64,000 bases of DNA from the IMG/VR virus record IMGVR_UViG_3300033233_000001, positions 62,001 to 126,000 of that record, one strand, 5' to 3'. The translations under genes and the position numbers were made by a program. This document shows, piece after piece, positions 1 through 64,000 of this stretch. The first letter of the stretch is position 1, and the number at the start of each line of letters is the position of its first letter. The notes under the pieces were generated by a model that had not been told where the DNA came from, made no database searches, and worked only from the letters and a program-made list of their open reading frames with translations.

Positions 1-333
1 GCGAAGGCGAAGTTGCCGCCACGTGCGTCTTGAGGTACCGTCTGCGCTGGATGCTCCGATCCATCCACTCGGAGACGCCAGACGCGCGAGCCGCGCCCAC
101 GCTTGCTGCGCCGCGGCCCCGAAGACGGGGCGCGCCGCGCCGGGGAGCATGACGCCGACGTCCGCCGGCAGCAGGCCAGTGGCGATCCAGTACTCGCCGG
201 TCGGCGTGCCGTAGACCGGCTCCGCCTCGTCGATCTCGCGCTCCTGGGCTTCGACGAGCACTTCCGAGCGGCCGTCGAAGATCCACAGGCCGCTGTCGCC
301 GCCCTGGTCCCAGGTGAGGTCGAAGATGCGCAT
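1..333 (-). CDS. hypothetical protein, partial (runs off window start)
   Basis: ATG at 333 overlaps the TGA of the upstream gene (TGATG); open frame MRIFDLTWDQGG... to position 1. Confidence 0.55.
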   Translation of the reverse strand, partial: MRIFDLTWDQGGDSGLWIFDGRSEVLVEAQEREIDEAEPVYGTPTGEYWIATGLLPADVGVMLPGAARPVFGAAAQQAWARLARLASPSGWIGASSADGTSRRTWRQLRLR

Positions 334-671
334 CAGAGGCACCAGAGCCCTTCGCCGCCGAAGTCGCCGTGGGTCTCGCCGTTCGGGAAGCGGACCTTGA
401 CGGCGCAGCCGCGCGGGTCGCCGTTGAAGTCGATCTGCGTCACGCCGTACTCCTTGAGCGCGGCCGACACGCGCGCTTCGAGACGCGAGTCGCGCTTCTC
501 TTCGCGCTCGGTGAGGCTGCGGTTGCAACCGGTCTCTGCCAGCGTGTGCAGGCTGTGCGCGTCGCGCAAGATCGCGATCGCTTCGCGCGCGATGATGTGC
601 GCGGGCTTGGTCTTCGGCGCGTACCGCGCGAGGACCGCAACGAAACAGGCCGTGTCTTCGAGGTTGCTCAT
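333..671 (-). CDS. phage-type hypothetical protein (C-terminal NGDPRG motif)
   Basis: 112 aa ORF with purine-rich RBS, leader hairpin and TTGACA promoter upstream. Confidence 0.75.
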   Translation of the reverse strand: MSNLEDTACFVAVLARYAPKTKPAHIIAREAIAILRDAHSLHTLAETGCNRSLTEREEKRDSRLEARVSAALKEYGVTQIDFNGDPRGCAVKVRFPNGETHGDFGGEGLWCL

Positions 672-690
672 GATCTTCTTCTTCCTCTCG

Positions 691-748
691 TCCGGCGTGT
701 CTGCCGGCTCACGTCCATCTATCTAGCAATCGCCCCGTGCGCTGTCAA
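691..748 (-). promoter_or_regulatory. sigma70-like promoter (TTGACA 743-748) plus leader hairpin CCGGC-AGACAC-GCCGG
   Basis: TTGACA, TAGAT -10-like box, hairpin shared with seven other leaders. Confidence 0.7.
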
Positions 749-978
749 GCGTCTGTCGCAACGTTTCGCAGCAGGGTCAGACCCGGCGAGTGAGCGCTTC
801 TTGTCGGTCATCGTCTCCTCCTTCTCGTGCGTCGCGCGCTGCTCTCGGTACCGGCTTCTCCCCCGGCCTAGAATGGGGGCGTCTTTGACCGGTCGGTTGG
901 CTTCTGGCCGTCGCCTCTGCCGCTTGGCCCTTTGCATGACCGAGCCCGCTCCGAGAGCAGCGCGCGACGCGCGCGCGT

Positions 979-1398
979 TCAGCCGTAAACGAGTTCTCCC
1001 AGAAGCGAAAGCTGCACCAGCACATCTCCAGTGATCGCGTCGTACTGGTCGGCGACGAAAGCCGCGAAGTGCTTCGGGTGCTTCGCGGCCATCAGGTCGA
1101 GACCGCGCTGGATGACCTTGCCGTTGAGCACGAGCGGCTCGTAGTCCTTGTCGCCCTCGTCCGTGCCCGTGTCGTCGTCGTCGACGCGGCAGACGACCGC
1201 GCCGCCCTGTACCGGGTAGTCGCAGTACTCGTGGATCATGCCGTCGCCGAGCAGCGGCTTCACCGCGCCGCGCGGCTTGCGGTACGTCATGATCCGGCAC
1301 CAGCTGCCGCAGCCGTAGCTGCCGCCCTCGAATGCCGAGCAGAGCAGGCCGGCGACCTTCTCCGCTGTGATCTCCGTCGTGACCGTGAACGCGCGCAT
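979..1398 (-). CDS. phage hypothetical protein (C-terminal DAITGDVLVQLSLLGELVYG)
   Basis: 139 aa ORF with RBS and promoter; C-terminal motif resembles a recurrent phage family. Confidence 0.75.
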   Translation of the reverse strand: MRAFTVTTEITAEKVAGLLCSAFEGGSYGCGSWCRIMTYRKPRGAVKPLLGDGMIHEYCDYPVQGGAVVCRVDDDDTGTDEGDKDYEPLVLNGKVIQRGLDLMAAKHPKHFAAFVADQYDAITGDVLVQLSLLGELVYG

Positions 1399-1417
1399 GG
1401 GTCTGTCTCTCTTTCAG

Positions 1418-1473
1418 GTCGCCGTGTTGGGCGACTCACAAGCGTACTCCAGCAATGCTCGCAGCGGTGTCAA
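1418..1473 (-). promoter_or_regulatory. promoter (TTGACA 1468-1473) plus leader hairpin GTCGCC-CAACAC-GGCGAC
   Basis: perfect 6-bp stem with NNACAY loop directly before the RBS. Confidence 0.7.
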
Positions 1474-1477
1474 GCGC

Positions 1478-1771
1478 CTACAAGCCGATTGCCGCGATTG
1501 CGGTCGCGAGGTCCGCCCCGCGCCCGATGTACGTGAGCGGTGTCGGCGTGTAGCCGTGGTCGCAGCGCGATGCGTGTTCTGGCAGGAAGACGCCGGGGTA
1601 CAGCGTCGCGTCGGTGACGGCCACCGTGAAGCGCCCGCCGCGAGCGTAGGCTCGCACCTGACCGCCGCGAGCGCGGACGTCGCGCAGAAGCTCTAGGCCG
1701 TTCTCGACGGCGTGACGGCTCATGGTCAGACGCATCGATCCTCCATCGTGGGCGGCAGCGCGCGGTGGCAC
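1478..1771 (-). CDS. hypothetical protein (start uncertain)
   Basis: in a contiguous minus-strand gene run. Confidence 0.5.
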   Translation of the reverse strand: MPPRAAAHDGGSMRLTMSRHAVENGLELLRDVRARGGQVRAYARGGRFTVAVTDATLYPGVFLPEHASRCDHGYTPTPLTYIGRGADLATAIAAIGL

Positions 1772-2097
1772 GCGCGGTACGTAGCCTCGAACGCCTCAAG
1801 CTCCGACCAGTCCTTGCGCCGGAGGTTGAGCACGGCCTTGACGTGGACGTGTGCCGCGTCGCGCGTTCGGAATGACGCTTCGTTGTAGAGGTACGCGGTC
1901 CCGCCGACGCCGATGAAGAGGTCGCACGGGTTGTACGAAGCTCCGTCCAACGGCAACCACAGCCAGACGGTCGTGCCCTGCGGGTTCGAGATCTTGTAGC
2001 CTCGTCGAATGAGCCGCTGTGCGATCCAGCGGTCCGACGCCGAAAGCTCGCGCAGTGCGTCTCGTCGACGCCAGGCTTCTGCGGCCGCAGGCGTCAT
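1726..2097 (-). CDS. hypothetical protein
   Basis: ATGA overlap with upstream gene; protein-like composition. Confidence 0.6.
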   Translation of the reverse strand: MTPAAAEAWRRRDALRELSASDRWIAQRLIRRGYKISNPQGTTVWLWLPLDGASYNPCDLFIGVGGTAYLYNEASFRTRDAAHVHVKAVLNLRRKDWSELEAFEATYRACHRALPPTMEDRCV

Positions 2098-2516
2098 GCG
2101 CTCGCGCGCTCCTGTTCGTAGCTGCCGAAGCTCGGGTAGACCTCTACGCCGCGCTCGTTGAGAGCGGCGCGGATGCGGTACGTCGCCAGCTGGAAGTCAC
2201 GCGCCGTGTGCCCGTCGGGGCGCAGCGTCGGCGTGTAGCCCGTGTGCGGCCGACAGCCGGAGAGCAGGTCGTCGAGACTGCGCGCTGCCGTGACCATCGC
2301 GACGTCGGCGTCGATGCCGACGCGCACGCCGAAGCGCCCGTCTGCGAGCACGACGATCGCGCCGCGCCGAAGCAGCTTCTTGGCGTACGTCCACCAGCCC
2401 TGGCAGATCGGCTCGTACGAGGGCAGCGCGTAGATCCAGCCGCCGTGCCAGCCGCGCGCCGTGCCGGTCTTCTTGGCGTATGCCTTGGCCGCTGCCTCGA
2501 TGGTCGAGTAGCTCAT
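2094..2516 (-). CDS. hypothetical protein (MSYSTIEAAAK...)
   Basis: ATG 2516 overlaps the stop of 2513-2722. Confidence 0.65.
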   Translation of the reverse strand: MSYSTIEAAAKAYAKKTGTARGWHGGWIYALPSYEPICQGWWTYAKKLLRRGAIVVLADGRFGVRVGIDADVAMVTAARSLDDLLSGCRPHTGYTPTLRPDGHTARDFQLATYRIRAALNERGVEVYPSFGSYEQERASA

Positions 2517-2722
2517 GACTCGATCTCCTCCTTCTCGTCGTCGTCGTCGCACTTCTCCTCGGCGTCGCACTCTTCGCAGGCTTCGCGGGCCTGCTCCGGG
2601 TGTTCCGGGCAGATCTCGTGGACGTAGACGTGCTCCTCGCCGTCCTTCCGGTAGATGGCCGCGCGCGAGTCGGCGGCCTCGCGCTCGAAGAACCCGTCTT
2701 CGAAGATGCCGTACTCGCTCAT
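2513..2722 (-). CDS. small acidic Cys/His-containing hypothetical protein
   Basis: RBS, leader hairpin and promoter upstream. Confidence 0.65.
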   Translation of the reverse strand: MSEYGIFEDGFFEREAADSRAAIYRKDGEEHVYVHEICPEHPEQAREACEECDAEEKCDDDDEKEEIES

Positions 2723-2742
2723 GGTCTCTCTCTTCCTTCCGG

Positions 2743-2799
2743 GCCAGCATGTCTGCCGGCTCACACAAGACATTCTAACCGGGCATCAACCGATGTCAA
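2743..2799 (-). promoter_or_regulatory. promoter TTGACA-N16-TAGAAT plus leader hairpin GCCGGC-AGACAT-GCTGGC
   Basis: near-consensus -35/-10 boxes. Confidence 0.8.
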
Positions 2800-2866
2800 G
2801 CGTCGCCAGAAAAGAAAGTTGTTTGCTCGACGAAAGGCGCGTAGAGAGAGGTACAAACCAGCCGCA

Positions 2867-3046
2867 AAATGACCATACATGACCATCGCGATTGCCGGCT
2901 CTGTACGCCCCGCCACGCGGCCAGTTTTCGAGCCCTCTCAGCGTAGCATCGACGTCGCCGGAGTCGAACGCTCGCGACTGGCACGGAGATTGGCGATGGC
3001 CGAAAATGTCAACGGTTTCGGGCTGTCCTACATGCTACTACTGGAA
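2867..3046. repeat. ~180-bp non-coding element, copy 1 (copy 2 at 39065-39244)
   Basis: collinear shared blocks AAATGACCATA..TGACCATCGCGATTGCCGGC, AGTCGAACGCTCGCGACTGGCACG (24/24), GTTTCGG, TACTACT. Confidence 0.85.
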
Positions 3047-3158
3047 AATCCTGTTCGGCCGCACGGCTCGTGCGTTGTGGCTGGACAGGGCGACAGAGGT
3101 GGCGGTCGGCGGTGATAGCTGGCATAGAGAGTGTCCGGCGGATTCTTTTGCGCGACGA

Positions 3159-3213
3159 TTGACGACGCTGCGACAGATGTTAGAATGTGGTCGAAGCTGG
3201 CAGACACGCTGGC
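3159..3213 (+). promoter_or_regulatory. promoter TTGACG-N16-TAGAAT plus leader hairpin GCTGGC-AGACAC-GCTGGC
   Basis: -35 3159-3164, -10 3181-3186, hairpin 3196-3213, GGAGG RBS. Confidence 0.8.
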
Positions 3214-3230
3214 CCGGAGGAGAGACGAAC

Positions 3231-3437
3231 ATGACGACGAAGACGCTCACCGTGCCCGGCCACTTCCCCGCGCCCAAGGCGCGCCGCTTTGCCGGATGCG
3301 ACGTGAAGGTCGAGTTTTGTCTCCCGGCGCCGGGCGTCGGGAAGTTGAAGACGATCGACGTGGTGTTGTCGCGAGACCATGCGAAGGCGCTCGTCGCTTC
3401 GCTCACGGCGTTGCTGTCAGAGATGGGGCAGTCGTGA
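3231..3437 (+). CDS. hypothetical protein (MTTKTLTVPG...)
   Basis: GGAGG RBS; first gene of the plus-strand unit. Confidence 0.65.
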   Translation: MTTKTLTVPGHFPAPKARRFAGCDVKVEFCLPAPGVGKLKTIDVVLSRDHAKALVASLTALLSEMGQS

Positions 3438-3775
3438 ACGCCGTGGACGGCTGGAGGGTTGCGGTGAGAACGCAGGGCGGTGCGGTGACCGCGTGGCAGC
3501 AGTGCTACCGCTCCGCTCCGGAGTTCAACAACCGCGAGTGGTACAGGATCGAGGGCATGTCGCCGGCCGGCGACTGGACTGCGTCGCTGTACGACTCGGG
3601 TCAGCACGGCTACAACTACCCGGCCGCGGCATTGCCGGTCGTTCGCGCTGCCATCCGTCGCGCCGTGGCCAAGCTGGTCAAGGCCGAGGAAACGTGCGGC
3701 GGCGCGTACTATCGCCACCTTCAGGACACCATCCGGCCGTACGTGAGCACGCCGCCCTACGCGAGCGCGCGATGA
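3434..3775 (+). CDS. hypothetical protein
   Basis: GTGA overlap with previous gene. Confidence 0.6.
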   Translation: MNAVDGWRVAVRTQGGAVTAWQQCYRSAPEFNNREWYRIEGMSPAGDWTASLYDSGQHGYNYPAAALPVVRAAIRRAVAKLVKAEETCGGAYYRHLQDTIRPYVSTPPYASAR

Positions 3776-4047
3776 CTGCGACGAAGCGAGCGGACACCAC
3801 GTTGATCGCGGTCACGAAGCGCACTATCAGCTTCGAGGGCAGCATCGAGTACATCGCGGCCGACGTGAAGCACTCGGGCAGGGCCTACGCGATCAAGGCG
3901 ATGCGGATCGACGGGCGCCCCGACCTCGGCGTCTACGAAGCGCGGCGTGTCTTCACGCTCTCGAACGGCAGCGCACAGGAGTCGCCCCATCGTTCGCCAT
4001 CGCGCATCAACCGTGCGATCGAGGACGGGCTGCGAGGCGTGCTGTGA
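3772..4047 (+). CDS. hypothetical protein
   Basis: ATGA overlap with previous gene. Confidence 0.6.
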   Translation: MTATKRADTTLIAVTKRTISFEGSIEYIAADVKHSGRAYAIKAMRIDGRPDLGVYEARRVFTLSNGSAQESPHRSPSRINRAIEDGLRGVL

Positions 4048-4105
4048 GCGTTCTCCGGCTGGACGACGAGCGTCTGACGCTGCTGCGCTTTGTTGCGATA
4101 GACGC

Positions 4106-4163
4106 TTGACAGCGCCTGTGCTTGGGCTAGATTCACGTCACATGAGCCGCCGAACATGGTGGC
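4106..4163 (+). promoter_or_regulatory. promoter TTGACA-N16-TAGATT plus leader hairpin GCCGCC-GAACAT-GGTGGC
   Basis: -35 4106-4111, -10 4128-4133, hairpin 4146-4163. Confidence 0.75.
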
Positions 4164-4175
4164 CGGGAGCAGACG

Positions 4176-4475
4176 GTGATGCGTGTGTACCATGCGAAGT
4201 TGAGCGAGAGCGGTCGGATGTACGACCCGGCTTTCGACGGCGAGCGACCGTTCAATGCCGAGGGCTACGACCTCGTGGCGACCGTCGAAGGGTTCGGCCT
4301 CGACGAGGCGTTCTCGCGGACGAACACGATCGACTTCCCCTGGTGGGAGAACGCGTGCGTCGTCAAGACCGTGGACGGCGGCGTGCGCTCGACGTCGGTG
4401 GGCGACGTGATCGTCGATGCCGATGGCGTCGCGTGGCGCGTCGAGGCGACGGGCTTTCGGCAGGTGGCGTCGTGA
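4176..4475 (+). CDS. YodL-like domain protein
   Basis: LDEAF..TN...RSTSVGDVIV...GF pattern typical of YodL-like domains. Confidence 0.6.
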   Translation: MMRVYHAKLSESGRMYDPAFDGERPFNAEGYDLVATVEGFGLDEAFSRTNTIDFPWWENACVVKTVDGGVRSTSVGDVIVDADGVAWRVEATGFRQVAS

Positions 4476-4622
4476 GCCGCGGGCGCGCCCACGCCGAGGT
4501 GATCGCGAAGCCGCGAGTGCCTCGCGGCTCGTAAAATGCGCGCTTCTCGACGCGGAACCGCGGTAAGGGTCGTGACCCGCGCATAGGGCGACGGGCGCGC
4601 TGGAACGAAGAGGACGGACAAG

Positions 4623-5732
4623 ATGGCGATGAAGATCGACGTGACGAAGACGATTCTCCGGGCTCGCTCGCTCGGAGAGCAGGTGAGCGAGGCGCGCACG
4701 GTGCTGATCGGCCTTCGGGCCCAGCGGGCGGCGCGCGACGCGGAGGTCGCGAAGCTCGACAAGAGCATCAGCGAAGCGGAGGGTCAGCGCGCAACGCTCA
4801 TCGCGCTCATCGCGCGGATCGACGAGGCCATCGAGGCGCTGTCGTCGTCGCTCGGCGATCACGAGCCGTTCGCGGAGATCGGCATCAAGCCGCCGGACAT
4901 CAAGCCGCCGGACATCAAGCGGACGCGCGGTGCACAGCCGTCGCCATCGAGCGTGAGCTTCCGTCAGAAGCTGGTGGAGTCGTTCGTCGACGGTGCCCGG
5001 GACGTGTCCGCTCTTCGCCGGCTGTTTCCGGACGTGTCCGCGAACGCTGTCGCCGCAGGCGTGAGCGAACTCGTGCGCATCGGCAAGCTCGTGCGCACCG
5101 GTACGGTCAAGAAGTACGTGTACGCGCTGCCGGCCGGCGCGTCGAAGGCGGCCGGCGCGTCGGTGGCTGCACCGAGGGCCAAGGCCACGGTGCCCAACAG
5201 CGCGACCGTGCGGGGCGGCGTACTGGCAGCGTGTCTGGACGGCCCCAAGCGGATGAGCGACTTCCGCAAGGCGCTGCCGAACGCGAACGAGAACACGATC
5301 CACTCGGCCGCGAACTACCTCGTGATGAACGGGACGCTCGTGCGTGCCGGCGAGTCGATGCACTACGTGTACGCGATGCCGAGCCACGCGAAGATCGCCG
5401 CCGGCATGATCGCCGAAGCGAAGGCGAACGAGGCTGCGAACGGCGTGCCGGTGCCGGCGCCTACGCCGCCGTCCGGCAAGTCGGCGAAGCGCGCGGTCAA
5501 GCGCGGTCCTGGCCCGTGGAAGGGCGCGAAGCAGGCTCCGCGGGGCTCTCGCGTCGCGGCCGTGCTCGAAGTCTGCAAGGGCGGTCCGATGGCATTCGGC
5601 GAGATCGCGCGACTTCTGCCGGACGTGAACCGGATGGTGCTGTCGACGACGGTCGGAACACTCAAGAAGACCGGTCGTCTTCGGCAGACCGGCGTGCGCG
5701 GCAGCCACATGTACACGACGGCCGCGCGGTGA
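4623..5732 (+). CDS. coiled-coil plus three repeated winged-helix-like DNA-binding modules
   Basis: N-terminal heptads; repeats GKLVRTG..YVYALP / GTLVRAG..YVYAMP / GRLRQTG..HMYT. Confidence 0.7.
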   Translation: MAMKIDVTKTILRARSLGEQVSEARTVLIGLRAQRAARDAEVAKLDKSISEAEGQRATLIALIARIDEAIEALSSSLGDHEPFAEIGIKPPDIKPPDIKRTRGAQPSPSSVSFRQKLVESFVDGARDVSALRRLFPDVSANAVAAGVSELVRIGKLVRTGTVKKYVYALPAGASKAAGASVAAPRAKATVPNSATVRGGVLAACLDGPKRMSDFRKALPNANENTIHSAANYLVMNGTLVRAGESMHYVYAMPSHAKIAAGMIAEAKANEAANGVPVPAPTPPSGKSAKRAVKRGPGPWKGAKQAPRGSRVAAVLEVCKGGPMAFGEIARLLPDVNRMVLSTTVGTLKKTGRLRQTGVRGSHMYTTAAR

Positions 5733-5773
5733 CCGACTCCGCTCCGAGGGAGTGCTCGCCTGGATACTGAGCG

Positions 5774-6001
5774 ATGGACGTCCGACTCGAACTGAAACAG
5801 AGCCTCGTCCTCACCAAGGATGAGTGGCGGCTCATCTCTAAGGCGCTGCGCGGCGCGCTCAAGCCGGGTCCCGAGCAGGAAGAGGCGTTCGAGCTTCAGA
5901 AGAAGATGCACCGACTGAAGCACGAGTGGCTGAAGCAGACCATCGCGGAGTCGCAAAAGGTCATCGACAACATCGACAAGGCAGAGACGGAGGACGTGTG
6001 A
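5774..6001 (+). CDS. hypothetical protein
   Basis: 75 aa helical ORF. Confidence 0.65.
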   Translation: MDVRLELKQSLVLTKDEWRLISKALRGALKPGPEQEEAFELQKKMHRLKHEWLKQTIAESQKVIDNIDKAETEDV

Positions 6002-6408
6002 GCTACTTCGACGACGCACCGCTGAACGAACAGGCCGAGGCGTTCTTGCCGATCGCCAAGCTCATCATCGAGCAGTGCGATTTTCACGCGGGCGCCGTGC
6101 GCTTCGATGTACTGCGCAACGGCCGCGAGCGTGGATACGTACTCACGCGTACCGACGACGAGAAGAACGGCCTGCGCGTCTTCTTCGCCGAGTGCAGAGG
6201 CTCGGACCAGTTCTTTCTCTGGTCGTGGCCGACGACGAATCCGGCGCTGGCTCCGACGATCGCAGAATGCAGTACGCACAGCTACGAGGAGCGCGTCGAG
6301 GTTCCGTGGCTGCGCTTCGATCTCGCGTGGGCTCAGCTGAAGAAGCTCGTCGATCGCCCGAGCCGGCGTGCGCAGATACCGCACCGCGTCGAGGGGTTCG
6401 GCGCGTGA
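5998..6408 (+). CDS. hypothetical protein
   Basis: GGAGG RBS, GTGA overlap. Confidence 0.65.
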   Translation: MSYFDDAPLNEQAEAFLPIAKLIIEQCDFHAGAVRFDVLRNGRERGYVLTRTDDEKNGLRVFFAECRGSDQFFLWSWPTTNPALAPTIAECSTHSYEERVEVPWLRFDLAWAQLKKLVDRPSRRAQIPHRVEGFGA

Positions 6409-6920
6409 GCAAGCACCGGCACCGCTTCAGCGTCAACAGCTACCGGCCGCGAGGCTTGTCGATCTTGGATGTCGAAGAGGGGTGTGCGTGCGGCGAAACG
6501 CGCACACGCAAGCCGACGGCGGACGAGAACGCCGGGCATCGCGCGAACGAGAAGGACGAGGTCGAGCTTCACCGGCTCAGCCGCGCTTTCGAGAAGGCTC
6601 TCGGTGACGAGTACGGCTACGAGGCGATGCTCATCGCCCGGCGCTGGGCGAAGAAGCATCCGGCTCGGATCTTCGTTGCGCGCATCGACGACGGCCACTT
6701 CTGCGGCTCGAACATCGTGTTCCTGACGAACGAGACAGAACAGCAGTACTGGGGTGCGAGTGCCTGGGTCATTCCGCAGTGCACGGGCGAGAAGCCGATG
6801 CGGTTCTTTCTTTATCCGGGCGACAGCGACAGCTTGCTCGAAGCTCTCACGGCGGTGCGCAAGCGTGAGCGCGTGAAGCGCGATGGGCGCAGTCTGCTCA
6901 ACCCGATGACCGCACGCTGA
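6405..6920 (+). CDS. hypothetical protein
   Basis: GTGA overlap; protein-like composition. Confidence 0.6.
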   Translation: MSKHRHRFSVNSYRPRGLSILDVEEGCACGETRTRKPTADENAGHRANEKDEVELHRLSRAFEKALGDEYGYEAMLIARRWAKKHPARIFVARIDDGHFCGSNIVFLTNETEQQYWGASAWVIPQCTGEKPMRFFLYPGDSDSLLEALTAVRKRERVKRDGRSLLNPMTAR

Positions 6921-6921
6921 G

Positions 6922-7155
6922 ATGCCGTACCGAACGCCAGCCTCGCCGAAGCCGCCGCGGGCCGCGGAAGCTCGCTGCTGCGGCCGCTGCTGGCCGATGA
7001 CCGGCGGCTGTCTGCATCGCTGCTACTTCGAGGTGCCGGGACCGCTCGGGCTCGGCAAGCGCAAGCTCAGCGCGGGCTGTTCGTTCGATCTGCCAGGCGG
7101 TACGCCTCCGCTCGTCTATCGAGATGGCGTGTGGACGCGCGAGGAGAAGTCGTGA
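6922..7155 (+). CDS. small Cys-rich hypothetical protein
   Basis: adjacent in operon. Confidence 0.45.
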   Translation: MPYRTPASPKPPRAAEARCCGRCWPMTGGCLHRCYFEVPGPLGLGKRKLSAGCSFDLPGGTPPLVYRDGVWTREEKS

Positions 7156-7418
7156 AGCCCGCCGACCTCAAGCGGCTATCGCCGCAGTCCGAGATGTGCG
7201 AGCCGTGTGGCGAGTGCCGACGCTGCCAGGAACGGCACGTCTGGAAAGACGAGGCACGTCGGCTCCGCGCACAGCAGAAGCGCCTCGCGCAGGCCGCGAT
7301 CGACTTCATCGAGGCCGCGGGCGCGACGGAGACGCCGGGGCTGTTGGAGCGACGCTTGCGAACGCTCGCGGAGAAGGCAGGCGCGCAGTCGTCAGTTGCG
7401 CATCGCGACGGCAAGTAG
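7131..7418 (+). CDS. small CxxC-CxxC hypothetical protein (likely start GTG ~7152)
   Basis: CEPCGECRRC motif; GAGGAG RBS. Confidence 0.5.
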   Translation: MDARGEVVKPADLKRLSPQSEMCEPCGECRRCQERHVWKDEARRLRAQQKRLAQAAIDFIEAAGATETPGLLERRLRTLAEKAGAQSSVAHRDGK

Positions 7419-7763
7419 CCCGAGGCCGACGACAGCGACCGCGCCGCCGATCGCCCAGGGCGTCCAGTCCATTGCGGGCATGACGACGCTCGTGATCGGC
7501 GTGGGGCCGCCGTAGGTCGGGGCCGGCGCGCCCTTGCCACCGCCGCCGTAGGTCGGGGGCGGCGGCGCGTAGCCGCCGCCAGTGGGCTTGGCACCGCCTG
7601 TCGGCGCGGGCGGCCGTGTGGTCGTGCTCGTCGTCGTCGTTGCTCGACTGGCCAGGTACGCCGCAACCTGGGCGTCGGTGGCGGTTGGATGTGCCTGTCG
7701 GTACTCGACCTCTTCGAGCGAGAAGGTCGTTTCCTGTCCGAAGCCTTCGCCGTGGTAGCTCAT
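7392..7763 (-). CDS. Pro/Gly/Thr-rich protein with C-terminal TM helix (putative virion membrane protein)
   Basis: MSY start, GFGQ motif, PTYGG repeats, WAIGGAVAVVGLGLLAVAM TM. Confidence 0.7.
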   Translation of the reverse strand: MSYHGEGFGQETTFSLEEVEYRQAHPTATDAQVAAYLASRATTTTSTTTRPPAPTGGAKPTGGGYAPPPPTYGGGGKGAPAPTYGGPTPITSVVMPAMDWTPWAIGGAVAVVGLGLLAVAMRN

Positions 7764-7773
7764 CGTCGGCTCC

Positions 7774-8055
7774 TCAGTTCGGTCGGTGTCGTCGACGGCG
7801 ACCCCGGTTGCGGCGCGGTCCAGCGACTGCCTGATGGGCGAACCAGCCGACGCCGAGGCCGACGAAGCCGGCGGTCGCGACGCTGAGTCCGACGCCGACG
7901 CCGGTCAGATCGAGCCCGAGCGCCTGCCCGAGCCCGGCCATCGAGATGATCGGCGCTGCGGTTGCGCAGCCCGTGCACGCGCATCCGCCACCGCAGCCGA
8001 GACCCATCAGCGGGTACCTGTTCGAGCGCATGCCCGAGATCCTCTGGTAGCTCAT
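7774..8055 (-). CDS. small membrane protein with GLG motifs, Cys cluster and Arg-rich tail
   Basis: MSYQ...LMGLGCGGGCACTGC...MAGLGQ...TM...RRNRGRRRR. Confidence 0.65.
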   Translation of the reverse strand: MSYQRISGMRSNRYPLMGLGCGGGCACTGCATAAPIISMAGLGQALGLDLTGVGVGLSVATAGFVGLGVGWFAHQAVAGPRRNRGRRRRHRPN

Positions 8056-8119
8056 GCCGGAGAGGATAGCGCAAGAGACGGTGCGCGCGCCAGCGGCACG
8101 CGGTACTCTAGGATCGGAA

Positions 8120-8830
8120 ATGCGCGACGCGCTCGTCAAGGTTGGCCTCGGCCTCGCGACCGCCGCGTACGTTCGCGACGCCGTCACCCGTCCCTACGAG
8201 ATGGCTGGCATCGCGCGGCGCCTCGCCCGCACGAGCGGCAAGCCCATGGTGAACCTCGGGGCCGGCGTGAGCGGCCGCTCGGTACGCGCGTCCCTGATGG
8301 GCCCGCGCTTCTGGGGCGACGCGAACCTCGACGACTGCGCGCCGGTGTGCTCGCCGGGCCCGAACATCGTCAGCTACTCCGACTACTACACGCTCCCCTG
8401 GTCGGACAGGTACTTCGGCGCGCTCTTCGCGTGCGATGTGCTCGAACACCTAGAGCATCCGGACGTGGCTCTCGTCGAGTGGCAGCGCGTCGCCGACTAC
8501 GTCGTCGTCTGCGTGCCGGCGCTCTGGCGGCCGGACAAGTGGCTCGCCCGCTGGTACGTCGAGCCCGACCTGACGCGTGCGTGGCCGATCTGGGCTCGCA
8601 GATCTCGCACGGCGATCTTGCCAGTGTCGGACACTCGTGCGTATAGTCCCGGCCGATGTCCGACAAGAATCCTGCCCCGTTCTCCGGCTCCGCCGGCCAT
8701 GCCGTCCCCGCCGCCCTCGCCGGCATCCCAGCCGCTTCCGCCAGCCCGCCAAGCGGACGATGGTACCGAGTCATTGCCTGTCATCTCGACGCTGGCGGTA
8801 CTTTCGGGATCCGACTCCGGGAATACCTGA
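8120..8830 (+). CDS. class I SAM-dependent methyltransferase-like protein with N-terminal hydrophobic segment
   Basis: VNLGAG motif I-like; LPWSDRYF..DVLEHLEHP. Confidence 0.65.
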   Translation: MRDALVKVGLGLATAAYVRDAVTRPYEMAGIARRLARTSGKPMVNLGAGVSGRSVRASLMGPRFWGDANLDDCAPVCSPGPNIVSYSDYYTLPWSDRYFGALFACDVLEHLEHPDVALVEWQRVADYVVVCVPALWRPDKWLARWYVEPDLTRAWPIWARRSRTAILPVSDTRAYSPGRCPTRILPRSPAPPAMPSPPPSPASQPLPPARQADDGTESLPVISTLAVLSGSDSGNT

Positions 8831-9225
8831 GCCGCGCGGTCTACGACCGGTCGACGACGTTCCGCTTCCTCGCGGCCGAGGCGAAGAAGCTCGCGGACTC
8901 GGAAGCGGTGGGCGTCATCGACGAGCAGGGTGCGCTCGTCCATCTGCTCGCTGGCAAGACCGGCCGTTTCGCGTCCGCCGACCTGAAGAAGCTCGTGATC
9001 GCCAAGCTCGCCGCTGACGGCGGCCGCGAGCCCGACGAGAAGCCGCCGGCCGAGAAGAAGAAGCGCACGAGCCGCAAGCCAAGCGTGAAGCGTACGTCGA
9101 GAAAGAAGAAGGACCCGACGGGCGCCGCCGCGGGAAAGCGCACGAGCAAGAAGCGCACGAGCCGAAGAAAGAAGCCGAAGGCGCCGGAAGCGGCTTCGTC
9201 ACGTTCGTCGATCTGGAACGCCTGA
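8656..9225 (+). CDS. hypothetical protein with basic C-terminal tail (4x KRTS[RK])
   Basis: TATAGT box 8 nt upstream of ATG; histone-H1-like tail. Confidence 0.6.
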   Translation: MSDKNPAPFSGSAGHAVPAALAGIPAASASPPSGRWYRVIACHLDAGGTFGIRLREYLSRAVYDRSTTFRFLAAEAKKLADSEAVGVIDEQGALVHLLAGKTGRFASADLKKLVIAKLAADGGREPDEKPPAEKKKRTSRKPSVKRTSRKKKDPTGAAAGKRTSKKRTSRRKKPKAPEAASSRSSIWNA

Positions 9226-9244
9226 AAACCTGAGGAGAACAAGA

Positions 9245-9538
9245 ATGAGCCAGAAGATCCGCCCGCTGAACGATCGAGTCGTCGTACGTCGCGAAAAGCC
9301 GCAGGAGAAGAGTGCCGGCGGCATTTTCATCCCCGACTCGGCGAAGGAAAAGCCGCTGGAGGTCATCGTCGTGGCCGTCGGTCCCGGCCGTTTCGTCGAA
9401 GGGCACGGGCGCGTCGAGCCCAGCGTGAAGACCGGCGACCGCGTGCTCATCGGCAAGTACACCGGCGTCGAGGCCCTGATCGACGGGGTCGAGCACCTGG
9501 TCGTCCGTGAGGACGACATCGTCGGCGTGCTCGGGTAG
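9245..9538 (+). CDS. groES: co-chaperonin GroES (Cpn10)
   Basis: IRPLNDRVVV, GGIFIPDSAKEKP, VAVGPG, VKTGDRVL..KYTG; GAGGAG RBS. Confidence 0.97.
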   Translation: MSQKIRPLNDRVVVRREKPQEKSAGGIFIPDSAKEKPLEVIVVAVGPGRFVEGHGRVEPSVKTGDRVLIGKYTGVEALIDGVEHLVVREDDIVGVLG

Positions 9539-9780
9539 ACCACGCGCATCGGCATCGGGATCCCAGAGGATCGACACGTCAGACCGATCTGACGATCAGC
9601 CTGCCGCGTCCGGGCGCCTCGTGGGCGACGCACCAGACTGGATTCCCGACCGAAGTCGGCCCACGAACCTTCGCGAGCGTGCGGAGCATCCTCGCGTTCG
9701 TGCCCGTCGAGGGGCACACGGCATCGTAGCACGCGAGCGAGCGTCTTGCCTTTCGGGTTCCAGTGCGCGAAACTCCGGCA

Positions 9781-10383
9781 ATGCCGACGCTACAACTTCC
9801 GGCGTACACGCCGGCCCTCTACCTGCCGGGCTCCTACGGCCGGTACTGGACGTACAACCCGTTCGCCCCGTACAACACGACGACCCCGATCCCAGGGGCC
9901 GGCTACAGGCCTGCGCGACTCCGTTGGGGCGAGCAGGAACTCAACTTGGACGGCGCACGGCCTGGCAAGCGCTACGTCTACGGGAACTACGCTCGTGGCG
10001 GCGGCGTGCCGCTGCTCGGACTCGGCGGCTACCTCGGGCAGACGCCGTCGACGGTTCCGGCAGTCGCTCAAGTGACGCCGGAAGAGTCGGAGTCTGCGTT
10101 TGCGAAGTTCGCGACGATCGCTCGCCGCATCTGGGGCGAGCCCGCGCCGATCGTCCACTACTCGCCGCGGTCGGCAACGGCCGGCGGCTCGACGACGTTG
10201 CAGTTCGGTCAAGGCGTGCCGGCGATCAACTACGGCGCGCTCGTCGACTACGCGAAGATCACGGCGGTCGGTACCTTCATTGGGGTCCCGGTTGCGGCCG
10301 CGCTCGGTGCATGGGTGATGCACCGTTCGATGGCCAAGAAGACGGCGACGGCGAACCGTAGTCGACGCCGGAGGCGCCGGTGA
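9781..10383 (+). CDS. membrane protein with GLG motif and Arg-rich C-terminus (putative structural)
   Basis: LLGLGGYLGQ; C-terminal TM; ANRSRRRRRR. Confidence 0.7.
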   Translation: MPTLQLPAYTPALYLPGSYGRYWTYNPFAPYNTTTPIPGAGYRPARLRWGEQELNLDGARPGKRYVYGNYARGGGVPLLGLGGYLGQTPSTVPAVAQVTPEESESAFAKFATIARRIWGEPAPIVHYSPRSATAGGSTTLQFGQGVPAINYGALVDYAKITAVGTFIGVPVAAALGAWVMHRSMAKKTATANRSRRRRRR

Positions 10384-10790
10384 GCGCAGCGACCACGCTT
10401 GCGATGCGGCCGATGACTCGACGGGCGTCGCTCGCTCGACGACGCGCACTCAACCTCGGCAACTACGACGGCGGTGACGGGCTCGGGCAGGTCACGGGCC
10501 AGGACATCGGCAACGCCGCGACGCTGATCGCGGGACTCATCTCAAATCCCGATGCGACGCTTGCTGCGCGCGGTCCGGGTATCGTCAACGCGCTCGATCG
10601 GCACATCGTCGGTCCCGCGATGCGCACGACGATCCGACGCTACATTGTTCCGTACTTCGGGCCGCCGCTGCTCGTGCTCTATGTCCTCTCTGGGCTCAGC
10701 ATGTGGGCGAGTTACTCGGTGCTCCAAGAGTTCAGGGCTGGGAAGCTCAAGGCGAACCGCGGCCGACGGCGGAAGAGGCGAAGTCGATGA
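10380..10790 (+). CDS. membrane protein with GLGQ motif and Arg-rich C-terminus (putative structural)
   Basis: GDGLGQ; TM; ANRGRRRKRRSR. Confidence 0.7.
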   Translation: MSAATTLAMRPMTRRASLARRRALNLGNYDGGDGLGQVTGQDIGNAATLIAGLISNPDATLAARGPGIVNALDRHIVGPAMRTTIRRYIVPYFGPPLLVLYVLSGLSMWASYSVLQEFRAGKLKANRGRRRKRRSR

Positions 10791-11398
10791 GGCAGATCTC
10801 GAAGGACGGCGGCATCTTCGGTGGCCGCATGGGCGAGCGCGAGTGGAACGCGGGCCGCGCGCTGGAGCGCCGCGCCTCGATGGGCGAGGGCCGCTTCACG
10901 TCCGGCTCGGTCGACACCGAAGACCTCGCGCCGAAGACCTGGATTCTCTGGAAGCACGCAAGCAAGGGCTTGGAGATCTGCACTGTCGAGTGCGAGATTC
11001 ACCGCCAGCCGCGCGCGTCCGACCCGGGCGAAGCGGTCGCGATGCTCGTTGGGCAGTGCCCGGTATGCTATCGCGAGCACAAGAACCCGGACGGATCTCC
11101 GCAGGTCAACTACTTTCACGTGCGTGAAGACAACAAGGGAATGAGCCTTGATTGGGTCTCGTACGGCAAGCTGCCGCCGAGTCACCACCTCGCGGTCAAC
11201 TGGAAATGGCATGCTGAGCACAAGCTCGGCCGAGCCCCGATGTCGGACGACAAGATCGCGATGGTGTCGAGTCCAGAGCGCTGGATTTGCGACTACTGTC
11301 ATTCGTGGTGCGTGAAGGTTACCGATTCGATCGCCATCACGGATACGACCGGCGCGACGGTCCTGGTCATGGATATGAAGGCAGCGGCGCCGAAGTGA
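10787..11398 (+). CDS. Zn-binding hypothetical protein
   Basis: CPVC and CDYC pairs; ATGA overlap. Confidence 0.65.
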   Translation: MRQISKDGGIFGGRMGEREWNAGRALERRASMGEGRFTSGSVDTEDLAPKTWILWKHASKGLEICTVECEIHRQPRASDPGEAVAMLVGQCPVCYREHKNPDGSPQVNYFHVREDNKGMSLDWVSYGKLPPSHHLAVNWKWHAEHKLGRAPMSDDKIAMVSSPERWICDYCHSWCVKVTDSIAITDTTGATVLVMDMKAAAPK

Positions 11399-11823
11399 GC
11401 TATCGGGCTCCACTTCCGCCAGTCCGGCCGGGGCCAATCCCGCAGGTGCATCCGAGCCAGCAGATACCTCCGACGGAGCGGTTCTATCCGCTCTCGCTCG
11501 CACAGACGCCGTCGACACTCGCACAGCCTGCGAGCGGCTGGGACACGCGCACGCTGATGCTGCTTCTCGCGGCTGCTGCTGTCGGCATCTGGCTCTGGCA
11601 GCGGTTCTTCGCCAAGAAGAAGAAGGTCGCGCGCAACGAGGCTCTGTACCTCACGACCGAGGGGCCGCTGCGAGGCCTCGATCGGGCACGTAAGCGCATG
11701 GCCACGAGCGCCAAGCTCCTGATGTCTGAGGGGCACGAGGGCGCCGCGAAAGACCTCGAAGAGATCGGCGCGATGCTCGCGGAGTTCACGCGTCGGACGC
11801 GAGAGCAGACGCTGGAGGACTGA
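11395..11823 (+). CDS. single-TM hypothetical protein (MSYRAP...)
   Basis: GTGA overlap; TM followed by KKKK. Confidence 0.65.
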   Translation: MSYRAPLPPVRPGPIPQVHPSQQIPPTERFYPLSLAQTPSTLAQPASGWDTRTLMLLLAAAAVGIWLWQRFFAKKKKVARNEALYLTTEGPLRGLDRARKRMATSAKLLMSEGHEGAAKDLEEIGAMLAEFTRRTREQTLED

Positions 11824-11825
11824 CG

Positions 11826-12146
11826 ATGGACATCGCGGCGCTCGACCAGGCGATGATGGAGGCGGCCGGCGCCGCCGAAGACCCTAGCGACCCTGAGCGG
11901 TCCGCTCGCGTCGCAGCAGCCGAGGCGCTAGCGATTGAGTACGTGAGGCAGTGGTTTTCGGATCTGAAATGGGCCGGACGACAGCTTGAGTCGGATCCGG
12001 TCGTGACCTGCGTCGATGTTGGCCCCAGCGATGTCATCGTCGCGATCGACGCGAAGCGGCTTCCGGATGGGTTCGAGAGCCGCGCCTCCACGCAGCACTT
12101 CGTCATATGCGTGCGCGGCGACAAGATTCTCTGGCGTCACTCCTAG
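11826..12146 (+). CDS. hypothetical protein
   Basis: GGAGG RBS. Confidence 0.65.
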   Translation: MDIAALDQAMMEAAGAAEDPSDPERSARVAAAEALAIEYVRQWFSDLKWAGRQLESDPVVTCVDVGPSDVIVAIDAKRLPDGFESRASTQHFVICVRGDKILWRHS

Positions 12147-12149
12147 CCG

Positions 12150-12779
12150 ATGCCGCGTCTTCCTCCGGTCTGGAAGCCGCACCAGGCGGTCGTTCTCGGC
12201 ATCGACGTCGCGGCCACAAGCGGCTGGGCCATCTGGAAGCCCGGCACGCTGCTGGTCGGCACCGTGCACGACCGAATCGGTGCCGAGGCCGTTCGGTGCA
12301 GTGTCGTCGAGAGCGCGATCGAAGAAGCGCAGGCGTGCGGGCTTGGGCTCATCGTGGTCGCCGAGAAGTGGACCGCCGGTAGCGCGGTACGCGACGGCCG
12401 CATGAACGCCTCGACGCTGCTCGGTCTCGGCGGCGCGTGGCGTGACTGGCAGCGCGTGCTCGTCGAGTACAGGGTGCCTCGAAAGCGCATCCTGCGCGTA
12501 AACGTGAAGACGTGGCAGGGCGCGATGCTCAAGGGCCTCGGCGCGCGCCGGTCGGAGCAGCTGAAAGCGGCCGCGAGGCTCGTCGTGTCTTCGCGGTTCC
12601 CGGCGCTCGGCAAGGTCGATCTCACGTCCGACGCGTACGACGCTGGCTGCATCGCGCTCTGGGCAAGCCAGAGCGGCGAGGTCGGCGCGGCGCTCGCGGC
12701 GAGTCGCGCATGGCCCGGAAGGATTCGGATCCGAAATCCGCTGTCAGAAGATCTTGCTCCTGTCGGACAGTTACGATAG
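12150..12779 (+). CDS. RuvC-like Holliday junction resolvase (phage type)
   Basis: VLGIDVAATSGWAI, central E, W-x-x-x-M/L helix, C-terminal DAYDA. Confidence 0.75.
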   Translation: MPRLPPVWKPHQAVVLGIDVAATSGWAIWKPGTLLVGTVHDRIGAEAVRCSVVESAIEEAQACGLGLIVVAEKWTAGSAVRDGRMNASTLLGLGGAWRDWQRVLVEYRVPRKRILRVNVKTWQGAMLKGLGARRSEQLKAAARLVVSSRFPALGKVDLTSDAYDAGCIALWASQSGEVGAALAASRAWPGRIRIRNPLSEDLAPVGQLR

Positions 12780-12791
12780 GGTCCGATCCCG

Positions 12792-14231
12792 ATGTCAGAC
12801 ACCACGCCGAGTCCAGCGCCTGTGCCGGATGTTCCGCTCCCGCTGTCCGAGAAGAAGGAGGAGGCGGCGGAGATCGCGATCGCCAAGAACGTCTACCAGC
12901 CGGCGAGTCCGGAGTTCAAGGCCGTACACGAGGCTCTGAACGAGCAGATGACGGGCGACGTCGCCTCTCGTGTCGGTTACCAGTACGTGGCCGAGCCAGC
13001 CGAGGGCCACGACGTCGTTGGCCTCTGGCATACGTACCCGTGTGGCACGCGCAGCGGCTACGCGGCGCACGCGGTCGCGCTGCACTCGGCGCTGGAAGCG
13101 CTCGGCATCCCGACGATGCTCGCACCGCATCCGTCGATGGAGATCGACATCACGAAGTTTCCGGATGACCGGGAAGAGATGCAGATGCGGTGGATCAAGA
13201 CCGCGGTCGGCATTCCGAAGGCGTTCATCGCGAGCTTTCCGCCCGACCTCAACGCCGCGCGCGCGCTGAATCTCGGCGTACCGAGTTTCGTCCCCTACGT
13301 CGCTTTCGAGGCGCTGCCGATGAGCGAGTACGCCACGCGCCTGTGCGCGTCGCCCGCGATGACGCAGATCTGGTGCGTCAGTGACTTCACGCGGCGCTGC
13401 TACGCGGCATCCGGCGTCGATCCTGCCAAGCTCCGCGTCGTCCGACCCGCCGTCTGCGATGGCCCATGGGCCGCGATGGCGCAGCAGCGGCCCTCGCGCT
13501 CCGACGGCCCGTTCGTCTTCGGCGTGAACGGCACTTGGCACGAGCGAAAGGGCTTCCATAACCTCGTACGCGCGTACTTTTCGGCGTTCAGCCGGAAGGA
13601 CGACGTGGTGCTTGCGATCCGCACGAGCTACTTCGGCGAGGGCCGAAATCAGCCGCTGCTCATGGACTTCGAGCGTCAGGTGCTCGGTCAGATCGGAACG
13701 CTCAAGCTCGACTTCCAGAAGCCCGACTGGGAGTCGCCGCGGATCAAACTCTTGAGCGGCACGGGCATCACTGACGCGGCCCTCGCCGAGTGGCTTGGCA
13801 AACTCGACTGCTACGTCAATCCCAGTTTCGGCGAGGGCCTCGGTATCCCGGTCATCTGGGCAGCTGCGCAGGGCGTGCCGATCGTGACCAGCGACTTCGG
13901 CGCGGTCGGCGATCTCGCGCGCGAGTGTTCCGGCATGGCCGACGTCGGCATGTCGTTCCGCACGTTCCCGAGCAAACTCGTGCCGGTCCCGCGCGAGATG
14001 CTCAAGCACAGCGCGCTTCTCAGTCGACAGTCCCAGTGGGGAGGCTACGAGGTGCCGGCGCTTGCCGAGCAGATGCGCGCGGCGTTCGACGCGGGACGCA
14101 TCCGTAGCGTTGAGACAGCTGCCGAGGTCAGGCGGCAGTTCTCGTTCGAGGCGACGCGTCCGGCGCTGCTCTCGGCTGTACGCTCGCTCGCCGACGCCGA
14201 AACGCTAGCCGGCTGGGGGGTCTCGTCGTGA
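12792..14231 (+). CDS. glycosyltransferase family 4 (GT-B)
   Basis: SGY, ERKG, DCYVNPSFGEGLGIP. Confidence 0.9.
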   Translation: MSDTTPSPAPVPDVPLPLSEKKEEAAEIAIAKNVYQPASPEFKAVHEALNEQMTGDVASRVGYQYVAEPAEGHDVVGLWHTYPCGTRSGYAAHAVALHSALEALGIPTMLAPHPSMEIDITKFPDDREEMQMRWIKTAVGIPKAFIASFPPDLNAARALNLGVPSFVPYVAFEALPMSEYATRLCASPAMTQIWCVSDFTRRCYAASGVDPAKLRVVRPAVCDGPWAAMAQQRPSRSDGPFVFGVNGTWHERKGFHNLVRAYFSAFSRKDDVVLAIRTSYFGEGRNQPLLMDFERQVLGQIGTLKLDFQKPDWESPRIKLLSGTGITDAALAEWLGKLDCYVNPSFGEGLGIPVIWAAAQGVPIVTSDFGAVGDLARECSGMADVGMSFRTFPSKLVPVPREMLKHSALLSRQSQWGGYEVPALAEQMRAAFDAGRIRSVETAAEVRRQFSFEATRPALLSAVRSLADAETLAGWGVSS

Positions 14232-15319
14232 TCGATGTCGTCGGGTACTTCGGGTCGCGTCTGAGCTACGCGACGGTCGGGACGCAGCTGTGTCGCGCGC
14301 TTGAACGCGCCGGCCGGCTCGGTTCGGTGACGAATCTCGACGCGAAGTGGCTTCCGGACTTGGCTGACCTGGAAGCAGCGTCCACACGGAAGCAGAGTCA
14401 GCATGTTGTGCTCGTCGCCGATGCGCGCGAGTGGCTCTTCGAGGCGTACTCATCGAGGTATGGCTCGAAGCGGATCGCCATCTTTTCGTCGCCGAACACG
14501 GACAGCCTCGACAAGGAGCGCTCGCTCGTCGCGGGGCGCGTTGGTCTCGTGCTCGTGCCGTCTCGGTGGTGCGAGGGCACGGTGCAGCGCGCGGCGAAGA
14601 AGCATGGCATCGACGCACCGGCATGGGTGCTGCGCGTGCCACTCGGTGTCGAGCCGTGCTGGATGAGGGTGTCCGAGAACAGGCGGCCAGGAGAGCGCGT
14701 ACGCTTTCTGCATCTCGCGACCGATTTTGCTTGGCCAGGTCGGAAGGGCACCGAAGAGCTTCTGCTTGCTTGGGGCCGCGTACGGAACGCACTCGCCGGA
14801 CGTGCGGAGCTTCTGGTGCACGTCCCGATGGAGATCTACGAGGGGGTTCACTATGCGGTGGCCGACCTGGACCTGCGTGACGTGACCGTTGAGATAGGAC
14901 AGGATGGCGGCAGCACCGAGGGCGACCTCGCAAAGCTCTACGAACAGGCCGACGTGCTAGTGCAGCCGTCGCGCTGCGAGGGTTTCGGCATGATGATGCT
15001 CGCCGCGTGCGTCTCGCAGACGCCGCTAGTCGCGACATACGCGACTGGCCAGACAGATTTCCTGTCGGAGATGTACGGCTGGCTTGGCGTAGCAACGAGT
15101 GATCGACTTGCCCCGATGCCGTTCGAGGAAGGCGATGCGCCGGTGGTAGAGCCGGACACGTTGGCGCCGCTGTTAATCGCGGCATCGTGTGCCCCGGTTC
15201 TCTCGTGGCTTCAGGAGAGAGCAAAGCGCAACGAGGAGCGCTCGATGCAGTGGTGCTGGGAGTTTGCGATGGGCGACTGGCTTGATGGTCTCGAACGATG
15301 GCGGAAGGAAACGGCATGA
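14228..15319 (+). CDS. glycosyltransferase family 4 (GT-B)
   Basis: GRKG, ADVLVQPSRCEGFG. Confidence 0.9.
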   Translation: MIDVVGYFGSRLSYATVGTQLCRALERAGRLGSVTNLDAKWLPDLADLEAASTRKQSQHVVLVADAREWLFEAYSSRYGSKRIAIFSSPNTDSLDKERSLVAGRVGLVLVPSRWCEGTVQRAAKKHGIDAPAWVLRVPLGVEPCWMRVSENRRPGERVRFLHLATDFAWPGRKGTEELLLAWGRVRNALAGRAELLVHVPMEIYEGVHYAVADLDLRDVTVEIGQDGGSTEGDLAKLYEQADVLVQPSRCEGFGMMMLAACVSQTPLVATYATGQTDFLSEMYGWLGVATSDRLAPMPFEEGDAPVVEPDTLAPLLIAASCAPVLSWLQERAKRNEERSMQWCWEFAMGDWLDGLERWRKETA

Positions 15320-15606
15320 GCGGCAGCACTATGGGACCCTATCTTCGTCGTATCGGCAGTGGCCCGGTCGAGGTGATGCTCCGCGTGCAGGACTTCACGA
15401 TGCGTGCGGACCCGGCGAAGGGCATTGGTGGCGCCGGCCAGGAACTCGTCGCGTTCGTCGCGAATGACTTTCGCGAGGCCGGTGAGGATGTCTGGGAGTT
15501 CGATGTCGTGGAAGAAACGGCGGACGGTAAGCGCCGGCAGCTGCGTATCGGCGTGCTCGGCAATGACATCGTCATCGTACGCTCAGAAAGTCGCGTGGCA
15601 TCGTGA
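15316..15606 (+). CDS. hypothetical protein
   Basis: ATGA overlap. Confidence 0.6.
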   Translation: MSGSTMGPYLRRIGSGPVEVMLRVQDFTMRADPAKGIGGAGQELVAFVANDFREAGEDVWEFDVVEETADGKRRQLRIGVLGNDIVIVRSESRVAS

Positions 15607-15812
15607 GCGATCTCGACGAAAAGGCCACCGACGTCCGTGTTACGTTTCGGACGCACAGGTCGCGGGTCGAGAAGCTGCACCGCGTAGCCGAGGCGCACGA
15701 CTTGAAGGTCGGCATTCGGTACAGCATCGGCGCTGCGATCAACTACGTTGTCGACCAACATCGCGACGAGCGGCCGAAGAAGAAAGCCACACGAAAGGCG
15801 AAGAAGTCATGA
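15603..15812 (+). CDS. small basic protein, possibly ribbon-helix-helix DNA binder
   Basis: VRVTFR strand followed by two helices. Confidence 0.5.
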   Translation: MSDLDEKATDVRVTFRTHRSRVEKLHRVAEAHDLKVGIRYSIGAAINYVVDQHRDERPKKKATRKAKKS

Positions 15813-16393
15813 TCGACGAGAAGGACATCAAGATCTACGACGACGTACCACGGACTGCGATGGTCGTGCGCGGCAAGGAAGAAGCGAAGGCTGCCCTCGT
15901 CCGCTTGCGCGGGGATCAGGTCCCGAACGAGTGCCTCTTTTGCTGCATCATGTGCGGCTGGGAGAAGACGGTCCGCTTCGATGAGGACGAGCTTGCCGCC
16001 ATGGACGGCAACGTCGAGAACTACAGCGGTCCGTGCCCGGGCTTCGCAAAGGACGCGAACGGCGAGTCGGTCTACGAGAAGGACGACGCGGGCGAGTTCC
16101 TGCTCGATGCGATGGGGGCCAAGATTCCCATTCCCTGCCAGCAGATGACGCTGCTGCCGAAGCGTAACATGGGCGCTGGCGAGTTCACGCCGGGAGAGCA
16201 GGTCGCGAAGCGCCAGAAGATGCGCGAGCTTCGCGAGGCCGCCGAGGTCAACGCCGACGTGCTGGTCGACAAGGTCATCCAGGCCGTGGCTAGCGGCGGA
16301 GCGGCCGTCGCTCCACCGCAGTCCGAGATCGTGCAGCCAGCCTCGCCGGCCGAGCCGGCCGTACCGACCGAAGCGCCGAAGCCAAGCGAGTAG
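15809..16393 (+). CDS. Zn-binding hypothetical protein
   Basis: CIMCG, CP..C; ATGA overlap. Confidence 0.65.
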   Translation: MIDEKDIKIYDDVPRTAMVVRGKEEAKAALVRLRGDQVPNECLFCCIMCGWEKTVRFDEDELAAMDGNVENYSGPCPGFAKDANGESVYEKDDAGEFLLDAMGAKIPIPCQQMTLLPKRNMGAGEFTPGEQVAKRQKMRELREAAEVNADVLVDKVIQAVASGGAAVAPPQSEIVQPASPAEPAVPTEAPKPSE

Positions 16394-16396
16394 CCA

Positions 16397-17068
16397 GTGC
16401 GGCACGCGGTCGTCCTGTCGAGCTTCAACCGCCCGACGATGGTCACCAAGGCCATCCGGTCGGTGCGGGTACAGTCTCGTCCGTTCCAGTTGATCGTTAC
16501 CGACGACGGCTCGAACGAGGAGACGCGACGCGCTGTCGTCGCGGCGTTCGCTGGTGACAAGCAGTGCCGTGTCATCTACTCGGGCCGTCCGCGCGAAGGC
16601 GAGCTAGCGGACCCGGCGATCCGCGCGGTGATGTGCATCAACGACGCGATCGGCCTCATCGATGCCGATCTCGTCCACTACCTTCCGGACGACGACTGGT
16701 TCGCCGCAGGACGCTTTGCCGCTTTCGAGCGCTTCTTTGAGGCCCATCCGATGGCGGACGTCGCGTACGGGCGCCTGAAGTACGTCGAGAACGACAAGGT
16801 GACCGGCGAGCTATACCTCGGGCGCGTGCTGGTCGATCCGATCTGTCGCGTCGACCACGGCCAGTTTTGCCATCGCTTCTCGTGCTTTCGCAACGCGCCG
16901 GAGTGGCCAGCGACTGCCGGCGACTACGCGTTCGACGCGGCGTACTTCCGCAAGCTCATCGCCGCTGGCTACTCGTTCTATCCGATCGAAGAGGTCGTGA
17001 ACTACAAGCGACGTCACGAGAAGAATCTACAGAACACCGGCACTTCCAGCATCAACGAGCGTGAGTGA
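16397..17068 (+). CDS. glycosyltransferase family 2
   Basis: SFNRP, IVTDDGS, YLPDDD. Confidence 0.9.
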   Translation: MRHAVVLSSFNRPTMVTKAIRSVRVQSRPFQLIVTDDGSNEETRRAVVAAFAGDKQCRVIYSGRPREGELADPAIRAVMCINDAIGLIDADLVHYLPDDDWFAAGRFAAFERFFEAHPMADVAYGRLKYVENDKVTGELYLGRVLVDPICRVDHGQFCHRFSCFRNAPEWPATAGDYAFDAAYFRKLIAAGYSFYPIEEVVNYKRRHEKNLQNTGTSSINERE

Positions 17069-17742
17069 TGCGACTTACTCTTGGCTGCCCGACGCTGCGT
17101 CGCTACGATCTGCTTGCCGGGATGATCCGGTCGGCTGTCGCAGGGTCGCGTACGCCAGACCGTTACTACATCATCGACAACGGCGGCGGTTTGATGGCGA
17201 ACGGGACGCCAGATTTCGTGCAGCCGGAGATGGTGATCGGCGTGCCGAGTGAAAACCTCGGCTGTGCGGGCTCGTGGAACAAGATGGGGCACGTCATGCT
17301 GCTGACCGATGACGACGCCCTGCTCATTGCCGCCGATGACATCCTCTTCGAGTGCGACACGATCGGAGAAATGCTGCACGCCATGGAGACCGAGGACGTC
17401 GACTTCGTGACCGCGAAGCCGGGCGGGTTCTCCTGCTTCATGGTCCGCAAGCGGCTCTTCGACAAGGTAGGCTACTTCGACGAGCAGTTCTGGCCAGCGT
17501 ACTTCGAGGACAACGACTTCCATCGCAGGATGCAGCTGTCTGGCATCTGCAAGGAGGCCGAGGTCGACGCGCAGTACGAACACGTCAACAAGGGGAGCCA
17601 GACCGTGGCTTCGTTCAATCGCGCGGAGAAGCACGAGCATAATCAGCGCTTCGAGAAGAACCGAGACCGGTACGTCGCAAAGTGGGGCGGTCTTCCGCAC
17701 GAAGAGAAGTTCGACGAGCCGTACAACGGACTGGCCGAGTGA
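17065..17742 (+). CDS. glycosyltransferase family 2
   Basis: IIDNG, NLGCAGSWN, DD, VGYFDEQF.PAYFEDNDF. Confidence 0.9.
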   Translation: MMRLTLGCPTLRRYDLLAGMIRSAVAGSRTPDRYYIIDNGGGLMANGTPDFVQPEMVIGVPSENLGCAGSWNKMGHVMLLTDDDALLIAADDILFECDTIGEMLHAMETEDVDFVTAKPGGFSCFMVRKRLFDKVGYFDEQFWPAYFEDNDFHRRMQLSGICKEAEVDAQYEHVNKGSQTVASFNRAEKHEHNQRFEKNRDRYVAKWGGLPHEEKFDEPYNGLAE

Positions 17743-18896
17743 CCAAGAAGATCCAGCTGTTTGCGCCGCGGTACCATGTCGAGGAGACGCTGGCGGCAAT
17801 CCGCGAGTGCTTGGAAGTCGGCTGGACGGGTCTGGGCTTCAAGACTGACGAGTTCGAGCGCGCCTGGTGCGAATACACGCGACTGCCGCACGCGCACTTC
17901 GTAAACTCAGCGACCGCCGCGCTGCATATGGCGGTCGAGGGTCTGAAAGAGGCTGATGGCTGGAAGGACGGCGACGAGGTCGTTACTACGCCGATCTCTT
18001 TCGTCTCCACCAACCACGCGATCCTCTACGCGTCGCTGAAGCCGGTGTTTGCCGACGTCGACAAGTACACGTTGAACCTGTCTCCGGAGGGCGTACGCGC
18101 CGCGATTACGGACAGGACGCGGGCGGTCATGTTCGTCGGGATGGGCGGGAACGCAGCGTACTTGGACGAGATCAGCACTCTGTGCAAGGAGCGCAACCTG
18201 CGACTGATCCTCGATGCGGCACACATGGCTGGCACGAGAGACCGAGGGCGGCATATCGGTCACGAGGCTGACGTCGCGTGTTTCAGCTTTCAGGCCGTGA
18301 AGAACCTGCCGACGGCCGACAGCGGAATGGTGTGCTTCGCCGACGCGACGCTCGACGCTTGGGCCAGGAAGTGGTCGTGGCTCGGCATCAACAAGAACAC
18401 CTACCAACGGACGGGTCAGCAGGGTAGCTATCGATGGGACTACGACGTCGAGCACGTGGGCCACAAGTACAACGGCAATAGCGTGATGGCGGCGATGGGT
18501 CTGGTGGCGCTAAAGTATCTCGACCGGGACAATGCGTATCGTCGGCAGCTGGCTGATTGGTACGACGGGCTGATGCCGCTGCGGATTCTCGACGACAACG
18601 TGCCCGCCGTCAGCCTCGTTGCGCATTGCGACGGCTCGTCGCGACATCTCTACCAGGCGATGGCCCACGACCGCGACGCGCTGATGGTGTTCCTGAACGC
18701 GAGCGACATCTATCCGGGCGTGCACTACAAGGACAATCGCAAGTACGGCATGTACGCGGACGCGGTCGATCGGTGTCCGAACGCGAGTGAGGTAAGCCGC
18801 AGCGTTGTGTCGCTGCCAATGCACCTCGACCTGTCGCGCGCGGACGTGGAACGGGTCGCGGAAGCGATCAGCGAGTTTTACGCGAGGCCGGCGTGA
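17739..18896 (+). CDS. DegT/DnrJ/EryC1/StrS PLP-dependent sugar aminotransferase
   Basis: NSATAALH, DAAH, FSFQAVKNLPTADSG. Confidence 0.95.
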   Translation: MTKKIQLFAPRYHVEETLAAIRECLEVGWTGLGFKTDEFERAWCEYTRLPHAHFVNSATAALHMAVEGLKEADGWKDGDEVVTTPISFVSTNHAILYASLKPVFADVDKYTLNLSPEGVRAAITDRTRAVMFVGMGGNAAYLDEISTLCKERNLRLILDAAHMAGTRDRGRHIGHEADVACFSFQAVKNLPTADSGMVCFADATLDAWARKWSWLGINKNTYQRTGQQGSYRWDYDVEHVGHKYNGNSVMAAMGLVALKYLDRDNAYRRQLADWYDGLMPLRILDDNVPAVSLVAHCDGSSRHLYQAMAHDRDALMVFLNASDIYPGVHYKDNRKYGMYADAVDRCPNASEVSRSVVSLPMHLDLSRADVERVAEAISEFYARPA

Positions 18897-20089
18897 AGCT
18901 CCGCGAGCAATTCTCTGGCGAGGGGCTCTGGTTCGACCTGGTTGGTCCGCAGTGGCTGAACCTGTCGCTGTCATGGCGCAGCGAGACGCGTATCCGCGAG
19001 CAGTTTCACGACAGCCGGGCGATCGCGTACCAAGACCATCTCCGCTGGTACGAAAGCGTTTATGCAGACGATGTCGCGCACCAGGCGATGTGGATGTTCG
19101 GCGACGCGGAGCACGGCGTCATCGGACAGGCTTCGCTGTACGAGGCCCATCGGACGCCGGGGACGATCACGTTCGGACGTTTCTACGTCGGACGTGAAGA
19201 TCTGCTCGCGCGTGGCTACGGCACGCGAGCGATGCGCGCGGCGTGCGCGCGTGCGTTCGCTCTTGGATTTCAGCGTGTCACTCTCGATGTGAAGCCGCAG
19301 AACCTGGCGGCAATTCGACTGTACCGGAAGTGCGGGTTCGCGGTCGTCGGGACGTTGGTCGACTCGGACTCGGTGCACATGGCACTATCAGCGCCAGGTA
19401 GCCTCACTCACTCGGTTGTAGTCGGGAGCTACAATCGGCCACGGTACGTCGCGCAGACACTGAGGTCTATCGCTACGCAGTCACGGCCGAACTGGGAGTG
19501 CATCGTCAGCGACGACGCGTCCGACGAAAAGACGTTGGAAGTGATCCGAGCGTTCACTGACAAGGACCCGCGGTGGCGGTTGCTGGTGGCTACGGATCGG
19601 CCACCACGTGGAACGCGGGTGAACGCGAACGTCCGAGCGGTCGAGCGGATCAACGACGCGCTCGCGCTCGTCACGGGCGATGTGATTCACTATATCCCGG
19701 ACGACGACATGTTCGCAGCAGACCGCTTCACGCATTTCGATGGCGTGTTCGGCGATGTTGGCAAGACGATGGCGTACGGCCGACTACGCTACATCGTCGA
19801 GGAAGACATCACGGACAACTACCTGTTTCCCGGTGGGCCGGTAACCGAGGTCTACGGGCGACTCGATCAGTCACAGGTAGCGCACCGTCGGACGGCTTTC
19901 GAGAAGGTGCCGAAATGGCCAACAGAGCCTGACTTCATTGGGTACGCCGCGGACGGTCGCTTCTATCAACAGCTGGTGGCCGCGGGCCTTGGTCCCGTCT
20001 GGCCGGTCGACGCGCTCGTGTCTTACAAGCGGAGTCACGAGTTCAACCTGCAAAAAACGCAGTCCGCGTCCGATGAGCGACGGGAGTAG
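18893..20089 (+). CDS. GNAT N-acetyltransferase (PseH-like) fused to GT2 glycosyltransferase
   Basis: RGYG, NLAAIRLYRKCGF; then SYNRP, DDAS, YIPDDD. Confidence 0.85.
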   Translation: MKLREQFSGEGLWFDLVGPQWLNLSLSWRSETRIREQFHDSRAIAYQDHLRWYESVYADDVAHQAMWMFGDAEHGVIGQASLYEAHRTPGTITFGRFYVGREDLLARGYGTRAMRAACARAFALGFQRVTLDVKPQNLAAIRLYRKCGFAVVGTLVDSDSVHMALSAPGSLTHSVVVGSYNRPRYVAQTLRSIATQSRPNWECIVSDDASDEKTLEVIRAFTDKDPRWRLLVATDRPPRGTRVNANVRAVERINDALALVTGDVIHYIPDDDMFAADRFTHFDGVFGDVGKTMAYGRLRYIVEEDITDNYLFPGGPVTEVYGRLDQSQVAHRRTAFEKVPKWPTEPDFIGYAADGRFYQQLVAAGLGPVWPVDALVSYKRSHEFNLQKTQSASDERRE

Positions 20090-20094
20090 CCGGC

Positions 20095-21189
20095 ATGGGA
20101 ACCGGGTCAAAGATCTGTGTCGTAACGCCTAGCTGTCGGCCGGAGAACTTGCCGTTGGTGGATATGAGCATCAGGCGCGCGCGCCGCCTTACCACCGTGG
20201 AATGGTTCGTGGTGTTGGACGAAACCAAAGGCGTCATCGCTGTACCGCCCGATCTGACGATCGATCACGTGGTCCGCACGGCGAGTGCTGCTGACGTTAC
20301 GGCGTGGCGTGGCAATCATCTGCGTAATCTGGCTATCAACGCCATCGAGACGCCGGAGTCCTGGGTGGTCATGGTGGACGATGACAACTTGCTGTCGCCG
20401 TCGCTGGTGGACGCGCTCATCAAGGAACCGGCGGACACAGACTGGATCATTCCTAGTCGAGTCATGCCCGATGGGACGGTCGTCGCCGCGTCCGCGCCGA
20501 AGGTAGAGTCTATCGACGCCGCACAGATCGCGGTGCGTCGTCGTGCGCTCGGTAGCCTGCGATTCGGTACGCGCTACGAAGCGGACGGGGACTTGGCCGT
20601 CAAGCTGTACGAGTGGTGCCCGGCTGTGGAATGTCGTGTGGACGTCGAGGTTACCTACAACGCGCTGGAAGCAGCGCCGGGGAGGTGGAAAACGATTGCT
20701 GGGTGGCTCAACGTTCCCACCATGTATGAGCGCGTGCTGCGAGAGGTGCCTGCGATGGGCCGAGTGGCTGAGGTGGGCATCTATGCAGGCAGATCGTCGT
20801 TGTTCATGTTCGAGCACATGAAAGAGTGGAAGAAGCCGGTTGAGTATCACGTGATCGACATCTGGGACGACAAGTTCGTTCGCCAGGGCTGGGAGATCGT
20901 CTCGCGGTGGTATAAGCCGTTCTTTACGGAGTGGTGGCTGCCGTCCGTACAGGCGGCAAGGCACTTCGCAGACGCGTCGTTGGATGCGGTCATCCTGGAT
21001 GCGGATCATACGTACGAAGCTGTGCGCGACGATCTGGCAGCATGGGTGCCAAAGGTGAAGCCTGGTGGAATCGTGGTCGGTGACGACTACAGGCACCCGG
21101 TGTACCCTGGCGTCGCAATGGCAGTTGACGAGGCGCTTGGTCCTGTCGAGTTCATCGCGCCCATGGGATTTTTCTGGCGGAAGCCGTGA
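20095..21189 (+). CDS. GT2-like domain fused to class I methyltransferase (Methyltransf_24-like)
   Basis: VTPSCRPENL, DDDN; EVGIYAGRS, LDADHTYE, KPGGIVVGDDY. Confidence 0.85.
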   Translation: MGTGSKICVVTPSCRPENLPLVDMSIRRARRLTTVEWFVVLDETKGVIAVPPDLTIDHVVRTASAADVTAWRGNHLRNLAINAIETPESWVVMVDDDNLLSPSLVDALIKEPADTDWIIPSRVMPDGTVVAASAPKVESIDAAQIAVRRRALGSLRFGTRYEADGDLAVKLYEWCPAVECRVDVEVTYNALEAAPGRWKTIAGWLNVPTMYERVLREVPAMGRVAEVGIYAGRSSLFMFEHMKEWKKPVEYHVIDIWDDKFVRQGWEIVSRWYKPFFTEWWLPSVQAARHFADASLDAVILDADHTYEAVRDDLAAWVPKVKPGGIVVGDDYRHPVYPGVAMAVDEALGPVEFIAPMGFFWRKP

Positions 21190-21208
21190 TCTGAGACGGA
21201 GGCGTGCC

Positions 21209-21823
21209 GTGGCGGGAGTAACGATCATCGGGTGTTCGCGAAGCGGAACGACGTATACTGCACTTGTCCTGCGGTGTTTTGGTGCCGATGTTGGCCATGA
21301 GCGGCTGGGGCGTGATGGGATCTGCTCATGGATGGTGTCTGTAGACCTCGAAGTACGAAGCCCGTGGGGTGATGGGACGCGGCGCCGCGACATCCCCCGC
21401 GACAACCATGTCATTCATGTAGTGCGGCATCCGCTCGACGTTATCGCTTCGATGAACACCCGTCCGGACTCGGTGCCGTCCGGGGCCTCGGCTCAGCATC
21501 TGCGCGCTGGTCTGTTGAAGATCGGCGCGACGGACCCGGGAACGACGATGTCGCTACGAGCCAGAATGATCATCTGGCACGAGTGGACGCGCCACTGCCG
21601 CCGCGAATCAGAGCAGACTATTCGCGTATCTGAGATGCCGACGCGTGTGCCTGAACTGGTGCGACGGATCGGGATCGAGCCCAAGCTGCTGGGATCCCTC
21701 CCGTCGACGACGACGAACGCGCGGCCACATGCGCGTCTCGCATGGGCCGATCTGGACAGAGAAGACGCGACGATCTGCGAGCAGATTCGCGCGGCGGCCG
21801 GCGAGTATGGGTTTGTGCCATGA
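21209..21823 (+). CDS. sulfotransferase-like protein
   Basis: IGCSRSGTTY (PAPS-binding loop), HVVRHPLDVIAS; GGAGG RBS. Confidence 0.75.
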   Translation: MAGVTIIGCSRSGTTYTALVLRCFGADVGHERLGRDGICSWMVSVDLEVRSPWGDGTRRRDIPRDNHVIHVVRHPLDVIASMNTRPDSVPSGASAQHLRAGLLKIGATDPGTTMSLRARMIIWHEWTRHCRRESEQTIRVSEMPTRVPELVRRIGIEPKLLGSLPSTTTNARPHARLAWADLDREDATICEQIRAAAGEYGFVP

Positions 21824-22635
21824 AACGATTAGTTATCTATGCGCACTACGACCGCGAGTCGAAGGTCAAAGGCTACGTCAAGTTCATGCTTATGGCGCTA
21901 CGTCCGCTTGCCGAGAAGCTGGTCTTTGTGTCGACGTCGGTGTTGACCGAGGCGCAGATCAACGATGTAAGGCCGCTCGTTGATCAAGTACGTCGGATTC
22001 CAAACATCGGGTACGATGTGGAGATGTACCGTAGTACATTGAAGGAAGTGCCGGCGGCCGACTACGACGAGTTAGTGTTGGTGAACTCAAGCACCCTCGG
22101 CCCGGTAGGCAATCTTGGCGCGCTGGTGGAGCGAATGAGTGCAGATCCGTGTGACTTTTGGGGCATGACGGACGGCACGGAGATGGGCTACAATCTACAA
22201 GGCTACTGGCTCGTTTACAAGCAGCGTGTGTGTTGCTCTCCGGCATTTGCGGAGTTTTGGGACAAGGCGGTCCCACTTCAGGACAAGCAGCAGATCATTC
22301 AGCGCTACGAGCACGGCCTGACGGCACACATGTGTGCGGCGGGATTCAAGGCCGGATGCGTGGTCTCGTGTCATACGTTGGGGTTGGCAGGGTCCAACGT
22401 GACCTATTGGGCGCCAGATCGACTGTTGCGCTTGGGCGTGCCGCTCGTGAAAATCGGAATGCTTCGCGAGCGTGACGTGGCCGTAACGTTGCGAGTGAGA
22501 AAGCAGATGGCAGACGCGGGATATGACACGAAGCTGGTCGACGAGGCGGTCCCGACACTGGGTGCGGCGGCAGCAGCGCCGGTGCAGGGACCGCGCGGCG
22601 GAACGGCGCGTCATCCGAGGAGGGGGCGCCGCTAG
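21820..22635 (+). CDS. rhamnan synthesis protein F (RgpF)-like
   Basis: IYAHYD, NIGYD, LVNSS.LGP, DFWGMT, IQRYEHGL. Confidence 0.8.
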   Translation: MKRLVIYAHYDRESKVKGYVKFMLMALRPLAEKLVFVSTSVLTEAQINDVRPLVDQVRRIPNIGYDVEMYRSTLKEVPAADYDELVLVNSSTLGPVGNLGALVERMSADPCDFWGMTDGTEMGYNLQGYWLVYKQRVCCSPAFAEFWDKAVPLQDKQQIIQRYEHGLTAHMCAAGFKAGCVVSCHTLGLAGSNVTYWAPDRLLRLGVPLVKIGMLRERDVAVTLRVRKQMADAGYDTKLVDEAVPTLGAAAAAPVQGPRGGTARHPRRGRR

Positions 22636-22648
22636 GCGCTCGTTGCGG

Positions 22649-23275
22649 ATGATGGACGTGTTCCGTGGTCGTGTGCAAGTAGGTGGCGAGTGGATCGCTT
22701 ACGGGAAATCGCCTGAATGTCATCCGGGTGATATTCCGCATCAGAAGGACCGGCAGACGCTTCATGCGTACGAGCAGGTCTTCTCTGGCTGGTCGCCGAG
22801 AGCGGTGCTGGAGGTTGGCGTCTGCGACGGAGGTAGTCTGCTGATCTGGCGAGCACTATGGCCGGCCGCGCGCGTCGTGGGCGTTGACTGTCGAGTGCCG
22901 CCAGACCGCGCTATGGCGGCGTTTGTAGGTCTGCACGTGGAGTTTATCCACCGTGAGATGCCGGCACAGCTGGACCTGCCTGCTGCTGGGTTCGATCTGG
23001 TGATTGACGACGGCGCGCACGGCTATACGTCGGTAGCGTCGAACTTCGAGATCTGCTGGCCACTGGTCGCACCTGGCGGTCGGTATGTCGTCGAAGACTG
23101 GCATTTGCCCGAGTTCGATCCTGGTAGGATCGGTGGTCTGCTCGCAGAGACAGTGATCGGCGCGGACGATGGCGCGCACTTCTGCGACGGCGACTTTCCA
23201 CCGAACTCGGCGCTGCGGGTGGAGGTCTATCGCCGAATGATCGTGGTCTACAAGCGGGGCGGCGACGAAGACTAG
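22649..23275 (+). CDS. class I SAM-dependent methyltransferase
   Basis: VLEVGVCDGGSL, FDLVIDDGAH, PGGRYVVED. Confidence 0.85.
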   Translation: MMDVFRGRVQVGGEWIAYGKSPECHPGDIPHQKDRQTLHAYEQVFSGWSPRAVLEVGVCDGGSLLIWRALWPAARVVGVDCRVPPDRAMAAFVGLHVEFIHREMPAQLDLPAAGFDLVIDDGAHGYTSVASNFEICWPLVAPGGRYVVEDWHLPEFDPGRIGGLLAETVIGADDGAHFCDGDFPPNSALRVEVYRRMIVVYKRGGDED

Positions 23276-24246
23276 GTCGCCGGCAGCCGCGGTGGCTCCA
23301 TGATCTTCCCGGTCATGAACCCGAGACCTGCGCCGAGTCCGGCTGCCAGCCACTTGTTGCGGACGAGATTGCCGCTCAGGCCGGCGGCGGCGCCAAGCGT
23401 CGTGAGCAAGATCGTCGCCAGCTGCGACTGCGTGATCGTGATCCCGGCCATGCCGCTGATGGCACGCGTGCTTCCTACGATCTGAGTCGAGCCGTCCGGA
23501 CCGACGATCAGGGTACGCGTGCCGAGCGAGCCGCCGGAGATGGTTAGCGTGCACGGCTGTCCAGTTCGCTGGGCGTTTCCGAGCGCCAGACCGATGCCGG
23601 TCGAGTAGTCGACGTTGCTGGCGATGACCTGGCCGCCACAGGTAACCGTGCCAGTGCCGAGGCTGGTCGACCGCGCCATGAGGCTGGCGCGGTCGACAGA
23701 AGCCGGCAGGACGCCGCTGGGGGTCGTCGCAGCCGGTACGGGCGTAGCTGGCGCCTGGGAGGGCGCGCGCCCGAGCAGCCGGTCGAGCCAGGTACAGCCG
23801 AGGCCGTCGCCGGTGTCGCCCATCGCAGCGGCGCGTATGCGCTCACGCGTCGGCGGCGCGATGCCGCCGCCCAGCCACTTCGGCGACGGACGGCCGATGC
23901 TGCGTGCGTACGCGTCGGCCGCTGCACGCGTTGCCGGCCAGCTGTCGACGACGCAGCCGCCCCACGACGTGTTCGTCGCCGGGTCGTAACCGAAGCTCCC
24001 GCCGAGGCCCATGATGCCGCGGTAGGGATCGAGCCCGTACCTCATGATGTCCGGCTCGCCCGTCACCCACGAGCCGTGCTCGATGTACGGCGCGATCGGA
24101 AGGCCTGCCTCCTGAAGCCGCTGGAAGTTCGGCGGCGCGGTCACGCCAGGCGGGAGTGCCGCGAAACTCAGCTGCCCAGGGACTCCTTTCGCTTGGCCGA
24201 GGCCAGCGAGCGGACGGCGACGTGGACGCGGTGCTCGGTACGACAT
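23272..24246 (-). CDS. multi-GLG-motif protein with C-terminal TM segments (putative structural)
   Basis: MSYRAP start, LAGLGQ, IMGLGG, GDGLGC; TAGGAT 7 nt upstream of ATG. Confidence 0.7.
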   Translation of the reverse strand: MSYRAPRPRRRPLAGLGQAKGVPGQLSFAALPPGVTAPPNFQRLQEAGLPIAPYIEHGSWVTGEPDIMRYGLDPYRGIMGLGGSFGYDPATNTSWGGCVVDSWPATRAAADAYARSIGRPSPKWLGGGIAPPTRERIRAAAMGDTGDGLGCTWLDRLLGRAPSQAPATPVPAATTPSGVLPASVDRASLMARSTSLGTGTVTCGGQVIASNVDYSTGIGLALGNAQRTGQPCTLTISGGSLGTRTLIVGPDGSTQIVGSTRAISGMAGITITQSQLATILLTTLGAAAGLSGNLVRNKWLAAGLGAGLGFMTGKIMEPPRLPAT

Positions 24247-24295
24247 GTCTGGGATCCTACATCGGCGCGGACCGTTGTGGTAGTGTCCGACCGCG

Positions 24296-25078
24296 ATGAC
24301 GAACGCAGCTGGGCCCGAAGAGATCGAGGATGACGACGGCGAGGACGAGCATCTCGTCGAGATGCTCCGTAAGCCGCACAAGAAACTGTCGCAGGTGCTG
24401 CTGAAGTACCGCGAGTCGTTCTGGACGATGGGGCTGTCGAACCTGCGGACGCAGGTGCTCGGGCGCGGCCGATTCGGCGTCGCCTACAAGATCGACATCG
24501 GCGGCGCACCGTCGGTCTTGAAGGTAACGCGCGACCCGTACGAGACGATCAGCAGCTTCCTGCTCCAGAACAAGAAGACTTCTCGCGTCGTGCCGATCTT
24601 CAAGGTCTGGCAGTGTGCCAAGAGCGTGACGCGTTCGAAGGACGGTCTGCTCTGGTGCGTCGTGCACCGGCAGCTACTGAACCCGGTAAACAAGCGCGAC
24701 GCGAAAATCTTGGAGTTCCTCTACTCGCTCTACTGCGACGACGACGTCGATCTCTGGCTCCCGAAGCTCGGGCCGAGTGGACGCGCGATGCGGGCGAAGT
24801 GGAAGGACTTCATCGACGACCAGTACCAGGGCCAGCAGCGTGATCGCGTCCTAACCGTCCTGAACGACGTCTCGGTCGGCGCCGCCGAGCTACGCAAGCT
24901 CGGGTACGTCTGGGCCGACTGCCACTCGGATAACATGATGAGAGACGAGAGCGGCGTGCTGCGCATCTCTGATGTTGGATGGGGCATTCCTCAGCGCGAT
25001 GGCAGGACGGTGCCACCCGACTTCACAGTCGAGGCCGCGCGCGAATATGTCAGGGCGCTAGAGGGCGCGGCCAGCTAG
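24296..25078 (+). CDS. protein kinase-like fold enzyme
   Basis: LGRGRFGVAY, VLK, DCHSDN (catalytic loop), ISDVG (DFG-equivalent). Confidence 0.85.
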   Translation: MTNAAGPEEIEDDDGEDEHLVEMLRKPHKKLSQVLLKYRESFWTMGLSNLRTQVLGRGRFGVAYKIDIGGAPSVLKVTRDPYETISSFLLQNKKTSRVVPIFKVWQCAKSVTRSKDGLLWCVVHRQLLNPVNKRDAKILEFLYSLYCDDDVDLWLPKLGPSGRAMRAKWKDFIDDQYQGQQRDRVLTVLNDVSVGAAELRKLGYVWADCHSDNMMRDESGVLRISDVGWGIPQRDGRTVPPDFTVEAAREYVRALEGAAS

Positions 25079-25085
25079 TACGGGA

Positions 25086-25286
25086 CTAGTACGGGATTGA
25101 GGCTATCGCTGCTGCCACGCCGTCGCCTGTCAGGACTGCGCTGCCGTCCTGGTAGGTGACCAGACCGCGCCGCACGAGTCCCGCGAGCGTGCCGCGTGAT
25201 GGGTACCAGCGCCGGCCTGTGTGCCGGTTGTGCTGGCGCTCGCCGTAGAGATGCAGCAGCGCGCGTCGCTGGGCTTTGCTTCTCAT
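25086..25286 (-). CDS. small basic winged-helix-like protein
   Basis: AQRRAL...TLAGLVRRGLV...LT..G pattern; directly downstream of the CRISPR array. Confidence 0.5.
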   Translation of the reverse strand: MRSKAQRRALLHLYGERQHNRHTGRRWYPSRGTLAGLVRRGLVTYQDGSAVLTGDGVAAAIASIPY

Positions 25287-25308
25287 CGCGCGCGGATCGA
25301 GCCGATCT

Positions 25309-25643
25309 GTCACCGGTTTCAGGGCACCGGGCAGCCATTACGATCGAGCGGACCTCGCGATGGGTGACCTCGTCACCGTAGTCGTCACCGGTTTCAGGGC
25401 ACCGGGCAGCCATTGCGATGCGTCCAAGGGGCAGTACGGTGCTCTGCTGGCATTCGCGTCACCGGTTTCAGGGCACCGGGCAGCCATTGCGATCGCGACG
25501 TGGCCGCGGCCTTCTTGCGCTGCAGCGTGGACGTCACCGGTTTCAGGGCACCGGGCAGCCATTGCGATCGACTTCCAGAGCGTCTGCGATCAGCAGGAGT
25601 CTCTCTCGTCACCGGTTTCAGGGCACCGGGCAGCCATTGCGAT
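25309..25643 (-). CRISPR. CRISPR mini-array: 5 repeats of 36 bp (plus strand GTCACCGGTTTCAGGGCACCGGGCAGCCATTGCGAT), 4 spacers of 38-39 bp; no cas genes in window
   Basis: repeats at 25309, 25384, 25458, 25533, 25608; repeat at 25309 has one mismatch (leader-distal); internal CCGGT/ACCGG hairpin. Confidence 0.97.
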
Positions 25644-25840
25644 AGACTCTGAAAAACTCCAATCATGCCGCAGCATTCGGTGCCGTCTTGCGAGCGGGTC
25701 CGTTTTGGTCTCTCGTCGACTCTAGCAGCAGGCCCGTGTTCGTCCAGCCAGTATCCGACATCTGCTTGTTTTGCCTCGTCTTTTTGTTCGTTGCGAGCGG
25801 GTCCGGTACTTTTGCGAGCATCGGGGCCGCTCGCGAGGCG
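25644..25840 (-). promoter_or_regulatory. CRISPR leader
   Basis: T-rich tract; 15-bp direct repeat TTGCGAGCGGGTCCG at 25688 and 25791, further TTGCGAGC and inverted GCCGCTCGC. Confidence 0.75.
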
Positions 25841-25841
25841 C

Positions 25842-28800
25842 TCAGATCAGCGCCAGCTGGTTGTCTTCGCTGGCCGGCAGAGCAGGAGAGGTCGGTGCGC
25901 CCGTGCTCTGCGGCACGAAGCGGAGGTATGGCGACGGCGTGACCGGTTCGCCGCTGATATCGTCTCCGTGCGTGTACGTGCTGATCCAGCACTCATCGCG
26001 TGCGCGCGTCACCGCCACGTAGAAGCATCGAAGTTCTTCGCGCTCGGTCCCCCATGGGACGGGCCAGTTGGCCGCGACCATGCCGGGAATGAACGTGACT
26101 GGGTACTCAAGGCCTTTGCTGTTGCACCCGTCGAATCCGTTCTGGAGGAAGCGGCCATGGCCCGGAACCTCGATGCACATCGCATCACCGACGTAACGCT
26201 CGATCTTTTCGATTTGATCGTGATGAAATGCTAGGTCTTCTGACAGCCCAAACTTTCGCGCAACGTGCCTAGAGACGTAACCACGGCTCACGGCATTTGC
26301 ACGGTCGAACTTGGTTGTGGCCGTCCGTGGCAACGCGCGCGCAAGTGTCTTACTCATTGGAATCAGCGTGTTGGTTTCTGGACTGACCGCGGCGTTTGAT
26401 TGGCGATTCTTCCGCGCAGAGACGAACCCGATTCGAGACGCAAAGACAGCTGCTTGTTGACCGTATGCGTCCACGCGCCACGCATCATGCAGCCGGCCGG
26501 CCGTTTTCATCCGCACCTTGAAGCGAGACGTGATGATTCCATGTCGCAGTAGCAGCTGCTGCACTCCGAAGCCGATGTCGCGGTACTTGGTCGTAAAGGC
26601 AATGTGGTCCATGCGACCATCGTCCTTGATATTGACCGTTGCATCCTCGAACAGGCCTCGCAAGAACGCGACCTGTGTCTGTCGTGACGTTTGCCAGATC
26701 GTCTCTGGGATGGCTTTCTTGTGCGGGCTTAGCCCACCAACGGAGCGAAGCCAGTCAGCGATCATTACAGAACACACTTCGGCGTTGTACCATCCTGTTC
26801 GTTTGCCTGGCACGTACCACTTTGTTGCGTGCACTCTTGGACCAAAGATGCGACAACACAAGTCGCCGAACCGATCGATGACATCGAGGTCAGCCTTTGT
26901 GGTGCGAAATCCACTACGAAAAACCGTACCGTCGGCTACCATGAGACCCAGGAACTCGGCCACTTCTTCCGTTAGATGTTTTGGAATCGTGTGACGAACG
27001 GTGCGGATGTCGAGGCCGCCTGGTGCTAGCGGCATGCGCGGGGCGCGGCCGCGTTGTCTTCGCTCTGTTCCTAGTTTTAGACGTAGAAAGTCGCCCACTC
27101 GCAACGTGGCGGCCGGCACTGGTACGTACGATGAGCCGTCCCAGGACATCAGGCCGTGGTCGCTGGTGACAGAGATCTCGTATCCGTAACGCGTCGTCAT
27201 GCGAAGCATCTTGCACTTTGCGTAACGCACCGGTGCTTGGTACTGTCGCATTCCAGCCGTGGTCGCGACGGTTCCGGTGTCATGCGCTAGGGAGATAGGT
27301 GTCGTGCCGCGGTCTGTGTCAACGAGCGTCTCCGGGCTAACGCACTTATGAATGGTAATCACCGACACGGCGTTACGGCTCTGCGCGGCCGCGCGCTGCT
27401 GTGCGCGCATCTCGTCGACGATCGTGAGCATGACCTCGACGGTGTCGAAACCCTCGGCGAACGACCGGATGCGCGCCATCGTGTTGGTGAAGCTGCTCGA
27501 TTCGTCTCCCTCTGCCTGCTCTCGCCTGTGCCACTGCACGTACTGCGTGCGGTCGATGATGCGTTCGAGCAGTTGTGCCGGCGTCGCGCCCCGTAGCATC
27601 GAGCCGCGCCACTCCTTGATCTGCTCGACGAACTGGAACGCCGCGTCTCTCGCGCGTCCGTGGTAAGCATCGCAGCGCTCGATGCGCTCGGCCCAGTCGC
27701 CGTCGCTCTTGTCGACGCGCGCGACCGAGTCGACGAACGCTCTGCCGAGGTAGCGACTCGGATTCGTGAGTGCTTGGTAGAGGTCGTCTTCTTCCGCCTT
27801 ACCGAGGATGAGTCGAAAGTACGCGAGCATGGCCTTCGCCTCCTTGAGGCCGAAGAAGCTCGTGCCGGAGACCATGCGGAGCGGGACCTTCTGCCGGAAG
27901 AACTCTAGCTCGATATCCTTCGACTGCGCGTTGAGGCGAATGAGAATGGCCATGTCTCGCCACTCACGGCCGCGGCGTTTCTGCTCGGCGCAGAGGTTGG
28001 CGATCGCAGCGGCCTCGACCGCCGAAGTCGAGGACGTAAGTCTGCCGACGAAGCCTCGGATCTCACGCGTCGGTTTGAGATGCATCGGGAGCTTGTCGTT
28101 CGGGGCCATAGCGTCGAGTACGCGGTTGCCGCAGTCGAGGATGTCGCTGCCGGAGCGGAAGTTCTCTTCCATGTAGACGGCGCCGCAGCCCCAGCGTTCG
28201 GCAAACGATAGTAGATGTTCCGGGCGAGCCTGTCTGAACGAATAGAGCGCCTGCCCGGCGTCGCCGACCACTACGAGGTTGCGATGCCCAGAGGCTAGTA
28301 GCTCGATCAGCTGCCACTGTGCTTCGCACAAGTCCTGCGCCTCATCGACGATGATGTAGTCGTAACGCTGCTGCCAGATCTGCCGGATGTCCTCGTCGTG
28401 CTCGACGATGCGCGCTGCTTCCCAAAGGATGTCGTCGAAGGTCGCGAACGGGAAGCCGTTGGCGCCCTCGACGCGGCCGGCGCGCCGTGCGTTATCGGCA
28501 GCGTAGAAGAGGCGGATCAGATCTTCGATGCCGTGCCTCGGGTCACGCTTCTTCTCGATGATGATGTCAGCCGCCGCGAGCAGGTCGGTGTGGACCTTGC
28601 TGAGATCGAAGTCGCCGCTCAGCGGCGAGAACGGCAGCGGCGGGACGGGCAGATAGTCGTTCCGGACCTTCGAGGAGAACGCCTTCACGAGGTCGACGTC
28701 GGGCTTCTGGATGCCGAGGCTCGCTGCGGCCTCGCGAATCGCCTTGTTCCACAGCGCCTCGACGTTGCCATAGTTGGCTGACCTGTTCGACTCCTCGCTT

Positions 28801-29129
28801 CGGTACACGAGGAGCGCTAGGCTGTGGAGCGTGCGGGCTGGGTCGTCTTCGAGACCGACGCCAGGAAGCCGCTTCTTGAGCTTCTTGTTCAGGTCTTCGG
28901 CGGCCGAGACGTTGAAGGCGACGATGCAGATGCGCGAGAGTCGCGCGCCGTGGTACTCGACGAGGTGAGCGACGCGCTCAACCATGCAGGTCGTCTTACC
29001 GCTCCCAGCCACGCTGCCTGCTAGGAGCGGGCCGTCCTTGTGCTGGACGATCGCGCGTTGGGCGGGCGTGAGCAGGTCGACGAGCTTCGGCGGCTCGACC
29101 TTCGGCGCCTTCTTCTTCCTCGCGGCCAA
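25842..29129 (-). CDS. uvrD: UvrD/PcrA/Rep SF1 helicase containing an intein
   Basis: AGSGKT, VDEAQD, VGDAGQALYSFR, ENFRS, TIHK/SKGLEY, YVAVTRA; likely TTG start at 29129. Confidence 0.92.
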   Translation of the reverse strand: MAARKKKAPKVEPPKLVDLLTPAQRAIVQHKDGPLLAGSVAGSGKTTCMVERVAHLVEYHGARLSRICIVAFNVSAAEDLNKKLKKRLPGVGLEDDPARTLHSLALLVYRSEESNRSANYGNVEALWNKAIREAAASLGIQKPDVDLVKAFSSKVRNDYLPVPPLPFSPLSGDFDLSKVHTDLLAAADIIIEKKRDPRHGIEDLIRLFYAADNARRAGRVEGANGFPFATFDDILWEAARIVEHDEDIRQIWQQRYDYIIVDEAQDLCEAQWQLIELLASGHRNLVVVGDAGQALYSFRQARPEHLLSFAERWGCGAVYMEENFRSGSDILDCGNRVLDAMAPNDKLPMHLKPTREIRGFVGRLTSSTSAVEAAAIANLCAEQKRRGREWRDMAILIRLNAQSKDIELEFFRQKVPLRMVSGTSFFGLKEAKAMLAYFRLILGKAEEDDLYQALTNPSRYLGRAFVDSVARVDKSDGDWAERIERCDAYHGRARDAAFQFVEQIKEWRGSMLRGATPAQLLERIIDRTQYVQWHRREQAEGDESSSFTNTMARIRSFAEGFDTVEVMLTIVDEMRAQQRAAAQSRNAVSVITIHKCVSPETLVDTDRGTTPISLAHDTGTVATTAGMRQYQAPVRYAKCKMLRMTTRYGYEISVTSDHGLMSWDGSSYVPVPAATLRVGDFLRLKLGTERRQRGRAPRMPLAPGGLDIRTVRHTIPKHLTEEVAEFLGLMVADGTVFRSGFRTTKADLDVIDRFGDLCCRIFGPRVHATKWYVPGKRTGWYNAEVCSVMIADWLRSVGGLSPHKKAIPETIWQTSRQTQVAFLRGLFEDATVNIKDDGRMDHIAFTTKYRDIGFGVQQLLLRHGIITSRFKVRMKTAGRLHDAWRVDAYGQQAAVFASRIGFVSARKNRQSNAAVSPETNTLIPMSKTLARALPRTATTKFDRANAVSRGYVSRHVARKFGLSEDLAFHHDQIEKIERYVGDAMCIEVPGHGRFLQNGFDGCNSKGLEYPVTFIPGMVAANWPVPWGTEREELRCFYVAVTRARDECWISTYTHGDDISGEPVTPSPYLRFVPQSTGAPTSPALPASEDNQLALI
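26121..27344 (-). mobile_element. intein (408 aa) with LAGLIDADG homing endonuclease in UvrD
   Basis: TIHK|CVSPET... TSDHGL ... FLGLMVADG, FLRGLFED ... FDGCN|SKGLE; lower GC. Confidence 0.92.
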
Positions 29130-29140
29130 CTGGCAGCCGG

Positions 29141-29824
29141 CTACTTCTTCGGCTCGGCTCGCGGAACGGCCTGTACGACCGCCTCGATGTCCGGCTCGCC
29201 AGTTGCGCATGCGTCGAGCACGGCGCGCGCGACGCGCATTCCGTACGGGTCGGGACCCCAGATGATGCGGATCACAGGCTCCTCGGTATCGTCGGCGCGG
29301 GCCACGACCGGAAGCGTGTCGTACATCGGCTTGTCGTGACCGTGGATGGCGACGAGCGCGGCCCAGAGCCAGCGAGGAACCTCGACTGCTCGGATCGGGG
29401 GAAGGGGCGGTGCCGGTTCGCCGAGACGGCTGTGCGCTGCTGGTCGCATGGCATCGCTCATATGGCCGTGAAGGAAGTAGGAGTCGAGCACCGTGAGGGC
29501 GTCCTTCCTGACTTGTGGTAGCGGCGCGGGCGTGGCTGGCGCTTTGGCCGTGAGCCCGACAGCTACCGGGTCGAGCTTGATGTGCGTGCAGAGCGATCGG
29601 AGCACGTCTTCATCGATGCGCAGCGACACGGCGTCCGTATCCGTACGCCTGTCGACGGTCACGCGCTCGACGCGGCCACGCCATCGCAAGATCGCGTCGC
29701 GCGTCGCGCTGCTCTGGATGTCGAGATGTCCGAAGTTGACCGCCGACAGCATCATGCCAGCGTCGGCCATCGCGCGCTGAAGGCGCGTCAGTGCGTTACT
29801 GTGTTCGACTAGAATGATATCCAT
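29141..29824 (-). CDS. hypothetical protein (MDIILVEH...)
   Basis: TGATG overlap with the ParB-like gene. Confidence 0.65.
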   Translation of the reverse strand: MDIILVEHSNALTRLQRAMADAGMMLSAVNFGHLDIQSSATRDAILRWRGRVERVTVDRRTDTDAVSLRIDEDVLRSLCTHIKLDPVAVGLTAKAPATPAPLPQVRKDALTVLDSYFLHGHMSDAMRPAAHSRLGEPAPPLPPIRAVEVPRWLWAALVAIHGHDKPMYDTLPVVARADDTEEPVIRIIWGPDPYGMRVARAVLDACATGEPDIEAVVQAVPRAEPKK

Positions 29825-30744
29825 CAATCCTCGTCCTTGCTCAGGAAGCCGATTTCTTTGAGCGCGCTCCGCAGGCCCTTCACGCGGCGGTCCTGGTTCG
29901 GCTCTCCGCAGATCCACTTGAGCAGCGCCTGCTCGCTCGGTTCGAGCGCGTCCATGAACGCCTCGTGCTCGACGAGCTTGCGGATCGTAGCGGCGCCCAC
30001 GCGGCGGCGGATCGCGTGGCCGTTGCTGCTGCCGCGCTTGCGGCGCGCGCGCGCCTCCTTCGCGTCGCTGGCGGAGATCGTGACGCCGAGGCGCTCGCAC
30101 TCGGCGAGGATCTTGTCCTGCTCCTCCTCCGAGAGGTCCGAGTACTGGATGGCAGTACTGGGGCTCCAGATGCCGCGGCGGACGGCGTCCTGCGCCTTCT
30201 TGCCGAGCGTGAGCACCTGAAGCCACTGCGTGACCGCCTGCTCGGACACGCCGTTGTCGATGGCGATGTCCTTGAGCGACAGACCTCGGTCCTTCGAGCG
30301 CGCGGCGCTTTCGGCCTTGACCATGTAGTCGCTGTTCTTGTGGAGGTTCGCGGCCACGCCGAGGCGGATCTGCTTGACGGCGTCGCCGGCTTGCTGCTTC
30401 GGGATGAACGGGACCCGAATCAGCCGCTCTTCCAGCTGCTTGCCGGAGTACTCCGCGCGCAGGCGCTCGTTCGCCGCGCGTGCCCACTTCGTGCGCTGGC
30501 GTCCGTCGATCACGACCGCGCGCGCCGCGCCGCCCGGCAGGGTCTCCTTGCGGATGAGACCAGGCTTGAGCACGCCGTGCGTCATCACGTTCGCGATGTC
30601 GGCCTCGGTAACCGGGATGTGAATGCGCTCGTCGTAGAGCGGATGCTCTGGCCCGTCCTTCGTGTCGAGCCCGATGATCACGACATCTTCAGCATGAAGA
30701 TAGAATCCGTTGACCCGCGGCCCATCGAACAGCTGTCCACTCAT
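29824..30744 (-). CDS. ParB/Srx N-terminal domain protein with HTH
   Basis: HPLYDER, GVLKP, VIDGRQR, HTH (LSLKDIA..GVSEQAV). Confidence 0.8.
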   Translation of the reverse strand: MSGQLFDGPRVNGFYLHAEDVVIIGLDTKDGPEHPLYDERIHIPVTEADIANVMTHGVLKPGLIRKETLPGGAARAVVIDGRQRTKWARAANERLRAEYSGKQLEERLIRVPFIPKQQAGDAVKQIRLGVAANLHKNSDYMVKAESAARSKDRGLSLKDIAIDNGVSEQAVTQWLQVLTLGKKAQDAVRRGIWSPSTAIQYSDLSEEEQDKILAECERLGVTISASDAKEARARRKRGSSNGHAIRRRVGAATIRKLVEHEAFMDALEPSEQALLKWICGEPNQDRRVKGLRSALKEIGFLSKDED

Positions 30745-30808
30745 CGCGCATGCCTCCCGGCGCGCATGTCCGCGCGCACGTCTGTTGTCTGCCCGTCTCT
30801 GCCCGTCT

Positions 30809-31123
30809 CTACTGGCCGGCGTGCTCGGCTTCGCCCGCCTCGTCGCCCACCTTCCCGAACTTGATCACGACCTGGGAACTGATCGTCAGCGAGATCTCGT
30901 CGCCGCGCAGCAGCTTGATGCCCTTCAGCCGCTGGTCCGTCTGATCGATCCCCTTGTCCTGAAGCAGCTTCCGTGCTTCCGACGCCCCCTTGCAGACGAA
31001 GACCTCGTACGTCTGCGTGCCGGCGACCGGCAGGAGCAGCCAGAGCGGCCGCGCCTCGCGGGTCTTCCTCTTCTTCTTGCCGTCCCCGTTCGTCGTCCCC
31101 GTCGTCTCGTTCTCGGTGCCCAT
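30809..31123 (-). CDS. hypothetical protein
   Basis: GGAGG RBS before MGTENE. Confidence 0.65.
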   Translation of the reverse strand: MGTENETTGTTNGDGKKKRKTREARPLWLLLPVAGTQTYEVFVCKGASEARKLLQDKGIDQTDQRLKGIKLLRGDEISLTISSQVVIKFGKVGDEAGEAEHAGQ

Positions 31124-31290
31124 GTCGAACCTCCAGTGGAGGCCGACACTAACCGAACGTTCACTGTCAGACAACTGCTTCCGACACACACGCGTCGATT
31201 TTCGTTGCGCCGTCTGAGGCGTCCTCGCCGGGCACGAGACCAGCCTCGCGGAAGGTCCCGTCGACGACGCCTCGGACGGCCCGACGCGAC

Positions 31291-31554
31291 TTAGACCACG
31301 GCGCCCTGCGCCTTGAGGAATGCGTCGACCTGGGCGGGCCGGATGCGCCAGCTGCCGCCGAGCTTGAACGCCAGTAGCGTGCCGCTGCTGATCCAGCGCT
31401 TCACCGTCTCGGGGTGCACGCCGCAGTGCTTGGCGGCTTCCACGACCGTCAGGCAACTGGCGGCGTCGGAAAGCCTCTCGCCGGCCTCGCGCTTCGCGCG
31501 CTCATCGGGAGAGAGCCTGGCGCGCTTCGCCGCGCCGTTCTTCGGCTTGGTCAT
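31291..31554 (-). CDS. excisionase-like helix-turn-helix protein
   Basis: LTVVEAAKHCGVHPETVKRWISSGTLLAFKLGGSWRI. Confidence 0.85.
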   Translation of the reverse strand: MTKPKNGAAKRARLSPDERAKREAGERLSDAASCLTVVEAAKHCGVHPETVKRWISSGTLLAFKLGGSWRIRPAQVDAFLKAQGAVV

Positions 31555-32462
31555 CACCGCGCGCGCGCGGCAGCGATCGTCCGCGTCTCCTTCGGGATCG
31601 AGTCCTCGACGACCTCGGCGGCGCTGGTCTCCGCGATCGCGCCGCCCTGGGCCTCGGCCATGCGCTCGCCGACGACCGCCATCTGACCGACGAGGCGCCG
31701 GAAGCTCTTCATGTGCGGCTTCGCGAGCGCCTCCATGGACGCAGCCATCTGAAGCTCCGCAGCGGCCTTCACGAACGGCGACTGCGGGATCAGCGACGTG
31801 TGTACTGTCATCGACTGCATGCCGAACGCCATCGTCATCTTGACGAACTCGCGGCCCGTCTCGTCCGAGAGTAACGCGAGCAGCATCGGGTTGTCCTTCG
31901 CGAACTCGCGCCAGACGTCGACGAGAAGGTCGCCGACTTCGTCGACCGCTGCGAGCTTCAGCCCGAGCCCGAGCGCGCCCCCCACGTCCTTGGCCTGACC
32001 GATCGCCCTCTCCTTGAGGCCCGGCTTCTCCGTCTTCTCCACTGCTCCGTTCGTCGTCATCTCTTTCTCCTCTTGCGTTGCTGGAACCTGCGCTGCTTCT
32101 TCTGCGCGCCGCGGTGGATTCGCCACTGCGATAGGAACCCACTGCCGCGACGACGAGGACCACTGCATGTCGTACTTGTCGTAGTACGCAGTAGAGCCCG
32201 GTCCGTCGACGCCGGCTTGCATGCACTTTGGGCACATGAAGACGTGTGCGATGCCATCCGGCACGTTGTCGCCCGACACGAGTCGGACCGACCAGCCTGT
32301 GGGCTGCCATCCAGTCGGGCGCTGTTCGGTCGCCCGTGGAAACTTTTTGGCGGCCTGCTCTTCCACCGAGCCGCACGCTGCGCAGAAGCAGTGGTTCGCC
32401 TCGCCACGAGTGATCGGCATGAACGGCTGCTTCATCGGTGCGATTCCGTTGGCCGTGGTCAT
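31554..32462 (-). CDS. hypothetical protein (N-terminal CxxC pairs; internal RBS suggests a second start at MTTNGAV)
   Basis: CAACG, CPKC; helical C-terminal half. Confidence 0.6.
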   Translation of the reverse strand: MTTANGIAPMKQPFMPITRGEANHCFCAACGSVEEQAAKKFPRATEQRPTGWQPTGWSVRLVSGDNVPDGIAHVFMCPKCMQAGVDGPGSTAYYDKYDMQWSSSSRQWVPIAVANPPRRAEEAAQVPATQEEKEMTTNGAVEKTEKPGLKERAIGQAKDVGGALGLGLKLAAVDEVGDLLVDVWREFAKDNPMLLALLSDETGREFVKMTMAFGMQSMTVHTSLIPQSPFVKAAAELQMAASMEALAKPHMKSFRRLVGQMAVVGERMAEAQGGAIAETSAAEVVEDSIPKETRTIAAARAR

Positions 32463-32528
32463 CTCGGGACCCGTTCTAGCAGGACCACGGCAAAGCGCAA
32501 CAACAAAACGCAGCATCGTCTGCCAGCG

Positions 32529-32759
32529 CTACTTCTTGGCCGTCTTGGCGCGCTCCTCGGTCGAGAGAACGATGTCGTGCCGGCACGTCTTGCAGTACAC
32601 GCAGCGTTCGACGAGGCCGTTCGGGTTCCAAACGACCGTGACGTCGTCGCTGTCGTAGTGGACGACGTGGTCCTTGTGCGTGACCGTCAGCCGGCGGACG
32701 CCGCGCCGCTCCTCCGGCGATGGCGGCGTCGCGCGGAACTCGTAGTCGTAGAACCCCAT
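32529..32759 (-). CDS. small hypothetical protein
   Basis: GGAGG RBS; CKTC. Confidence 0.6.
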   Translation of the reverse strand: MGFYDYEFRATPPSPEERRGVRRLTVTHKDHVVHYDSDDVTVVWNPNGLVERCVYCKTCRHDIVLSTEERAKTAKK

Positions 32760-33368
32760 TTAGAGTCCTCCTCGCAGCAGGCGTAGGCGCTCAGGAACTT
32801 GGCCTTTCGGCGTCATGGTCGCCTCATCGAGGGTCCAGCCTCGCAGTTGCCGTTGTCTCACGGCTTCGCGGGTGACGCCGAGCGCGCGCGCCGCGCCTGC
32901 GCGCGTCGTCACCGTCCCGTCGACCGCGCGGGCACCGATGGCGGTACCGCGTGCGACGCGCATCTCCCCGTCGAGCATCCAGGCGCTGTTGCCCGGTCCG
33001 TGCGGCTTGCTGAAGTTGCGCACGCCGAGGTGGTGCTGCGGCGATGGCCGCGGGCCGAGCGCGTCGAGCATGCGTCGAGCGCCGTCCTGGCCGCTCCAGA
33101 GCTTGATGGAGCCATGTCGCCGTGAGCGCGCGAGTATCTTGCGCTCGTCGGCGGTGAACGCGCCCCAGTCGCCACGTAGGCATTCGAGGCAGCGCCGCCC
33201 CTTACGCCAGCGCGCGGTGTTGAGCGCGAAGACGGTCTTGTTCGGGATCACACGTCCGCAGCAAACGGCGCGAACGGTCACCGGGTCGTGGAACCTCTTG
33301 CGCTCGTCGACGATGACCTCGAACGGACCGAAGCGGCTGCCGACGAGGTTGCTGATGGGCTGGCTCAC
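32760..33368 (-). CDS. degenerate HNH homing-endonuclease-like protein
   Basis: LVGSRFG N-terminus; DALGPRPSPQHHL...PGNSAW resembles phage HNH motif but lacks the canonical DRID. Confidence 0.55.
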   Translation of the reverse strand: MSQPISNLVGSRFGPFEVIVDERKRFHDPVTVRAVCCGRVIPNKTVFALNTARWRKGRRCLECLRGDWGAFTADERKILARSRRHGSIKLWSGQDGARRMLDALGPRPSPQHHLGVRNFSKPHGPGNSAWMLDGEMRVARGTAIGARAVDGTVTTRAGAARALGVTREAVRQRQLRGWTLDEATMTPKGQVPERLRLLRGGL

Positions 33369-33543
33369 GTGTGTTCTTTCTGTGGCGGCGGAGGAGGGGC
33401 CGTCGGCGTGTGAATCGTCGTCTCGACTTCCAGTAGGATTCCTGTGCGGTCGTCGACGGGCTCATCGGGCTCGAAGCCAGCTGGGCCGACCCAGCCGATG
33501 ACGGCCGGCTGTCGATAGTCGACGGGGACTAGCAGGTGGCGCC

Positions 33544-33897
33544 TCATCTCGTTCGCAGTCCGAGCGCGATCTCGAAAAGCCGCTCGGCGATGCGCTCGCG
33601 CTCGCATTCCGTGTCGCGCTCGGTGAGGCGGATGTCCTTGTAGTACGTCGGCGTGTTTCGCGCGCGCTCGCTCATGTCGGCTTGGAGATCGAGCCACCTG
33701 GCCTCGATGCGCTTCGCTGTCTTCGATAGCGGAGGCCCCTCGTAGATGGCGGCGTAGTCGCCGGCCGCCGCGCGCTCTTTTTTGTACGCGTCACGCGCCT
33801 CGAACTCGGCGGCGACCTCGGGCGGGCACTTGAGCCGCGGGTGAGTCCACCACGACTTGGGCCACCACCACCACGGAGTCATCGCGGACGGAGTCAT
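33544..33897 (-). CDS. hypothetical protein
   Basis: contiguous minus-strand run. Confidence 0.5.
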   Translation of the reverse strand: MTPSAMTPWWWWPKSWWTHPRLKCPPEVAAEFEARDAYKKERAAAGDYAAIYEGPPLSKTAKRIEARWLDLQADMSERARNTPTYYKDIRLTERDTECERERIAERLFEIALGLRTR

Positions 33898-34123
33898 CGC
33901 GATCGCCTTCGCCTCTGCGTTCGCCTCTTCGGCCGTGAACTGGCACGTCCAGCGAAGTCGCAGAGACCGCGCAGCGAGTCGCGCTCGGCCTCGGTGTAGA
34001 CCAAGGAGCGCGTGAGTTCACGGACTTCCGCGCGCAGCGCATTGCGTTGGCGCTGGCTCTTGGCGAGGGCGTTCTCCAAGATCCGGACGCGCTCCAGCGG
34101 ACCGACGTTCAGCGGGGTCCGTT

Positions 34124-34753
34124 TCATCGCGGCACCTTCGCTAGTGCGGCGCGAAATGCCGCTTTCCGATCCGTGTAGACCCATGCTTTGATCTTCGGGC
34201 TGTTGTCCAGCACGTCATCGAGTGCCCGCGCAGCTTCTGCGACCTCTCTGAGAGCCATGCCCTCTGCACGCTCGGGCAGAGACCGGAGCGCGTGCTGTGC
34301 CTGCATGAGCGAGCGAAGCGCCTCGCGGCGCTCCCTACGCACGACTTCACCTGCCGCGCACTCGTCGCGCCACAGACGTTCGTAGTAGCTCTCCATCGCA
34401 TCGGGCACGCGCGTCTGCGGCAGCGCCGCGCAGACCGTGTCGTACCCAGCGGCCTCGATGGCTTTCTTCGCGTCGGCGAGCCCCAGGCCCGAGCGCTCAC
34501 GCAGGTGTTTGATCGCGTCGATCTTGCCAGTCCACAGCAGGTCTCCCTGGCTGTTGTGGCGTCGAGCGGCTTCGCGTCCGACCTCGACCGACTCCTTCAC
34601 GAAGTCAGCGAGCACCGCCTTCTCGTCGACCGCTTGCGTGATCTCTCGAAGAATCGTCAGCGCTTGCTCGCAAGTGAAGCGCATTCCGCATGCGAACGGA
34701 AGGTCGATCTGGATCATGTCGCCGACACGCGTTGCTCTGATGTCGTCCGTCAT
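34124..34753 (-). CDS. hypothetical protein with ribosomal L7/L12 C-terminal-like motif
   Basis: KIDAIKHLRERSGLGLADAKKAIE. Confidence 0.65.
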   Translation of the reverse strand: MTDDIRATRVGDMIQIDLPFACGMRFTCEQALTILREITQAVDEKAVLADFVKESVEVGREAARRHNSQGDLLWTGKIDAIKHLRERSGLGLADAKKAIEAAGYDTVCAALPQTRVPDAMESYYERLWRDECAAGEVVRRERREALRSLMQAQHALRSLPERAEGMALREVAEAARALDDVLDNSPKIKAWVYTDRKAAFRAALAKVPR

Positions 34754-35154
34754 CGCCGTGCTCCTCGTGCGTTGAACTCTTGCTCTTGCTTCTGCTCTTC
34801 GATCTCGACGAGAGCCTCGCCAAGGCGCTCGACGACTGTCTGGGCCTCGTGCTCGGCCTCGCGGGCCAGGAAGTCCTGGATGCCGTCGTAGGCGTTTCCA
34901 GTAGACAGGACCGGCCCCGGCTCGATGGCGCCGAAGATGCCGACGCTGTGGTCGTTGTAGTGGATCACGCCCTGCACGACCCAGTGCCCAGCGGGCTCGT
35001 CGCGGTAGAGCACGTGCAGCCGGCCCTGGATGGCCGGGCAGTCGTTGCCGGCTGCGTCGGACCACGTGATCTCGTCGAAGCGCTTGTGCGGCATGGCGGC
35101 CATCACCATGGCGAACGTCGGCTCGGCTCCGGAGGTGTACGCGCGCGCGGTCAT
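34750..35154 (-). CDS. hypothetical protein
   Basis: ATGA overlap; AGGAG RBS. Confidence 0.55.
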   Translation of the reverse strand: MTARAYTSGAEPTFAMVMAAMPHKRFDEITWSDAAGNDCPAIQGRLHVLYRDEPAGHWVVQGVIHYNDHSVGIFGAIEPGPVLSTGNAYDGIQDFLAREAEHEAQTVVERLGEALVEIEEQKQEQEFNARGARR

Positions 35155-35480
35155 CGTCGCTCCTGCATGTCTTCGTCGCGCCGCTCGGCCTCTGCGTGGC
35201 TGATGTCGGCTGCGACCTGGCCGAGATCGTCGTGGTATTTGTTGAGCCACGCGGCGCACTCGCCGTACAGGAGCGCTTGTGGCGCGTAGATTGGCATCCC
35301 CCAGGCCGACCAGACGCACGGGAAGACTTCGGCGAGGGCCGGATCGATCGTGCGCTCCGCGAAGCCCTCGTAGTCGTACTCGGTGTGCACGGTCAGGATG
35401 ATGAGCGCGCGCGTTCCGTCGCTCGCGCGGAACTCGTAGCCGCCGTCGCGCTGGCCGATCTCGGTCGTGTGGATGCTCAC
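35151..35480 (-). CDS. hypothetical protein
   Basis: overlapping start/stop chain. Confidence 0.6.
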   Translation of the reverse strand: MSIHTTEIGQRDGGYEFRASDGTRALIILTVHTEYDYEGFAERTIDPALAEVFPCVWSAWGMPIYAPQALLYGECAAWLNKYHDDLGQVAADISHAEAERRDEDMQERR

Positions 35481-35716
35481 GACCGTGCCCGCCAGCTGGC
35501 GATCGCGTTGTTGATGGCGTCGGCCGGGCTGTCGCCGCCGCCGCCGGCCTGGTGGAGACGATCGGTGTGGTCAGTCGGACCGACGACCGCGACCCACGGA
35601 AAGGTACCGCCACGAACGCGGGCGAGTCGTACGAGGCGCAGCCCCAGAGCGTCCAGTACGCCGACCATGTCACCGAACGTGGTGTCCATATCGAGCTTGC
35701 CGCTGTAGTCGGTCAC
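35477..35716 (-). CDS. hypothetical protein
   Basis: overlapping start/stop chain. Confidence 0.55.
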   Translation of the reverse strand: MTDYSGKLDMDTTFGDMVGVLDALGLRLVRLARVRGGTFPWVAVVGPTDHTDRLHQAGGGGDSPADAINNAIASWRARS

Positions 35717-35894
35717 TGCCGCTCTCCGAACGCTTCGACCGCGCCGCCGTGCCGGTCGGCGGCTACCTGTGCGCGGGCTCGCGTCTTGTAGACGCGCGCG
35801 CAGTACCCGCCGGGACCGACCATCGACGCCGGCTTGTACTCGCCGATGGTGGTCAGGATCATCACCGGGTTCTGGTGCGATCGGACGATGTAGC

Positions 35895-36563
35895 TCACGA
35901 CCGCTCTCCGAGCGCGCGCAGCGCGGTCAGGTCGCGCTGGAACGCGTAGAGCAGGCGTCCGCGGCGCTCCTCGCACCAGGCGGTGACGACGCGCTGAACG
36001 TGCGCACGGCCGTCCTCGGCCGTGCAGTCGTCGAAGATCTCGTCCCAGGGATCCAGCGGCATCGTGTCCGGGTGCTCGCTGCTCTCGGCCGCGCCGAGCA
36101 CGACCGTGCGTGCGAAGCATTCGCGCGGGTCCGGGTCGTGCGTCTGTGCTGGCCACTCGGACCACTCGGAAACGCCGACCATCTTCTCGGCCCAGTACAC
36201 GGCGGTGTAGTGCATTGGCCCCTCCGGGCCAGCGAGGTGCCAGCGCATGAACGGCGCGAGCTTCGGGAACGCCGCGACGATCTGCTCGACGCACTGATCG
36301 CATGAGGACAGCCAGTACCTCCGGCCGCCAACCGTGATGAACGGTTCGCCGGGGGAGCGACCCGGCGCATAGACCTCGCCGCAGATCGTGAGGTACGGCA
36401 GCACGTTGCCGCCGCGCGCGTACGCGACCTCGGCGACGACGTACGCGTCCTGCCCCGGCAGCTTCGTCGGTCCGAGCTTGAACGAGAATTCGCCGATCGC
36501 CGCGTTGTCCGCCGCGATCTTGTTCGCGAGCTTCGTGCTGATCGTCTGCGCCAGGTCCGTCAT
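35895..36563 (-). CDS. phage hypothetical protein (MTDLAQT...; RWHL..PEGPMHY)
   Basis: GAGGAG RBS, leader hairpin and promoter upstream. Confidence 0.7.
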   Translation of the reverse strand: MTDLAQTISTKLANKIAADNAAIGEFSFKLGPTKLPGQDAYVVAEVAYARGGNVLPYLTICGEVYAPGRSPGEPFITVGGRRYWLSSCDQCVEQIVAAFPKLAPFMRWHLAGPEGPMHYTAVYWAEKMVGVSEWSEWPAQTHDPDPRECFARTVVLGAAESSEHPDTMPLDPWDEIFDDCTAEDGRAHVQRVVTAWCEERRGRLLYAFQRDLTALRALGERS

Positions 36564-36576
36564 GTCTCTCTCCTCT

Positions 36577-36638
36577 GGCCCGGCCATGTGCGGCGGGCTC
36601 TTGTCCGACCATGATAGCGACATCGCAACGCCTGTCAA
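36577..36638 (-). promoter_or_regulatory. promoter TTGACA-N16-TATCAT plus leader hairpin with GCACAT loop
   Basis: -35 36633-36638, -10 36611-36616. Confidence 0.75.
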
Positions 36639-37198
36639 GTACGCGGTCGAAGAAGGTCGCCGAGGCCCTTTGCCCAGCGGCGAATCTCAGGCCGCTTCAT
36701 GGCGGCGCAGATCAACGCGGCGACCGTGTCCACGTTGCCGAGATCGCGCAGGTTGGCGCCGCCGATCGCGAACTCGGCGATATCGGACGGTTCGATCGTC
36801 ATGCCGATGCGTTTGGCCGCGACGATCTCGACCGCGATGGTGTCGATCTCGTGCTGGTTCGCTGCGTTCGTTGTGGCCTGCCATTCGGCCGGCTCATCTG
36901 CATCGGCCTTGGTGTGCTCCGGGAACACCGGAACTGCTTGGCCGACCACCGTCGTCAGTGGTCGGCGCAGCGCGGCGCGCACGCCGCGCCTGAGCACGAC
37001 GACGTGGGCGATCTCGTGGAGCACGGGTTCGATGTAGCCGCGTGGATCGTCCGAGCCGTACACGCCGTATTCCAGCGACTCGCCTTCGGGCCTGACTTCG
37101 GGCCTGACGACGGCACGGAACAGGGACTCGACTCGACGATCTAGTGCCGTACGTGGCCGCGGCGTGATCCAATCGATGTCCGGATCTTCGTAGGCCAC
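36635..37198 (-). CDS. HExxH-motif protein (possible metallopeptidase)
   Basis: VLHEIAH...HE; probable native GTG start at 37198. Confidence 0.55.
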   Translation of the reverse strand: MAYEDPDIDWITPRPRTALDRRVESLFRAVVRPEVRPEGESLEYGVYGSDDPRGYIEPVLHEIAHVVVLRRGVRAALRRPLTTVVGQAVPVFPEHTKADADEPAEWQATTNAANQHEIDTIAVEIVAAKRIGMTIEPSDIAEFAIGGANLRDLGNVDTVAALICAAMKRPEIRRWAKGLGDLLRPRT

Positions 37199-37199
37199 G

Positions 37200-37462
37200 T
37201 CAGTCGTCGCCTTCGAGTAGCCTGTCCGTGCTCGTGCAGTCGACTGAGAGGATGTCGGCGACCGACTCTCCGGTCTCCGCGCCCCATTGCTCGCGTCGCG
37301 CGAGGCGAGCAGCTGGCCACTCATGTTGTAGTCGCGTCCGCAGTCGCAGGTGTTCGTGAAGCCGCGCAGTGCGACATGCTGGCCGCAGTGACAACGACCG
37401 AGCGCTGGCTCGACATAGCCGTTCGCGAGGCGCTTGCGGGGCCGGATGATCTCGATGGTCAT
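37200..37462 (-). pseudogene. small Zn-ribbon protein gene frameshifted by a 5-bp duplication
   Basis: CHCG..NTCDCGRDYNMSGQLLASR continues as EQWGAETGE in another frame; TCGCG TCGCG at 37291-37300. Confidence 0.65.
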
Positions 37463-37996
37463 GGGGTGGGAAGGTACCCGCTCTCTTCGAGATCGTTGAT
37501 GATCTGCACCTGAAGGAGAGCGTTCTCTTCGCGCGACTTCGAGTTCATGAGCTTCGCGACCTTGCGAGCGAAGGCGCGGAGCGCCTCGACCTCGCCCTTC
37601 AGGCTCGCGTTCTCGGCGGCGAGAAGGACGTTCTCTTCCTTGTGCCTGACGGCGGCGAATTGGGCCATGACTACAAATCGTCCCTTCTGTGGTTCCTGCT
37701 CCTGTTCCTGCGCGCGTCGATCGCCGCCCGGAGCGCCTGTCGTGCCTCGTTCACCGTCGCGACCTGTCTCGTCCCGCGCATCTCGATGAGCAGCGCCTCG
37801 GCGGCGGTCTCCACTGCTTCGAGCAGCGTCTTCGGGTGCCGCTCGAAAGCGCGCTCTCGCCGCTCCATGCGGAGCTTCGGGTTGTGCCTCCGGCACCAGT
37901 GACGGCCGTCGCTGGTGATGGTCGTCGCGACCTGTCCGCAAGGGCGGTTGTGGAACCCGGTGCCGACGGACCCGCAGCAACGCTCGTCCGCGTCGC

Positions 37997-38923
37997 TCAC
38001 GACGCCATCTCCGCGGCGAGCGCCATCCAGGCCGCCCGGAGCGCGATCGACACGCGATCGACGGTCGGCGGCTCCGTGGCGGTCACGACGATCGTGGTGT
38101 GCTTGCGTACGCCGTCGAAGTCGGTGCGGCGAACCACGTAGCCGGTCGGGCTCAGCTGGCACGAGATGCTCGGGTTGTACTGCGTCTTCTGGCGCAGCGT
38201 GATGCCGAGTGGCGCGTGCTCGACACGGCACGACCGGTCGGCGAGGAACGGTGCGCGCACGGCGTCGACGATCTTCCGGCACTCGGCGAGCGCAGCCTCG
38301 CGTGCCGGGCGCTCCGCCTCGGACTGGGCGCGCCGGGCGGCCTCGGCCTCGTCCTTGACGCGCTGGCGTGCTGGAGCCGTGAGTACCCAGTCGATGTGCT
38401 CCGCCGAGCCGCCTGCGTCGCGTACGAGGTCGACGACCTGGGAGATGCTCACGCCGCCGTTGCGCACGAGGTCGAACGCGTAGAACGTCAGCGTCGTGCC
38501 CTTCCGACGCGCGAGCCGGCAGCCCTCGACGATGCACTCTTCGAGCGTCGCGCCGCGGTCAGTGATCGCGAACTTGCCGGCGCCGAGGTTCGACAGAAGG
38601 TGACTGCCCATGCACCAGCCGTAGATGTTCGTCGAGAGCGTGTACGGCCGCTCGCCGACGGAGCCGCCGCGGACCTGGTAATCGCAGAGCACGCGATCGG
38701 CGCTGCGGAAGTCGCCGATGGCGCGGTACTTCGCGCGCTCGATCTCGCACCGCGCGTAGTAGGCGCGGACTTCGCTGTCGTCGCCGAGGCGGATCACGAC
38801 GGGTCGCTCGCCGTTGCCGTGGTCAGCAAAACCGACGCCGCAGAGGCCGGCGGTGACCATGCTGCGGATCGCAGCGACGATGTTCTCCCAAGATCCGGTG
38901 ACGGGCGCGACGGTCTCGAACAT
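37997..38923 (-). CDS. hypothetical protein (MFETVAP...)
   Basis: GAGGAGG RBS, hairpin and promoter upstream. Confidence 0.7.
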   Translation of the reverse strand: MFETVAPVTGSWENIVAAIRSMVTAGLCGVGFADHGNGERPVVIRLGDDSEVRAYYARCEIERAKYRAIGDFRSADRVLCDYQVRGGSVGERPYTLSTNIYGWCMGSHLLSNLGAGKFAITDRGATLEECIVEGCRLARRKGTTLTFYAFDLVRNGGVSISQVVDLVRDAGGSAEHIDWVLTAPARQRVKDEAEAARRAQSEAERPAREAALAECRKIVDAVRAPFLADRSCRVEHAPLGITLRQKTQYNPSISCQLSPTGYVVRRTDFDGVRKHTTIVVTATEPPTVDRVSIALRAAWMALAAEMAS

Positions 38924-38940
38924 GGCGGGCTCCTCCTCGG

Positions 38941-38996
38941 GCCGGCGTGTTTGCCGACTCCACAACAGACTTTAGCGATGCCGCGCGCGCTGTCAA
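38941..38996 (-). promoter_or_regulatory. promoter TTGACA-N16-TAAAGT plus leader hairpin GTCGGC-AAACAC-GCCGGC
   Basis: -35 38991-38996, -10 38969-38974. Confidence 0.8.
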
Positions 38997-39064
38997 GGGA
39001 CGGCCACCACAAATCGCAGCGTCGTCGGACAGGCGCGGCCGCAGAGAGGCATGAGCGCGCCTAG

Positions 39065-39244
39065 AAATGACCATATGTGACCATCGCGATTGCCGGCGCT
39101 GTGCGCCACGCTGGCAGGCGCGGTTTTCGGGTGACGTGCTCGTAGGTCCGAAGCGGCTTCAGTCGAACGCTCGCGACTGGCACGACTTCTGGCGACTGGA
39201 GAAAACGCAATAGTTTCGGCATGTCGCACCTCGTACTACTAGAA
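39065..39244. repeat. ~180-bp non-coding element, copy 2
   Basis: collinear with 2867-3046. Confidence 0.85.
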
Positions 39245-39339
39245 TTTGTGGACACATCGCTCCTCTCGCGTCTGTCAGACACTGTGCCAGCCGGCTGGCA
39301 CGCCTAGTGGCGACGAGCGGCCTGGTGTACGCTCCGGCG

Positions 39340-42036
39340 ATGGCACACGGAGAGAACGAGGGCGAAGGCGGCGGCGGCGGGTGGGAGCATGCGGTTAGCA
39401 CTAGGCTGCTGGCCAGTCACTGCGTGTTCTGTCATCGACCGCTAAGAGATCCGGAAAGCGTCGAGAGGGGCATTGGCCCAGAGTGTGCCGGCAAGCACTG
39501 GGCACCTGCGGTCATGCCTACGAGCCTTGATGTGGCCACGGCAGAGAAGGCCATGCGAATGGCGCCCGAGGTGCTCCGCGCGGCCTGGGAGCGCGTAGGC
39601 GGCAGCGTAGACGACGAGGGTGCGGACTGGCGGCAGAGCGCAGAGATCCGTCGGCAGATGCTCTCGCTCGGCCTGCACTACGGCGCGCTCGCCGTCTCGT
39701 TCGGCGCGTCCGAAGCCAGCGTTGTGGCGCTCAAGGTCGACAGCGCCAAGCAGTGCATCGCTGCCGTCCAGCAGTTTGCGCTCGCGGCCGGCTACACGGC
39801 GTGTGCGACGCGCCTCGTCGACAAGTACATGGCCCAGCTGGAAGAGGCCGCGACGAGCAAGGGCAAAGCCCTCGAAAAGATGATCGTGTTCCGGCGTGCC
39901 GCGCGCGAAGGATTCCTCGGCGTTCACACGCCCTTCAACGGAGCCGTCCAATGGCGCTCGTGGTGCGCAGCGAACCGCTCGATCTTCGTGCATCAGGAAT
40001 ACCGGCAAGAGGGCGAGGCGAAGTTGTACTTCCGGTACTTCGAGGAGAAGAAGCTCGGGTTCGTCGCCAACGCGCTCTCGGGCATCTTCGGCGATTGCCT
40101 TGTGCTCGATCCTGACGGCGGCTTCGTTGCGCTACCCAGCATGCACATCGAGCCCGAGGAGAAGGTCGCGGTCGCCGCGCCCACGCCGCCGGCCTCGAAG
40201 ATGGAAGCGACCGACGAGGTGGAGACCTACGCTGTGCCCGAAACGATCAAGCTCGGCGACCTCTTCAAGATGCCCGACGGCCGAGAACTTCCGATCCAGT
40301 ACATCGACCCCAAGCGCGGCTTCGTCGGCGTCGGCATGAGCGGCAAGGGCAAGTACGCGTTCTTCTCGTTCGAGGAGGTCAAGCAGATCTCCGGCAAGGA
40401 GGTCGCGAAAGACCTGTATACCGAGGTCGTGCGTCTCGCCGCTCAGGCGAAGGAGGTGCCGCCTCCGCCATTGCCGGCGCGCGCGACCAAGCGTGACCTA
40501 CCCGAGGGTCTGATGGAGCACCAGGTCACGGGCGTGCAGTTCATCGACGAGCACCACGGAAGGGCTTTGATCGCCGACGAAATGGGCCTCGGCAAGTCCG
40601 CAGAAGCCGCAGTCGCAACCGATCCTCCGGCGGTCGTTGTTTGCCCTGCGTCGCTCAAGGTGAACTGGCTTCGCGAGCTTGCGCGCTGGCGTCCGGATCT
40701 GACAACCAGTATCATCAGTGGCGGAAGCGACCCCGACCCGGTCCAGAAGAAGGCGGATGTCGTCATCATCAACTACGAGATCGTCGAGAAGCACCTCGAA
40801 TGGCTGAGGAAGCGCGGCAACGTCACGATTATCGCGGACGAGGCGCACTACCTCAAGAATCTCGACGTGCGCCGGAACAAGGAGACGGGGCTCTTCGAGC
40901 CGCTGACGAAGGTGAAGCGCACGGCGAGTTTCTACGAACTTCAGCGTGACGTGCCGAGACTCATCCTGATGACCGGGACCCCGATCTTGAACCGCGTTAA
41001 GGAACTGTTTCCGCACCTGCACATGGTGGACCCCAGTACATGGGACAGCGGATACAAGTTCTGCGTGCGTTACTGCGGCGGTCACTACGAGCGGTTCGGC
41101 CGGCGTGAGATCTTCATGTGCACGGGCCGTACGAACAGCGAGGAACTGCATCAGCGCGTGAATAACGTCTACATGCTTCGTCGCACCGCTGACGTGCTGA
41201 ACCTGCCGGAGAAGCGGCGCGGCAGCATGAGCGTGTCGCTCGACGCGAAGGCCACGCAGAAGTACGAGCGCCAGGTTCGTGAGTTCCTTGCGTGGGTCGA
41301 GGACAACGGCGGCCCCGAAGCGGTCATGCGCGCGATGCGCGCCGAAGTTCTTGTCCAGATGAACAAGCTCAGGGAGACCGCTGCGGAGGGCAAGGCGCCG
41401 GCTGCGGTTGAGTGGATCGAGAATCACTGGACTAGCACAGGGCGACCGCTGGTCGTGATGGGGACCCACCGCATCGCATTCGAGCACATGATGAAGGGCG
41501 TCGACGAGCTAAACGAGACACACGCGAAGCAGGTCGCTGCCGGCGAGACGCCGGACATGCAGGCGCCGCTTCGGTACAGCAAGGTCGTGGGCGGCATGGG
41601 CGAGCGCGAGCGCCAAGCGGCGATCGACGACTTTCAGGCCGGCAACATCGACCTGATCTTCTACTCAATCGCGTTGGCGACGGGCACGACGCTCACGCGC
41701 GCGCAGGACATGCTCTTCATCGAGCGCGCATGGCGGCCTGGCGATCTGGCTCAGGCCGAGGCGCGCATCTACCGCAAGGGTCAGAAGAACCAGTGCATGA
41801 TCACCTACCTCGATGCCGAGGGCACGATCGACGGTAAGATCGCAATGCTCCTCAAGGACAAGATCGGCTCGGCGAGCGCAGTCATCGAGGGCGTGAACCT
41901 CAACGATGAGCAGGCCTCCGAGATGGTCTTCGGTGAACTCTTCAACATCGGCGGCGTGAAGAAGAACACCGGCGGGGAGCCAGAGGACACGCTGGAGCAG
42001 ATCGCAGACAGCTGGTTCAGTCCGCTGCCGGTATGA
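39340..42036 (+). CDS. SNF2-family (SMARCAL1/HARP-like) helicase with N-terminal Zn finger
   Basis: CVFCHRPLRDPESVERGIGPEC; ADEMGLGKS, DEAH, MTGTP, QAEARIYRKGQ. Confidence 0.9.
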   Translation: MAHGENEGEGGGGGWEHAVSTRLLASHCVFCHRPLRDPESVERGIGPECAGKHWAPAVMPTSLDVATAEKAMRMAPEVLRAAWERVGGSVDDEGADWRQSAEIRRQMLSLGLHYGALAVSFGASEASVVALKVDSAKQCIAAVQQFALAAGYTACATRLVDKYMAQLEEAATSKGKALEKMIVFRRAAREGFLGVHTPFNGAVQWRSWCAANRSIFVHQEYRQEGEAKLYFRYFEEKKLGFVANALSGIFGDCLVLDPDGGFVALPSMHIEPEEKVAVAAPTPPASKMEATDEVETYAVPETIKLGDLFKMPDGRELPIQYIDPKRGFVGVGMSGKGKYAFFSFEEVKQISGKEVAKDLYTEVVRLAAQAKEVPPPPLPARATKRDLPEGLMEHQVTGVQFIDEHHGRALIADEMGLGKSAEAAVATDPPAVVVCPASLKVNWLRELARWRPDLTTSIISGGSDPDPVQKKADVVIINYEIVEKHLEWLRKRGNVTIIADEAHYLKNLDVRRNKETGLFEPLTKVKRTASFYELQRDVPRLILMTGTPILNRVKELFPHLHMVDPSTWDSGYKFCVRYCGGHYERFGRREIFMCTGRTNSEELHQRVNNVYMLRRTADVLNLPEKRRGSMSVSLDAKATQKYERQVREFLAWVEDNGGPEAVMRAMRAEVLVQMNKLRETAAEGKAPAAVEWIENHWTSTGRPLVVMGTHRIAFEHMMKGVDELNETHAKQVAAGETPDMQAPLRYSKVVGGMGERERQAAIDDFQAGNIDLIFYSIALATGTTLTRAQDMLFIERAWRPGDLAQAEARIYRKGQKNQCMITYLDAEGTIDGKIAMLLKDKIGSASAVIEGVNLNDEQASEMVFGELFNIGGVKKNTGGEPEDTLEQIADSWFSPLPV

Positions 42037-42305
42037 CGACCCGGCCCGCAATCGGAGCCCCGCCGACCGACTACGCGATCTACGCGCTCGTCCGCGGCGA
42101 GCCGCGTGCGCTACAGCGTGTCGCCGGCCTGACGCTCGTGCGCGCGTGTCTCATCGCGCCGGGTCTCTATGTGGCTGGCATCCGTGGACGGAAGCTGGTG
42201 ACGCAGTCGCTGGCGGCAAGCGTCGGCGTGAGCGCACTGTTGACTGCGTGGTACGCGCTGCGAGCGCGCGACGCGGTTACTGTTCCGGGGCCGGCGGCGG
42301 GATAG
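42033..42305 (+). CDS. small membrane protein
   Basis: two hydrophobic segments; ATGA overlap. Confidence 0.6.
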   Translation: MTTRPAIGAPPTDYAIYALVRGEPRALQRVAGLTLVRACLIAPGLYVAGIRGRKLVTQSLAASVGVSALLTAWYALRARDAVTVPGPAAG

Positions 42306-42894
42306 GCCGCAAGATCGCGCGCAGTCCGGGCGGCTGCCTCTGGATGTACGCAGCGAGCCTAGACAGGAACACCGGATGGTCGGGCGGCGTGTGCCGCGGG
42401 CTTGGAGCCTCGCGATCGCCGACCCACTCGTGAAGGCCGTTCTTGTTCCATTCGCGCACGGCGTCCTCGATGGCGCCGGAGGCGTTCTTTGCGCATAGCT
42501 TTCCATCGTGGCCGCGGTAGACGCGACAGACGAGCGACATGTCCTCGTCGTCGAGCAGTCGTAGCTCGACGTGACCGTCCTCCGGCGTGATGCCGCGCTC
42601 GATAGCCCACACGCGCCAGGCGCCGAGGATCGCAGTCAAGCGTCCGGCGTCCTCCTCACGTGCTGGCCACTCGCCGGTGAGAACGTGCAGCGCCTGGATA
42701 GAGAGCCATGGCGCGACGCCGTGGCCCTGCTTGCCGGGCTCGGTAATCGCGTACACGAGCGTCGGGATGAGCGCTGGTCCTCGTGCGATTACGGCCTTGA
42801 ACTCCGGGTCGGCGAAGTGACGTGAGTGGCCCGAGAAGTGCGCGTAGCGGTCGTCGACCTTGCGGAGTAGTTCGAGCGCGCCGTGATCGATCAT
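42277..42894 (-). CDS. hypothetical protein
   Basis: 205 aa; ATGA overlap. Confidence 0.6.
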   Translation of the reverse strand: MIDHGALELLRKVDDRYAHFSGHSRHFADPEFKAVIARGPALIPTLVYAITEPGKQGHGVAPWLSIQALHVLTGEWPAREEDAGRLTAILGAWRVWAIERGITPEDGHVELRLLDDEDMSLVCRVYRGHDGKLCAKNASGAIEDAVREWNKNGLHEWVGDREAPSPRHTPPDHPVFLSRLAAYIQRQPPGLRAILRPIPPPAPEQ

Positions 42895-43310
42895 CGCTGC
42901 CTCTTGGCGTCTTCGAGTTCCTGCCGTGCTGTGTCGACGCGCGTGCGCGCGTGCTCGATCGTCGTCGTCGGAAGCTGGACGCCGGCATGCTGGCGTTCGA
43001 GGAGTTTGGCGAGGATGTGTTCGGCCTCGTGGAGTCTGAGGGCTGCCGCGTGCGCCGGGGATCGTGCCTGCCGTTGTTCTGGAACTCGGTATCCGCCATC
43101 AGTCACGAGCGTTGCGGCCGTCAGGTGCCACCCGCGGCACTGACTGCATCCGTACGCGCGAAGGCCATGCTCTTTTGCGCGTCGAAGAGCGTCGTGCTCG
43201 TCGGAGAACCGGACTTTGCTCGCGCATCCGTGCCACGAGGCGCCGCCGGAACTGTTGCCAGATCCTCGTCGCGCACGACCTGCGCGGCATCGCGTGATGT
43301 GGTCTCGCAT
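42891..43310 (-). CDS. hypothetical protein with Zn-ribbon motif
   Basis: RAYGCSQCRGWHLT. Confidence 0.6.
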   Translation of the reverse strand: MRDHITRCRAGRARRGSGNSSGGASWHGCASKVRFSDEHDALRRAKEHGLRAYGCSQCRGWHLTAATLVTDGGYRVPEQRQARSPAHAAALRLHEAEHILAKLLERQHAGVQLPTTTIEHARTRVDTARQELEDAKRQR

Positions 43311-43723
43311 TGGACCCTCGTGGCGAGCGTGTGGCTAGCGTCCTTTTCTAGTGGATTCGACCAGCGCTTGCAAGCGTTGGTCGAGATCGGCTGCTGCGGT
43401 CGCGTTTGTCTGGAGAACAGCCGGAGCGAGCGTCGGCGCGACCTTCTTGGCCGTCGACCGCGTCGTCGGCGCTGGCACCGGCTCGACGTAGATGCCCTCG
43501 TCCCGCTCGACCGCGCGGAGGCACACCGGGCACTCCGGCCGCCGTCGCTCGTAGCCGCGCGTGAAAGGAGCCCAGAGCGCGCAGATGGTCCAGGCTCCGC
43601 CGAGATGGACGGCGGGCGGCGACGCCTGTTCCTGAGTCGCGTGCCAGTCGTCTTCGAGGCGGACGCACTGGTAATCGACCGGCATACCGGGGACGCGCTG
43701 CGGCGCGACCGACTGACGACGCG

Positions 43724-44089
43724 TCACGCTCCGTCGTCCACCGCGACCGCTTCGGCTCGCGGCCCAGAGCCGTACCTGTGGTAGCGCTCGCCGTCCCGGT
43801 AGTGTCGAAGCGCCTGCTCCTCTTCCTTGGTGGGCGGCCGGTAGCGCGCGGGCTTGATGATGTGCTCGTGCCCGAGGTTGCAGGTCTCGGTCACCTCGAC
43901 TTCGATCACCAGCGACGAGAAGTCGAGGATGATGCCGTCCGACTCGCAGTTGGTGTCGTCTACCGAGTTGCACCAGGCCGGCTCTTCGTTGCAGATGCTA
44001 CAGCGCTCGTCACTATTCCCGTAGCTCTCTGGCCGGTCGAACTGGTGGCCGTTCGTGCAGAGGAACTGGTTGCGGCCTTCGTAGGACAT
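43724..44089 (-). CDS. Cys-rich hypothetical protein (MSYEG..Q.LC.NGH)
   Basis: AAGGAG RBS; CSIC. Confidence 0.65.
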   Translation of the reverse strand: MSYEGRNQFLCTNGHQFDRPESYGNSDERCSICNEEPAWCNSVDDTNCESDGIILDFSSLVIEVEVTETCNLGHEHIIKPARYRPPTKEEEQALRHYRDGERYHRYGSGPRAEAVAVDDGA

Positions 44090-44106
44090 CGGTGTTCTCC
44101 TTAGGG

Positions 44107-44508
44107 TTAGCTCCACGTCACGCGGACTCGCCACAGGTCCCAAGTGTCCATGCCATCCTTCTCGGCCCAGCACTCGTACACGGCGTGCAGACCGTCGATC
44201 TCGTTGATCACTTCGGCGGTGGTTTCGCTTATCGGATGGTTGTCGCCGTCAAGATCGCCGTCAAGATCGATGTGATCTTGGCCGCGTGAGATCGCCTCCT
44301 CGATCTTGGCGAAGAACCACGGGGCGATGATCTTCTCACGTTCGCAGCGTAGCACGTTTGCCCGCCGCGCCTCGGCTTGCCGCCGTAGATGCTGCACCTC
44401 TTCTTCGCGTCGCCGAAGCTCTTCGCGACTCGGCTTCGCATTTCGCCTGGCGGTTCCAGACGCGATTGCAGCTTTGACTCGGGGATCGATCGGCATCACA
44501 CGCTCCAC
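44107..44508 (-). CDS. hypothetical protein
   Basis: contiguous run. Confidence 0.55.
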   Translation of the reverse strand: MERVMPIDPRVKAAIASGTARRNAKPSREELRRREEEVQHLRRQAEARRANVLRCEREKIIAPWFFAKIEEAISRGQDHIDLDGDLDGDNHPISETTAEVINEIDGLHAVYECWAEKDGMDTWDLWRVRVTWS

Positions 44509-44786
44509 TCGTCGAGCTTGCGCATCTCGTCGCGACTGAAGAAGATCGCGGTGCCGGCGATGACTTCCGGCCGGCGCTTGAGCACGGTGAGCGCGGAGGC
44601 GGCCTCGTTGATCGGCTGCTCCTTGAGCTTGCCTTCCTCGTCGACCATGAGCGCGCTGCCGTCGGTGAACGTGAAGAACTCGATGTAGCCGCCGCCGATC
44701 ATCGCACGCAGGCCTTCGAGGGAGCAGTCTCCGGCGGTAAGCGTGAACACGTCGGTCGGGCCGTTGGTTGGGATCTTGGTTGCCAT
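44496..44786 (-). CDS. DUF3846-like protein
   Basis: LEGLRAMIGGGYIE..MVDEEGKLK..PINEAAS..IAG. Confidence 0.75.
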   Translation of the reverse strand: MATKIPTNGPTDVFTLTAGDCSLEGLRAMIGGGYIEFFTFTDGSALMVDEEGKLKEQPINEAASALTVLKRRPEVIAGTAIFFSRDEMRKLDEWSV

Positions 44787-44789
44787 CGG

Positions 44790-45149
44790 CTACTCCTTCT
44801 CTTCGACCCGCCGCAGCAGCGTCTTCGTCTCGTCGGCGATCTCGATCGTCCTCGTCAGCGCCGAGCGCATCGCATCGTGCTCGGAAACGACGAGTTTGAC
44901 CTCCTCGAACACGTCGCGCGGCTCTGCCTTGCCGACGACGTAGGCGATCGCGGCGAACGCCCCGAGACGTTCCCTGAGGCCCGTGAACGCCTTGTCGAGT
45001 CGCTCAACGTTGCGCGTCAGGGTGGAGACGCTCTCGCTCATGTCGGGTCCAGAGATGCCGCGCTCCGCGTACACCTTGATGGTTTCGGCGCTCGACATGA
45101 GCGCCTGCATCGCCTGCCGAGCGTCGTCGTGCCAGTCGGGAACGCTCAC
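44790..45149 (-). CDS. hypothetical protein
   Basis: GTGA overlap; helical. Confidence 0.55.
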   Translation of the reverse strand: MSVPDWHDDARQAMQALMSSAETIKVYAERGISGPDMSESVSTLTRNVERLDKAFTGLRERLGAFAAIAYVVGKAEPRDVFEEVKLVVSEHDAMRSALTRTIEIADETKTLLRRVEEKE

Positions 45150-45475
45150 GGCGACACCTTCGTAGTCCCGCCACATCGAGTGCACGTCTCCCAACCGCGT
45201 CCCCATCCCACGAAGATGCAGCCAGTGACGCACGCGGGGCACTCGATCATGGACGGCGGCACCGTCGGAACCGGCACCGTCGGAACCGGCCCGACGCGTC
45301 GGAGGATCTCGTCGACAGCAGCGGTTTCGATCAGCGTCAGGCGCTGGCCCTCGTAGCCGTGACGCTTCGTCTCGTCGACGACCTCCTGCGCGAAGCGCTG
45401 CGCCCACTCCCGGGTGTCGGGTGTCACGGTCTGGACCTCCTCTGCGAACGCTGGACCCTGTCCCGGTTTGCTCAC
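45146..45475 (-). CDS. hypothetical protein with CxxC..CxxCxG finger
   Basis: CPACVTG...CTRCGGT. Confidence 0.6.
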   Translation of the reverse strand: MSKPGQGPAFAEEVQTVTPDTREWAQRFAQEVVDETKRHGYEGQRLTLIETAAVDEILRRVGPVPTVPVPTVPPSMIECPACVTGCIFVGWGRGWETCTRCGGTTKVSP

Positions 45476-45833
45476 GGCTTCCGCGCCTTCCGCCGCTTCT
45501 TGTTCGCGGCCCTCCGCTTTCGGTCGTTCACGGCGCTCCTCGCGTGCGCCGCCTCCGCGACCTTGCGTAGAGCACGTACCTCGGCGACGGCGGCGTTCGC
45601 TACGGCATTTCCGGCTGACCGCGATATCGAGGTCACGCGGTCAAGCGCTTCGCGGGCCTCGTCGCGCTCGCGCTCGACCTCGCGCAGCGCACGCACCTCG
45701 GCACAGAGGACCGCGATGTCGGCTTTCGCGTCCATGTGGTCCACGAGCAGCCGCTTCATTCCGAGTTCGCCGTTGTCGTAGGCAACCGGCCTGCGCCAAC
45801 GCGTCTCGGTTGCATCGAGATTGCAGCGCACGG

Positions 45834-46184
45834 CTACTTCTTGCCCTTCTTCGGGCTCTTCGGCTGCGCAGCGGCCTCCGACGGCAGCATGACCTTCGTG
45901 ACGACCTTGGCCTTCTCGGTCGCCTTGGCCTGCGCTTCCTTGTCCGCGGCCGCCGCCAGGCGTTCGCGCTGGGCCTCTCCCGGCCGGCCATCGAGCAGCT
46001 TGAGCTTCTCGGAGGCGCTCAGCGCCGCCCAGGCGGCCTGCCGCTCGGTTGCCTCGCGGCGGAGACGGTCCTTGCGCTCGGCGAGCGACTCCTGCTTGAC
46101 GCTCGTGCTGAGCCAGGGGCGCGGCGAGTTCTGTTTGCGCTCGCGGGAGCCTTCGTAGGGGTTCGGACGATGGGGACGGGGCAT
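45834..46184 (-). CDS. basic hypothetical protein
   Basis: GAGGAGG RBS. Confidence 0.65.
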   Translation of the reverse strand: MPRPHRPNPYEGSRERKQNSPRPWLSTSVKQESLAERKDRLRREATERQAAWAALSASEKLKLLDGRPGEAQRERLAAAADKEAQAKATEKAKVVTKVMLPSEAAAQPKSPKKGKK

Positions 46185-46448
46185 GGGACCTCCTCGCGAC
46201 CTGCCGGGCCGCGGTTCTCGGGTTCGTGGTTGGTGGTTCTAGGTCATGTCGACCCGAAGCGAACGAGCAGGCGCTGGCGTTCAATAGACACTGCCGGCGT
46301 CTCACGCATCGCGGTAGCACCACCGAAGTGATTGACCGCGCCGCCGCAGCTACGTGCTGCTCACTCGCTTCGAGTCGACATGTTCACTGCGAGACGGTAG
46401 CACCGCGTGAAGCTGAGTCAACAACAAAACGCAGCACGGTCGGACAGG

Positions 46449-46850
46449 CTATTTCGTCGGCTCACGAATGAGATCGAAGGAGCCGCCGCTGCGCTCGGTC
46501 CACGCGTACAACCAGAACTTCGCGAGGTCCGTCGGGCTGCCGTCGAAGGCTGCTTCGCAGTGCCCGAGCGTCTTGAGCGCGCTGGGGACGGTGATGTCGG
46601 CGTTGCGCATGGCCCAGAAATCCTTGGTGTCCGGATCCCACTCGTCGGGATGGCACAAGGCCTCGATGCTGAAGATGTCTTTCTTGAGGAAGCCGTGGCT
46701 CTTCATGACGGGCGTCAGAGCGCGCAGGAGGTGGCTCCACTTCACCGCGACCTCTCGCTTGCCTCGCTTCCCCTTCATCGGCGCGCGCACGATGATCATC
46801 GGGCCCGGCGAGTACACGTGGAGATACGCGAACAGTGGCTTGTCGGTCAT
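46449..46850 (-). CDS. hypothetical protein
   Basis: TGATG overlap. Confidence 0.6.
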   Translation of the reverse strand: MTDKPLFAYLHVYSPGPMIIVRAPMKGKRGKREVAVKWSHLLRALTPVMKSHGFLKKDIFSIEALCHPDEWDPDTKDFWAMRNADITVPSALKTLGHCEAAFDGSPTDLAKFWLYAWTERSGGSFDLIREPTK

Positions 46851-47191
46851 CAGTCGAGCTTCGGGTGTCGGACGTTCGTCGAGAAAATGCCGGGCCTGCA
46901 TACGCAAGCGCGGGCGCCGTGGTCATGGAAGCCATGAGCAAGCGTTTCGAGTGCACGCAGGGCAGCGGTCCGTCCATGAAGATCTTTCGCTGGCACGCCG
47001 ACGACGTCGACACGCGGAGTGCGCACGCTCTGCCGGCCGTAGTAGATCACGATCTGTCTCGGAGGCACGGTCGCACGAAGCTCGACGCCAGCTTGGCGGC
47101 AGAGGCTAGCGAGGGACATGCGTCGACCATCGACGCACGGCGGCTCCGCGCGAAAAAGCGGTCGTTCGATCAGTGGACGAAGCGGGATCAT
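46850..47191 (-). CDS. hypothetical protein
   Basis: ATGA overlap. Confidence 0.55.
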   Translation of the reverse strand: MIPLRPLIERPLFRAEPPCVDGRRMSLASLCRQAGVELRATVPPRQIVIYYGRQSVRTPRVDVVGVPAKDLHGRTAALRALETLAHGFHDHGARACVCRPGIFSTNVRHPKLD

Positions 47192-47889
47192 GGCCGCAGA
47201 GCTTTCCTGGCGCGTTCGACGAATACGCCGGCTTGTTGCTTCAACAGACTCGCGGTACGGAGATTCCCACCGGCAAGATCTGCGAAGGCAGCGGACCGAA
47301 GCACCCGATCCAGCAGTCCGATGTCTTGTTGCGTCCCTTGGATCACGACGTAGTGCGGTCTGGTGTTCTTGAGCAGCACCAGGAGCTTCGCGATGTCTCT
47401 CTGGTCTTTGAGACCGTGCTTCGATTCGCCGCGGTCTGCAAAGGCATCGAGCTTCAGGAGTAGTAGATGCTCCAGGCAGGCCACCCGCTTGCCCTGAATG
47501 TCGACTGCTCCCATGGCGAGATCTTCGTAGGCGATGCGCAGCCGATTCTTGCGCTCGACGTAGATGTCGACGTCAATGCCGCCGATGATCACCTGACTCT
47601 TCGATAGGGCGGCGTTGGTGGTTGCGTCATGCTCGTTGCGGATGGCGCTCCACGACGGCAGGTCGACGTACATATCAGCGTCGTGAGTGAATTCGACGGT
47701 GAAAATCGGTCCGGCAGCTGCTGCATGCAGAAAAACGGCAACGCCGCCGATGAGGATCGTTCCCTCCGGGTGTTCCTGCGTCAGTGTCTCGACCGCGGTC
47801 CAGACCTTCGCCCATGCCCGATCGGCAGCGGTTCGGCTCGTGCGCTTGCCTGGTCGGCGGCTCGTCCGCTTGCTGCCGCGCTTGGCCAC
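47188..47889 (-). CDS. nucleotidyltransferase (pol-beta superfamily, AbiEii-like) with N-terminal KRTS tail
   Basis: ILIGGVAV..H, T.DAD, VDI, LLLKL..R..K..D. Confidence 0.7.
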   Translation of the reverse strand: MAKRGSKRTSRRPGKRTSRTAADRAWAKVWTAVETLTQEHPEGTILIGGVAVFLHAAAAGPIFTVEFTHDADMYVDLPSWSAIRNEHDATTNAALSKSQVIIGGIDVDIYVERKNRLRIAYEDLAMGAVDIQGKRVACLEHLLLLKLDAFADRGESKHGLKDQRDIAKLLVLLKNTRPHYVVIQGTQQDIGLLDRVLRSAAFADLAGGNLRTASLLKQQAGVFVERARKALRP

Positions 47890-47894
47890 GGCGC

Positions 47895-48833
47895 CTAGTT
47901 GTGACGCCAGTACGTCAAGCCGTTCTGCGTGTCGTTCAGATTGCCGTCGTACGACGACAGGAAGTGCCCGGCGCCATCAGCGCCCACGGCCTCTTCGGCT
48001 GCGGCCTTGACGTCGATACCAGCGATCTTGATCGCCTGCTTCGCGGCGTCTTCCTTGCCGTAGATGTTTTCGAGGTACTCCATCGGGTCGCTCAGTTCGG
48101 CCTTGGTCTGTGCCTCTGCGACGTTCTCGATGTCCTCGTCACTCGGGTCTGACGTCTCGACCTCGTAGTCGTAGTCGTACTTCTCGGCCCCGGGGTGCGC
48201 CGCGTTCTGCTCATCGACCCAGGCGCCGCCGGCTTCTTCCGCATCGCCCTCGTCATCGTACACGCCGAGCGTCTTCTCGTTGTTGTCCGGGTCGGTGGTC
48301 TTCACCGTGTACTTCGGACTGATGCCGTGGCCCTCGGCCTCGTGCCAGAAGTTCTTCGTGTCGCGCTCCGCGTCTTCGCGCAGACGCTCCTCATTCGAAT
48401 TCAGCACGTCACTCCAGAGGTCACGACTGAGGCGCTCCTTGTCGATGTGCGACTCGATGAAGCTGGGCTCGAAGTTCTCCGGCTCGTTCTCCAGCTGCTC
48501 GGTGACGTACGCGAGGGCAAGCTCCTCGGCCGCGACGTCGTTCTCCACGACGTACCACTCCTTGCCGGTCTTGCCGCCTGCGATCTCGACGAGATAGACC
48601 TTGCTGTTGCCGACCCCGGTCGGCGCGCTCGACTCCTTGATCTTCAGATCATCGGCGGGAATGTCGAGCGCGCGCGACATCTCGACGAGCACTTGGTCCT
48701 CGTCGTCGAAGTCGATGGTCGTTCGTGCCGGTGCGGCGGCGATCGGCGGACGAGCCGCGACGGGCTTGCGCGACGTCCTCTTCTTCGACGTGCGCTTCTT
48801 GGGCTTCTTGGAACGACGTTTCGCTGTGGCCAT
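47895..48833 (-). CDS. highly acidic protein with basic N-terminal KRTS tail
   Basis: GGAGG RBS; MATAKRRSKKPKKRTSKKRTSRK then D/E-rich body ending GAGHFLSSYDG. Confidence 0.75.
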   Translation of the reverse strand: MATAKRRSKKPKKRTSKKRTSRKPVAARPPIAAAPARTTIDFDDEDQVLVEMSRALDIPADDLKIKESSAPTGVGNSKVYLVEIAGGKTGKEWYVVENDVAAEELALAYVTEQLENEPENFEPSFIESHIDKERLSRDLWSDVLNSNEERLREDAERDTKNFWHEAEGHGISPKYTVKTTDPDNNEKTLGVYDDEGDAEEAGGAWVDEQNAAHPGAEKYDYDYEVETSDPSDEDIENVAEAQTKAELSDPMEYLENIYGKEDAAKQAIKIAGIDVKAAAEEAVGADGAGHFLSSYDGNLNDTQNGLTYWRHN

Positions 48834-48865
48834 GACGGCCTCCTTCCGGTAGGGATGCGCGCATT

Positions 48866-49477
48866 CTAGCGCGCCACACGCCCATCCGTCCAGACCTGCC
48901 GGAGCGGAAAGCGCCGCAGGTGGTCCTCGGCCTCTGCGAGCGTGCAGCCGAGTCTGCCGGCAAGCGCCTTGGCCTGGCCCTGGCGCTCGCTGCCGCCGGT
49001 CTCGGCACGCGCGTGCTGTACCTGTTCCCAGAGCCGGAGGTGGAGCGGAGCGAGCGCGTTCCGCACGAGCTTTCTCGCGCTCGGACGGTTCACGCGGAAG
49101 TGGCCGGGCCGTACCTCTTCGAGAATCGCGCGCGTAAGCAGCAGCTGCATGGCCGGGTCGGCCTTGAGCCCGTCGCCGATGCCAACGCCATCGACGGTCA
49201 GCGCCTGACGCAAGATCGTGAAGCCGCTGTCGAGGTGCACACGCAGGAAGCCGTGGACCGCTGCTGCGTCTGGTCCGCCCGCGCCGCGCGTGATGACGCG
49301 CAGGAACGCCTCGGCGACTTCGGCGAGCGCTCGGCTCGGGCCGCTCGCTGTGTCGGCGACCTCGCTGACCTCTGCGAGGTCGCCAAGCGCTTCCGTCAGG
49401 TCGTCGGCCGGATCGTGCGCTTGAAGCCGCATGGCGATGGCGACGAGGCGTTCGGCGAGCGCGTCGTCGTCGGTCAT
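48866..49477 (-). CDS. hypothetical protein
   Basis: ATGA overlap. Confidence 0.55.
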   Translation of the reverse strand: MTDDDALAERLVAIAMRLQAHDPADDLTEALGDLAEVSEVADTASGPSRALAEVAEAFLRVITRGAGGPDAAAVHGFLRVHLDSGFTILRQALTVDGVGIGDGLKADPAMQLLLTRAILEEVRPGHFRVNRPSARKLVRNALAPLHLRLWEQVQHARAETGGSERQGQAKALAGRLGCTLAEAEDHLRRFPLRQVWTDGRVAR

Positions 49478-49972
49478 CGCGGCCGGTACCCGTGGTAGAC
49501 AGGCTCGTAGCGAACGTCGACGTTGATGCGCTGCCACTCCTCGTGCCCGGCGTGCCGGACCTCGCACTCGACGCCGCCCATGGGCGGCCCGCCGCTCCAG
49601 TGAGATCGAGTACGCCAGTACTCGCACGCGTCCTCGGCCGCGCGCTCCATGCTGTCGGCGTCGATGTCGACGGTGTAGTCGTCATCGTACTCGTAGAGGC
49701 GGACGACGTACTTGTTCTCGCCGTGGCCTCGGTGCGGATAGCCCATTAATCCTCCGTACGAATCCCGTCGTTGAGCACGTCGTCCACGATCGACGGCGCG
49801 TTGCGCTCGTACCACATCAGGCAGCCCTTCCAAAGCGAATGCGTCTCTCGAAGCCGTGCGTAGGCCTCCGTGCGCCGACCGCTCGCTTCGAGGCGTGCGG
49901 CGCCGAGCAGTGCTTGGCGCAGCCGCTTGATGTGCGCGTCGATCTCCGTCGGTCCGGGCTTTTTCCTGCCGC

Positions 49973-50317
49973 TCACGGCACTCGTCGCCACGGACTCGCG
50001 CCGTACCAGTCGCTTCTCTCGAATGTCCCCGGCTCGAACGAGCCGAGGCGGAGAACGATCTGCAAGGCGATCTCTGTCTCGCGATGCAGTTGGAACGCGC
50101 GAGCTTTCATGGCGTCGGCGTCTTGCGTCATCGGCCATTGGAGAAGCTCGATGACGTCGTCTTCGACGTCGCTGTTGCCGTAGGGTCGCTTGGGGTCGAT
50201 CTTCGGCGCTCCGGTCTCGCAGTCCTGCCAGCCTACGTAGAAGTGCCGAAGCAGGCGCACATGTTCCGACGTGAGCGTGAACCGCAGAAGCTGCTCGTAG
50301 TGTCGATCGCGACTCAT
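49973..50317 (-). CDS. phage hypothetical protein (IDPKRPYGNSD family)
   Basis: motif APKIDPKRPYGNSDVEDD..LH.ET..ALQI. Confidence 0.65.
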   Translation of the reverse strand: MSRDRHYEQLLRFTLTSEHVRLLRHFYVGWQDCETGAPKIDPKRPYGNSDVEDDVIELLQWPMTQDADAMKARAFQLHRETEIALQIVLRLGSFEPGTFERSDWYGASPWRRVP

Positions 50318-50325
50318 GGCACGTC

Positions 50326-51174
50326 TCAGATGACGTTCGGCGGCTGAGCGCCGCGGTACGCGATGGTCGTGATCTCCTCGTCGGCGCGCCAGGCGTTCCA
50401 GGCCACGAGGCACTTGGCGAAGACTGCGCGACGTTCCTGCTCGGTCGGTGAGTGCTGATCGGCGAGGAATCGGATGAGCGTGTTCGCCGTCACGCAGTAC
50501 TTCTGGTCGACCGTCGGCACCTGAGAGAAGACAGCCCCGAAGAACGACTCGGCTGCGGCGCGGTCGATGCGCGCGCAGCGAAGGAAGGCCGCAAGCGCCG
50601 GCACCTTCACCTTTTTGAAGCGTACGCAGAACGGAGCGACAGCCATGACGACCTTGTCCGCCTCGATGAGCACGGGGATCTCCGAGCGCGTGAGAACCGC
50701 CGACGCTCGACCGTTCCCGCTCTCCACCGAGAACGCGCGAAGTACGTTCGCTGGCACGTCGAGTCCGACGAGTCGGCCCACGTCGACGACGGTGCGCTGG
50801 GCTCCGATGTCGATGGAGGCACGGACCTTCTTCTCGGCCTTGCCCTCGTTGACGAGGAACACCGCGAACTCGATCTTACCCTTCGGCCACTGCGAGAGCG
50901 ACATGAGACGATGCTGCCCGTCGATCACGCTGCCCTTCTCGGTGATGACGATGGGGGCGATCGGATAGAACCGCCCGCCCTCCATGTCGCGGAGGTAGCG
51001 GGCTACGACGCGGCTACGAAGGCCGCGCTGCCGCTCGTCGTTGGCCTCCATGAGCACCTTCGCGTCGTCGCTCGTGAGCGTCGCGCAGAACAGGATGCCG
51101 TGGGCGAAGGGGACCTCGTGACCCTTGCGACGACGGCGGAGGAGATTGACGGCATCGACTGTGGAGTTGGCCAT
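50326..51174 (-). CDS. ParB-like / DGQHR-motif protein
   Basis: QR.L....V..Y..DM..G.F, VIDGQHRL, IDIG..RT. Confidence 0.75.
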   Translation of the reverse strand: MANSTVDAVNLLRRRRKGHEVPFAHGILFCATLTSDDAKVLMEANDERQRGLRSRVVARYLRDMEGGRFYPIAPIVITEKGSVIDGQHRLMSLSQWPKGKIEFAVFLVNEGKAEKKVRASIDIGAQRTVVDVGRLVGLDVPANVLRAFSVESGNGRASAVLTRSEIPVLIEADKVVMAVAPFCVRFKKVKVPALAAFLRCARIDRAAAESFFGAVFSQVPTVDQKYCVTANTLIRFLADQHSPTEQERRAVFAKCLVAWNAWRADEEITTIAYRGAQPPNVI

Positions 51175-51237
51175 GTGTGTTGCGACTTGTAGCGCGGCTC
51201 GGCGTATGTCGCAAGCACGAAAAGCGCGTCACCACTG

Positions 51238-51618
51238 TCAGACGTCGGACACCGCGTCGAGCGTGGCAATTTCGCGCTCGCTCAGGCCCGCGTAGTAGCG
51301 GTCCCGCTCGTAGGTCTTGCTCTTGCGCGCGCTCTCCCACGCGATGCTCAGGAGCAGGCTCGCATGGTCTTCGGCCGCGTGCGTGTGCAGCAGCGCCTCG
51401 TTGATGCCGCGGTCCCGGTCGTCCTCGTCGCATGGGTCGTCGAGCAGCTTGCCCGACGTGTCGAAGGCCTCGCCGAGCGCGTCGAGCCAGTACTCGTAGA
51501 CGTTCGGGCCGATGGTCAGGGATAGGTGAGCGCCGCTTGTGCGGCCGGCGCCCTTAGCCGTGGTTCGCTTTCGCATTTCACGGGAAGAGACGCGGGTCGG
51601 CCGAAACGCTGACAGCAA
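51238..51618 (-). CDS. hypothetical protein (start uncertain)
   Basis: contiguous run. Confidence 0.5.
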   Translation of the reverse strand: MLSAFRPTRVSSREMRKRTTAKGAGRTSGAHLSLTIGPNVYEYWLDALGEAFDTSGKLLDDPCDEDDRDRGINEALLHTHAAEDHASLLLSIAWESARKSKTYERDRYYAGLSEREIATLDAVSDV

Positions 51619-51831
51619 TCAGCGCGGCTTGAGCACCGGTACGCGGACGGCGGCCGCGAACGCGTTGACCTCGACGCTCGTGCCTGGGTACCAGCCGAGC
51701 GCGCGATCGATGTCGTCCTCCATCGGATGCTCGCCGTGGACGATGGGCTCGTCGATCGGTTCGGCGTCCGGCCACACGTATCCGTCGGCCCACACGTACC
51801 TGATCACGTCACGCTTCGGTCGGCTGGTCAC
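51619..51831 (-). CDS. small hypothetical protein, probably leaderless
   Basis: TTGCGA-N17-TACGAT-N6-GTG. Confidence 0.55.
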   Translation of the reverse strand: MTSRPKRDVIRYVWADGYVWPDAEPIDEPIVHGEHPMEDDIDRALGWYPGTSVEVNAFAAAVRVPVLKPR

Positions 51832-51855
51832 GGGCAAATCGTACGCCCGGCGCGC

Positions 51856-51875
51856 GTGTGTCGCAAGCCCTTGAC
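51856..51875. promoter_or_regulatory. bidirectional promoter box GTGTGTCGCAAGCCCTTGAC
   Basis: identical 20-mer at 57938; TTGAC -35 on plus and TTGCGA -35 on minus. Confidence 0.75.
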
Positions 51876-51905
51876 CGTCGCGCTGGCCTCGGGCACCGTC
51901 TGCCC

Positions 51906-54569
51906 GTGGGCGCGACCTTCGACTTCCTCCGCCGAGACGCGGCGGCCGGCTGCTATCACGTCGAGAATCCTCTCGGACTCGACGTGCGCCTCTTCGCGAA
52001 CGCCGAGGTCCACTTCGAGAAGTCGGCGTTCCAGCAACTGTTCGACTTCCTCGACGTCTCGCGTGCGGTGAGCGATCTGCGCGAGGCCGAAGCCGCTGGA
52101 CGCGTTTCGTTCTTCGGGGACGCCCCGGCCGGCATCGACAAGGTCGTGCTCACGCCGGACTTCCACAAGGGCTCGCTGGTCCCCGTCGGCACGGTCGCGC
52201 GTGCCCAGCATTTCTGCATCCCCCAAGCGATCGGGAACGACATCTGCTGCGGCATGCGGTTGCTCGTGACTGACCTGCCGGCCGAGGCGCTCGACCCGTA
52301 CTGGCCGGAGATCCAGAAGCGGCTTCGGGCGATCTTCTTCGCGGGCGAGCGAAACATCCCGATGTCGCCGCGGCAGCGCGAGGCGGTCCTGCGCGATGGT
52401 CTGCCGGGACTGCTGCGCACGGCGGGGGACAACGAGAAGACGGGCATCTGGACGCGCTTCGATCCTGTTGCCGAGAGGGAGAATCTTTCGCGCGCGCATG
52501 ACGAGGGGCACTTCGAGACGCGGCGCCTGTTTGGGTTCGAGAGCTTCATCGAGGCCAGTGGGCGCGTCGATGGGCGCGACCCGCAGATCGGCTGCGTCGG
52601 CGGAGGCAACCACTTCGTCGAGCTTCAGCGGATCGACGCTCTCTTCGACGGGCACGCTGCGCGCGCGTGGGGCATGTCGAAGGGGTGCTTGGCCATCATG
52701 GTGCATTCGGGGTCGGTCGGGCTCGGGCACGCGATCGGCGGGCACTTCATGGGCCGTGCGCACGAGATCTTCCCGACGATCGTGAAGGCTCCGGCTGGCG
52801 GCTTCTATCCGCTGCCGACGAGCGGGCCGCGAGCGGAAGAGGGTCTGTTCTATCTCGACGGCATGGGCAACGCGGCGAACTTCGCGTTCGCGAACCGGCT
52901 GTTCCTCGGCCTCATGGCGGTGCGCGCGATCGAAGAAGCATCCGGACGTACGCTATCGACCAAGCTCGTCTACGACGCGCCGCACAACCTCGTGTTCCGT
53001 ACCGGCGACTCGATGCTGCACCGCAAGGGCGCGACGCCTGCGTACGGGCCGAGCGGCGACGACTACCATGGACGGCCATGTCTAATCCCAGGCTGTTTCG
53101 CTGCGGGCACGCGGATCCTGATGGCCAACGGCCACTACGAGAGCATCGAGAACATTCATCCTGGGGACCGAGTGATTGACGGTGCCGGTAACCCGGCAGC
53201 AGTCCGAAATATTCTACGACGCGGCCGTCGAGACGTATGGCGATACAGAAACAACAACTGGTTCGCCGACACAGTCGCCACGCCGGATCACCTACATTTC
53301 GTTGGCGACTTCTCTTCGACGCCTAATGCGCAGTCAGTCGCAGGACGTTTTAAGCCTGATGGTCGCCGGTCATACTCGTTCACCAGAACAGCAGTATTGG
53401 ACCGGCGGACTAAGAGCGGGGAGAGCAAGTACGCATGGCGGCGTCTCGACGAGTTACCGAAGCGCTGTTACAGCTACGTGCTTCTCATGCCTCGACGCAT
53501 CAACTTCGTCGGCATGAAGCGGACATTCGTTGAATACCGCGAAGGATGGGCGTTGACGCCTAGCTACGATTTGGGATACGTGCTCGGTCTATTCGTGGCA
53601 GACGGCACGACGTACTACAAGCCGGCCGACGGAGGCCAAGTCACCTGGGCGCTTGCCCTGGACCAAGATGAGATGGCTGCAAAACTATCGGCTGCGCTGA
53701 TGTCGATCTTTGCAGTTAAGACGAAACTGTATCGAACGAAAAACGTGCTGCTCGTCGTCGTGCATAATGTTCGTCTTGCGCGGTTGTTCTTGGATTTCGG
53801 CAAGAAGCGCACGAAGGCTCTTCCGGGCCACTTTTGGTGCAAACAGAGGGCGTACACGCGCGGAGTCTACGACGGCCTTTACGATGGCGACGGGCACTTC
53901 AACGCAGGATCGAAGAAAATCACGAATACGTCGGTCGCGTGTATTGAGCAGTTCATGATCATTCATCATCTGCTTTTCGGATATCTGCCGTCGATTAGCG
54001 TGCGCCCGCCGTCTGCCGGCGGCCTTGCGGAGCGCGGGTGTGACGTAAAGCGCTGCGGTCCATCTTACCGGGCGACCTCTCTCGGCAAACCTCCTTTGTC
54101 TAGGCTGTATCAGCTGATCGAGATGAGGCGTGTAGACAGGAAAAAGCGCAGCGCGTTGGTGTACGATCTCGAACTCGATGGGCCCGAGCCGAGTTTCATC
54201 GCGAACAACGCGATCGTGCACAACTCGATGGGAGCAGCCAGCTACGTACTTGCCGGACAGGGACGCGAGGATGCGTTGGAGAGCGCGTGCCACGGTGCGG
54301 GCCGAGCGCTGTCGCGCGGGAAGGCCACGCACGTCGACAGGGACGTGTACGAGCGGGAGATCGGCAAGCTCCGCGTGGTCGGGCCGATCGACCCGCGCTC
54401 GCCGCGGATCGCACGGCGACGTGACATCGTCGAGGCCTACGAGAAGCGGCTGATGGAAGAAGCTCCGTACGCGTACAAGGCGGTCGAGCCCGTCGTCGAT
54501 TCCGTCGAGGACGCGCAGATCGCACGCAAGGTCGCGCGGCTCATGCCGCTCTGCACGGTGAAGGGTTGA
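51906..54569 (+). CDS. rtcB: RtcB RNA ligase (3'-phosphate/5'-OH) containing an intein
   Basis: PDFHKG, DICCG, GGGNHF, HSGS, HN, HRKGA, IPG/SMG, CHGAGR, EEAPYAYK, terminal KG; likely GTG start 6 nt after the -10 box. Confidence 0.93.
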   Translation: MGATFDFLRRDAAAGCYHVENPLGLDVRLFANAEVHFEKSAFQQLFDFLDVSRAVSDLREAEAAGRVSFFGDAPAGIDKVVLTPDFHKGSLVPVGTVARAQHFCIPQAIGNDICCGMRLLVTDLPAEALDPYWPEIQKRLRAIFFAGERNIPMSPRQREAVLRDGLPGLLRTAGDNEKTGIWTRFDPVAERENLSRAHDEGHFETRRLFGFESFIEASGRVDGRDPQIGCVGGGNHFVELQRIDALFDGHAARAWGMSKGCLAIMVHSGSVGLGHAIGGHFMGRAHEIFPTIVKAPAGGFYPLPTSGPRAEEGLFYLDGMGNAANFAFANRLFLGLMAVRAIEEASGRTLSTKLVYDAPHNLVFRTGDSMLHRKGATPAYGPSGDDYHGRPCLIPGCFAAGTRILMANGHYESIENIHPGDRVIDGAGNPAAVRNILRRGRRDVWRYRNNNWFADTVATPDHLHFVGDFSSTPNAQSVAGRFKPDGRRSYSFTRTAVLDRRTKSGESKYAWRRLDELPKRCYSYVLLMPRRINFVGMKRTFVEYREGWALTPSYDLGYVLGLFVADGTTYYKPADGGQVTWALALDQDEMAAKLSAALMSIFAVKTKLYRTKNVLLVVVHNVRLARLFLDFGKKRTKALPGHFWCKQRAYTRGVYDGLYDGDGHFNAGSKKITNTSVACIEQFMIIHHLLFGYLPSISVRPPSAGGLAERGCDVKRCGPSYRATSLGKPPLSRLYQLIEMRRVDRKKRSALVYDLELDGPEPSFIANNAIVHNSMGAASYVLAGQGREDALESACHGAGRALSRGKATHVDRDVYEREIGKLRVVGPIDPRSPRIARRRDIVEAYEKRLMEEAPYAYKAVEPVVDSVEDAQIARKVARLMPLCTVKG
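53094..54224 (+). mobile_element. intein (377 aa) with LAGLIDADG endonuclease in RtcB
   Basis: LIPG|CFAAGT...TPDH...LGLFVADG, DGLYDGDG...IVHN|SMG. Confidence 0.95.
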
Positions 54570-54585
54570 CCTCGTACCTCGTGGC

Positions 54586-54629
54586 GTGTGTCGGAAGCTC
54601 TTGACTGTCGGACAGGACGTGCCCAGAGT
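54586..54629 (+). promoter_or_regulatory. promoter box variant GTGTGTCGGAAGCTCTTGAC, TTGACT-N17-CAGAGT
   Basis: 18/20 match to the boxes at 51856 and 57938. Confidence 0.65.
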
Positions 54630-54654
54630 CGTCGCGTAGAAAGAGAGGTCGAGC

Positions 54655-55569
54655 ATGGGGTACTCTGGCTGGGTTTCGAGTGTCTACGAGGACCGCAGCG
54701 CGTCGCGTCGTGGCATGTCGACGCACGAGGTGCGTGAGAAGGTCTTCTCGCAGGGTCTGCACGCGTCGCTGAACCCGCGCGGCGTCGCGGTTCGCGAGAG
54801 CCGTGACAGCGGCAACCATCCGGAGAGCAACGCGATCGGCGTGTTCTTCGACGTCACGGGCTCGATGGGCACGATCCCGGCGCACTTCGCGGCGCACAAG
54901 CTCGGGCACCTCATGGAGATGCTCTCGACGCGCGGCGTCATCCCGCATCCGCAGGTGCTCTTCGGCGCCATCGGCGACGCGCACCACGACCGCTCGCCGT
55001 TCCAGGTCGGGCAGTTCGAGTCGGGTATCGAGATGGACGACTGTCTGACGAAGGTCTTCATCGAGGGCGGCGGCGGCGGTGACGTCGAGGAATCGTACGG
55101 ACTCGCGCACTACTTCTTCTCGCGACACACCGCGATCGACTGCTTCGAGAAGCGGAGCAAGAAGGGCTACCTCTTCACGCTCGGTGACGAGAAGGCGCAC
55201 GACCGCATCACTCGCGCGGAGGCCAGTGGGATCTTCGGCGACAGCCTCCAGTCCGACGTGCACCTGCACGATGCGATCAACGCGGCCAAGGAGCGCTACA
55301 ACGTCTTTCACATCGTGGTCGGCGGGGGGTCAAGCCATGGCGACGACCCGAAGATCATGGCGTTCTGGAAGGAACTTCTCGGCCAGAACGTGCTGAAGCT
55401 CGACGATCCGGACAACGTCTGCGAGATGATCGCGGCGACGATCGGCATCACCGAGGGCAAGGCGATCGACGCGATCGAGTCCGTGCTGGTCGGCGGCGGA
55501 TCGAGCAAGCGCGCGGCGGAAGCCGTCACGAAGGCCGTCGGCCCGCTGTTCGCATCGCTCAGCGTCTGA
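54655..55569 (+). CDS. von Willebrand factor A (vWA) domain protein
   Basis: MIDAS DVTGSM, GAIGD, QVGQFES, EGGGGG..ESY, LFTLGDE. Confidence 0.85.
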   Translation: MGYSGWVSSVYEDRSASRRGMSTHEVREKVFSQGLHASLNPRGVAVRESRDSGNHPESNAIGVFFDVTGSMGTIPAHFAAHKLGHLMEMLSTRGVIPHPQVLFGAIGDAHHDRSPFQVGQFESGIEMDDCLTKVFIEGGGGGDVEESYGLAHYFFSRHTAIDCFEKRSKKGYLFTLGDEKAHDRITRAEASGIFGDSLQSDVHLHDAINAAKERYNVFHIVVGGGSSHGDDPKIMAFWKELLGQNVLKLDDPDNVCEMIAATIGITEGKAIDAIESVLVGGGSSKRAAEAVTKAVGPLFASLSV

Positions 55570-55580
55570 AGGGCGACCTC

Positions 55581-56942
55581 GTGTCGACCTCGATCGTCGT
55601 CGACCTCGGCTTCGGTGACGCCGGCAAGGGCGCCATGGTCGACGCGCTCGCGCGCCGCTGTAGTACGCCGCCGCTCGTGGTGCGCTACAACGGTGGCGCG
55701 CAGGCCGGGCACAACGTCCACACGGCGGACGGTCGGCACCACACGTTCTCGCAGTTCGGGTCGGGCACGTTCGTGCCGGGATCGCGGACGCTGCTCTCCG
55801 AGTACATGATCTTGCACCCGCCCGCGCTCATGGCCGAGCACGAGCATCTGGTCTCGCTCGGGGTGAAGGATGCGCTTCAGCGGCTCGTGATCGACGCTCG
55901 GGCTCTTGTCGTCACGCCGTACCAGCAGGCGATGAACAGGCTGCGAGAGCTTGCACGCGGCGAGCATCGACATGGCACGTGTGGTCTTGGCGTTGGCGAG
56001 ACGGTAGGCGACTCGCTTGAGCTTCCGACTGAGACGGTCGTGCGTGCTGCGGACCTTATGAACAGAGCGCAGCTGCGTCGGAAGCTATCTCTCATTCGTG
56101 GATGGAAACAAGACCAGCTGATGCCGCTCATGCCGACGCTCGTGAAGTCTGGAGCGGCGATCGACGACGCCGAGGTCGTGTTCGATGTGAACGCGATCGA
56201 TCGAATCGCTGACACGTATGCGGAGATCGGCCGGCAGCTTCGCATCATCGACGCGGGCGACGTCAACTTCCAGATCCGCGAGTCCGAGCACGTCATCTTC
56301 GAGGGCGCGCAGGGCGTGCTTCTAGACGAGTGGCACGGGTTCCATCCGCACACGACGTGGAGCACGACGACCACGAAGAACGCCGGCACGCTGATCGAGC
56401 GCGCTGGAAGATCCGGGAAGGTCAACGCCATCGGCGTCGTGCGCGCGTACGCGACGCGGCACGGGCAGGGGCCGTTCCCCACCGAGGACGCGGCGCTCAC
56501 GCAACAGCTTCGCGAGCCGCACAACAGCGACGCGTGCTGGCAAGGCCAGTTCCGCGTCGGCTGGTTCGACGTGCCGCTCACGCGCTACGCGCTGAGCGTG
56601 TGTCCGTACCCGGTCACCGAGCTTGCGGTGACTTGCCTCGATCGGCTCATGGACGCGTCCAGGTGGTCCGTCTGCGACGGGTACGAGGTTCCGTCGGAGG
56701 ACGAAGGCATGTTCCATATGTTCGGCGGCTTTGCGATGAGCCTGCGCGTCGGACCTCGACGCGACCTTGCGTACCAAGAGCGGCTAGCACAAGCCCTCGG
56801 CCGCTGCGTGCCGCGTCGGCCCATGTGGTGCGGACCGCGCGACCCGGCCGAGTACATGACGATGATGATGAGGAAGCATCTGGATCTGCCGGTCTCGGCC
56901 ATGTCGTTCGGCCCCACGGCGGACGACAAGCGGTGGGCGTGA
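55581..56942 (+). CDS. divergent adenylosuccinate synthetase (PurA)-like protein
   Basis: GFGDAGKG, RYNGGAQAGH, FEGAQG.LLD, YATRHGQGPFPTE, FRVGWFD. Confidence 0.88.
   Translation: MSTSIVVDLGFGDAGKGAMVDALARRCSTPPLVVRYNGGAQAGHNVHTADGRHHTFSQFGSGTFVPGSRTLLSEYMILHPPALMAEHEHLVSLGVKDALQRLVIDARALVVTPYQQAMNRLRELARGEHRHGTCGLGVGETVGDSLELPTETVVRAADLMNRAQLRRKLSLIRGWKQDQLMPLMPTLVKSGAAIDDAEVVFDVNAIDRIADTYAEIGRQLRIIDAGDVNFQIRESEHVIFEGAQGVLLDEWHGFHPHTTWSTTTTKNAGTLIERAGRSGKVNAIGVVRAYATRHGQGPFPTEDAALTQQLREPHNSDACWQGQFRVGWFDVPLTRYALSVCPYPVTELAVTCLDRLMDASRWSVCDGYEVPSEDEGMFHMFGGFAMSLRVGPRRDLAYQERLAQALGRCVPRRPMWCGPRDPAEYMTMMMRKHLDLPVSAMSFGPTADDKRWA

Positions 56943-64000: not shown

What the first reader, a model, noticed from the sequence alone, without database searches (positions are those of the whole stretch)
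691..38960. Covarying 5'-UTR hairpin with an NNACAY loop in eight transcript leaders
Seen: GC-rich 5-7 bp stems closing a 6-nt loop ending ACAC/ACAT, mostly preceded by GA and just upstream of the RBS. Copies: 691-710(-) AGACAC; 1418-1437(-) CAACAC; 2743-2762(-) AGACAT; 3196-3213(+) AGACAC; 4146-4163(+) GAACAT; 30760-30777(-) GGACAT; 36577-36600(-) GCACAT; 38941-38960(-) AAACAC. Stem sequences differ but pairing is kept (GTCGCC/GGCGAC, GCCGCC/GGTGGC, GCGCGC/GCGCGC). Seven copies follow TTGAC[AG] promoters, six with a 16-bp spacer. Inference: a binding site for a phage or host RNA-binding protein (translational switch, boxB-like antitermination or mRNA stabiliser) marking an early regulon.
Basis: partly seen in the sequence, partly recalled or inferred. 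Interest (0 to 1): 0.8.

Follow-up and report, generated by a model that had tools for sequence, protein, structure and literature searches.

The report
Conserved leader hairpin of phage mRNAs
A huge uncultured phage puts the same small RNA hairpin (variable stem, fixed ACA loop, bulged A) between a host-type promoter and the ribosome-binding site of many of its likely early operons. This looks like a new regulon-wide tag for controlling mRNA stability or translation, but no RNA data exist to prove it.

Summary
All eight hairpins are at the stated coordinates. Seven follow TTGAC[AG]-16/17-TAnnnT promoters, and each ends 1-4 nt before a Shine-Dalgarno sequence.

The bare motif is only 2.5-3 times more frequent than in shuffles. 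Position and structure make it significant:
- A covariance model finds seven hits of 30-36 bits, all in leaders. The next best hit scores 15 bits.
- A promoter-plus-loop pattern that does not require pairing gives 6/6 pairs in 11 of 11 hits in this phage lineage, against 3 of 184 hits elsewhere.

The window is part of a 297.7-kb sediment phage contig. I found 12 copies in this genome and 11 in its only relative. Six of eight helix pairs show changes on both sides, and G-U pairs fit only the sense strand. Loop positions 3-5 are ACA in 22 of 23 copies. A bulged A and a 2-bp lower helix extend the structure.

There is no Rfam match, and the defining features of nut/boxB, N4 hairpin promoters and PeSL cassettes are not met.

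The most likely reading is a 5'-proximal RNA operator and stabiliser for an early regulon, read by an unidentified factor. The transcription start, the early timing and the factor are all inferred.

The parts
669..772 (-). Cassette w1. Upstream element 759-772; -35 TTGACA 743-748; 17-nt spacer; -10 TAGATA. Hairpin 689-711: upper stem and loop 691-708 (GCCGGC AGACAC GCCGGA, outer pair G.A), bulged A at 709. Then SD and ATG 669-671.
   Evidence: (34.4 bits)
1396..1473 (-). Cassette w2. -35 TTGACA 1468-1473; 16-nt spacer; weak -10 TGGAGT. Hairpin 1418-1435 (GTCGCC CAACAC GGCGAC). Then SD and ATG 1396-1398.
   Evidence: 33.0 bits
2720..2799 (-). Cassette w3. TTGACA-16-TAGAAT. Hairpin 2743-2760 (GCCGGC AGACAT GCTGGC, one G-U pair). 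Then SD and ATG 2720-2722. It heads a four-gene operon running down to 1478.
   Evidence: 36.0 bits
3159..3233 (+). Cassette w4. TTGACG-16-TAGAAT. Hairpin 3196-3213 (GCTGGC AGACAC GCTGGC, two G-U pairs that would be A.C mismatches on the other strand). Then SD and ATG 3231.
   Evidence: 30.1 bits
4082..4181 (+). Cassette w5. Upstream element 4082-4095; TTGACA-16-TAGATT from 4106. Hairpin 4146-4163 (GCCGCC GAACAT GGTGGC). Then SD and ATG 4179.
   Evidence: (36.4 bits)
30742..30781 (-). Copy w6, without a promoter. Hairpin 30760-30777 (GCGCGC GGACAT GCGCGC) lies in the 64-nt gap between gene 30809-31123 and the ParB-like gene 29824-30744. The unpaired base at -1 is U, not A.
   Evidence: 30.1 bits. 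The ortholog L011 9718-9735 is identical over 18/18 nt while the flanks are at random identity.
36561..36638 (-). Cassette w7. TTGACA-16-TATCAT. Variant hairpin 36578-36598 (GCCCGCC GCACAT GG-C-CGGGC, 7 bp with a bulged C). Then SD and ATG 36561-36563.
   Evidence: Only 11.6 bits with R2. The ortholog L003 4894-4913 has a clean 7-bp stem.
38921..39020 (-). Cassette w8. Upstream element 39007-39020; TTGACA-16-TAAAGT. Hairpin 38941-38958 (GTCGGC AAACAC GCCGGC). Then SD and ATG 38921-38923.
   Evidence: (35.6 bits). The ortholog L006 10522-10539 differs at two stem positions, and both changes preserve pairing.

Best explanation

Anatomy: 5'-N(U/G)G-A(bulge)-[6-7 bp G+C-rich stem, closing pair C-G]-[NNACAY loop]-[stem]-C(G/C)-3', followed 1-4 nt later by the Shine-Dalgarno sequence.

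Proposed mechanism in two layers:
1. By itself, the stable hairpin (-7 to -13 kcal/mol) base-pairs the 5' end. This shields the transcript from 5'-end-dependent decay and keeps the adjacent ribosome-binding site unpaired.
2. The invariant ACA loop core, the C-G closing pair and the bulged A form a recognition surface for one trans-acting factor. The most likely factor is a phage-encoded RNA-binding protein or endoribonuclease. Because the site abuts the ribosome-binding site, such a factor could switch translation or stability of the whole regulon together, for example to shut early genes off.

Shown: the structure, its covariation, its strand specificity, its position relative to the promoter and SD, its conservation in a relative, and its restriction to this lineage.

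Inferred: that it is transcribed, the transcription start site, the early timing, the existence and nature of the factor, and the direction of regulation.
For: 1. Pairing and covariation. On 20 six-bp copies, 94.4% of cells are paired against 78.9 +/- 1.9 in shuffles and 21-47% in slid registers. Six of eight pairs show changes on both sides. The earlier 15-copy set gave 98.9%.

2. A test not biased by selecting for hairpins. The pattern CTTGACA-N16-TANNNT-N7-12-RAG-NNNN-C-NNMCAH-G does not require pairing. It gives 6/6 pairs in all 11 hits from the two related contigs. It gives 0 of 64 other IMG/VR hits and 3 of 120 bacterial or archaeal hits with 6/6 pairs.

3. Strand specificity. G-U pairs are frequent: 8 of 20 at one stem position, and two in w4. 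They would be A.C mismatches on the template strand. All 23 copies are in the sense orientation.

4. The lower helix was not used to pick the copies. Pair (-2,+1) is G-C in 17, A-U in 2 and unpaired in 1. Pair (-3,+2) is paired in 15 of 20. The two together are 85% paired against 69.8 +/- 4.8 in shuffles.

5. Selection on the loop. Position 3 is A in 22 and C in 1; position 4 is C in all 23; position 5 is A in all 23. Mean pairwise identity of the 16-nt promoter spacer is 0.36, close to the 0.28 expected for unrelated DNA of this G+C content.

6. Orthologous sites. For w6/r4 the hairpin is identical at 18/18 nt while the 40 nt upstream match at 12/40. In w8/r1 both stem changes preserve pairing. 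The proteins behind these sites are only 54-64% identical.

7. Specificity. Models R1 and R2 hit only leaders in the window. About 0.8 Mb of unrelated DNA gave nothing above 20.5 bits, apart from one locus that had been fetched for matching the hairpin string.

8. Geometry. The hairpin starts 9-12 nt after the -10 hexamer, so a start site at the usual 7th nucleotide falls 0-5 nt before the stem. The hairpin is in the minimum-free-energy fold of 22 of 23 leaders, and the SD region stays largely unpaired in most of them.

9. The copy w6/r4 has no promoter but keeps the hairpin next to an SD. This argues that the function is tied to the ribosome-binding site or to the RNA, not to the promoter DNA.
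Against: - No RNA-seq run could be listed for this sequence. Transcription, the start site and the timing are therefore untested.
- No candidate RNA-binding protein was found in the window. Only about a third of the genome was seen.
- Only two genomes carry the motif, and many copies are paralogs that share ancestry. The counts of covarying cells overstate the number of independent events. There are about nine distinct stem and loop types.
- The bare motif is only 2.5-3 times enriched over shuffles.
- Loop conservation could have another cause, such as loop-specific stability or a contact with RNA polymerase or the ribosome.
- Copy 7 fits the model poorly.
- One leader (r6) has a competing fold.
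Confidence: 0.55

Rival explanations
1. The hairpin is purely structural and no dedicated factor reads it. It acts as a 5'-terminal stabiliser, as in the ompA, papA and aprE leaders, and as an insulator that keeps the SD unpaired. The loop is conserved only because these particular loops fold well or because the copies descend from one cassette.
For: - The predicted 5' end is flush with the base of the hairpin.
- The hairpins are stable and the SD region is largely unpaired in most folds.
- A 5'-terminal stem-loop with few unpaired 5' nucleotides is an established protective element. See the review PMC3997798 and the Emory, Bouvet and Belasco papers it cites.
- No binding protein was found.
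Against: - ACA is invariant across about nine different stem types, while the neighbouring promoter spacers have drifted to near-random identity of 0.36.
- The closing pair is always C-G, and a bulged A is kept in 21 of 23 copies. Stability alone does not require any of these.
- w6 and r4 sit inside an operon, not at a primary 5' end.
Confidence: 0.25
2. It is a boxB-like antitermination site. A phage N-like protein binds the nascent hairpin and makes RNA polymerase resistant to termination across each operon.
For: - The hairpin is promoter-proximal, with a conserved purine-rich loop and a variable stem.
- From my own knowledge, the P22 boxB loop is GACAA and the phi21 boxB has a hexaloop. These resemble AGACAC and GGACAT.
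- The operons are long and polycistronic.
Against: - The leaders are only about 35-45 nt long and consist of the hairpin plus the SD, so there is no boxA-like element and no room for one.
- There are at least 23 sites rather than one or two per genome.
- One copy is internal to an operon, directly before a start codon.
- Intrinsic-terminator-like sites are at or below chance in both hairpin regions: 2 against 2.2 expected, and 1 against 5.8.
- No N-like or Q-like family was detected.
Confidence: 0.08
3. It is a DNA-level element. Candidates are an operator for a dimeric repressor over the start site, an extruded hairpin promoter of the N4 virion-RNA-polymerase type, or a recombination hot spot that shuffles promoter cassettes as T4-type PeSLs do.
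For: - It is an inverted repeat centred about 20 bp after the -10 hexamer.
- Identical hairpin types precede unrelated ORFans (w2/r6; w5/g10/g12; r2/r8/r11). Only 3 of the 23 first genes have orthologs behind a hairpin in the other genome. That pattern is what cassette duplication or exchange would give.
- PeSLs are repeated early-promoter, stem-loop and SD cassettes in front of ORFans (PMC2839356).
Against: - The arms vary while the centre is conserved. This is the reverse of a dimeric operator.
- G-U pairs break the DNA dyad symmetry and would weaken a template-strand hairpin. In w4 it would keep only 4 of 6 pairs.
- N4 promoters have a 3-nt loop centred at -11 on the template strand, upstream of +1, and need a virion polymerase (PMC4496689). 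Here the loop has 6 nt, the pairing favours the sense strand, and a strong sigma-70 promoter lies upstream.
- PeSL stem-loops lie between or over the -35 and -10 boxes and act as terminators. Here the hairpin lies after the -10 hexamer and has no U tract.
- A recombination role could coexist with the RNA role and is not excluded.
Confidence: 0.1

Closest known systems
Translational operator hairpins bound by a phage protein. Examples are the MS2 and PP7 coat-protein operators, and T4 RegA or gp43 operators for regulon- or auto-repression. The IRE is the eukaryotic analogue: a hexaloop, a 5-bp upper stem and a bulged C on the 5' side. These descriptions are from my own knowledge.
   Same: A short hairpin next to or overlapping the ribosome-binding site. 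Specific unpaired bases are conserved while the stem sequence is free: a loop plus one bulged purine on the 5' strand. For RegA, many early mRNAs are targeted.
   Different: No sequence similarity. The loop is NNACAY, and the bulge lies 6 bp below the loop. The hairpin stops before the SD instead of containing the start codon. No cognate protein is known. The host phage is a roughly 300-kb dsDNA phage, not an ssRNA phage.
5'-terminal stabiliser stem-loops, as in the ompA, papA, aprE and T7 gene 10 leaders (review PMC3997798)
   Same: [quoted passage not shown]
   Different: Those are single-gene elements without a shared loop sequence. Here at least 23 leaders share a loop core, a closing pair and a bulge. 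One copy is not at a primary 5' end.
PeSL cassettes (promoter-early stem-loop) of T4-type phages (PMC2839356, PMC4122927)
   Same: Repeated modules of a strong sigma-70-like early promoter, a G+C-rich stem-loop and an SD in front of small ORFans. Some promoters have an extra upstream element. The same module precedes unrelated genes.
   Different: The PeSL stem-loop sits between or over the -35 and -10 boxes and works as a terminator or attenuator. Its stem (GGGG...CCCC) is what is conserved, not the loop. Here the hairpin lies downstream of the -10 hexamer in the leader, has no U tract, and has a conserved loop with covarying stems.
nut/boxB sites of lambdoid phages (lambda, P22, phi21). This comparison rests on my own knowledge.
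   Same: A promoter-proximal RNA hairpin with a 5-7 bp stem and a conserved purine-rich loop that is read by a phage protein.
   Different: There is no boxA. There are dozens of sites. Each site is immediately followed by an SD. No N-like gene and no terminators were detected.
Start-associated sequences (SAS) and extended SAS (ESAS) of Cluster K mycobacteriophages (PMC3203893)
   Same: A lineage-specific repeated motif in one orientation, just upstream of the start codons of non-structural genes. It often precedes unrelated gene families. Its function is unknown, and its authors proposed a host or phage factor acting on translation.
   Different: The SAS is a 13-bp sequence motif that includes the SD. 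The ESAS is a pair of 17-bp inverted repeats with conserved arms and a variable spacer. Here the arms vary and the loop is conserved, and the element is coupled to sigma-70 promoters.
Hairpin promoters of the N4 virion RNA polymerase (PMC4496689)
   Same: A 5-7 bp hairpin with conserved loop bases at the start of early transcription units. Stem identity is free as long as pairing is kept.
   Different: In N4 the loop has 3 nt and is centred at -11 on the template DNA strand, and a virion-packaged polymerase is needed. Here the loop has 6 nt, the pairing is better on the sense strand, and a consensus sigma-70 promoter lies upstream.

Membership tests
Any Rfam 15 family | Score at or above the family's gathering threshold | tested here: not met
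   The only gathering-level hit in the window is a tRNA at 58862-58934. A permissive scan of 600-4300 at E up to 10 gave one irrelevant hit inside a gene at 18 bits.
Lambdoid nut site (boxA + boxB) | A boxA element a few nucleotides upstream of the hairpin | tested here: not met
   Only 9-12 nt separate the -10 hexamer from the stem. No conserved element other than NUGA lies there.
Lambdoid nut site (boxA + boxB) | One or two sites per genome, upstream of terminators that are read through | tested here: not met
   There are 12 copies in the roughly 95 kb sampled of this genome. Terminator-like sites are at or below chance.
Lambdoid nut site (boxA + boxB) | A cognate N-like arginine-rich protein | tested here: inconclusive
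   No antiterminator family was found among the window proteins. About two thirds of the genome was not examined, and N proteins are hard to detect.
N4-type hairpin promoter | A 3-nt loop centred at -11, with the hairpin formed by the template strand | tested here: not met
   The loop has 6 nt. The G-T pairs lie on the sense strand and become A.C mismatches on the template strand.
N4-type hairpin promoter | A virion RNA polymerase gene in the genome | not tested
   None is in the window. The rest of the 297.7-kb contig was not available as a whole.
PeSL cassette (T4-type phages) | A stem-loop between or overlapping the -35 and -10 boxes that acts as a terminator for upstream transcription | tested here: not met
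   The hairpin begins 9-12 nt downstream of the -10 hexamer, and no T run follows it.
PeSL cassette (T4-type phages) | A repeated sigma-70-like early promoter plus SD in front of ORFans, with the same module before unrelated genes | tested here: met
5'-terminal stabiliser hairpin | A hairpin within about 0-4 unpaired nucleotides of the transcript's 5' end | tested here: inconclusive
   The promoter geometry predicts 0-5 nt. There is no mapped start site, and no RNA run was listed.
5'-terminal stabiliser hairpin | Removing the hairpin shortens the mRNA half-life | not testable with these tools
   This needs a rifampicin chase on reporter constructs.
Protein-bound translational operator (MS2, PP7 or RegA type) | Conserved unpaired bases on a stem of free sequence, adjacent to the ribosome-binding site | tested here: met
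   The loop core is ACA in 22 of 23 copies. The bulge is A in 21 of 23. The stems covary. The SD begins 1-4 nt after the helix.
Protein-bound translational operator (MS2, PP7 or RegA type) | A cognate RNA-binding protein, with repression when it binds | not testable with these tools
   No candidate domain was found in the window. This needs a pull-down or a genetic test.
Cluster K SAS/ESAS | The 13-bp GGGATAGGAGCCC motif at the ribosome-binding site, with or without 17-bp inverted repeats that have conserved arms | tested here: not met
   The sequences are different, and here the arms vary while the loop is conserved.

The most novel reading that the evidence does not exclude
The hairpin is the address tag of a post-transcriptional switch that covers a whole regulon in a previously unknown lineage of huge phages. 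One phage-encoded protein would read the bulged A and the ACA loop on every early leader and turn the class off, or on, at a set time. It could be an RNA-binding repressor, or a loop-cutting endoribonuclease playing the role of T4 RegB. The cassettes themselves would spread in front of new ORFans by duplication or recombination.
Probability: 0.35. Interest if true: 0.7.

Novelty: new variant of a known kind. Interest (0 to 1): 0.55.

Why it matters
If the reading is right, this is a compact RNA element of about 26 nt that marks a whole temporal class of phage mRNAs.

- It would give a handle on how an uncultured phage of about 300 kb, which relies on host sigma-70 polymerase, coordinates early expression after transcription. 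For large phages that step is known in detail mainly for T4 (RegA and RegB).
- It offers a clean test case with small, portable parts: a promoter, a hairpin and an SD. Stem, loop and bulge can be mutated separately in reporters.
- The hairpin and its unknown partner could become an orthogonal RNA-protein pair for high-G+C hosts.
- The covariance model can be used to annotate early operons in related metagenomic phages.

Tried and rejected
Searches that found nothing useful:
- Near-identity search against GenBank phages: no match.
- Protein-level search against the same collection: only distant helicase and ParB hits.
- JGI metagenome scan with the SNF2 helicase: only the source contig and one 25%-identical protein.
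- Exact hairpin string in IMG/VR: outside the two related contigs it hit only coding sequences of the type E-L-A-N-M-L.
There is no sign of the cassette in cellular genomes, and no host clue.
- RNA sequencing runs: none listed. The only run that holds the sequence is the sediment DNA sample.
- Search for an RNA-binding protein among the window proteins with Pfam and PHROGs: nothing.

Ideas rejected:
- Intrinsic terminator or attenuator: no U tract, and terminator-like sites are at chance.
- RNA thermometer or SD sequestration: the SD region is largely unpaired in most of the folds.
- Pseudoknot between the ACAC loop and the upstream GUGU: it would leave no linker nucleotides between the loop pairing and the 3' stem strand. 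This rests on reasoning only.
- CsrA site: a GGA triplet is present in only two of the loops.
- A small upstream ORF starting at the AUG formed by the loop end and the first stem base: present in only 9 of 23 copies, and out of frame with the main gene in the one case checked (w3).
- GTCNGAC as a stand-alone operator motif: not enriched, 45 against 37 +/- 6.

Full report
**Context**

The window is positions 62001-126000 of a 297,749-bp contig from a sediment metagenome, IMGVR_UViG_3300033233_000001 (the same sequence as Ga0334722_10000009). A second, independent assembly of 297,555 bp carries the same genome in permuted form. G+C is 0.60-0.68.

The gene content is that of a very large phage:
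- an intein-containing UvrD-like helicase and an intein-containing RtcB;
- an SNF2 helicase and a ParB-like protein;
- a PurZ-type adenylosuccinate synthetase homolog;
- glycosyltransferases, Cpn10 and PTH2;
- two tRNAs, and many small ORFans.

No GenBank phage is close. Only one relative was found, IMGVR_UViG_3300037483_001170 (106,780 bp). Its SNF2 helicase is 81% identical to the window's, and the first-gene orthologs are 54-64% identical. A scan of JGI metagenomes added nothing.

The layout is constant:
- (C)TTGAC[AG], then 16 nt (17 in copy 1), then TAnnnT;
- 9-12 nt that end in (G/N)UGA;
- a 6-bp G+C-rich stem (7 bp in copy 7), a 6-nt loop NNACAY, and the return strand;
- a C, and then 1-4 nt later a purine-rich Shine-Dalgarno sequence, with ATG 8-20 nt after the stem.

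The tool's own promoter scan calls five of the seven promoters. In each of the two regions it finds 3 sites against 0.4-0.6 expected. Copies 1 and 2 have weaker -10 hexamers. Copy 6 has no promoter and lies in a 64-nt gap inside an operon.

**Is it more than chance?**

As a bare pattern it is only modestly enriched:
- 15 hits against 6.1 +/- 2.6 in shuffles for stems of at least 5 bp;
- 7 hits against 2.3 +/- 1.6 for stems of at least 6 bp.

The signal lies in position and context. Seven of the 15 hits lie within 20 nt upstream of a predicted start codon. My estimate of the chance expectation there, from the density of the other 8 hits, is about 0.2.

A covariance model (R2, with filters off) scores seven leader copies at 30-36 bits. 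Nothing else in 128 kb of both strands exceeds 15 bits. About 0.8 Mb of unrelated DNA gave nothing above 20.5 bits, apart from one locus that had been fetched because it matched the hairpin string. Copy 7 has a bulged C in a 7-bp stem and scores only 11.6 bits. It counts as a member because of its promoter, its loop and its ortholog.

**A test that does not presuppose pairing**

I searched IMG/VR and the GTDB genome set with CTTGACA-N16-TANNNT-N7-12-RAG-NNNN-C-NNMCAH-G. This pattern fixes the promoter, the loop and the closing pair but leaves four inner stem positions free on each side and sets no partner for the outermost G.
- All 11 hits in the two related contigs form 6 of 6 pairs.
- The 64 other IMG/VR hits form 1-5 pairs.
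- Of the 120 bacterial and archaeal hits, three form 6 pairs.

Pairing is therefore a property of this lineage and not a by-product of the pattern.

**More copies**

In the same genome there are further copies:
- two at about 254 kb (L039);
- one at about 296 kb (L077);
- one 1.5 kb to the left of the window (L082).

This gives 12 copies in the roughly 95 kb sampled. The relative has 11 copies in about 33 kb sampled. Eight of them lie within 7.9 kb. Three have the loop CAACAA and one has GACCAT.

**Structure**

On the 20 copies with 6-bp stems:
- 94.4% of cells are standard pairs, against 78.9 +/- 1.9 in shuffles and 21-47% in slid registers;
- six of eight pairs show changes on both sides, for example G-C, G-U, A-U and C-G at one position;
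- the closing pair is C-G in all 20.

G-U pairs are common. Copy w4 has two, which would leave only 4 of 6 pairs on the template strand. Every copy is in the sense orientation. This points to RNA and not to duplex DNA or a template-strand hairpin.

The helix continues below a single unpaired base, which is A in 21 of 23 copies and U in w6 and r4. Pair (-2,+1) is G-C in 17, A-U in 2 and unpaired in 1. Pair (-3,+2) is paired in 15 of 20, with four pair types. These two pairs were not used to find the copies. They are 85% paired against 69.8 +/- 4.8 in shuffles. That is moderate support for a 2-bp lower helix with a bulged A.

The loop composition over the 23 copies is:
- position 3: A in 22, C in 1;
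- position 4: C in all 23;
- position 5: A in all 23;
- position 6: C in 11, U in 9, A in 3.

**Selection rather than recent copying**

Among the promoter-bearing copies, the 16-nt spacer has a mean pairwise identity of 0.36. Unrelated DNA of this composition would give 0.28. The loop core and the closing pair are nevertheless invariant.

At orthologous sites:
- w6/r4: the hairpin is identical at 18 of 18 nt, while the 40 nt upstream match at 12 of 40;
- w7/r10: the upstream match is 9 of 40;
- w8/r1: the two stem differences (U-G to C-G, and G-C to G-U) both preserve pairing.

**Position in the transcript (inferred)**

The usual sigma-70 start is at about the 7th nucleotide after the -10 hexamer. 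With that start, transcripts would begin inside the NUGA just before the stem. The 5' end would then be flush with, or up to about 5 nt from, the base of the helix.

Leaders folded from that point show the hairpin in the minimum-free-energy structure of 22 of 23 copies, at -7 to -13 kcal/mol. The Shine-Dalgarno region stays largely unpaired in most of them. No RNA run could be listed, so the start site is not verified.

**What it is not**

- Rfam: no family matches at the gathering threshold or at E up to 10.
- Terminator: there is no U tract, and terminator-like sites are at or below chance.
- N4-type promoter: those have a 3-nt loop at -11 on the template strand.
- PeSL: those stem-loops sit between or over the -35 and -10 boxes and terminate upstream transcription.
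- nut site: there is no boxA and no room for one, there are too many sites, and each is followed directly by an SD.
- SAS/ESAS: the sequences differ, and in ESAS the arms are conserved while the spacer varies.
- Dimeric DNA operator: such a site would conserve the arms, not the centre.

**Mechanism**

The best-supported reading is an RNA element with two layers.
1. A stable 5'-proximal hairpin is an established protection against 5'-end-dependent decay (review PMC3997798). Here it would also keep the neighbouring ribosome-binding site free.
2. Stability alone does not explain an invariant ACA core, a fixed C-G closing pair and a conserved bulged A across about nine stem types. That pattern is what protein-bound operator hairpins show.

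The helix ends 1-4 nt before the Shine-Dalgarno sequence, so a bound factor would be placed to block or modulate 30S binding. Alternatively, a loop-specific nuclease could remove the protective 5' structure.

The promoter-less copy in front of the ParB-like gene fits an RNA or ribosome-binding-site function better than a promoter function. I found no candidate factor in the window. It may lie in the unsampled two thirds of the genome, or it may belong to the host.

The label 'early regulon' rests only on the consensus host-type promoters and the ORFan-rich content of the operons.

**Cassette behaviour**

Only three first genes behind hairpins are orthologous between the two genomes. Identical hairpin types precede unrelated ORFans (w2/r6; w5/g10/g12; r2/r8/r11). 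This fits duplication or exchange of promoter-leader cassettes. It resembles PeSL biology but has not been tested here.

**Verdict**

This is a real, lineage-specific RNA motif that is not in Rfam. It is a new variant of the known kind '5'-leader regulatory hairpin'.

My confidence in each statement:
- It is a selected RNA structure: about 0.85.
- The two-layer stabiliser-plus-operator reading (best explanation, as a whole): 0.55.
- Within that, a dedicated trans-acting factor reads it: about 0.5.
- It is a purely structural stabiliser: about 0.25.
- It is a DNA-level element: about 0.1.
- It is a boxB-like antitermination site: about 0.08.

Noticed in passing
window 25299-25643: Five copies of a 36-nt repeat (GTCACCGGTTTCAGGGCACCGGGCAGCCATTGCGAT) spaced 74-75 nt apart, with unique 38-39-nt spacers. 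They lie in a 760-nt non-coding gap next to the intein-containing UvrD gene. This looks like a phage-borne CRISPR-type mini-array, or else replication iterons. No Pfam family matched the two genes on its left (23272-24246, 24296-25078), and the gene on its right is the UvrD helicase, so no cas gene was recognised next to it.
   Followed up: partly
window 759-772(-), 4082-4095(+), 32501-32514(-), 39007-39020(-), 46422-46435(-): A second promoter-associated motif, GTCYGAC-N2-4-YGCTGCG-N2-3-TGTTG(C/T)G, lies 0-9 nt upstream of the -35 box. It has 7 matches against 1.8 expected. It accompanies about half of the hairpin promoters in both genomes. It also accompanies promoter-like sites with a weak or shifted -35: two without a hairpin (32501, 46422) and one, g12 in L082, that keeps the hairpin. 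It is possibly an activator or UP-like site.
   Followed up: partly
window 2867-3046 and 39065-39244; also L003 9882-9953, L007 3551-3729, L039 4852-4920: A conserved non-coding element of about 180 nt, 72% identical between the two window copies. It sits in divergent promoter regions next to hairpin promoters in both genomes. It is not a conserved ORF, because the conservation runs past the stop codon. Its 3' part carries a weak promoter-like site, TCGGCA-18-TAGAAT, facing the SNF2 gene.
   Followed up: partly
window 55581-56942 (+): An adenylosuccinate-synthetase homolog whose best match is the PHROG of PurZ-type enzymes (phrog_1211, E = 2e-83). The phage may replace adenine with 2-aminoadenine in its DNA.
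   Followed up: no
window 25842-29210 (-) and 51906-54569 (+): Both the UvrD-like helicase and RtcB carry an intein with a LAGLIDADG homing-endonuclease domain.
   Followed up: no
window 58861-58935 (+) and 23598-23674 (+): A tRNA with the anticodon CTA, which would act as an amber suppressor (ARAGORN labels it Pyl), and a tRNA-Ala(CGC). Only the first reaches the Rfam gathering score.
   Followed up: no
window 51204-51216(-), 51856-51868(-), 57938-57950(-); one mismatch at 31177(+), 54586(-), 62672(+): Another intergenic motif, GCTTGCGACAYAC, lies 30-40 nt upstream of start codons in the part of the window that lacks hairpins. It is possibly a different promoter class or an operator.
   Followed up: partly
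window 32440-32530 (-): The promoter-like site TTGCGC-16-TAGAAC lies only 10 nt upstream of an in-frame ATG at 32450. This would give a nearly leaderless mRNA for gene 31554-32450.
   Followed up: no

What the first reader, a model, noticed from the sequence alone, without database searches (positions are those of the whole stretch)
2867..39244. ~180-bp non-coding element duplicated 36 kb apart, each time between divergent transcription units
Seen: 2867-3046 and 39065-39244 are in direct orientation with near-identical spacing. They share a TGACCAT direct repeat at 10-bp period, CATCGCGATTGCCGGC, an exact 24-mer AGTCGAACGCTCGCGACTGGCACG containing an AGTCG/CGACT inverted repeat, GAAAA..CAA..GTTTCGG and TACTACT, with diverged linkers. 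No reading frame is conserved between the copies. Inference: block-wise conservation suggests a multi-protein DNA site (origin, partition, recombination or packaging site) or a structured ncRNA.
Basis: partly seen in the sequence, partly recalled or inferred. Interest (0 to 1): 0.65.

Follow-up and report, generated by a model that had tools for sequence, protein, structure and literature searches.

The report
Repeated non-coding control module, jumbo phage
A roughly 200-bp non-coding DNA module occurs three times (not two) in an uncultivated high-GC jumbo phage, always between back-to-back early gene blocks, and it most likely works as a protein-bound control region rather than as an RNA or a gene; its exact role is not settled.

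Summary
The window lies in a 297,749-bp phage record. The element has three copies in that genome. Copy A is at 2843-3047 and copy B at 39043-39245. A third, inverted copy lies outside the window at genome 253797-254010.

A related phage also has three copies at the same positions, and a third phage has at least one. More distant relatives lack the element.

In all seven copies the first motif (a TGACCA direct repeat) and the last (TACTACT) start exactly 166 bp apart, although the linkers between motifs are close to random. I found:
- no conserved reading frame and no three-base periodicity in the substitutions;
- no Rfam match;
- no covariation and no excess folding stability.

Copies within one genome are homogenised. 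Only its last eight bases, CTGGCACG, are widely conserved (TGGCACG in all seven copies).

The right half of the element parallels the promoter directly in front of the SNF2 helicase gene. My best reading is a fixed-geometry, protein-bound transcription-control module (confidence about 0.4). Multiple replication origins, a ParB/KorB-type site and a recombination site remain possible. A structured RNA is unlikely.

The parts
2843..3047 (+). Element copy A, from the AGAGAGAGGTA block to TACTACTGGAA
   Evidence: nhmmer match to the element profile, E = 1e-60. Alignments. Lies in a stretch with no GC3 periodicity.
39043..39245 (+). Element copy B, same orientation, 36.2 kb to the right of copy A
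   Evidence: nhmmer E = 6e-57. BLAST E = 5e-21 against copy A.
2870..2885 (+). Copy A: TGACCA direct repeat at a 10-bp period. Read on the other strand it is TGGTCA twice, an inverted relative of the right-hand bipartite motif.
   Evidence: Largely conserved in all seven copies (T.ACCA....TG.C.A invariant). The only full matches in the genome are in copies A and B.
39068..39083 (+). Copy B: TGACCA direct repeat
2962..2985 (+). Its first 16 nt are a lineage-specific linker; its last 8 nt are the conserved CTGGCACG.
   Evidence: Identical in A and B. Replaced by a different sequence in copy C and in all three copies of the related phage.
39161..39184 (+). Copy B: the same exact 24-mer
2979..2996 (+). 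Copy A: bipartite motif TGGCACG-N5-TGGCGA
   Evidence: TGGCACG-N5-TG.C is invariant in seven copies. TGGCAC-N6-TGGC occurs only four times in 298 kb, three of them in the element copies.
39178..39195 (+). Copy B: bipartite motif
3002..3026 (+). Copy A: A-tract, a CAA-N3-TTTC block (a -10-like AAYGRT hexamer 14 bp after the bipartite motif), then an invariant TGT
   Evidence: Position-by-position parallel with the SNF2 proximal promoter.
3036..3042 (+). Copy A: invariant TACTACT, starting 166 bp after the start of the TGACCA repeat
   Evidence: Same 166-bp distance in all seven copies.
39234..39240 (+). Copy B: invariant TACTACT. In B it runs into a TAGAAT -10-like hexamer.
39148..39162 (+). 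Copy B: near-perfect palindrome CCGAAGC-G-GCTTCAG, one member of a genome-wide GAAGCNGCTTC family
   Evidence: 23 copies in the genome against 1.7 expected. Perfect in copy C and in the related phage's copy C. One compensated change in the third phage. Degenerate in both A copies.
2772..2799 (-). Leftward sigma-70-type promoter next to copy A (TTGACA, 16-nt spacer, TAGAAT), followed by a conserved 5'-UTR hairpin at 2743-2760 and a strong ribosome-binding site
   Evidence: Promoter scan, 11 of 12 matches. The cassette profile is found at least nine times in the genome.
3159..3186 (+). Rightward promoter cassette of the same type, about 115 bp right of copy A
38969..38996 (-). Leftward promoter next to copy B (TTGACA, 16-nt spacer, TAAAGT)
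39284..39342 (+). Second bipartite motif, inside an 18-bp perfect palindrome (39284-39301). Fourteen bp later comes TACGCT (39328-39333), and 6 nt after that the ATG of the SNF2 gene (39340). This looks like a leaderless proximal promoter.
   Evidence: 23-nt direct repeat of the element's motif, 83% identical, 118 bp downstream. The same arrangement occurs in the third phage.
2513..2722 (-). Left flanking gene of copy A: 69-aa acidic, Cys-rich protein with no family match
3231..3437 (+). Right flanking gene of copy A: 68 aa, no family match
37997..38923 (-). Left flanking gene of copy B: 308 aa, no family match
39340..42036 (+). Right flanking gene of copy B: SNF2-family helicase with an N-terminal DUF6011 zinc ribbon
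   Evidence: Pfam SNF2-rel_dom 2e-26, DUF6011 2e-12, Helicase_C 1e-7.

Best explanation
The element is a cis-acting DNA module of about 200 bp on which several proteins assemble in a fixed geometry. It sits in three control regions of the phage where blocks of small, mostly unknown genes diverge. Those genes appear to be early genes, an inference from their consensus host-type promoters.

I think it most likely works as a factor-dependent transcription-control region. Its right half has the layout of a rightward promoter. A bipartite direct repeat, TGGCACG-N5-TGGCGA, lies where a -35 element or a class II activator site would be. A weak -10-like hexamer (AAYGRT) follows 14 bp later, and an invariant TGT sits where transcription would start.

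About 100 bp upstream lies an inverted, related pair of half-sites (TGGTCA twice on the other strand). In most copies a GAAGCNGCTTC-type palindrome lies between them. These could bind the same or further regulators, and could loop or bend the DNA.

What is shown: the copies exist and are non-coding, their spacing is fixed, and the motif is shared with the SNF2 promoter. What is inferred: that the module acts in transcription, that it reads rightward, and that a trans-acting factor exists. That factor is unidentified and could be encoded by the phage or the host.

Copies in one genome are kept alike by gene conversion confined to the element.
For: 1. It is real, repeated and positionally conserved. 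There are three copies in this genome. A related phage (82% identical SNF2 protein) has three copies at the same positions. A third phage has at least one.

2. The geometry is fixed. The TGACCA repeat and TACTACT start exactly 166 bp apart in 7 of 7 copies. Copy B carries a +1 and a -1 indel that cancel. The linkers are only about 57% identical, against about 45-50% for unrelated flanks aligned the same way. By contrast the distance to the neighbouring leftward promoter varies (54, 67, 77 or 86 bp), so the element is a separate unit.

3. It is not coding and not a structured RNA.

4. TGGCAC-N6-TGGC occurs only four times in 298 kb. Three are in the element copies. The fourth overlaps the -35 region of the leaderless-type promoter of the SNF2 gene. 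The next elements fall at the same spacing in both settings: 14 bp to TACGCT, then 6-7 nt to the ATG, versus 14 bp to AAYGRT, then 7 nt to TGT in the element. The same holds in the third phage.

5. All copies lie at points where gene orientation switches from minus to plus, next to consensus sigma-70-type promoters with a conserved 5'-UTR hairpin.

6. In the related phage the element copies are 82-88% identical to one another while their flanks are 42-67% identical. Shared patches form a mosaic: its copy C matches its copy B on the left and its copy A in the middle.
Against: There is no expression data. Only the source DNA run holds this phage.

The proposed -10 hexamer is weak and its spacing to the bipartite motif is short, so the promoter would need a factor. 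I found no convincing candidate. The genome has no sigma-54 activator, no receiver domain, and only a sub-threshold Trans_reg_C match.

Copy A has a separate consensus rightward promoter 115 bp further on, so a promoter inside the element is not needed there.

The parallel with the SNF2 promoter rests on two phages. In the related phage that proximal motif is degenerate.

Fixed spacing and short boxes fit origins, centromeres and recombination complexes equally well.
Confidence: 0.4

Rival explanations
1. The three copies are replication origins or initiation zones. Initiator half-sites (TGGTCA twice, then TGGCAC and TGGCGA) would flank the least GC-rich stretch, which would serve as the unwinding region. 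This would resemble the multiple origins of T4 or the oriL/oriR pair of SPP1.
For: Repeated short boxes sit at fixed spacing. All copies lie where gene orientation switches from minus to plus. The right half (A-tract to TACTACT) is the most AT-rich part of the region. A 298-kb phage could plausibly use several origins; that last point rests on my own knowledge.
Against: Cumulative GC skew has a single maximum near 139.7 kb and its minimum at the record ends. It shows no local extremum at 65, 101 or 254 kb. There is no truly AT-rich segment. No recognisable initiator, primase or polymerase gene is adjacent. Close relatives lack the element at the same positions.
Confidence: 0.17
2. It is a centromere-like or genome-organising site for a ParB/KorB-type protein, comparable to the dispersed centromere sites of phage N15 or the KorB operators of plasmid RK2. 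Regulation of nearby promoters would be a side effect.
For: The palindrome inside the element belongs to a family, GAAGCNGCTTC, with 23 copies against 1.7 expected. It is the most over-represented 5-N-5 palindrome in the genome and occurs only with a 1-nt spacer. It shares its central AGC-S-GCT with the KorB operator TTTAGC(C/G)GCTAAA (PMC2680271). A protein at 29824-30864 (minus strand) matches the PHROG 'ParB-like partition protein' family at 1e-16, with a weak HTH_ParB match.
Against: The palindrome is degenerate in both A copies and imperfect in two others, so it cannot be what defines the element. There is no Pfam ParB_N match in the whole genome. The ParB-like protein has no sequence match among solved structures. 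I did not look for a ParA. Nineteen of the 23 palindromes lie inside genes, away from the element.
Confidence: 0.1
3. It is a structured non-coding RNA or RNA leader, for example an anti-termination or regulatory RNA transcribed from one of the flanking promoters.
For: Fixed length with variable linkers can also mark an RNA fold. One short hairpin or palindrome shows a compensated change in the third phage.
Against: No Rfam family matches, even at E = 10. The consensus structure energy is only -7.1 and -12.4 kcal/mol for about 200 nt of 65% GC sequence, with positive covariation terms and only 2-3 pairs changed on both sides. Of 14 folds, 12 have z between -1.9 and +0.7 and one reaches -2.7; the means are about -0.3 and -0.5. 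No promoter is placed to transcribe the whole element. No terminator-like site is present.
Confidence: 0.07
4. It is a site-specific recombination site for one of the phage's two Xer-like tyrosine recombinases. The requirement for identical crossover regions would explain why the 24-mer is identical between copies in one genome.
For: Two tyrosine recombinase genes exist, at genome 125.6-126.9 kb and 26.9-28.0 kb. Copies A and B carry AGTCG, an 8-nt spacer, then CGACT. The overall layout (repeats, core, A-tract, further box) loosely recalls an attP-type complex; that comparison rests on my own knowledge.
Against: The inverted repeat is absent from copy C and from all copies in the relatives. 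The recombinase genes are tens of kilobases from every copy. The related phage keeps the same order and orientation of A and B. An independent assembly of the source reads crosses copy A in one 29.5-kb contig with no alternative joint. Mosaic patches indicate ordinary gene conversion.
Confidence: 0.06
5. It has no function of its own. It would be a decaying remnant of a duplicated intergenic stretch or of a lost gene, such as the endonuclease VII genes that occupy the same positions in relatives.
For: More distant relatives do without it, and some carry a homing-type endonuclease gene there instead.
Against: Fifty-seven columns are invariant across seven copies while the linkers are near background identity. 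There is no net indel over 166 bp. Endonuclease VII proteins match only a short piece to the right of one relative's copy, not the element itself.
Confidence: 0.05

Closest known systems
PeSL cassettes (promoter-early stem-loop) of T4-type phages (PMC2839356, PMC4122927)
   Same: Both are repeated intergenic regulatory cassettes at the borders of small early genes of unknown function, and both go with swapping of gene cassettes between related phages. Here a promoter plus 5'-UTR hairpin cassette occurs at least nine times, and the genes around it are shuffled between relatives.
   Different: The comparison fits the flanking promoter cassettes, not the element. The element is about 200 bp, has three copies, carries no consensus promoter or terminator, and keeps its genomic positions.
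Activator-dependent promoters in which direct repeats replace the -35 element (pho-box type, PhoB/OmpR family); comparison from my own knowledge
   Same: Two 7-bp direct repeats lie just upstream of a weak -10. The same motif overlaps the -35 region of a real gene's promoter.
   Different: The repeat period is 12 bp rather than 11. No response regulator was found in the phage. Binding has not been tested.
Sigma-54 (-24/-12) promoters
   Same: TGGCACG matches the -24 element perfectly. Repeats about 100 bp upstream lie where enhancer sites would be.
   Different: At the -12 position the sequence reads TGG-C, so the GC dinucleotide is one base too far away. There are no canonical TGGCAC-N5-TTGC sites in the genome. 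The phage has no sigma-54 activator. The many leaderless-type genes hint at a host group that may lack sigma-54 (inference).
KorB operators of plasmid RK2 and the dispersed centromere sites of phage N15
   Same: A 13-bp palindrome with the same AGC-S-GCT centre as the KorB operator is scattered over the genome and present in promoter regions. A ParB-like protein is encoded.
   Different: The palindrome is only one box, and an optional one, within the element. Most copies of the palindrome lie inside genes. There is no ParB_N domain by Pfam.
Multi-box nucleoprotein sites organised at fixed spacing (lambda attP and cosB, P1 parS and pac); comparison from my own knowledge
   Same: They are 100-250 bp long, with short boxes in defined order and spacing and bendable A/T tracts.
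   Different: Those sites are single-copy and lie next to their int, terminase or par genes. This element has three copies and none of these genes lies beside any of them.

Membership tests
Structured non-coding RNA (any Rfam family or a new one) | Match to a curated covariance model | tested here: not met
   No match at gathering score across the window. Only chance-level matches at E up to 10 in both intergenic regions.
Structured non-coding RNA (any Rfam family or a new one) | Conserved base pairs supported by compensatory changes | tested here: not met
   RNAalifold on six copies (the seventh was found afterwards), both strands: -7.1 and -12.4 kcal/mol, covariation terms +1.5 and +1.6, and 2-3 pairs with changes on both sides.
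Structured non-coding RNA (any Rfam family or a new one) | Folding energy lower than shuffled controls | tested here: not met
   z-scores lie between -2.7 and +0.7, with means near -0.3 and -0.5.
Small protein-coding gene | A frame with start and stop conserved across copies, and substitutions concentrated at third codon positions | tested here: not met
   The ATG-led frame has no start in one relative and stops after 9 codons in two others. Variable sites per phase are 41/58, 35/58 and 40/57. There is no GC3 periodicity.
Sigma-54 promoter | TGGCAC at -24 and TTGC at -12, with GG-N10-GC spacing | tested here: not met
   The -24 part is perfect, but the -12 part reads YTGGC, so GC is one base too far. 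The genome has no TGGCAC-N5-TTGC sites.
Sigma-54 promoter | A cognate AAA+ enhancer-binding protein | tested here: not met
   No Sigma54_activat match in the phage. The host is unknown and was not testable.
Replication origin | Strand-composition switch at the site | tested here: not met
   The cumulative GC skew turns only near 139.7 kb and at the record ends.
Replication origin | Iterons next to an AT-rich unwinding element and an initiator gene | tested here: inconclusive
   Repeated half-sites are present and the right half is relatively AT-rich, but not strongly so. The neighbouring genes are unknown.
ParB/parS or KorB-operator type site | A palindromic site present in every copy | tested here: not met
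   Perfect or near-perfect in 3 of 7 copies. Imperfect in one more. Symmetry-preserving (compensated) changes in another. Degenerate in both A copies.
ParB/parS or KorB-operator type site | A ParB-family protein encoded by the same genome | tested here: inconclusive
   PHROG 1033 at 1e-16 and HTH_ParB at 8e-4 (below its cut-off) for the protein at 29824-30864. Pfam ParB_N has no match in the genome.
Tyrosine-recombinase site (att, dif or lox type) | Inverted core arms around a 6-8-bp spacer in all copies | tested here: not met
   Present only in copies A and B of this genome.
Tyrosine-recombinase site (att, dif or lox type) | Recombination products between copies | tested here: not met
   No alternative joint appears in the independent contigs over copy A. 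Order and orientation are the same in the related phage. This test is weak, because contigs drop rare variants.
Miniature transposable element | Terminal inverted repeats and variable insertion positions | tested here: not met
   No inverted repeat bounds the element. The positions are shared by two phage species.
PeSL-like mobile regulatory cassette | An early promoter joined to a stem-loop, in many copies, at gene-cassette borders | tested here: inconclusive
   Met by the flanking promoter/hairpin cassette, with at least nine copies. Not met by the element itself.

The most novel reading that the evidence does not exclude
The three copies are dispersed, fixed-geometry nucleoprotein hubs that couple genome organisation or replication initiation to early transcription in a jumbo phage. 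They would work together with a ParB/KorB-like protein that recognises the 23 GAAGCNGCTTC palindromes spread over the genome. That would amount to a phage-encoded, plasmid-like global control and segregation system, with element copies kept matched by gene conversion.
Probability: 0.12. Interest if true: 0.7.

Novelty: new variant of a known kind. Interest (0 to 1): 0.4.

Why it matters
Almost nothing is known about how uncultivated, high-GC jumbo phages control their early genes or start replication. This element is a well-delimited handle on that question. It is a 200-bp module with invariant boxes and an exact 166-bp spacing. It has three copies per genome, and within-genome homogenisation marks it as one functional class.

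If it is a factor-dependent promoter or operator, it defines a regulon that includes the SNF2 helicase, and the boxes can serve as bait to find the regulator. If it turns out to be an origin or a centromere-like hub, it would show that a phage of this size uses several dispersed sites.

On the practical side, the element and the promoter cassettes around it are useful markers for annotating this phage clade. Gene callers place false ORFs over them; one such call lies over the related phage's copy C.

Tried and rejected
**Searches for more copies**
- Exact searches for the 24-mer and the 20-mer in IMG/VR found nothing.
- blastn against GenBank phages found nothing.
- Degenerate patterns returned only this genome, the one related viral record and two chance matches. 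One chance match was inside a 1090-aa ORF. The other was in a 48% GC contig of a Latescibacterota MAG with no other similarity.

**Coding readings**
- The ATG-led small ORF (MTI.DHRDC...) is not conserved.
- A minus-strand frame is open in all seven copies. I rejected it for four reasons: it begins right after two TAG codons with no start codon; copies A and B read the identical 24-mer in different frames; it has no GC3 signal; and its substitutions show no periodicity.
- I did not invoke TAG recoding. The genome ends 93 of 459 predicted genes with TAG and shows no clear read-through pattern.

**Gene remnant.** The endonuclease VII proteins of relatives match only a 20-aa piece to the right of one relative's copy.

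**Regulator candidates**
- IHF-site reading of the CAA-N4-TT block: the fit to the consensus is poor, so I dropped it.
- No response regulator, sigma-54 activator or serine recombinase was found in the phage.

**Expression.** No RNA run holds this phage, so expression could not be tested.

**Rearrangement.** Laying the source run's independent contigs over copy A showed one clean 29.5-kb contig and no joints.

**Access limits.** The Logan contigs of the third phage could not be searched whole. Whether that phage has an A copy is unknown. Whether its element-free C position belongs to the same genome is assumed from the shared sample.

Full report
**Where the window lies.** The window is bases 62001-126000 of a 297,749-bp linear virus record, about 65% GC and about 90% complete by CheckV. 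It is an uncultivated jumbo phage from a sediment metagenome. It has no close relative among sequenced phage isolates. The best tblastn identities for its SNF2 helicase are around 30%.

**Checking the observation.** The two stretches align at 72% identity over 180 nt (E = 5e-21 within the genome). Both copies lie in long stretches without third-position GC periodicity, 2723-3230 and 38924-39339, between genes that diverge.

A profile built from the first five copies then found a third copy in this genome, at 253797-254010 on the minus strand (E = 1e-26). It also lies in a 505-bp divergent gap. All three copies sit where gene orientation switches from minus to plus.

**Relatives.**
- A viral record whose SNF2 protein is 82% identical carries the element upstream of that gene, and a second copy 43.4 kb away in the same relative order and orientation.
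- A further contig from the same sample carries the third copy, upstream of the orthologues of the genes that flank copy C.
- A third phage (77% identical SNF2) has the element at position B. A contig from the same sample that covers position C has no element there, but an endonuclease VII gene.
- Phages with 57-72% identical marker proteins lack the element at both positions.
- No further copies turned up in IMG/VR, JGI metagenome contigs, GTDB genomes or GenBank phages.

The element is therefore confined to a small clade.

**Anatomy (alignment A9).** From left to right:
1. an AGAGAGAGGTA block;
2. about 25 bp later, a TGACCA direct repeat at a 10-bp period;
3. a GTTTTC block;
4. GTAG;
5. a palindrome of the CCGAAGC-N-GCTTCGG type;
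6. a variable 17-mer;
7. the bipartite TGGCACG-N5-TGGCGA;
8. an A-tract;
9. CAA-N3-TTTC;
10. TGT;
11. TACTACT.

The TGACCA repeat and TACTACT start 166 bp apart in all seven copies (109 + 57 bp). Copy B reads 110 + 56, so a +1 and a -1 indel cancel. The distance to the -35 of the neighbouring leftward promoter varies (54, 67, 77 or 86 bp), so the element is a unit of its own.

Linkers are about 57% identical. Unrelated flanks aligned the same way give 45-50%. Even so, 57 columns are invariant across all seven copies. That combination is not neutral decay.

**Not a gene.** The region has no GC3 periodicity. No frame has a conserved start and stop. Variable columns are spread evenly over the three phases: 41/58, 35/58 and 40/57. 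One minus-strand frame is open in all copies, but I rejected it for these reasons:
- it begins right after two TAG codons and has no start codon;
- copies A and B read their identical 24-mer in different frames;
- it has no GC3 signal and no periodicity.

The phage does carry a tRNA with a CUA anticodon. The genome does not show TAG recoding, however: 93 of 459 predicted genes end in TAG. I therefore kept the standard code.

**Not a structured RNA, as far as seven copies can tell.** Rfam finds nothing. RNAalifold gives -7.1 and -12.4 kcal/mol with covariation penalties. Folding z-scores scatter around zero. No RNA run holds this phage, so expression could not be checked.

**Concerted evolution.** In the related phage the three copies are 84-88% identical to each other but only 64-71% identical to the copies of this genome. 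Positional orthologues are no closer than non-orthologues. The homogenisation stops at the element's borders, where flanks are 42-67% identical. It is also mosaic: that phage's copy C matches its copy B on the left and its copy A in the middle. This points to gene conversion among copies.

In this genome, A and B share two exact patches (20 and 24 nt) set in linkers at 57% identity, while copy C differs. Copy C and all three copies of the related phage carry a different, mutually similar sequence there. Only the final TGGCACG is conserved in all seven copies.

**What it most likely does.** TGGCAC-N6-TGGC occurs four times in 298 kb. Three are the element copies. The fourth lies 118 bp right of copy B, as a 23-nt direct repeat (83% identical) inside an 18-bp perfect palindrome.

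At that fourth site TACGCT follows 14 bp later, and the ATG of the SNF2 gene comes 6 nt after that, with no ribosome-binding site. This is the layout of a leaderless-type promoter. At least 21 other genes of this phage show the same layout. The third phage has the same arrangement.

Inside the element the same positions hold the bipartite motif, then 14 bp, then AAYGRT, then 7 nt, then the invariant TGT. The right half of the element therefore looks like a paralogue of a real promoter in which the bipartite repeat occupies the -35 region.

The TGACCA repeat, read on the other strand (TGGTCA twice), is an inverted relative of that motif about 100 bp upstream. I take the element to be a fixed-geometry control region with a factor-dependent rightward promoter and upstream sites for the same or additional proteins. 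The factor is not identified.

The element resembles a sigma-54 promoter only in its -24 half. The -12 GC is one base out of register, and the phage has no enhancer-binding protein.

**Rivals.**
- *Origins* fit the repeated boxes and the divergent setting. The GC skew, however, turns only near 139.7 kb and at the record ends, and no replication-initiator gene is recognisable next to any copy.
- *A ParB/KorB-type site* is suggested by the palindrome (details under "Surroundings" below). But the palindrome is degenerate in the A copies, and no ParB_N domain is found.
- *A recombination site* has two Xer-like recombinases in the genome to call on. But it lacks a conserved core, adjacency to a recombinase gene and any rearrangement.

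**Surroundings.**
- The leftward promoter next to every copy (TTGACA, 16-nt spacer, TAGAAT-like) comes with a conserved 5'-UTR hairpin and a strong ribosome-binding site. Compensated changes in copy C support the hairpin. This cassette occurs at least nine times in the genome, clustered around copies A and C, and also in all relatives.
- Genes around these cassettes are shuffled between relatives. This recalls the PeSL cassettes of T4-type phages (PMC2839356, PMC4122927).
- GAAGCNGCTTC is the most over-represented 5-N-5 palindrome in the genome: 23 copies against 1.7 expected, and only with a 1-nt spacer. It shares its centre with the KorB operator (PMC2680271). A PHROG ParB-like protein is encoded at 29824-30864.

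**Verdict.** This is a real, selected, previously undescribed non-coding module. It belongs to the known broad kind of protein-bound phage control sites. It is moderately interesting and its mechanism is unresolved.

Noticed in passing
G000:C1:253797-254010 (minus strand; outside the window; L023:2298-2511): Third, inverted copy of the element. It lies in a 505-bp divergent gap, with the same leftward promoter cassette beside it.
   Followed up: yes
window 684-753(-), 1403-1478(-), 2728-2806(-), 3152-3226(+), 4101-4172(+), 38926-39002(-); also genome 254056-254133(+), 259780-259847(+), 295797-295872(-): A repeated cassette: a consensus sigma-70-type promoter, a conserved 5'-UTR hairpin (GCYGGC, 6 nt, GCYGGC, with compensated changes) and a GGAGGAG ribosome-binding site. 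It is also present in all relatives. Flanking genes are shuffled between phages, as with PeSL cassettes.
   Followed up: partly
23 sites genome-wide, for example window 2369-2379, 9187-9197, 12053-12063, 28865-28875, 30961-30971, 39150-39160, 52316-52326: The palindrome GAAGCNGCTTC occurs 23 times against 1.7 expected from 5-mer counts (z = 16). The excess is seen only with a 1-nt spacer, and 18 of 23 have C or G at the centre. Nineteen lie inside genes, in several frames. It is also enriched in relatives. It shares its centre with the KorB operator.
   Followed up: partly
window 29824-30864 (-): A 346-aa protein matching PHROG 'ParB-like partition protein' (1e-16), with a sub-threshold HTH_ParB match. 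No Pfam ParB_N match exists anywhere in the genome, and the protein has no sequence match among solved structures.
   Followed up: partly
window 39284-39342: An 18-bp perfect palindrome overlaps a second TGGCACG-N5-TGGCGA motif. Then comes TACGCT, and the SNF2 ATG follows 6 nt later with no ribosome-binding site. This looks like a leaderless promoter with an operator. At least 21 genes in the genome have this leaderless layout.
   Followed up: partly
window 58861-58935 (+): A tRNA with anticodon CUA (an amber suppressor; ARAGORN labels it Pyl), just upstream of a gene. Stop-codon use among my 459 predicted genes is TGA 324, TAG 93, TAA 42. I saw no clear sign of TAG recoding.
   Followed up: partly
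window 55581-56942 (+): Strong match (2e-83) to the PHROG family of PurZ-type adenylosuccinate synthetase homologues. The phage may replace adenine with 2-aminoadenine in its DNA.
   Followed up: no
window 51906-54569 (+): An 887-aa RtcB-type RNA ligase that matches in two separated stretches. The protein is about twice the usual length, so it may hold an intein or another insertion.
   Followed up: no
L014:5264-5917, L020:4609-4965, L029:3139-3702, L031:3135-3656; remnant at L028:3461-3529 (-): In relatives that lack the element, endonuclease VII (homing-type) genes occupy the same divergent gaps. A roughly 20-aa remnant of one lies just right of the related phage's copy C.
   Followed up: partly
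genome 125604-126908 (+; from window 63604, running past the window's end) and genome 26949-28013 (-): Two Xer-like tyrosine recombinases (SAM-like N-terminal domain plus catalytic domain) in a phage with no detectable serine recombinase. They could indicate integration or multimer resolution.
   Followed up: partly
five sites genome-wide; related sequences at window 39272-39284 and L008:2929-2939: A second over-represented palindrome, CTGTCNGACAG (5 copies against 0.33 expected). The exact form lies between the related phage's copy B and its SNF2 gene; the window carries only an imperfect version there.
   Followed up: no
whole genome: Cumulative GC skew rises to a single maximum near 139.7 kb and falls to the record ends. 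This is partly independent of gene orientation: 253-291 kb holds plus-strand genes but has negative skew.
   Followed up: no
window 4623-5732 (+): A 369-aa protein with several winged-helix-like matches (HxlR-like, 'transcriptional activator'), 1.6 kb right of copy A. A 32% identical homologue sits at the same place in the related phage. It is a candidate trans-acting factor.
   Followed up: partly

Follow-up and report, generated by a model that had tools for sequence, protein, structure and literature searches.

Several groups of viruses and bacteria are known in which unrelated proteins share a short signal for processing or sorting. In adenoviruses, which have no membrane and whose capsid is of the jelly-roll kind, many unrelated virion proteins (the precursors pVII, pX/mu, pVI and pVIII, Arg-rich DNA-condensing core proteins among them) are cut at a short Gly-containing site by adenain (Peptidase_C5), a protease of clan CE. 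In phage T4, a short N-terminal leader (MKTYQEFIAE) is shared by the unrelated internal proteins IPI-III and Alt and is removed during head maturation by gp21, whereas phiKZ-like phages also process their inner-body proteins. The cargo proteins of these phages are basic and lie with the DNA, their cleavage sites end in Glu (LxE, IxE or S/A/G-x-E), the protease is a serine protease of the herpesvirus assemblin type, and the phages themselves have HK97 capsids, portals and terminases. On the other hand, the internal-membrane icosahedral viruses with vertical jelly-roll capsid proteins, such as SPV1, the Sphaerolipoviridae (P23-77, SH1, HCIV-1, HHIV-2) and PRD1/Tectiviridae, have genomes of 10-45 kb and a packaging ATPase of the FtsK/HerA type, and are not known to carry comparable leader or tail signals. 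Among bacterial enzymes, transglutaminase-like cysteine proteinases such as LapG cut at a motif of small residues in an exposed N-terminal region, whereas small transglutaminases such as Bacillus Tgl form crosslinks in the spore coat. C-terminal tripartite sorting signals (LPXTG/sortase, PEP-CTERM/exosortase, MYXO-CTERM and others) consist of a signature motif just before a helix, which is followed by only 2-5 basic residues. Finally, protamine-like core proteins regulated by phosphorylation are found in eukaryotic viruses (baculovirus P6.9 with PK-1, and the hepatitis B core C-terminal domain).

Here, about thirty otherwise unrelated proteins carrying the same short end signals are described in an uncultivated bacterial virus of roughly 298 kb from a sediment metagenome. 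The starting point was a window of 64,000 nucleotides (positions 62,001 to 126,000 of IMG/VR record IMGVR_UViG_3300033233_000001), where a first-pass annotation proposed a family of membrane proteins with MSY starts, [LMI]xGLG(Q) motifs and xNR-poly-Arg tails, which would be virion or internal-membrane proteins processed at a shared site of the adenovirus type in a lipid-containing, possibly tailless virus with an unusually large genome.

Signal motifs in the window

Every element listed by the first-pass annotation is present, and its observation is confirmed and stronger than first described. Coordinates below are those of the window, and the orthologs mentioned belong to related IMG/VR loci, of which L020 and L021 are two. 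Membrane helices were called only by a hydropathy window.

7392..7763 (-), g120, 123 aa: MSYHGEGFGQ, a Pro/Gly/Thr-rich linker and a C-terminal predicted membrane helix (WAIGGAVAVVGLGLLAVAM; hydropathy 2.36), ending ...MRN; the ortholog in L020 reads MSYKHGFGQ... and has the same helix.
7774..8055 (-), g121, 93 aa: MSYQRISG...PLMGLGC...SMAGLGQ, a Gly-rich helix and the tail PRRNRGRRRRHRPN; the ortholog in L020 keeps MSYQRIAG, PLMGLGC, AGLGH and PRRNRGRRRRTN.
8656..9225 (+), g122, 189 aa: four KRTS[RK] repeats (positions 136, 145, 161 and 166) in a basic C-terminal region; 70% identical to the ortholog in L020, with no Pfam match.
9245..9538 (+): a GroES (Cpn10) co-chaperonin lying between the motif genes (Pfam PF00166, E 1e-28).
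9781..10383 (+), g124, 200 aa: a conserved N-terminal domain, PLLGLGGYLGQ, a linker, a predicted membrane helix and the tail TANRSRRRRRR; the orthologs read PLLGLGQ and PLRGLGQ, with tails SNGARRRRR and QNKRRRRRGVR, and an ORF of similar build lies in the capsid module of a distant relative (E 2e-4).
10380..10790 (+), g125, 136 aa: a variable leader, GDGLGQ, a conserved body (LISNPDATL), a helix and the tail KANRGRRRKRRSR.
10787..11398 (+), g126, 203 aa: a conserved Cys/His-rich protein of unknown function, co-transcribed with the motif genes; 68-70% identical in L020 and L021, with no Pfam match.
11395..11823 (+): a 142-aa ORF, the second MSYRAP protein, absent from the gene calls, which starts MSYRAPLPPVRP at a GTG overlapping the stop of g126 and has a central predicted membrane helix followed by KKKK.
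12822..23275 (+): a 10-kb glycan synthesis cluster between the two groups of motif genes, with two GT4, two GT2 (one fused to a GNAT), a DegT aminotransferase, two methyltransferases and an RgpF-like protein (Pfam); syntenic in L020 and L021.
23272..24246 (-), g142, 324 aa: starts MSYRAPRPRRRPLAGLGQAK (read as MSYRAPRPRRRPLAGLGQ...), with further IMGLGG and GDGLGC and hydrophobic C-terminal segments, but no poly-Arg tail; the ortholog in L021 starts MSYSLGQAKWVPGQ.
24296..25078 (+), g143, 260 aa: a protein-kinase-like protein divergent from g142, 48% identical in L021; a phmmer search against PDB sequences gave GRK1 (E 0.002, residues 109-239 on the kinase catalytic core) and then mostly AGC kinases, whereas Pfam gave nothing at E<=0.1.

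Enrichment, co-occurrence and conservation of the signals

The frequency of the motifs was analyzed over the 478 genes of the whole 297.7-kb genome, whose ends overlap by 126 nt. GLGQ occurs 11 times against 1.4 +/- 1.2 in within-protein shuffles (maximum 4), whereas the permutations QGLG, GQGL, LGQG and GLQG score 0-3, and [LIM]xGLG occurs 22 times against 6.4. The generic adenain patterns are only marginally enriched ([LIM]xGxG, 111 against 86 +/- 11; [LIM]xGG, 107 against 87). MSY is the commonest start tripeptide (23 of 478 genes) and is written with five different Ser codons, which indicates selection at the protein level; the codons of the motifs also vary. MSY starts, G[LMF]GQ, a C-terminal helix and an Asn-poly-Arg tail co-occur (odds ratios 12-48), as seen for MSY with G[LFM]GQ (odds ratio 39, p=1.5e-7), GxGQ with a C-terminal hydrophobic helix (odds ratio 48, p=8e-9) and the N-poly-R tail with a helix (odds ratio 19, p=3e-7). 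Asn directly precedes the C-terminal polybasic run in 15 of 58 cases, an 11-fold enrichment, and KRTS[RKG] occurs 42 times against 0.65 expected. Of 24 G[LMF]GQ in all six frames, 13 lie in called coding frames and 2 more in missed ORFs of the block described below.

However, the carriers are not a sequence family, since an all-against-all BLASTP search finds no similarity among them beyond the termini. They share modular end signals instead, and sit mostly outside the window, in a 42-kb same-strand block at genome 206-248 kb, where 20 of the 57 genes carry at least one signal against 15 of 421 elsewhere.

Seven related IMG/VR loci keep MSY...G[LMF]GQ and the helix plus N-poly-R tail while the spacer changes. 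In an alignment of 8 orthologs of g125, residues G34, G36, Q37 and N126 are invariant, whereas the leader varies from 8 to about 100 aa; one ortholog starts MSYRGMG, and one has a g124-type N-domain fused exactly at the GLGQ to a g125 body. The motif is therefore a junction between modules, as expected of a cleavage site. In the g142 ortholog (MSYSLGQAK...), the spacer is lost and conservation begins right after the Q. In g124, on the other hand, the part before the motif is the better conserved half.

A candidate enzyme and the putative virion context

The conserved core of the leader is Y-x(0-12)-G-[LMF]-G-Q and not the adenain consensus, as the hydrophobic P4 is not conserved in orthologs (YSGLGQ, GDGLGQ, GEGFGQ and YSLGQ are examples). 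Searches of the genome for an adenain or Ulp1-like protease (Peptidase_C5 or C48) found none. The same-strand block does begin, however, with a highly conserved 191-aa protein predicted to have a transglutaminase (papain-like) fold, g408 (genome 247996-248571, minus strand), for which 153 metagenome homologs are 57-83% identical. C110, H148 and D165 are invariant in this family, in the order and spacing of the transglutaminase core, and Pfam Transglut_core is the only family matched (6 of 27 members, best E 2.6e-6). It is the only such gene in the genome, although the match of g408 itself is below the curated cut-off (16.8 bits against 23) and the fold also includes true transglutaminases and other enzymes. 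A complex prediction of g408 with a 24-residue leader gave no answer.

Searches for tailed-phage hallmarks were negative. Terminase_6N, TerL_ATPase and the HK97 Phage_capsid family find nothing in six frames at E<=10, and PHROG scans of about 60 proteins, including nearly all of 280 aa or more and the main block proteins, gave no confident head, portal, terminase, sheath, tube or baseplate family. Neither an A32 or FtsK-type ATPase, nor a packaging ATPase of any kind, nor an NCLDV-type capsid was found either. The two most conserved genes of the block are small and adjacent. A protein of the g366 family models as a jelly roll, with weak matches to capsid proteins of internal-membrane viruses, whereas g364 (54-87% identical) models as a 60-aa helix plus a low-confidence beta domain. 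This pair, together with a DnaJ gene and small MSY-starting membrane proteins, recurs in distant relatives. Next to them lies g369, a protamine-like protein of 740 aa with 136 Arg and a net charge of +140, whose Arg/Ser-rich half is conserved in four relatives.

Comparison with described systems

As with the adenovirus precursors, many unrelated proteins share a short Gly-containing site, Arg-rich putative core proteins and a candidate jelly-roll capsid protein are also in common, and about half of the sites here happen to fit (M/L/I)xGx-G, but Gln after the second Gly is conserved here, the candidate enzyme has another fold, and the host is bacterial, as indicated by Shine-Dalgarno sites. The leader resembles the T4 capsid-targeting sequences in being short, N-terminal and shared by unrelated proteins, and its proposed removal at a simple consensus site and the basic, putatively DNA-associated cargo would be further parallels, although those sites end in Glu, and no HK97 capsid, portal or terminase was found here. 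The best structural matches of the g366-family model are to the vertical jelly-roll capsid proteins of SPV1, Sphaerolipoviridae and Tectiviridae, two adjacent small capsid-like genes occur as in sphaerolipoviruses, and many small predicted membrane proteins lie in the structural block, but the genome is far larger. With respect to LapG and Tgl, the g408 family has the Cys-His-Asp core in the right order, but at 191 aa g408 is core only, virus-encoded and placed at the head of a putative morphogenesis block. As in the C-terminal sorting signals, a helix followed by a basic cluster is shared by many unrelated proteins, but here the conserved piece, [TS][AP]N, follows the helix and the tail has 7-12 Arg. 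As in P6.9 and the hepatitis B core, Arg-rich stretches are interspersed with Ser and Thr (KRTSR, RRRSRRN) and the virus encodes a kinase-like gene, although this assignment is weak.

Discussion

The interpretation offered by the first-pass annotation is only partly supported: the motif is enriched and conserved, its carriers belong with a virion-type gene block, the genome is very large and no HK97 capsid, terminase or tail family was detected, whereas the link to adenain is not supported, and a candidate protease of another fold replaces it. What the analysis establishes is the motifs themselves, with their enrichment, co-occurrence, conservation and clustering, the conserved Cys/His/Asp protein, a jelly-roll model for the g366 family and the absence of detectable tailed-phage hallmarks. 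In contrast, cleavage and its position, the activity of g408 and its pairing with these substrates, the membrane, DNA binding, residence in the virion and taillessness are inferred from sequence and models alone.

Among the alternatives, the one that retains most weight, although it is unlikely, is a very divergent tailed jumbo phage, whose signals would mark internal head proteins (inner-body or ejected) loaded through a targeting leader and trimmed by a prohead protease, as in T4 and phiKZ-like phages. There would be no virion membrane, the helices would act in the host membrane after ejection, and the jelly-roll proteins would be decoration or tail parts. The automatic taxon labels of the nearest Atlas clusters are mostly Uroviricota, the N-half of g374 is related to proteins of tailed jumbo phages (phrog_2319, Tunturi_5, RsoM2USA and KVP40-like phages), the accessory genes are typical of jumbo phages (RtcB, RNA ligases, a Ro-like protein, a nucleotidyltransferase, GroES and homing endonucleases), and the jelly rolls also match a phage cement protein and a tail fibre. 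However, the negative terminase, capsid and PHROG searches and the models of the two most conserved block proteins speak against it, and a protein of net charge +140 is unlike a phage that packs naked DNA with a motor. A less likely possibility is that g408 is a true transglutaminase, with the Gln of the motif as acyl donor joined by an isopeptide bond to a Lys of a capsid or core protein, so that the exposed tags would staple membrane and core proteins covalently to the shell, as Tgl does in the Bacillus spore coat. In favour of this, Gln is the most conserved residue of the motif (the commonest after GLG, 11 of 80, and invariant in the g125 family), the only conserved enzyme candidate matches the transglutaminase core, the motif lies in exposed, Gly-rich, probably flexible stretches, and a conserved Tyr lies a few residues upstream, aromatic residues being common in good microbial transglutaminase Gln-tags. 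On the other hand, the motif behaves as a junction at which modules are exchanged or fused, and the free variation in length upstream of it fits a cleavage site better than a tag. In addition, some orthologs have H instead of Q (AGLGH), no conserved partner Lys has been identified, and most bacterial Transglut_core proteins are thought to be proteases or are uncharacterised.

It is also improbable that these proteins are not virion parts but are placed in the host cell membrane, for example for lysis, exclusion of other phages or building a replication or assembly compartment, with leader and tail as mere insertion and topology signals. The tail-anchored architecture with a strongly positive C-terminus would fit, and the window copies sit beside GroES and a glycan cluster rather than in the capsid block. 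However, most carriers lie in one co-oriented block with the most conserved, capsid-like genes, an ORF of similar build follows the capsid-like genes in a distant relative, several carriers have the basic tail but no helix, and tails of 8-12 Arg, together with the +140 protein, go well beyond a topology signal. Finally, an artefact of Gly- and Arg-rich translation of 65% G+C DNA or of wrongly chosen frames can be regarded as refuted. Although off-frame ORFs of this genome are Arg-rich and glycine makes up 8% of residues, neither shuffles nor motif permutations reproduce the counts, 15 of the 24 six-frame occurrences lie in real frames, the codons vary, and the motif residues are invariant in orthologs that are 50-80% identical overall.

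In any case, the reading that best fits the data, which remains tentative, is that the window proteins are outlying members of a set of about 30 structurally unrelated proteins of the morphogenesis module, marked by modular end signals and not by common descent. The leader, M-[ST]-Y-(R)-x(0-12)-[GSA]-[LMF]-G-Q, whose Y...G-φ-G-Q can also lie at an internal domain junction, would be a recognition and cleavage site for g408. The cut would most likely fall between G and Q, with L/M/F in the P2 position, as the S2 pocket of papain-fold proteases prefers bulky hydrophobic residues, and would remove a short leader or separate two modules during particle maturation, in a way that would resemble T4 capsid-targeting leaders or adenovirus precursor processing. 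However, a leader that is thrown away does not by itself explain why M-S-Y is conserved. In the tail, a single C-terminal hydrophobic helix followed by [TS]-[AP]-N-R-(G/S)-R4-8, the helix would anchor the protein in a lipid bilayer, probably an internal virion membrane, and the poly-Arg would stay on the cytoplasmic (positive-inside) face and bind either DNA or the capsid shell, although in a PRD1-like assembly tails on that face would point to the capsid and not to the DNA. The KRTSR repeats, together with the protamine-like protein, point to a nucleoprotein core condensed by Arg-rich proteins, which the kinase-like g143 may regulate. In this view, the carriers would be virion membrane and core proteins, and the virus may be an unusually large tailless, membrane-containing phage.

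Genome and gene calls

The virus record, taken from IMG/VR, is 297,749 bp long and 65% G+C, and its completeness was estimated at 90% by CheckV. The window is bases 62001-126000 of this single record. Although IMG/VR lists it as linear, its last 126 nt repeat positions 11-136 (genome 1-136 and 297624-297749, an overlap with a 10-nt offset), so the assembly closes on itself. Among sequencing runs, the window was found only in a sediment metagenome, which is probably the source sample, and no RNA run was found. A megablast of 18 kb against phage records gave no match. Gene starts often overlap the preceding stop and many of them are preceded by GGAG-type ribosome sites, which indicates that the host is a prokaryote. 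A total of 478 genes were called with a codon-usage caller trained on the genome itself, which misses or truncates extremely Arg-rich genes.

A shared set of terminal signals

Every element reported by the first-pass annotation, namely [LMI]xGLG(Q) motifs, MSY starts and poly-Arg tails in predicted membrane proteins, was confirmed at its position, and the observation therefore holds. The motif is not a by-product of Gly richness, since GLGQ occurs 11 times against 1.4 expected from within-protein shuffles, whereas its permutations occur 0-3 times, and [LIM]xGLG occurs 22 times against 6.4. MSY is the commonest start tripeptide (23 of 478 genes), and five different Ser codons are used for it. 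The features also go together, with odds ratios of 39 for MSY with G[LFM]GQ, 48 for G[LFM]GQ with a C-terminal hydrophobic helix, and 19 for the Asn-poly-Arg tail with a helix. Asn stands directly before the C-terminal polybasic run in 15 of 58 proteins, an 11-fold excess, with the consensus [TS]-[AP]-N-R-(G/S)-R-R-R. By eye, no conserved motif precedes the helices, which is where sortase/exosortase-type C-terminal sorting signals carry their signature. Of the 24 G[LMF]GQ found in all six frames, 13 are in called frames and two more are in ORFs that were missed by the caller, MFGLGQ at genome 246013(-) and MTYRMPRVRRNGLGQ, the likely true start of gene g395, both in the gene block described below. 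An explanation of the motifs at the DNA level was rejected, because their codons vary.

On the other hand, the carriers, which the first-pass annotation had called a family, are not a family by descent. All-against-all BLASTP finds no similarity among them beyond the termini, so they are unrelated proteins that carry the same short signals. The window holds only outliers (genes g120, g121, g124, g125 and g142, and the MSYRAP ORF at window position 11395), whereas the main body is a co-oriented block at genome 206-248 kb on the minus strand, where 20 of 57 genes carry at least one signal, against 15 of 421 elsewhere. Examples of N-termini from this block are MSYSGLGQ, MSYRGLGQ, MSYRAQHGFGLGQ, MSYRQPLYGLG and MSYRARRGLGFG, and examples of C-termini are ...SPTANRGRRRARRNKRRR, ...TPNRRRRASRRNKRTSRKA and ...TQRNSRRRRRRSR. 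About 18 of the 35 signal-bearing genes, 13 of them in the block, have a C-terminal hydrophobic helix, which is the only, and indirect, support for a lipid membrane inside the capsid.

Conservation and modular use of the signals

Related IMG/VR contigs (L015-L021) are syntenic and keep the signals. The g120 ortholog starts MSYKHGFGQ, the g121 ortholog keeps PLMGLGC and the tail PRRNRGRRRRTN, and the g124 orthologs read PLLGLGQ and PLRGLGQ. The g142 ortholog starts MSYSLGQAK, so that the 11-residue spacer is gone while the sequence after Q is conserved. In an alignment of eight g125 orthologs the two Gly, the Gln and the tail Asn are invariant, while the stretch before the motif varies from 8 to about 100 residues. 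One ortholog starts MSYRGMGNSGDGLGQ, and another carries a g124-type N-terminal domain joined exactly at the GLGQ to a g125 body.

A Tyr lies 1-5 residues before most motifs (YHGEGFGQ, YLGQ, YDGGDGLGQ, YTGLGQ, YTGMGQ), and the conserved core is therefore Y-x(0-12)-[GSA]-[LMF]-G-Q, of which MSY is the case where the core sits at the very N-terminus. A further short motif, G-[LI]-F-x-[RN]-[ND]-L-F, occurs in three places, the C-termini of g368 and g369 and the N-terminus of g390 (genome 234890-235384; these genes lie in the L009 and L010 stretches of this genome), as GGLYARNLFAGS, GGLFARNLFAGMF and MGKGLFTNDLF...GIFRANLF, and in g390 each copy is followed by xLGQ.

A candidate processing enzyme

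The first-pass annotation had related the motif to adenovirus-type maturation proteases, a link that is not supported. Six-frame HMM searches of the whole genome with the profiles of Peptidase_C5 (PF00770) and of the clan CE Ulp1-like C48 peptidases (PF02902) gave no match at E<=10. The generic adenain patterns are only marginally enriched, with 111 occurrences against 86 expected for [LIM]xGxG and 107 against 87 for [LIM]xGG. Moreover, the position four residues before the scissile bond that adenain would read is not conserved, since orthologs show Y, G, D, S or R there while G-[LMF]-G-Q is kept.

A candidate enzyme of another kind is encoded by the first gene of the block:

Genome 247996-248571 (-): g408, 191 aa, with a weak Pfam match to Transglut_core (PF01841).

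This protein has 153 metagenome homologs at 57-83% identity, which makes it as conserved as the capsid-like genes. C110 (in ...DCDE...), H148 (HTHVF) and D165 (WWVLDP) are invariant in 27 homologs and lie in the order and spacing of the transglutaminase/papain core. Six of these 27 members match PF01841 on their own (best E 2.6e-6) and no other family is matched, but g408 itself scores only 16.8-17.3 bits against a cut-off of 23. It is the only such locus in the genome. A profile of g408 against PDB sequences returned only spurious hits to designed Kelch repeats, and a complex prediction of g408 with a leader peptide gave no answer.

The fold includes proteases such as LapG as well as true transglutaminases, and two readings follow. 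The motif proteins could be cleaved at G-φ-G|Q, in which case L/M/F would sit in the P2 position that papain-fold enzymes read, or they could be crosslinked through the invariant Gln. The behaviour of the motif as a junction, with a freely varying stretch before it and a fused g124-type domain in one g125 ortholog, favours cleavage, although either activity of g408 is inferred from sequence alone.

Predicted capsid-like proteins and packaging genes

Six-frame HMM searches for Terminase_6N and TerL_ATPase (PF03237 and PF03354), the HK97 Phage_capsid family (PF05065), Capsid_NCLDV, and FtsK_SpoIIIE and Pox_A32 (PF01580 and PF04665) found nothing. PHROG scans of about 60 proteins, which covered nearly all proteins of 280 aa or more and most of the larger block proteins, gave no confident head, portal, terminase or tail family. 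The only head-and-packaging matches were weak, one of E 0.0012 to a "virion structural protein" family on g451, and the other of E 0.0006 to a small-terminase family on the HNH domain of an RNA ligase. As only two proteins were modelled, a divergent HK97 fold is not excluded. Pfam added only a DnaJ domain in g350. The only Walker A motifs found in a scan for a packaging ATPase lie in helicases, HNH proteins and the like, and none lies in the block, while the C-terminus of g1 is helicase- or YonV-like and not a packaging ATPase.

The positions of the capsid-like, protamine-like and chaperone genes are the following:

Genome 215738-217260 (-) (L010:3738-5260): g366, predicted jelly-roll gene, split by an insertion carrying a LAGLIDADG gene (g367).
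Genome 218134-220356 (-) (L010:6134-8356): g369, 740 aa, with a protamine-like first half.
Genome 205951-206658 (L009:9951-10658): DnaJ-domain protein with a zinc ribbon.
Window 9245-9538: GroES (Cpn10).

The two most conserved genes of the block are g366 and g364, which are adjacent in all relatives. The protein g366 is 62-72% identical in the close relatives and 24-28% in the distant ones. In this genome its exon 1, which encodes MPKIVGTRERVHQP, lies about 0.8 kb upstream of the rest, and the homologs read on with FYDSLIR, which is found downstream of the insertion. The LAGLIDADG homing-endonuclease ORF g367 sits in between, which suggests a group I intron, and a second LAGLIDADG ORF (g365) lies between g366 and g364. 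A model of the g366 family, built from 40 diverse homologs with a 76%-identical full-length homolog as first row (pLDDT 76, pTM 0.76), is an eight-stranded jelly roll. On the other hand, g364 has 217 homologs, at 58-87% identity among those listed, on contigs up to 259 kb, and models at lower confidence as a 60-residue helix plus a beta-rich domain. A wide structure search with the g364 model was swamped by this helix and is uninformative, Foldseek gave only non-significant jelly-roll capsid hits, and a profile comparison of the g364 and g366 families showed no relation between them.

In distant relatives, the g366 homologs at 24-28% identity sit in the same module, which includes a g364-like gene (27%, E 5e-8), a DnaJ gene, small MSY-starting proteins with C-terminal helices, and a 147-aa ORF that has a g124-like N-domain (E 2e-4) and the tail AKNGRRRRRSRRY. 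This ties g124, a gene of the window, to the capsid-like module.

Directly upstream of these genes, g369 was truncated by the caller and really starts at genome 220356. It is 740 aa long, with 136 Arg and 43 Lys and a net charge of +140, and its residues 61-420 are 31% Arg and 14% Ser (RRRSRRN repeats), whereas its second half has hydrophobic segments and repeats such as TYYAAAGLG. The same arrangement, with conserved N-terminal landmarks, is present in four relatives, so it is coding. A feature search of the Atlas gave no named relative for g369.

The motif KRTS[RKG] occurs 42 times in 23 proteins against 0.65 expected, at N- or C-termini and in 37 different DNA spellings, often as MxKRTSRxPKRTSRR(N) at N-termini or in C-terminal tails. 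It looks like a basophilic kinase site, and a kinase-like gene is encoded in the window:

Window 8656-9225, 47188-47889 and 47895-48833: g122, g178 and g179, the genes of the window with KRTS[RKG] motifs.
Window 24296-25078: g143, next to g142, which resembles AGC-type protein kinases (E 0.002).

Additional features of the genome

Window 12822-23275: glycan cluster of 10 kb (GT4 x2, GT2 x2, GNAT, DegT aminotransferase, two methyltransferases, RgpF-like), conserved in relatives, which suggests a virus-made amino-sugar glycan.
Window 25299-25643: CRISPR-like array of five copies of a 36-nt repeat (GTCACCGGTTTCAGGGCACCGGGCAGCCATTGCGAT) with four spacers of 38-39 nt.
Window 25663-25821 (-) and genome 131015-131170 (+): two small ORFs of 51-52 aa, 94% identical, one of which lies directly beside the CRISPR-like array.
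Window 25842-29129 (-): UvrD-type helicase of 1095 aa interrupted by an intein with a LAGLIDADG domain (Pfam UvrD-helicase, UvrD_C, LAGLIDADG_3, Intein_splicing).
Window 51906-54569 (+): RtcB-type RNA ligase of 887 aa that matches in two separated pieces (residues 68-412 and 768-808), so it may hold an intein.

No cas gene lies next to the CRISPR-like array. TnpB-like transposase genes occur elsewhere in the genome, and two scans for its repeat, intended to reveal the host, found no match in 185,579 reference genomes. Besides the RtcB-type ligase, the genome has a Ro-like RNA-binding protein, two other RNA ligases and a nucleotidyltransferase.

A late promoter shared by the window genes and the block was also looked for, but only sigma-70-like and other motifs before non-structural genes were found. 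A sigma-70-like promoter (GCTTGACA, 17 nt, GCTAGAT) followed by a conserved box GAGCCGNCAAACA lies about 75 nt before the start of at least ten non-structural genes (for example at window 672-750, 1399-1475, 2723-2800 and 4100-4178, and also at genome 254060, 259780 and 295000). A second motif, GCTTGCGACACAC, lies before about ten others, and neither marks the structural block.

Discussion

The simplest account of these data is a virion proteome marked by modular signals. In this view, a leader or junction site would be processed by the viral Cys-His-Asp enzyme, a tail anchor would place many small proteins in a bilayer, and Arg-rich segments, together with a protamine-like protein, would bind nucleic acid or the shell. 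Such a system would work like adenovirus precursor processing and like T4 capsid-targeting leaders, but it is a member of neither. The signals themselves, their enrichment, association, conservation and clustering, as well as the invariant Cys, His and Asp of the g408 family, are established by the sequence analysis, whereas the peptidase or transglutaminase activity of g408, its pairing with the G-φ-G-Q proteins, the membrane, the binding of nucleic acid or shell and the lack of a tail are inferred.

The lipid-containing, possibly tailless virus with a large genome proposed by the first-pass annotation is supported only in part. The absence of detectable hallmark genes, the jelly-roll model, the many helix-bearing proteins and the protamine-like protein point to a tailless particle with a membrane. 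However, the structural scores are weak, no packaging ATPase was found, the neighbouring Atlas clusters carry Uroviricota labels, and the accessory genes are like those of jumbo phages. On present evidence the tailless, membrane-containing reading is tentative and less likely than not, and a tailed but very divergent phage is an unlikely alternative, though not a much weaker one.

Full-text literature searches found no description of a jelly-roll or tailless bacterial virus of this size, nor of a transglutaminase-like maturation enzyme in phages, and a 2026 review on viral gigantism treats large phages as Caudoviricetes only (PMC13359090). Jumbo phages described so far are all tailed, and two 2026 reviews define them that way (PMC13359090, PMC13282480), whereas the known membrane-containing jelly-roll phages are all small. 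With the same tentative standing, this genome and its many metagenome relatives may represent a new lineage of tailless bacterial viruses, with jelly-roll capsid proteins, an internal membrane studded with poly-Arg-tailed proteins and a protamine-like nucleoprotein core. Their genomes of about 300 kb would be roughly ten times larger than those of any known non-tailed phage, they would mature through a transglutaminase-fold protease or crosslinker that recognises G-φ-G-Q, and they would pack DNA without a terminase or an FtsK-type motor.

Independently of the type of particle, the leader, the helix plus Asn-poly-Arg tail and the KRTSR repeats offer a sequence-only way to pick out the virion proteome of a clade in which nearly every structural gene is an orphan, and they name a testable enzyme-substrate pair, g408 and the G-φ-G-Q proteins. 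A widespread sediment and soil lineage joining a 300-kb genome to a jelly-roll, membrane and protamine-type particle would break the link between genome gigantism in bacterial viruses and the HK97-terminase machinery, would parallel the giant viruses of eukaryotes, and would pose a new question about how the DNA is packaged.
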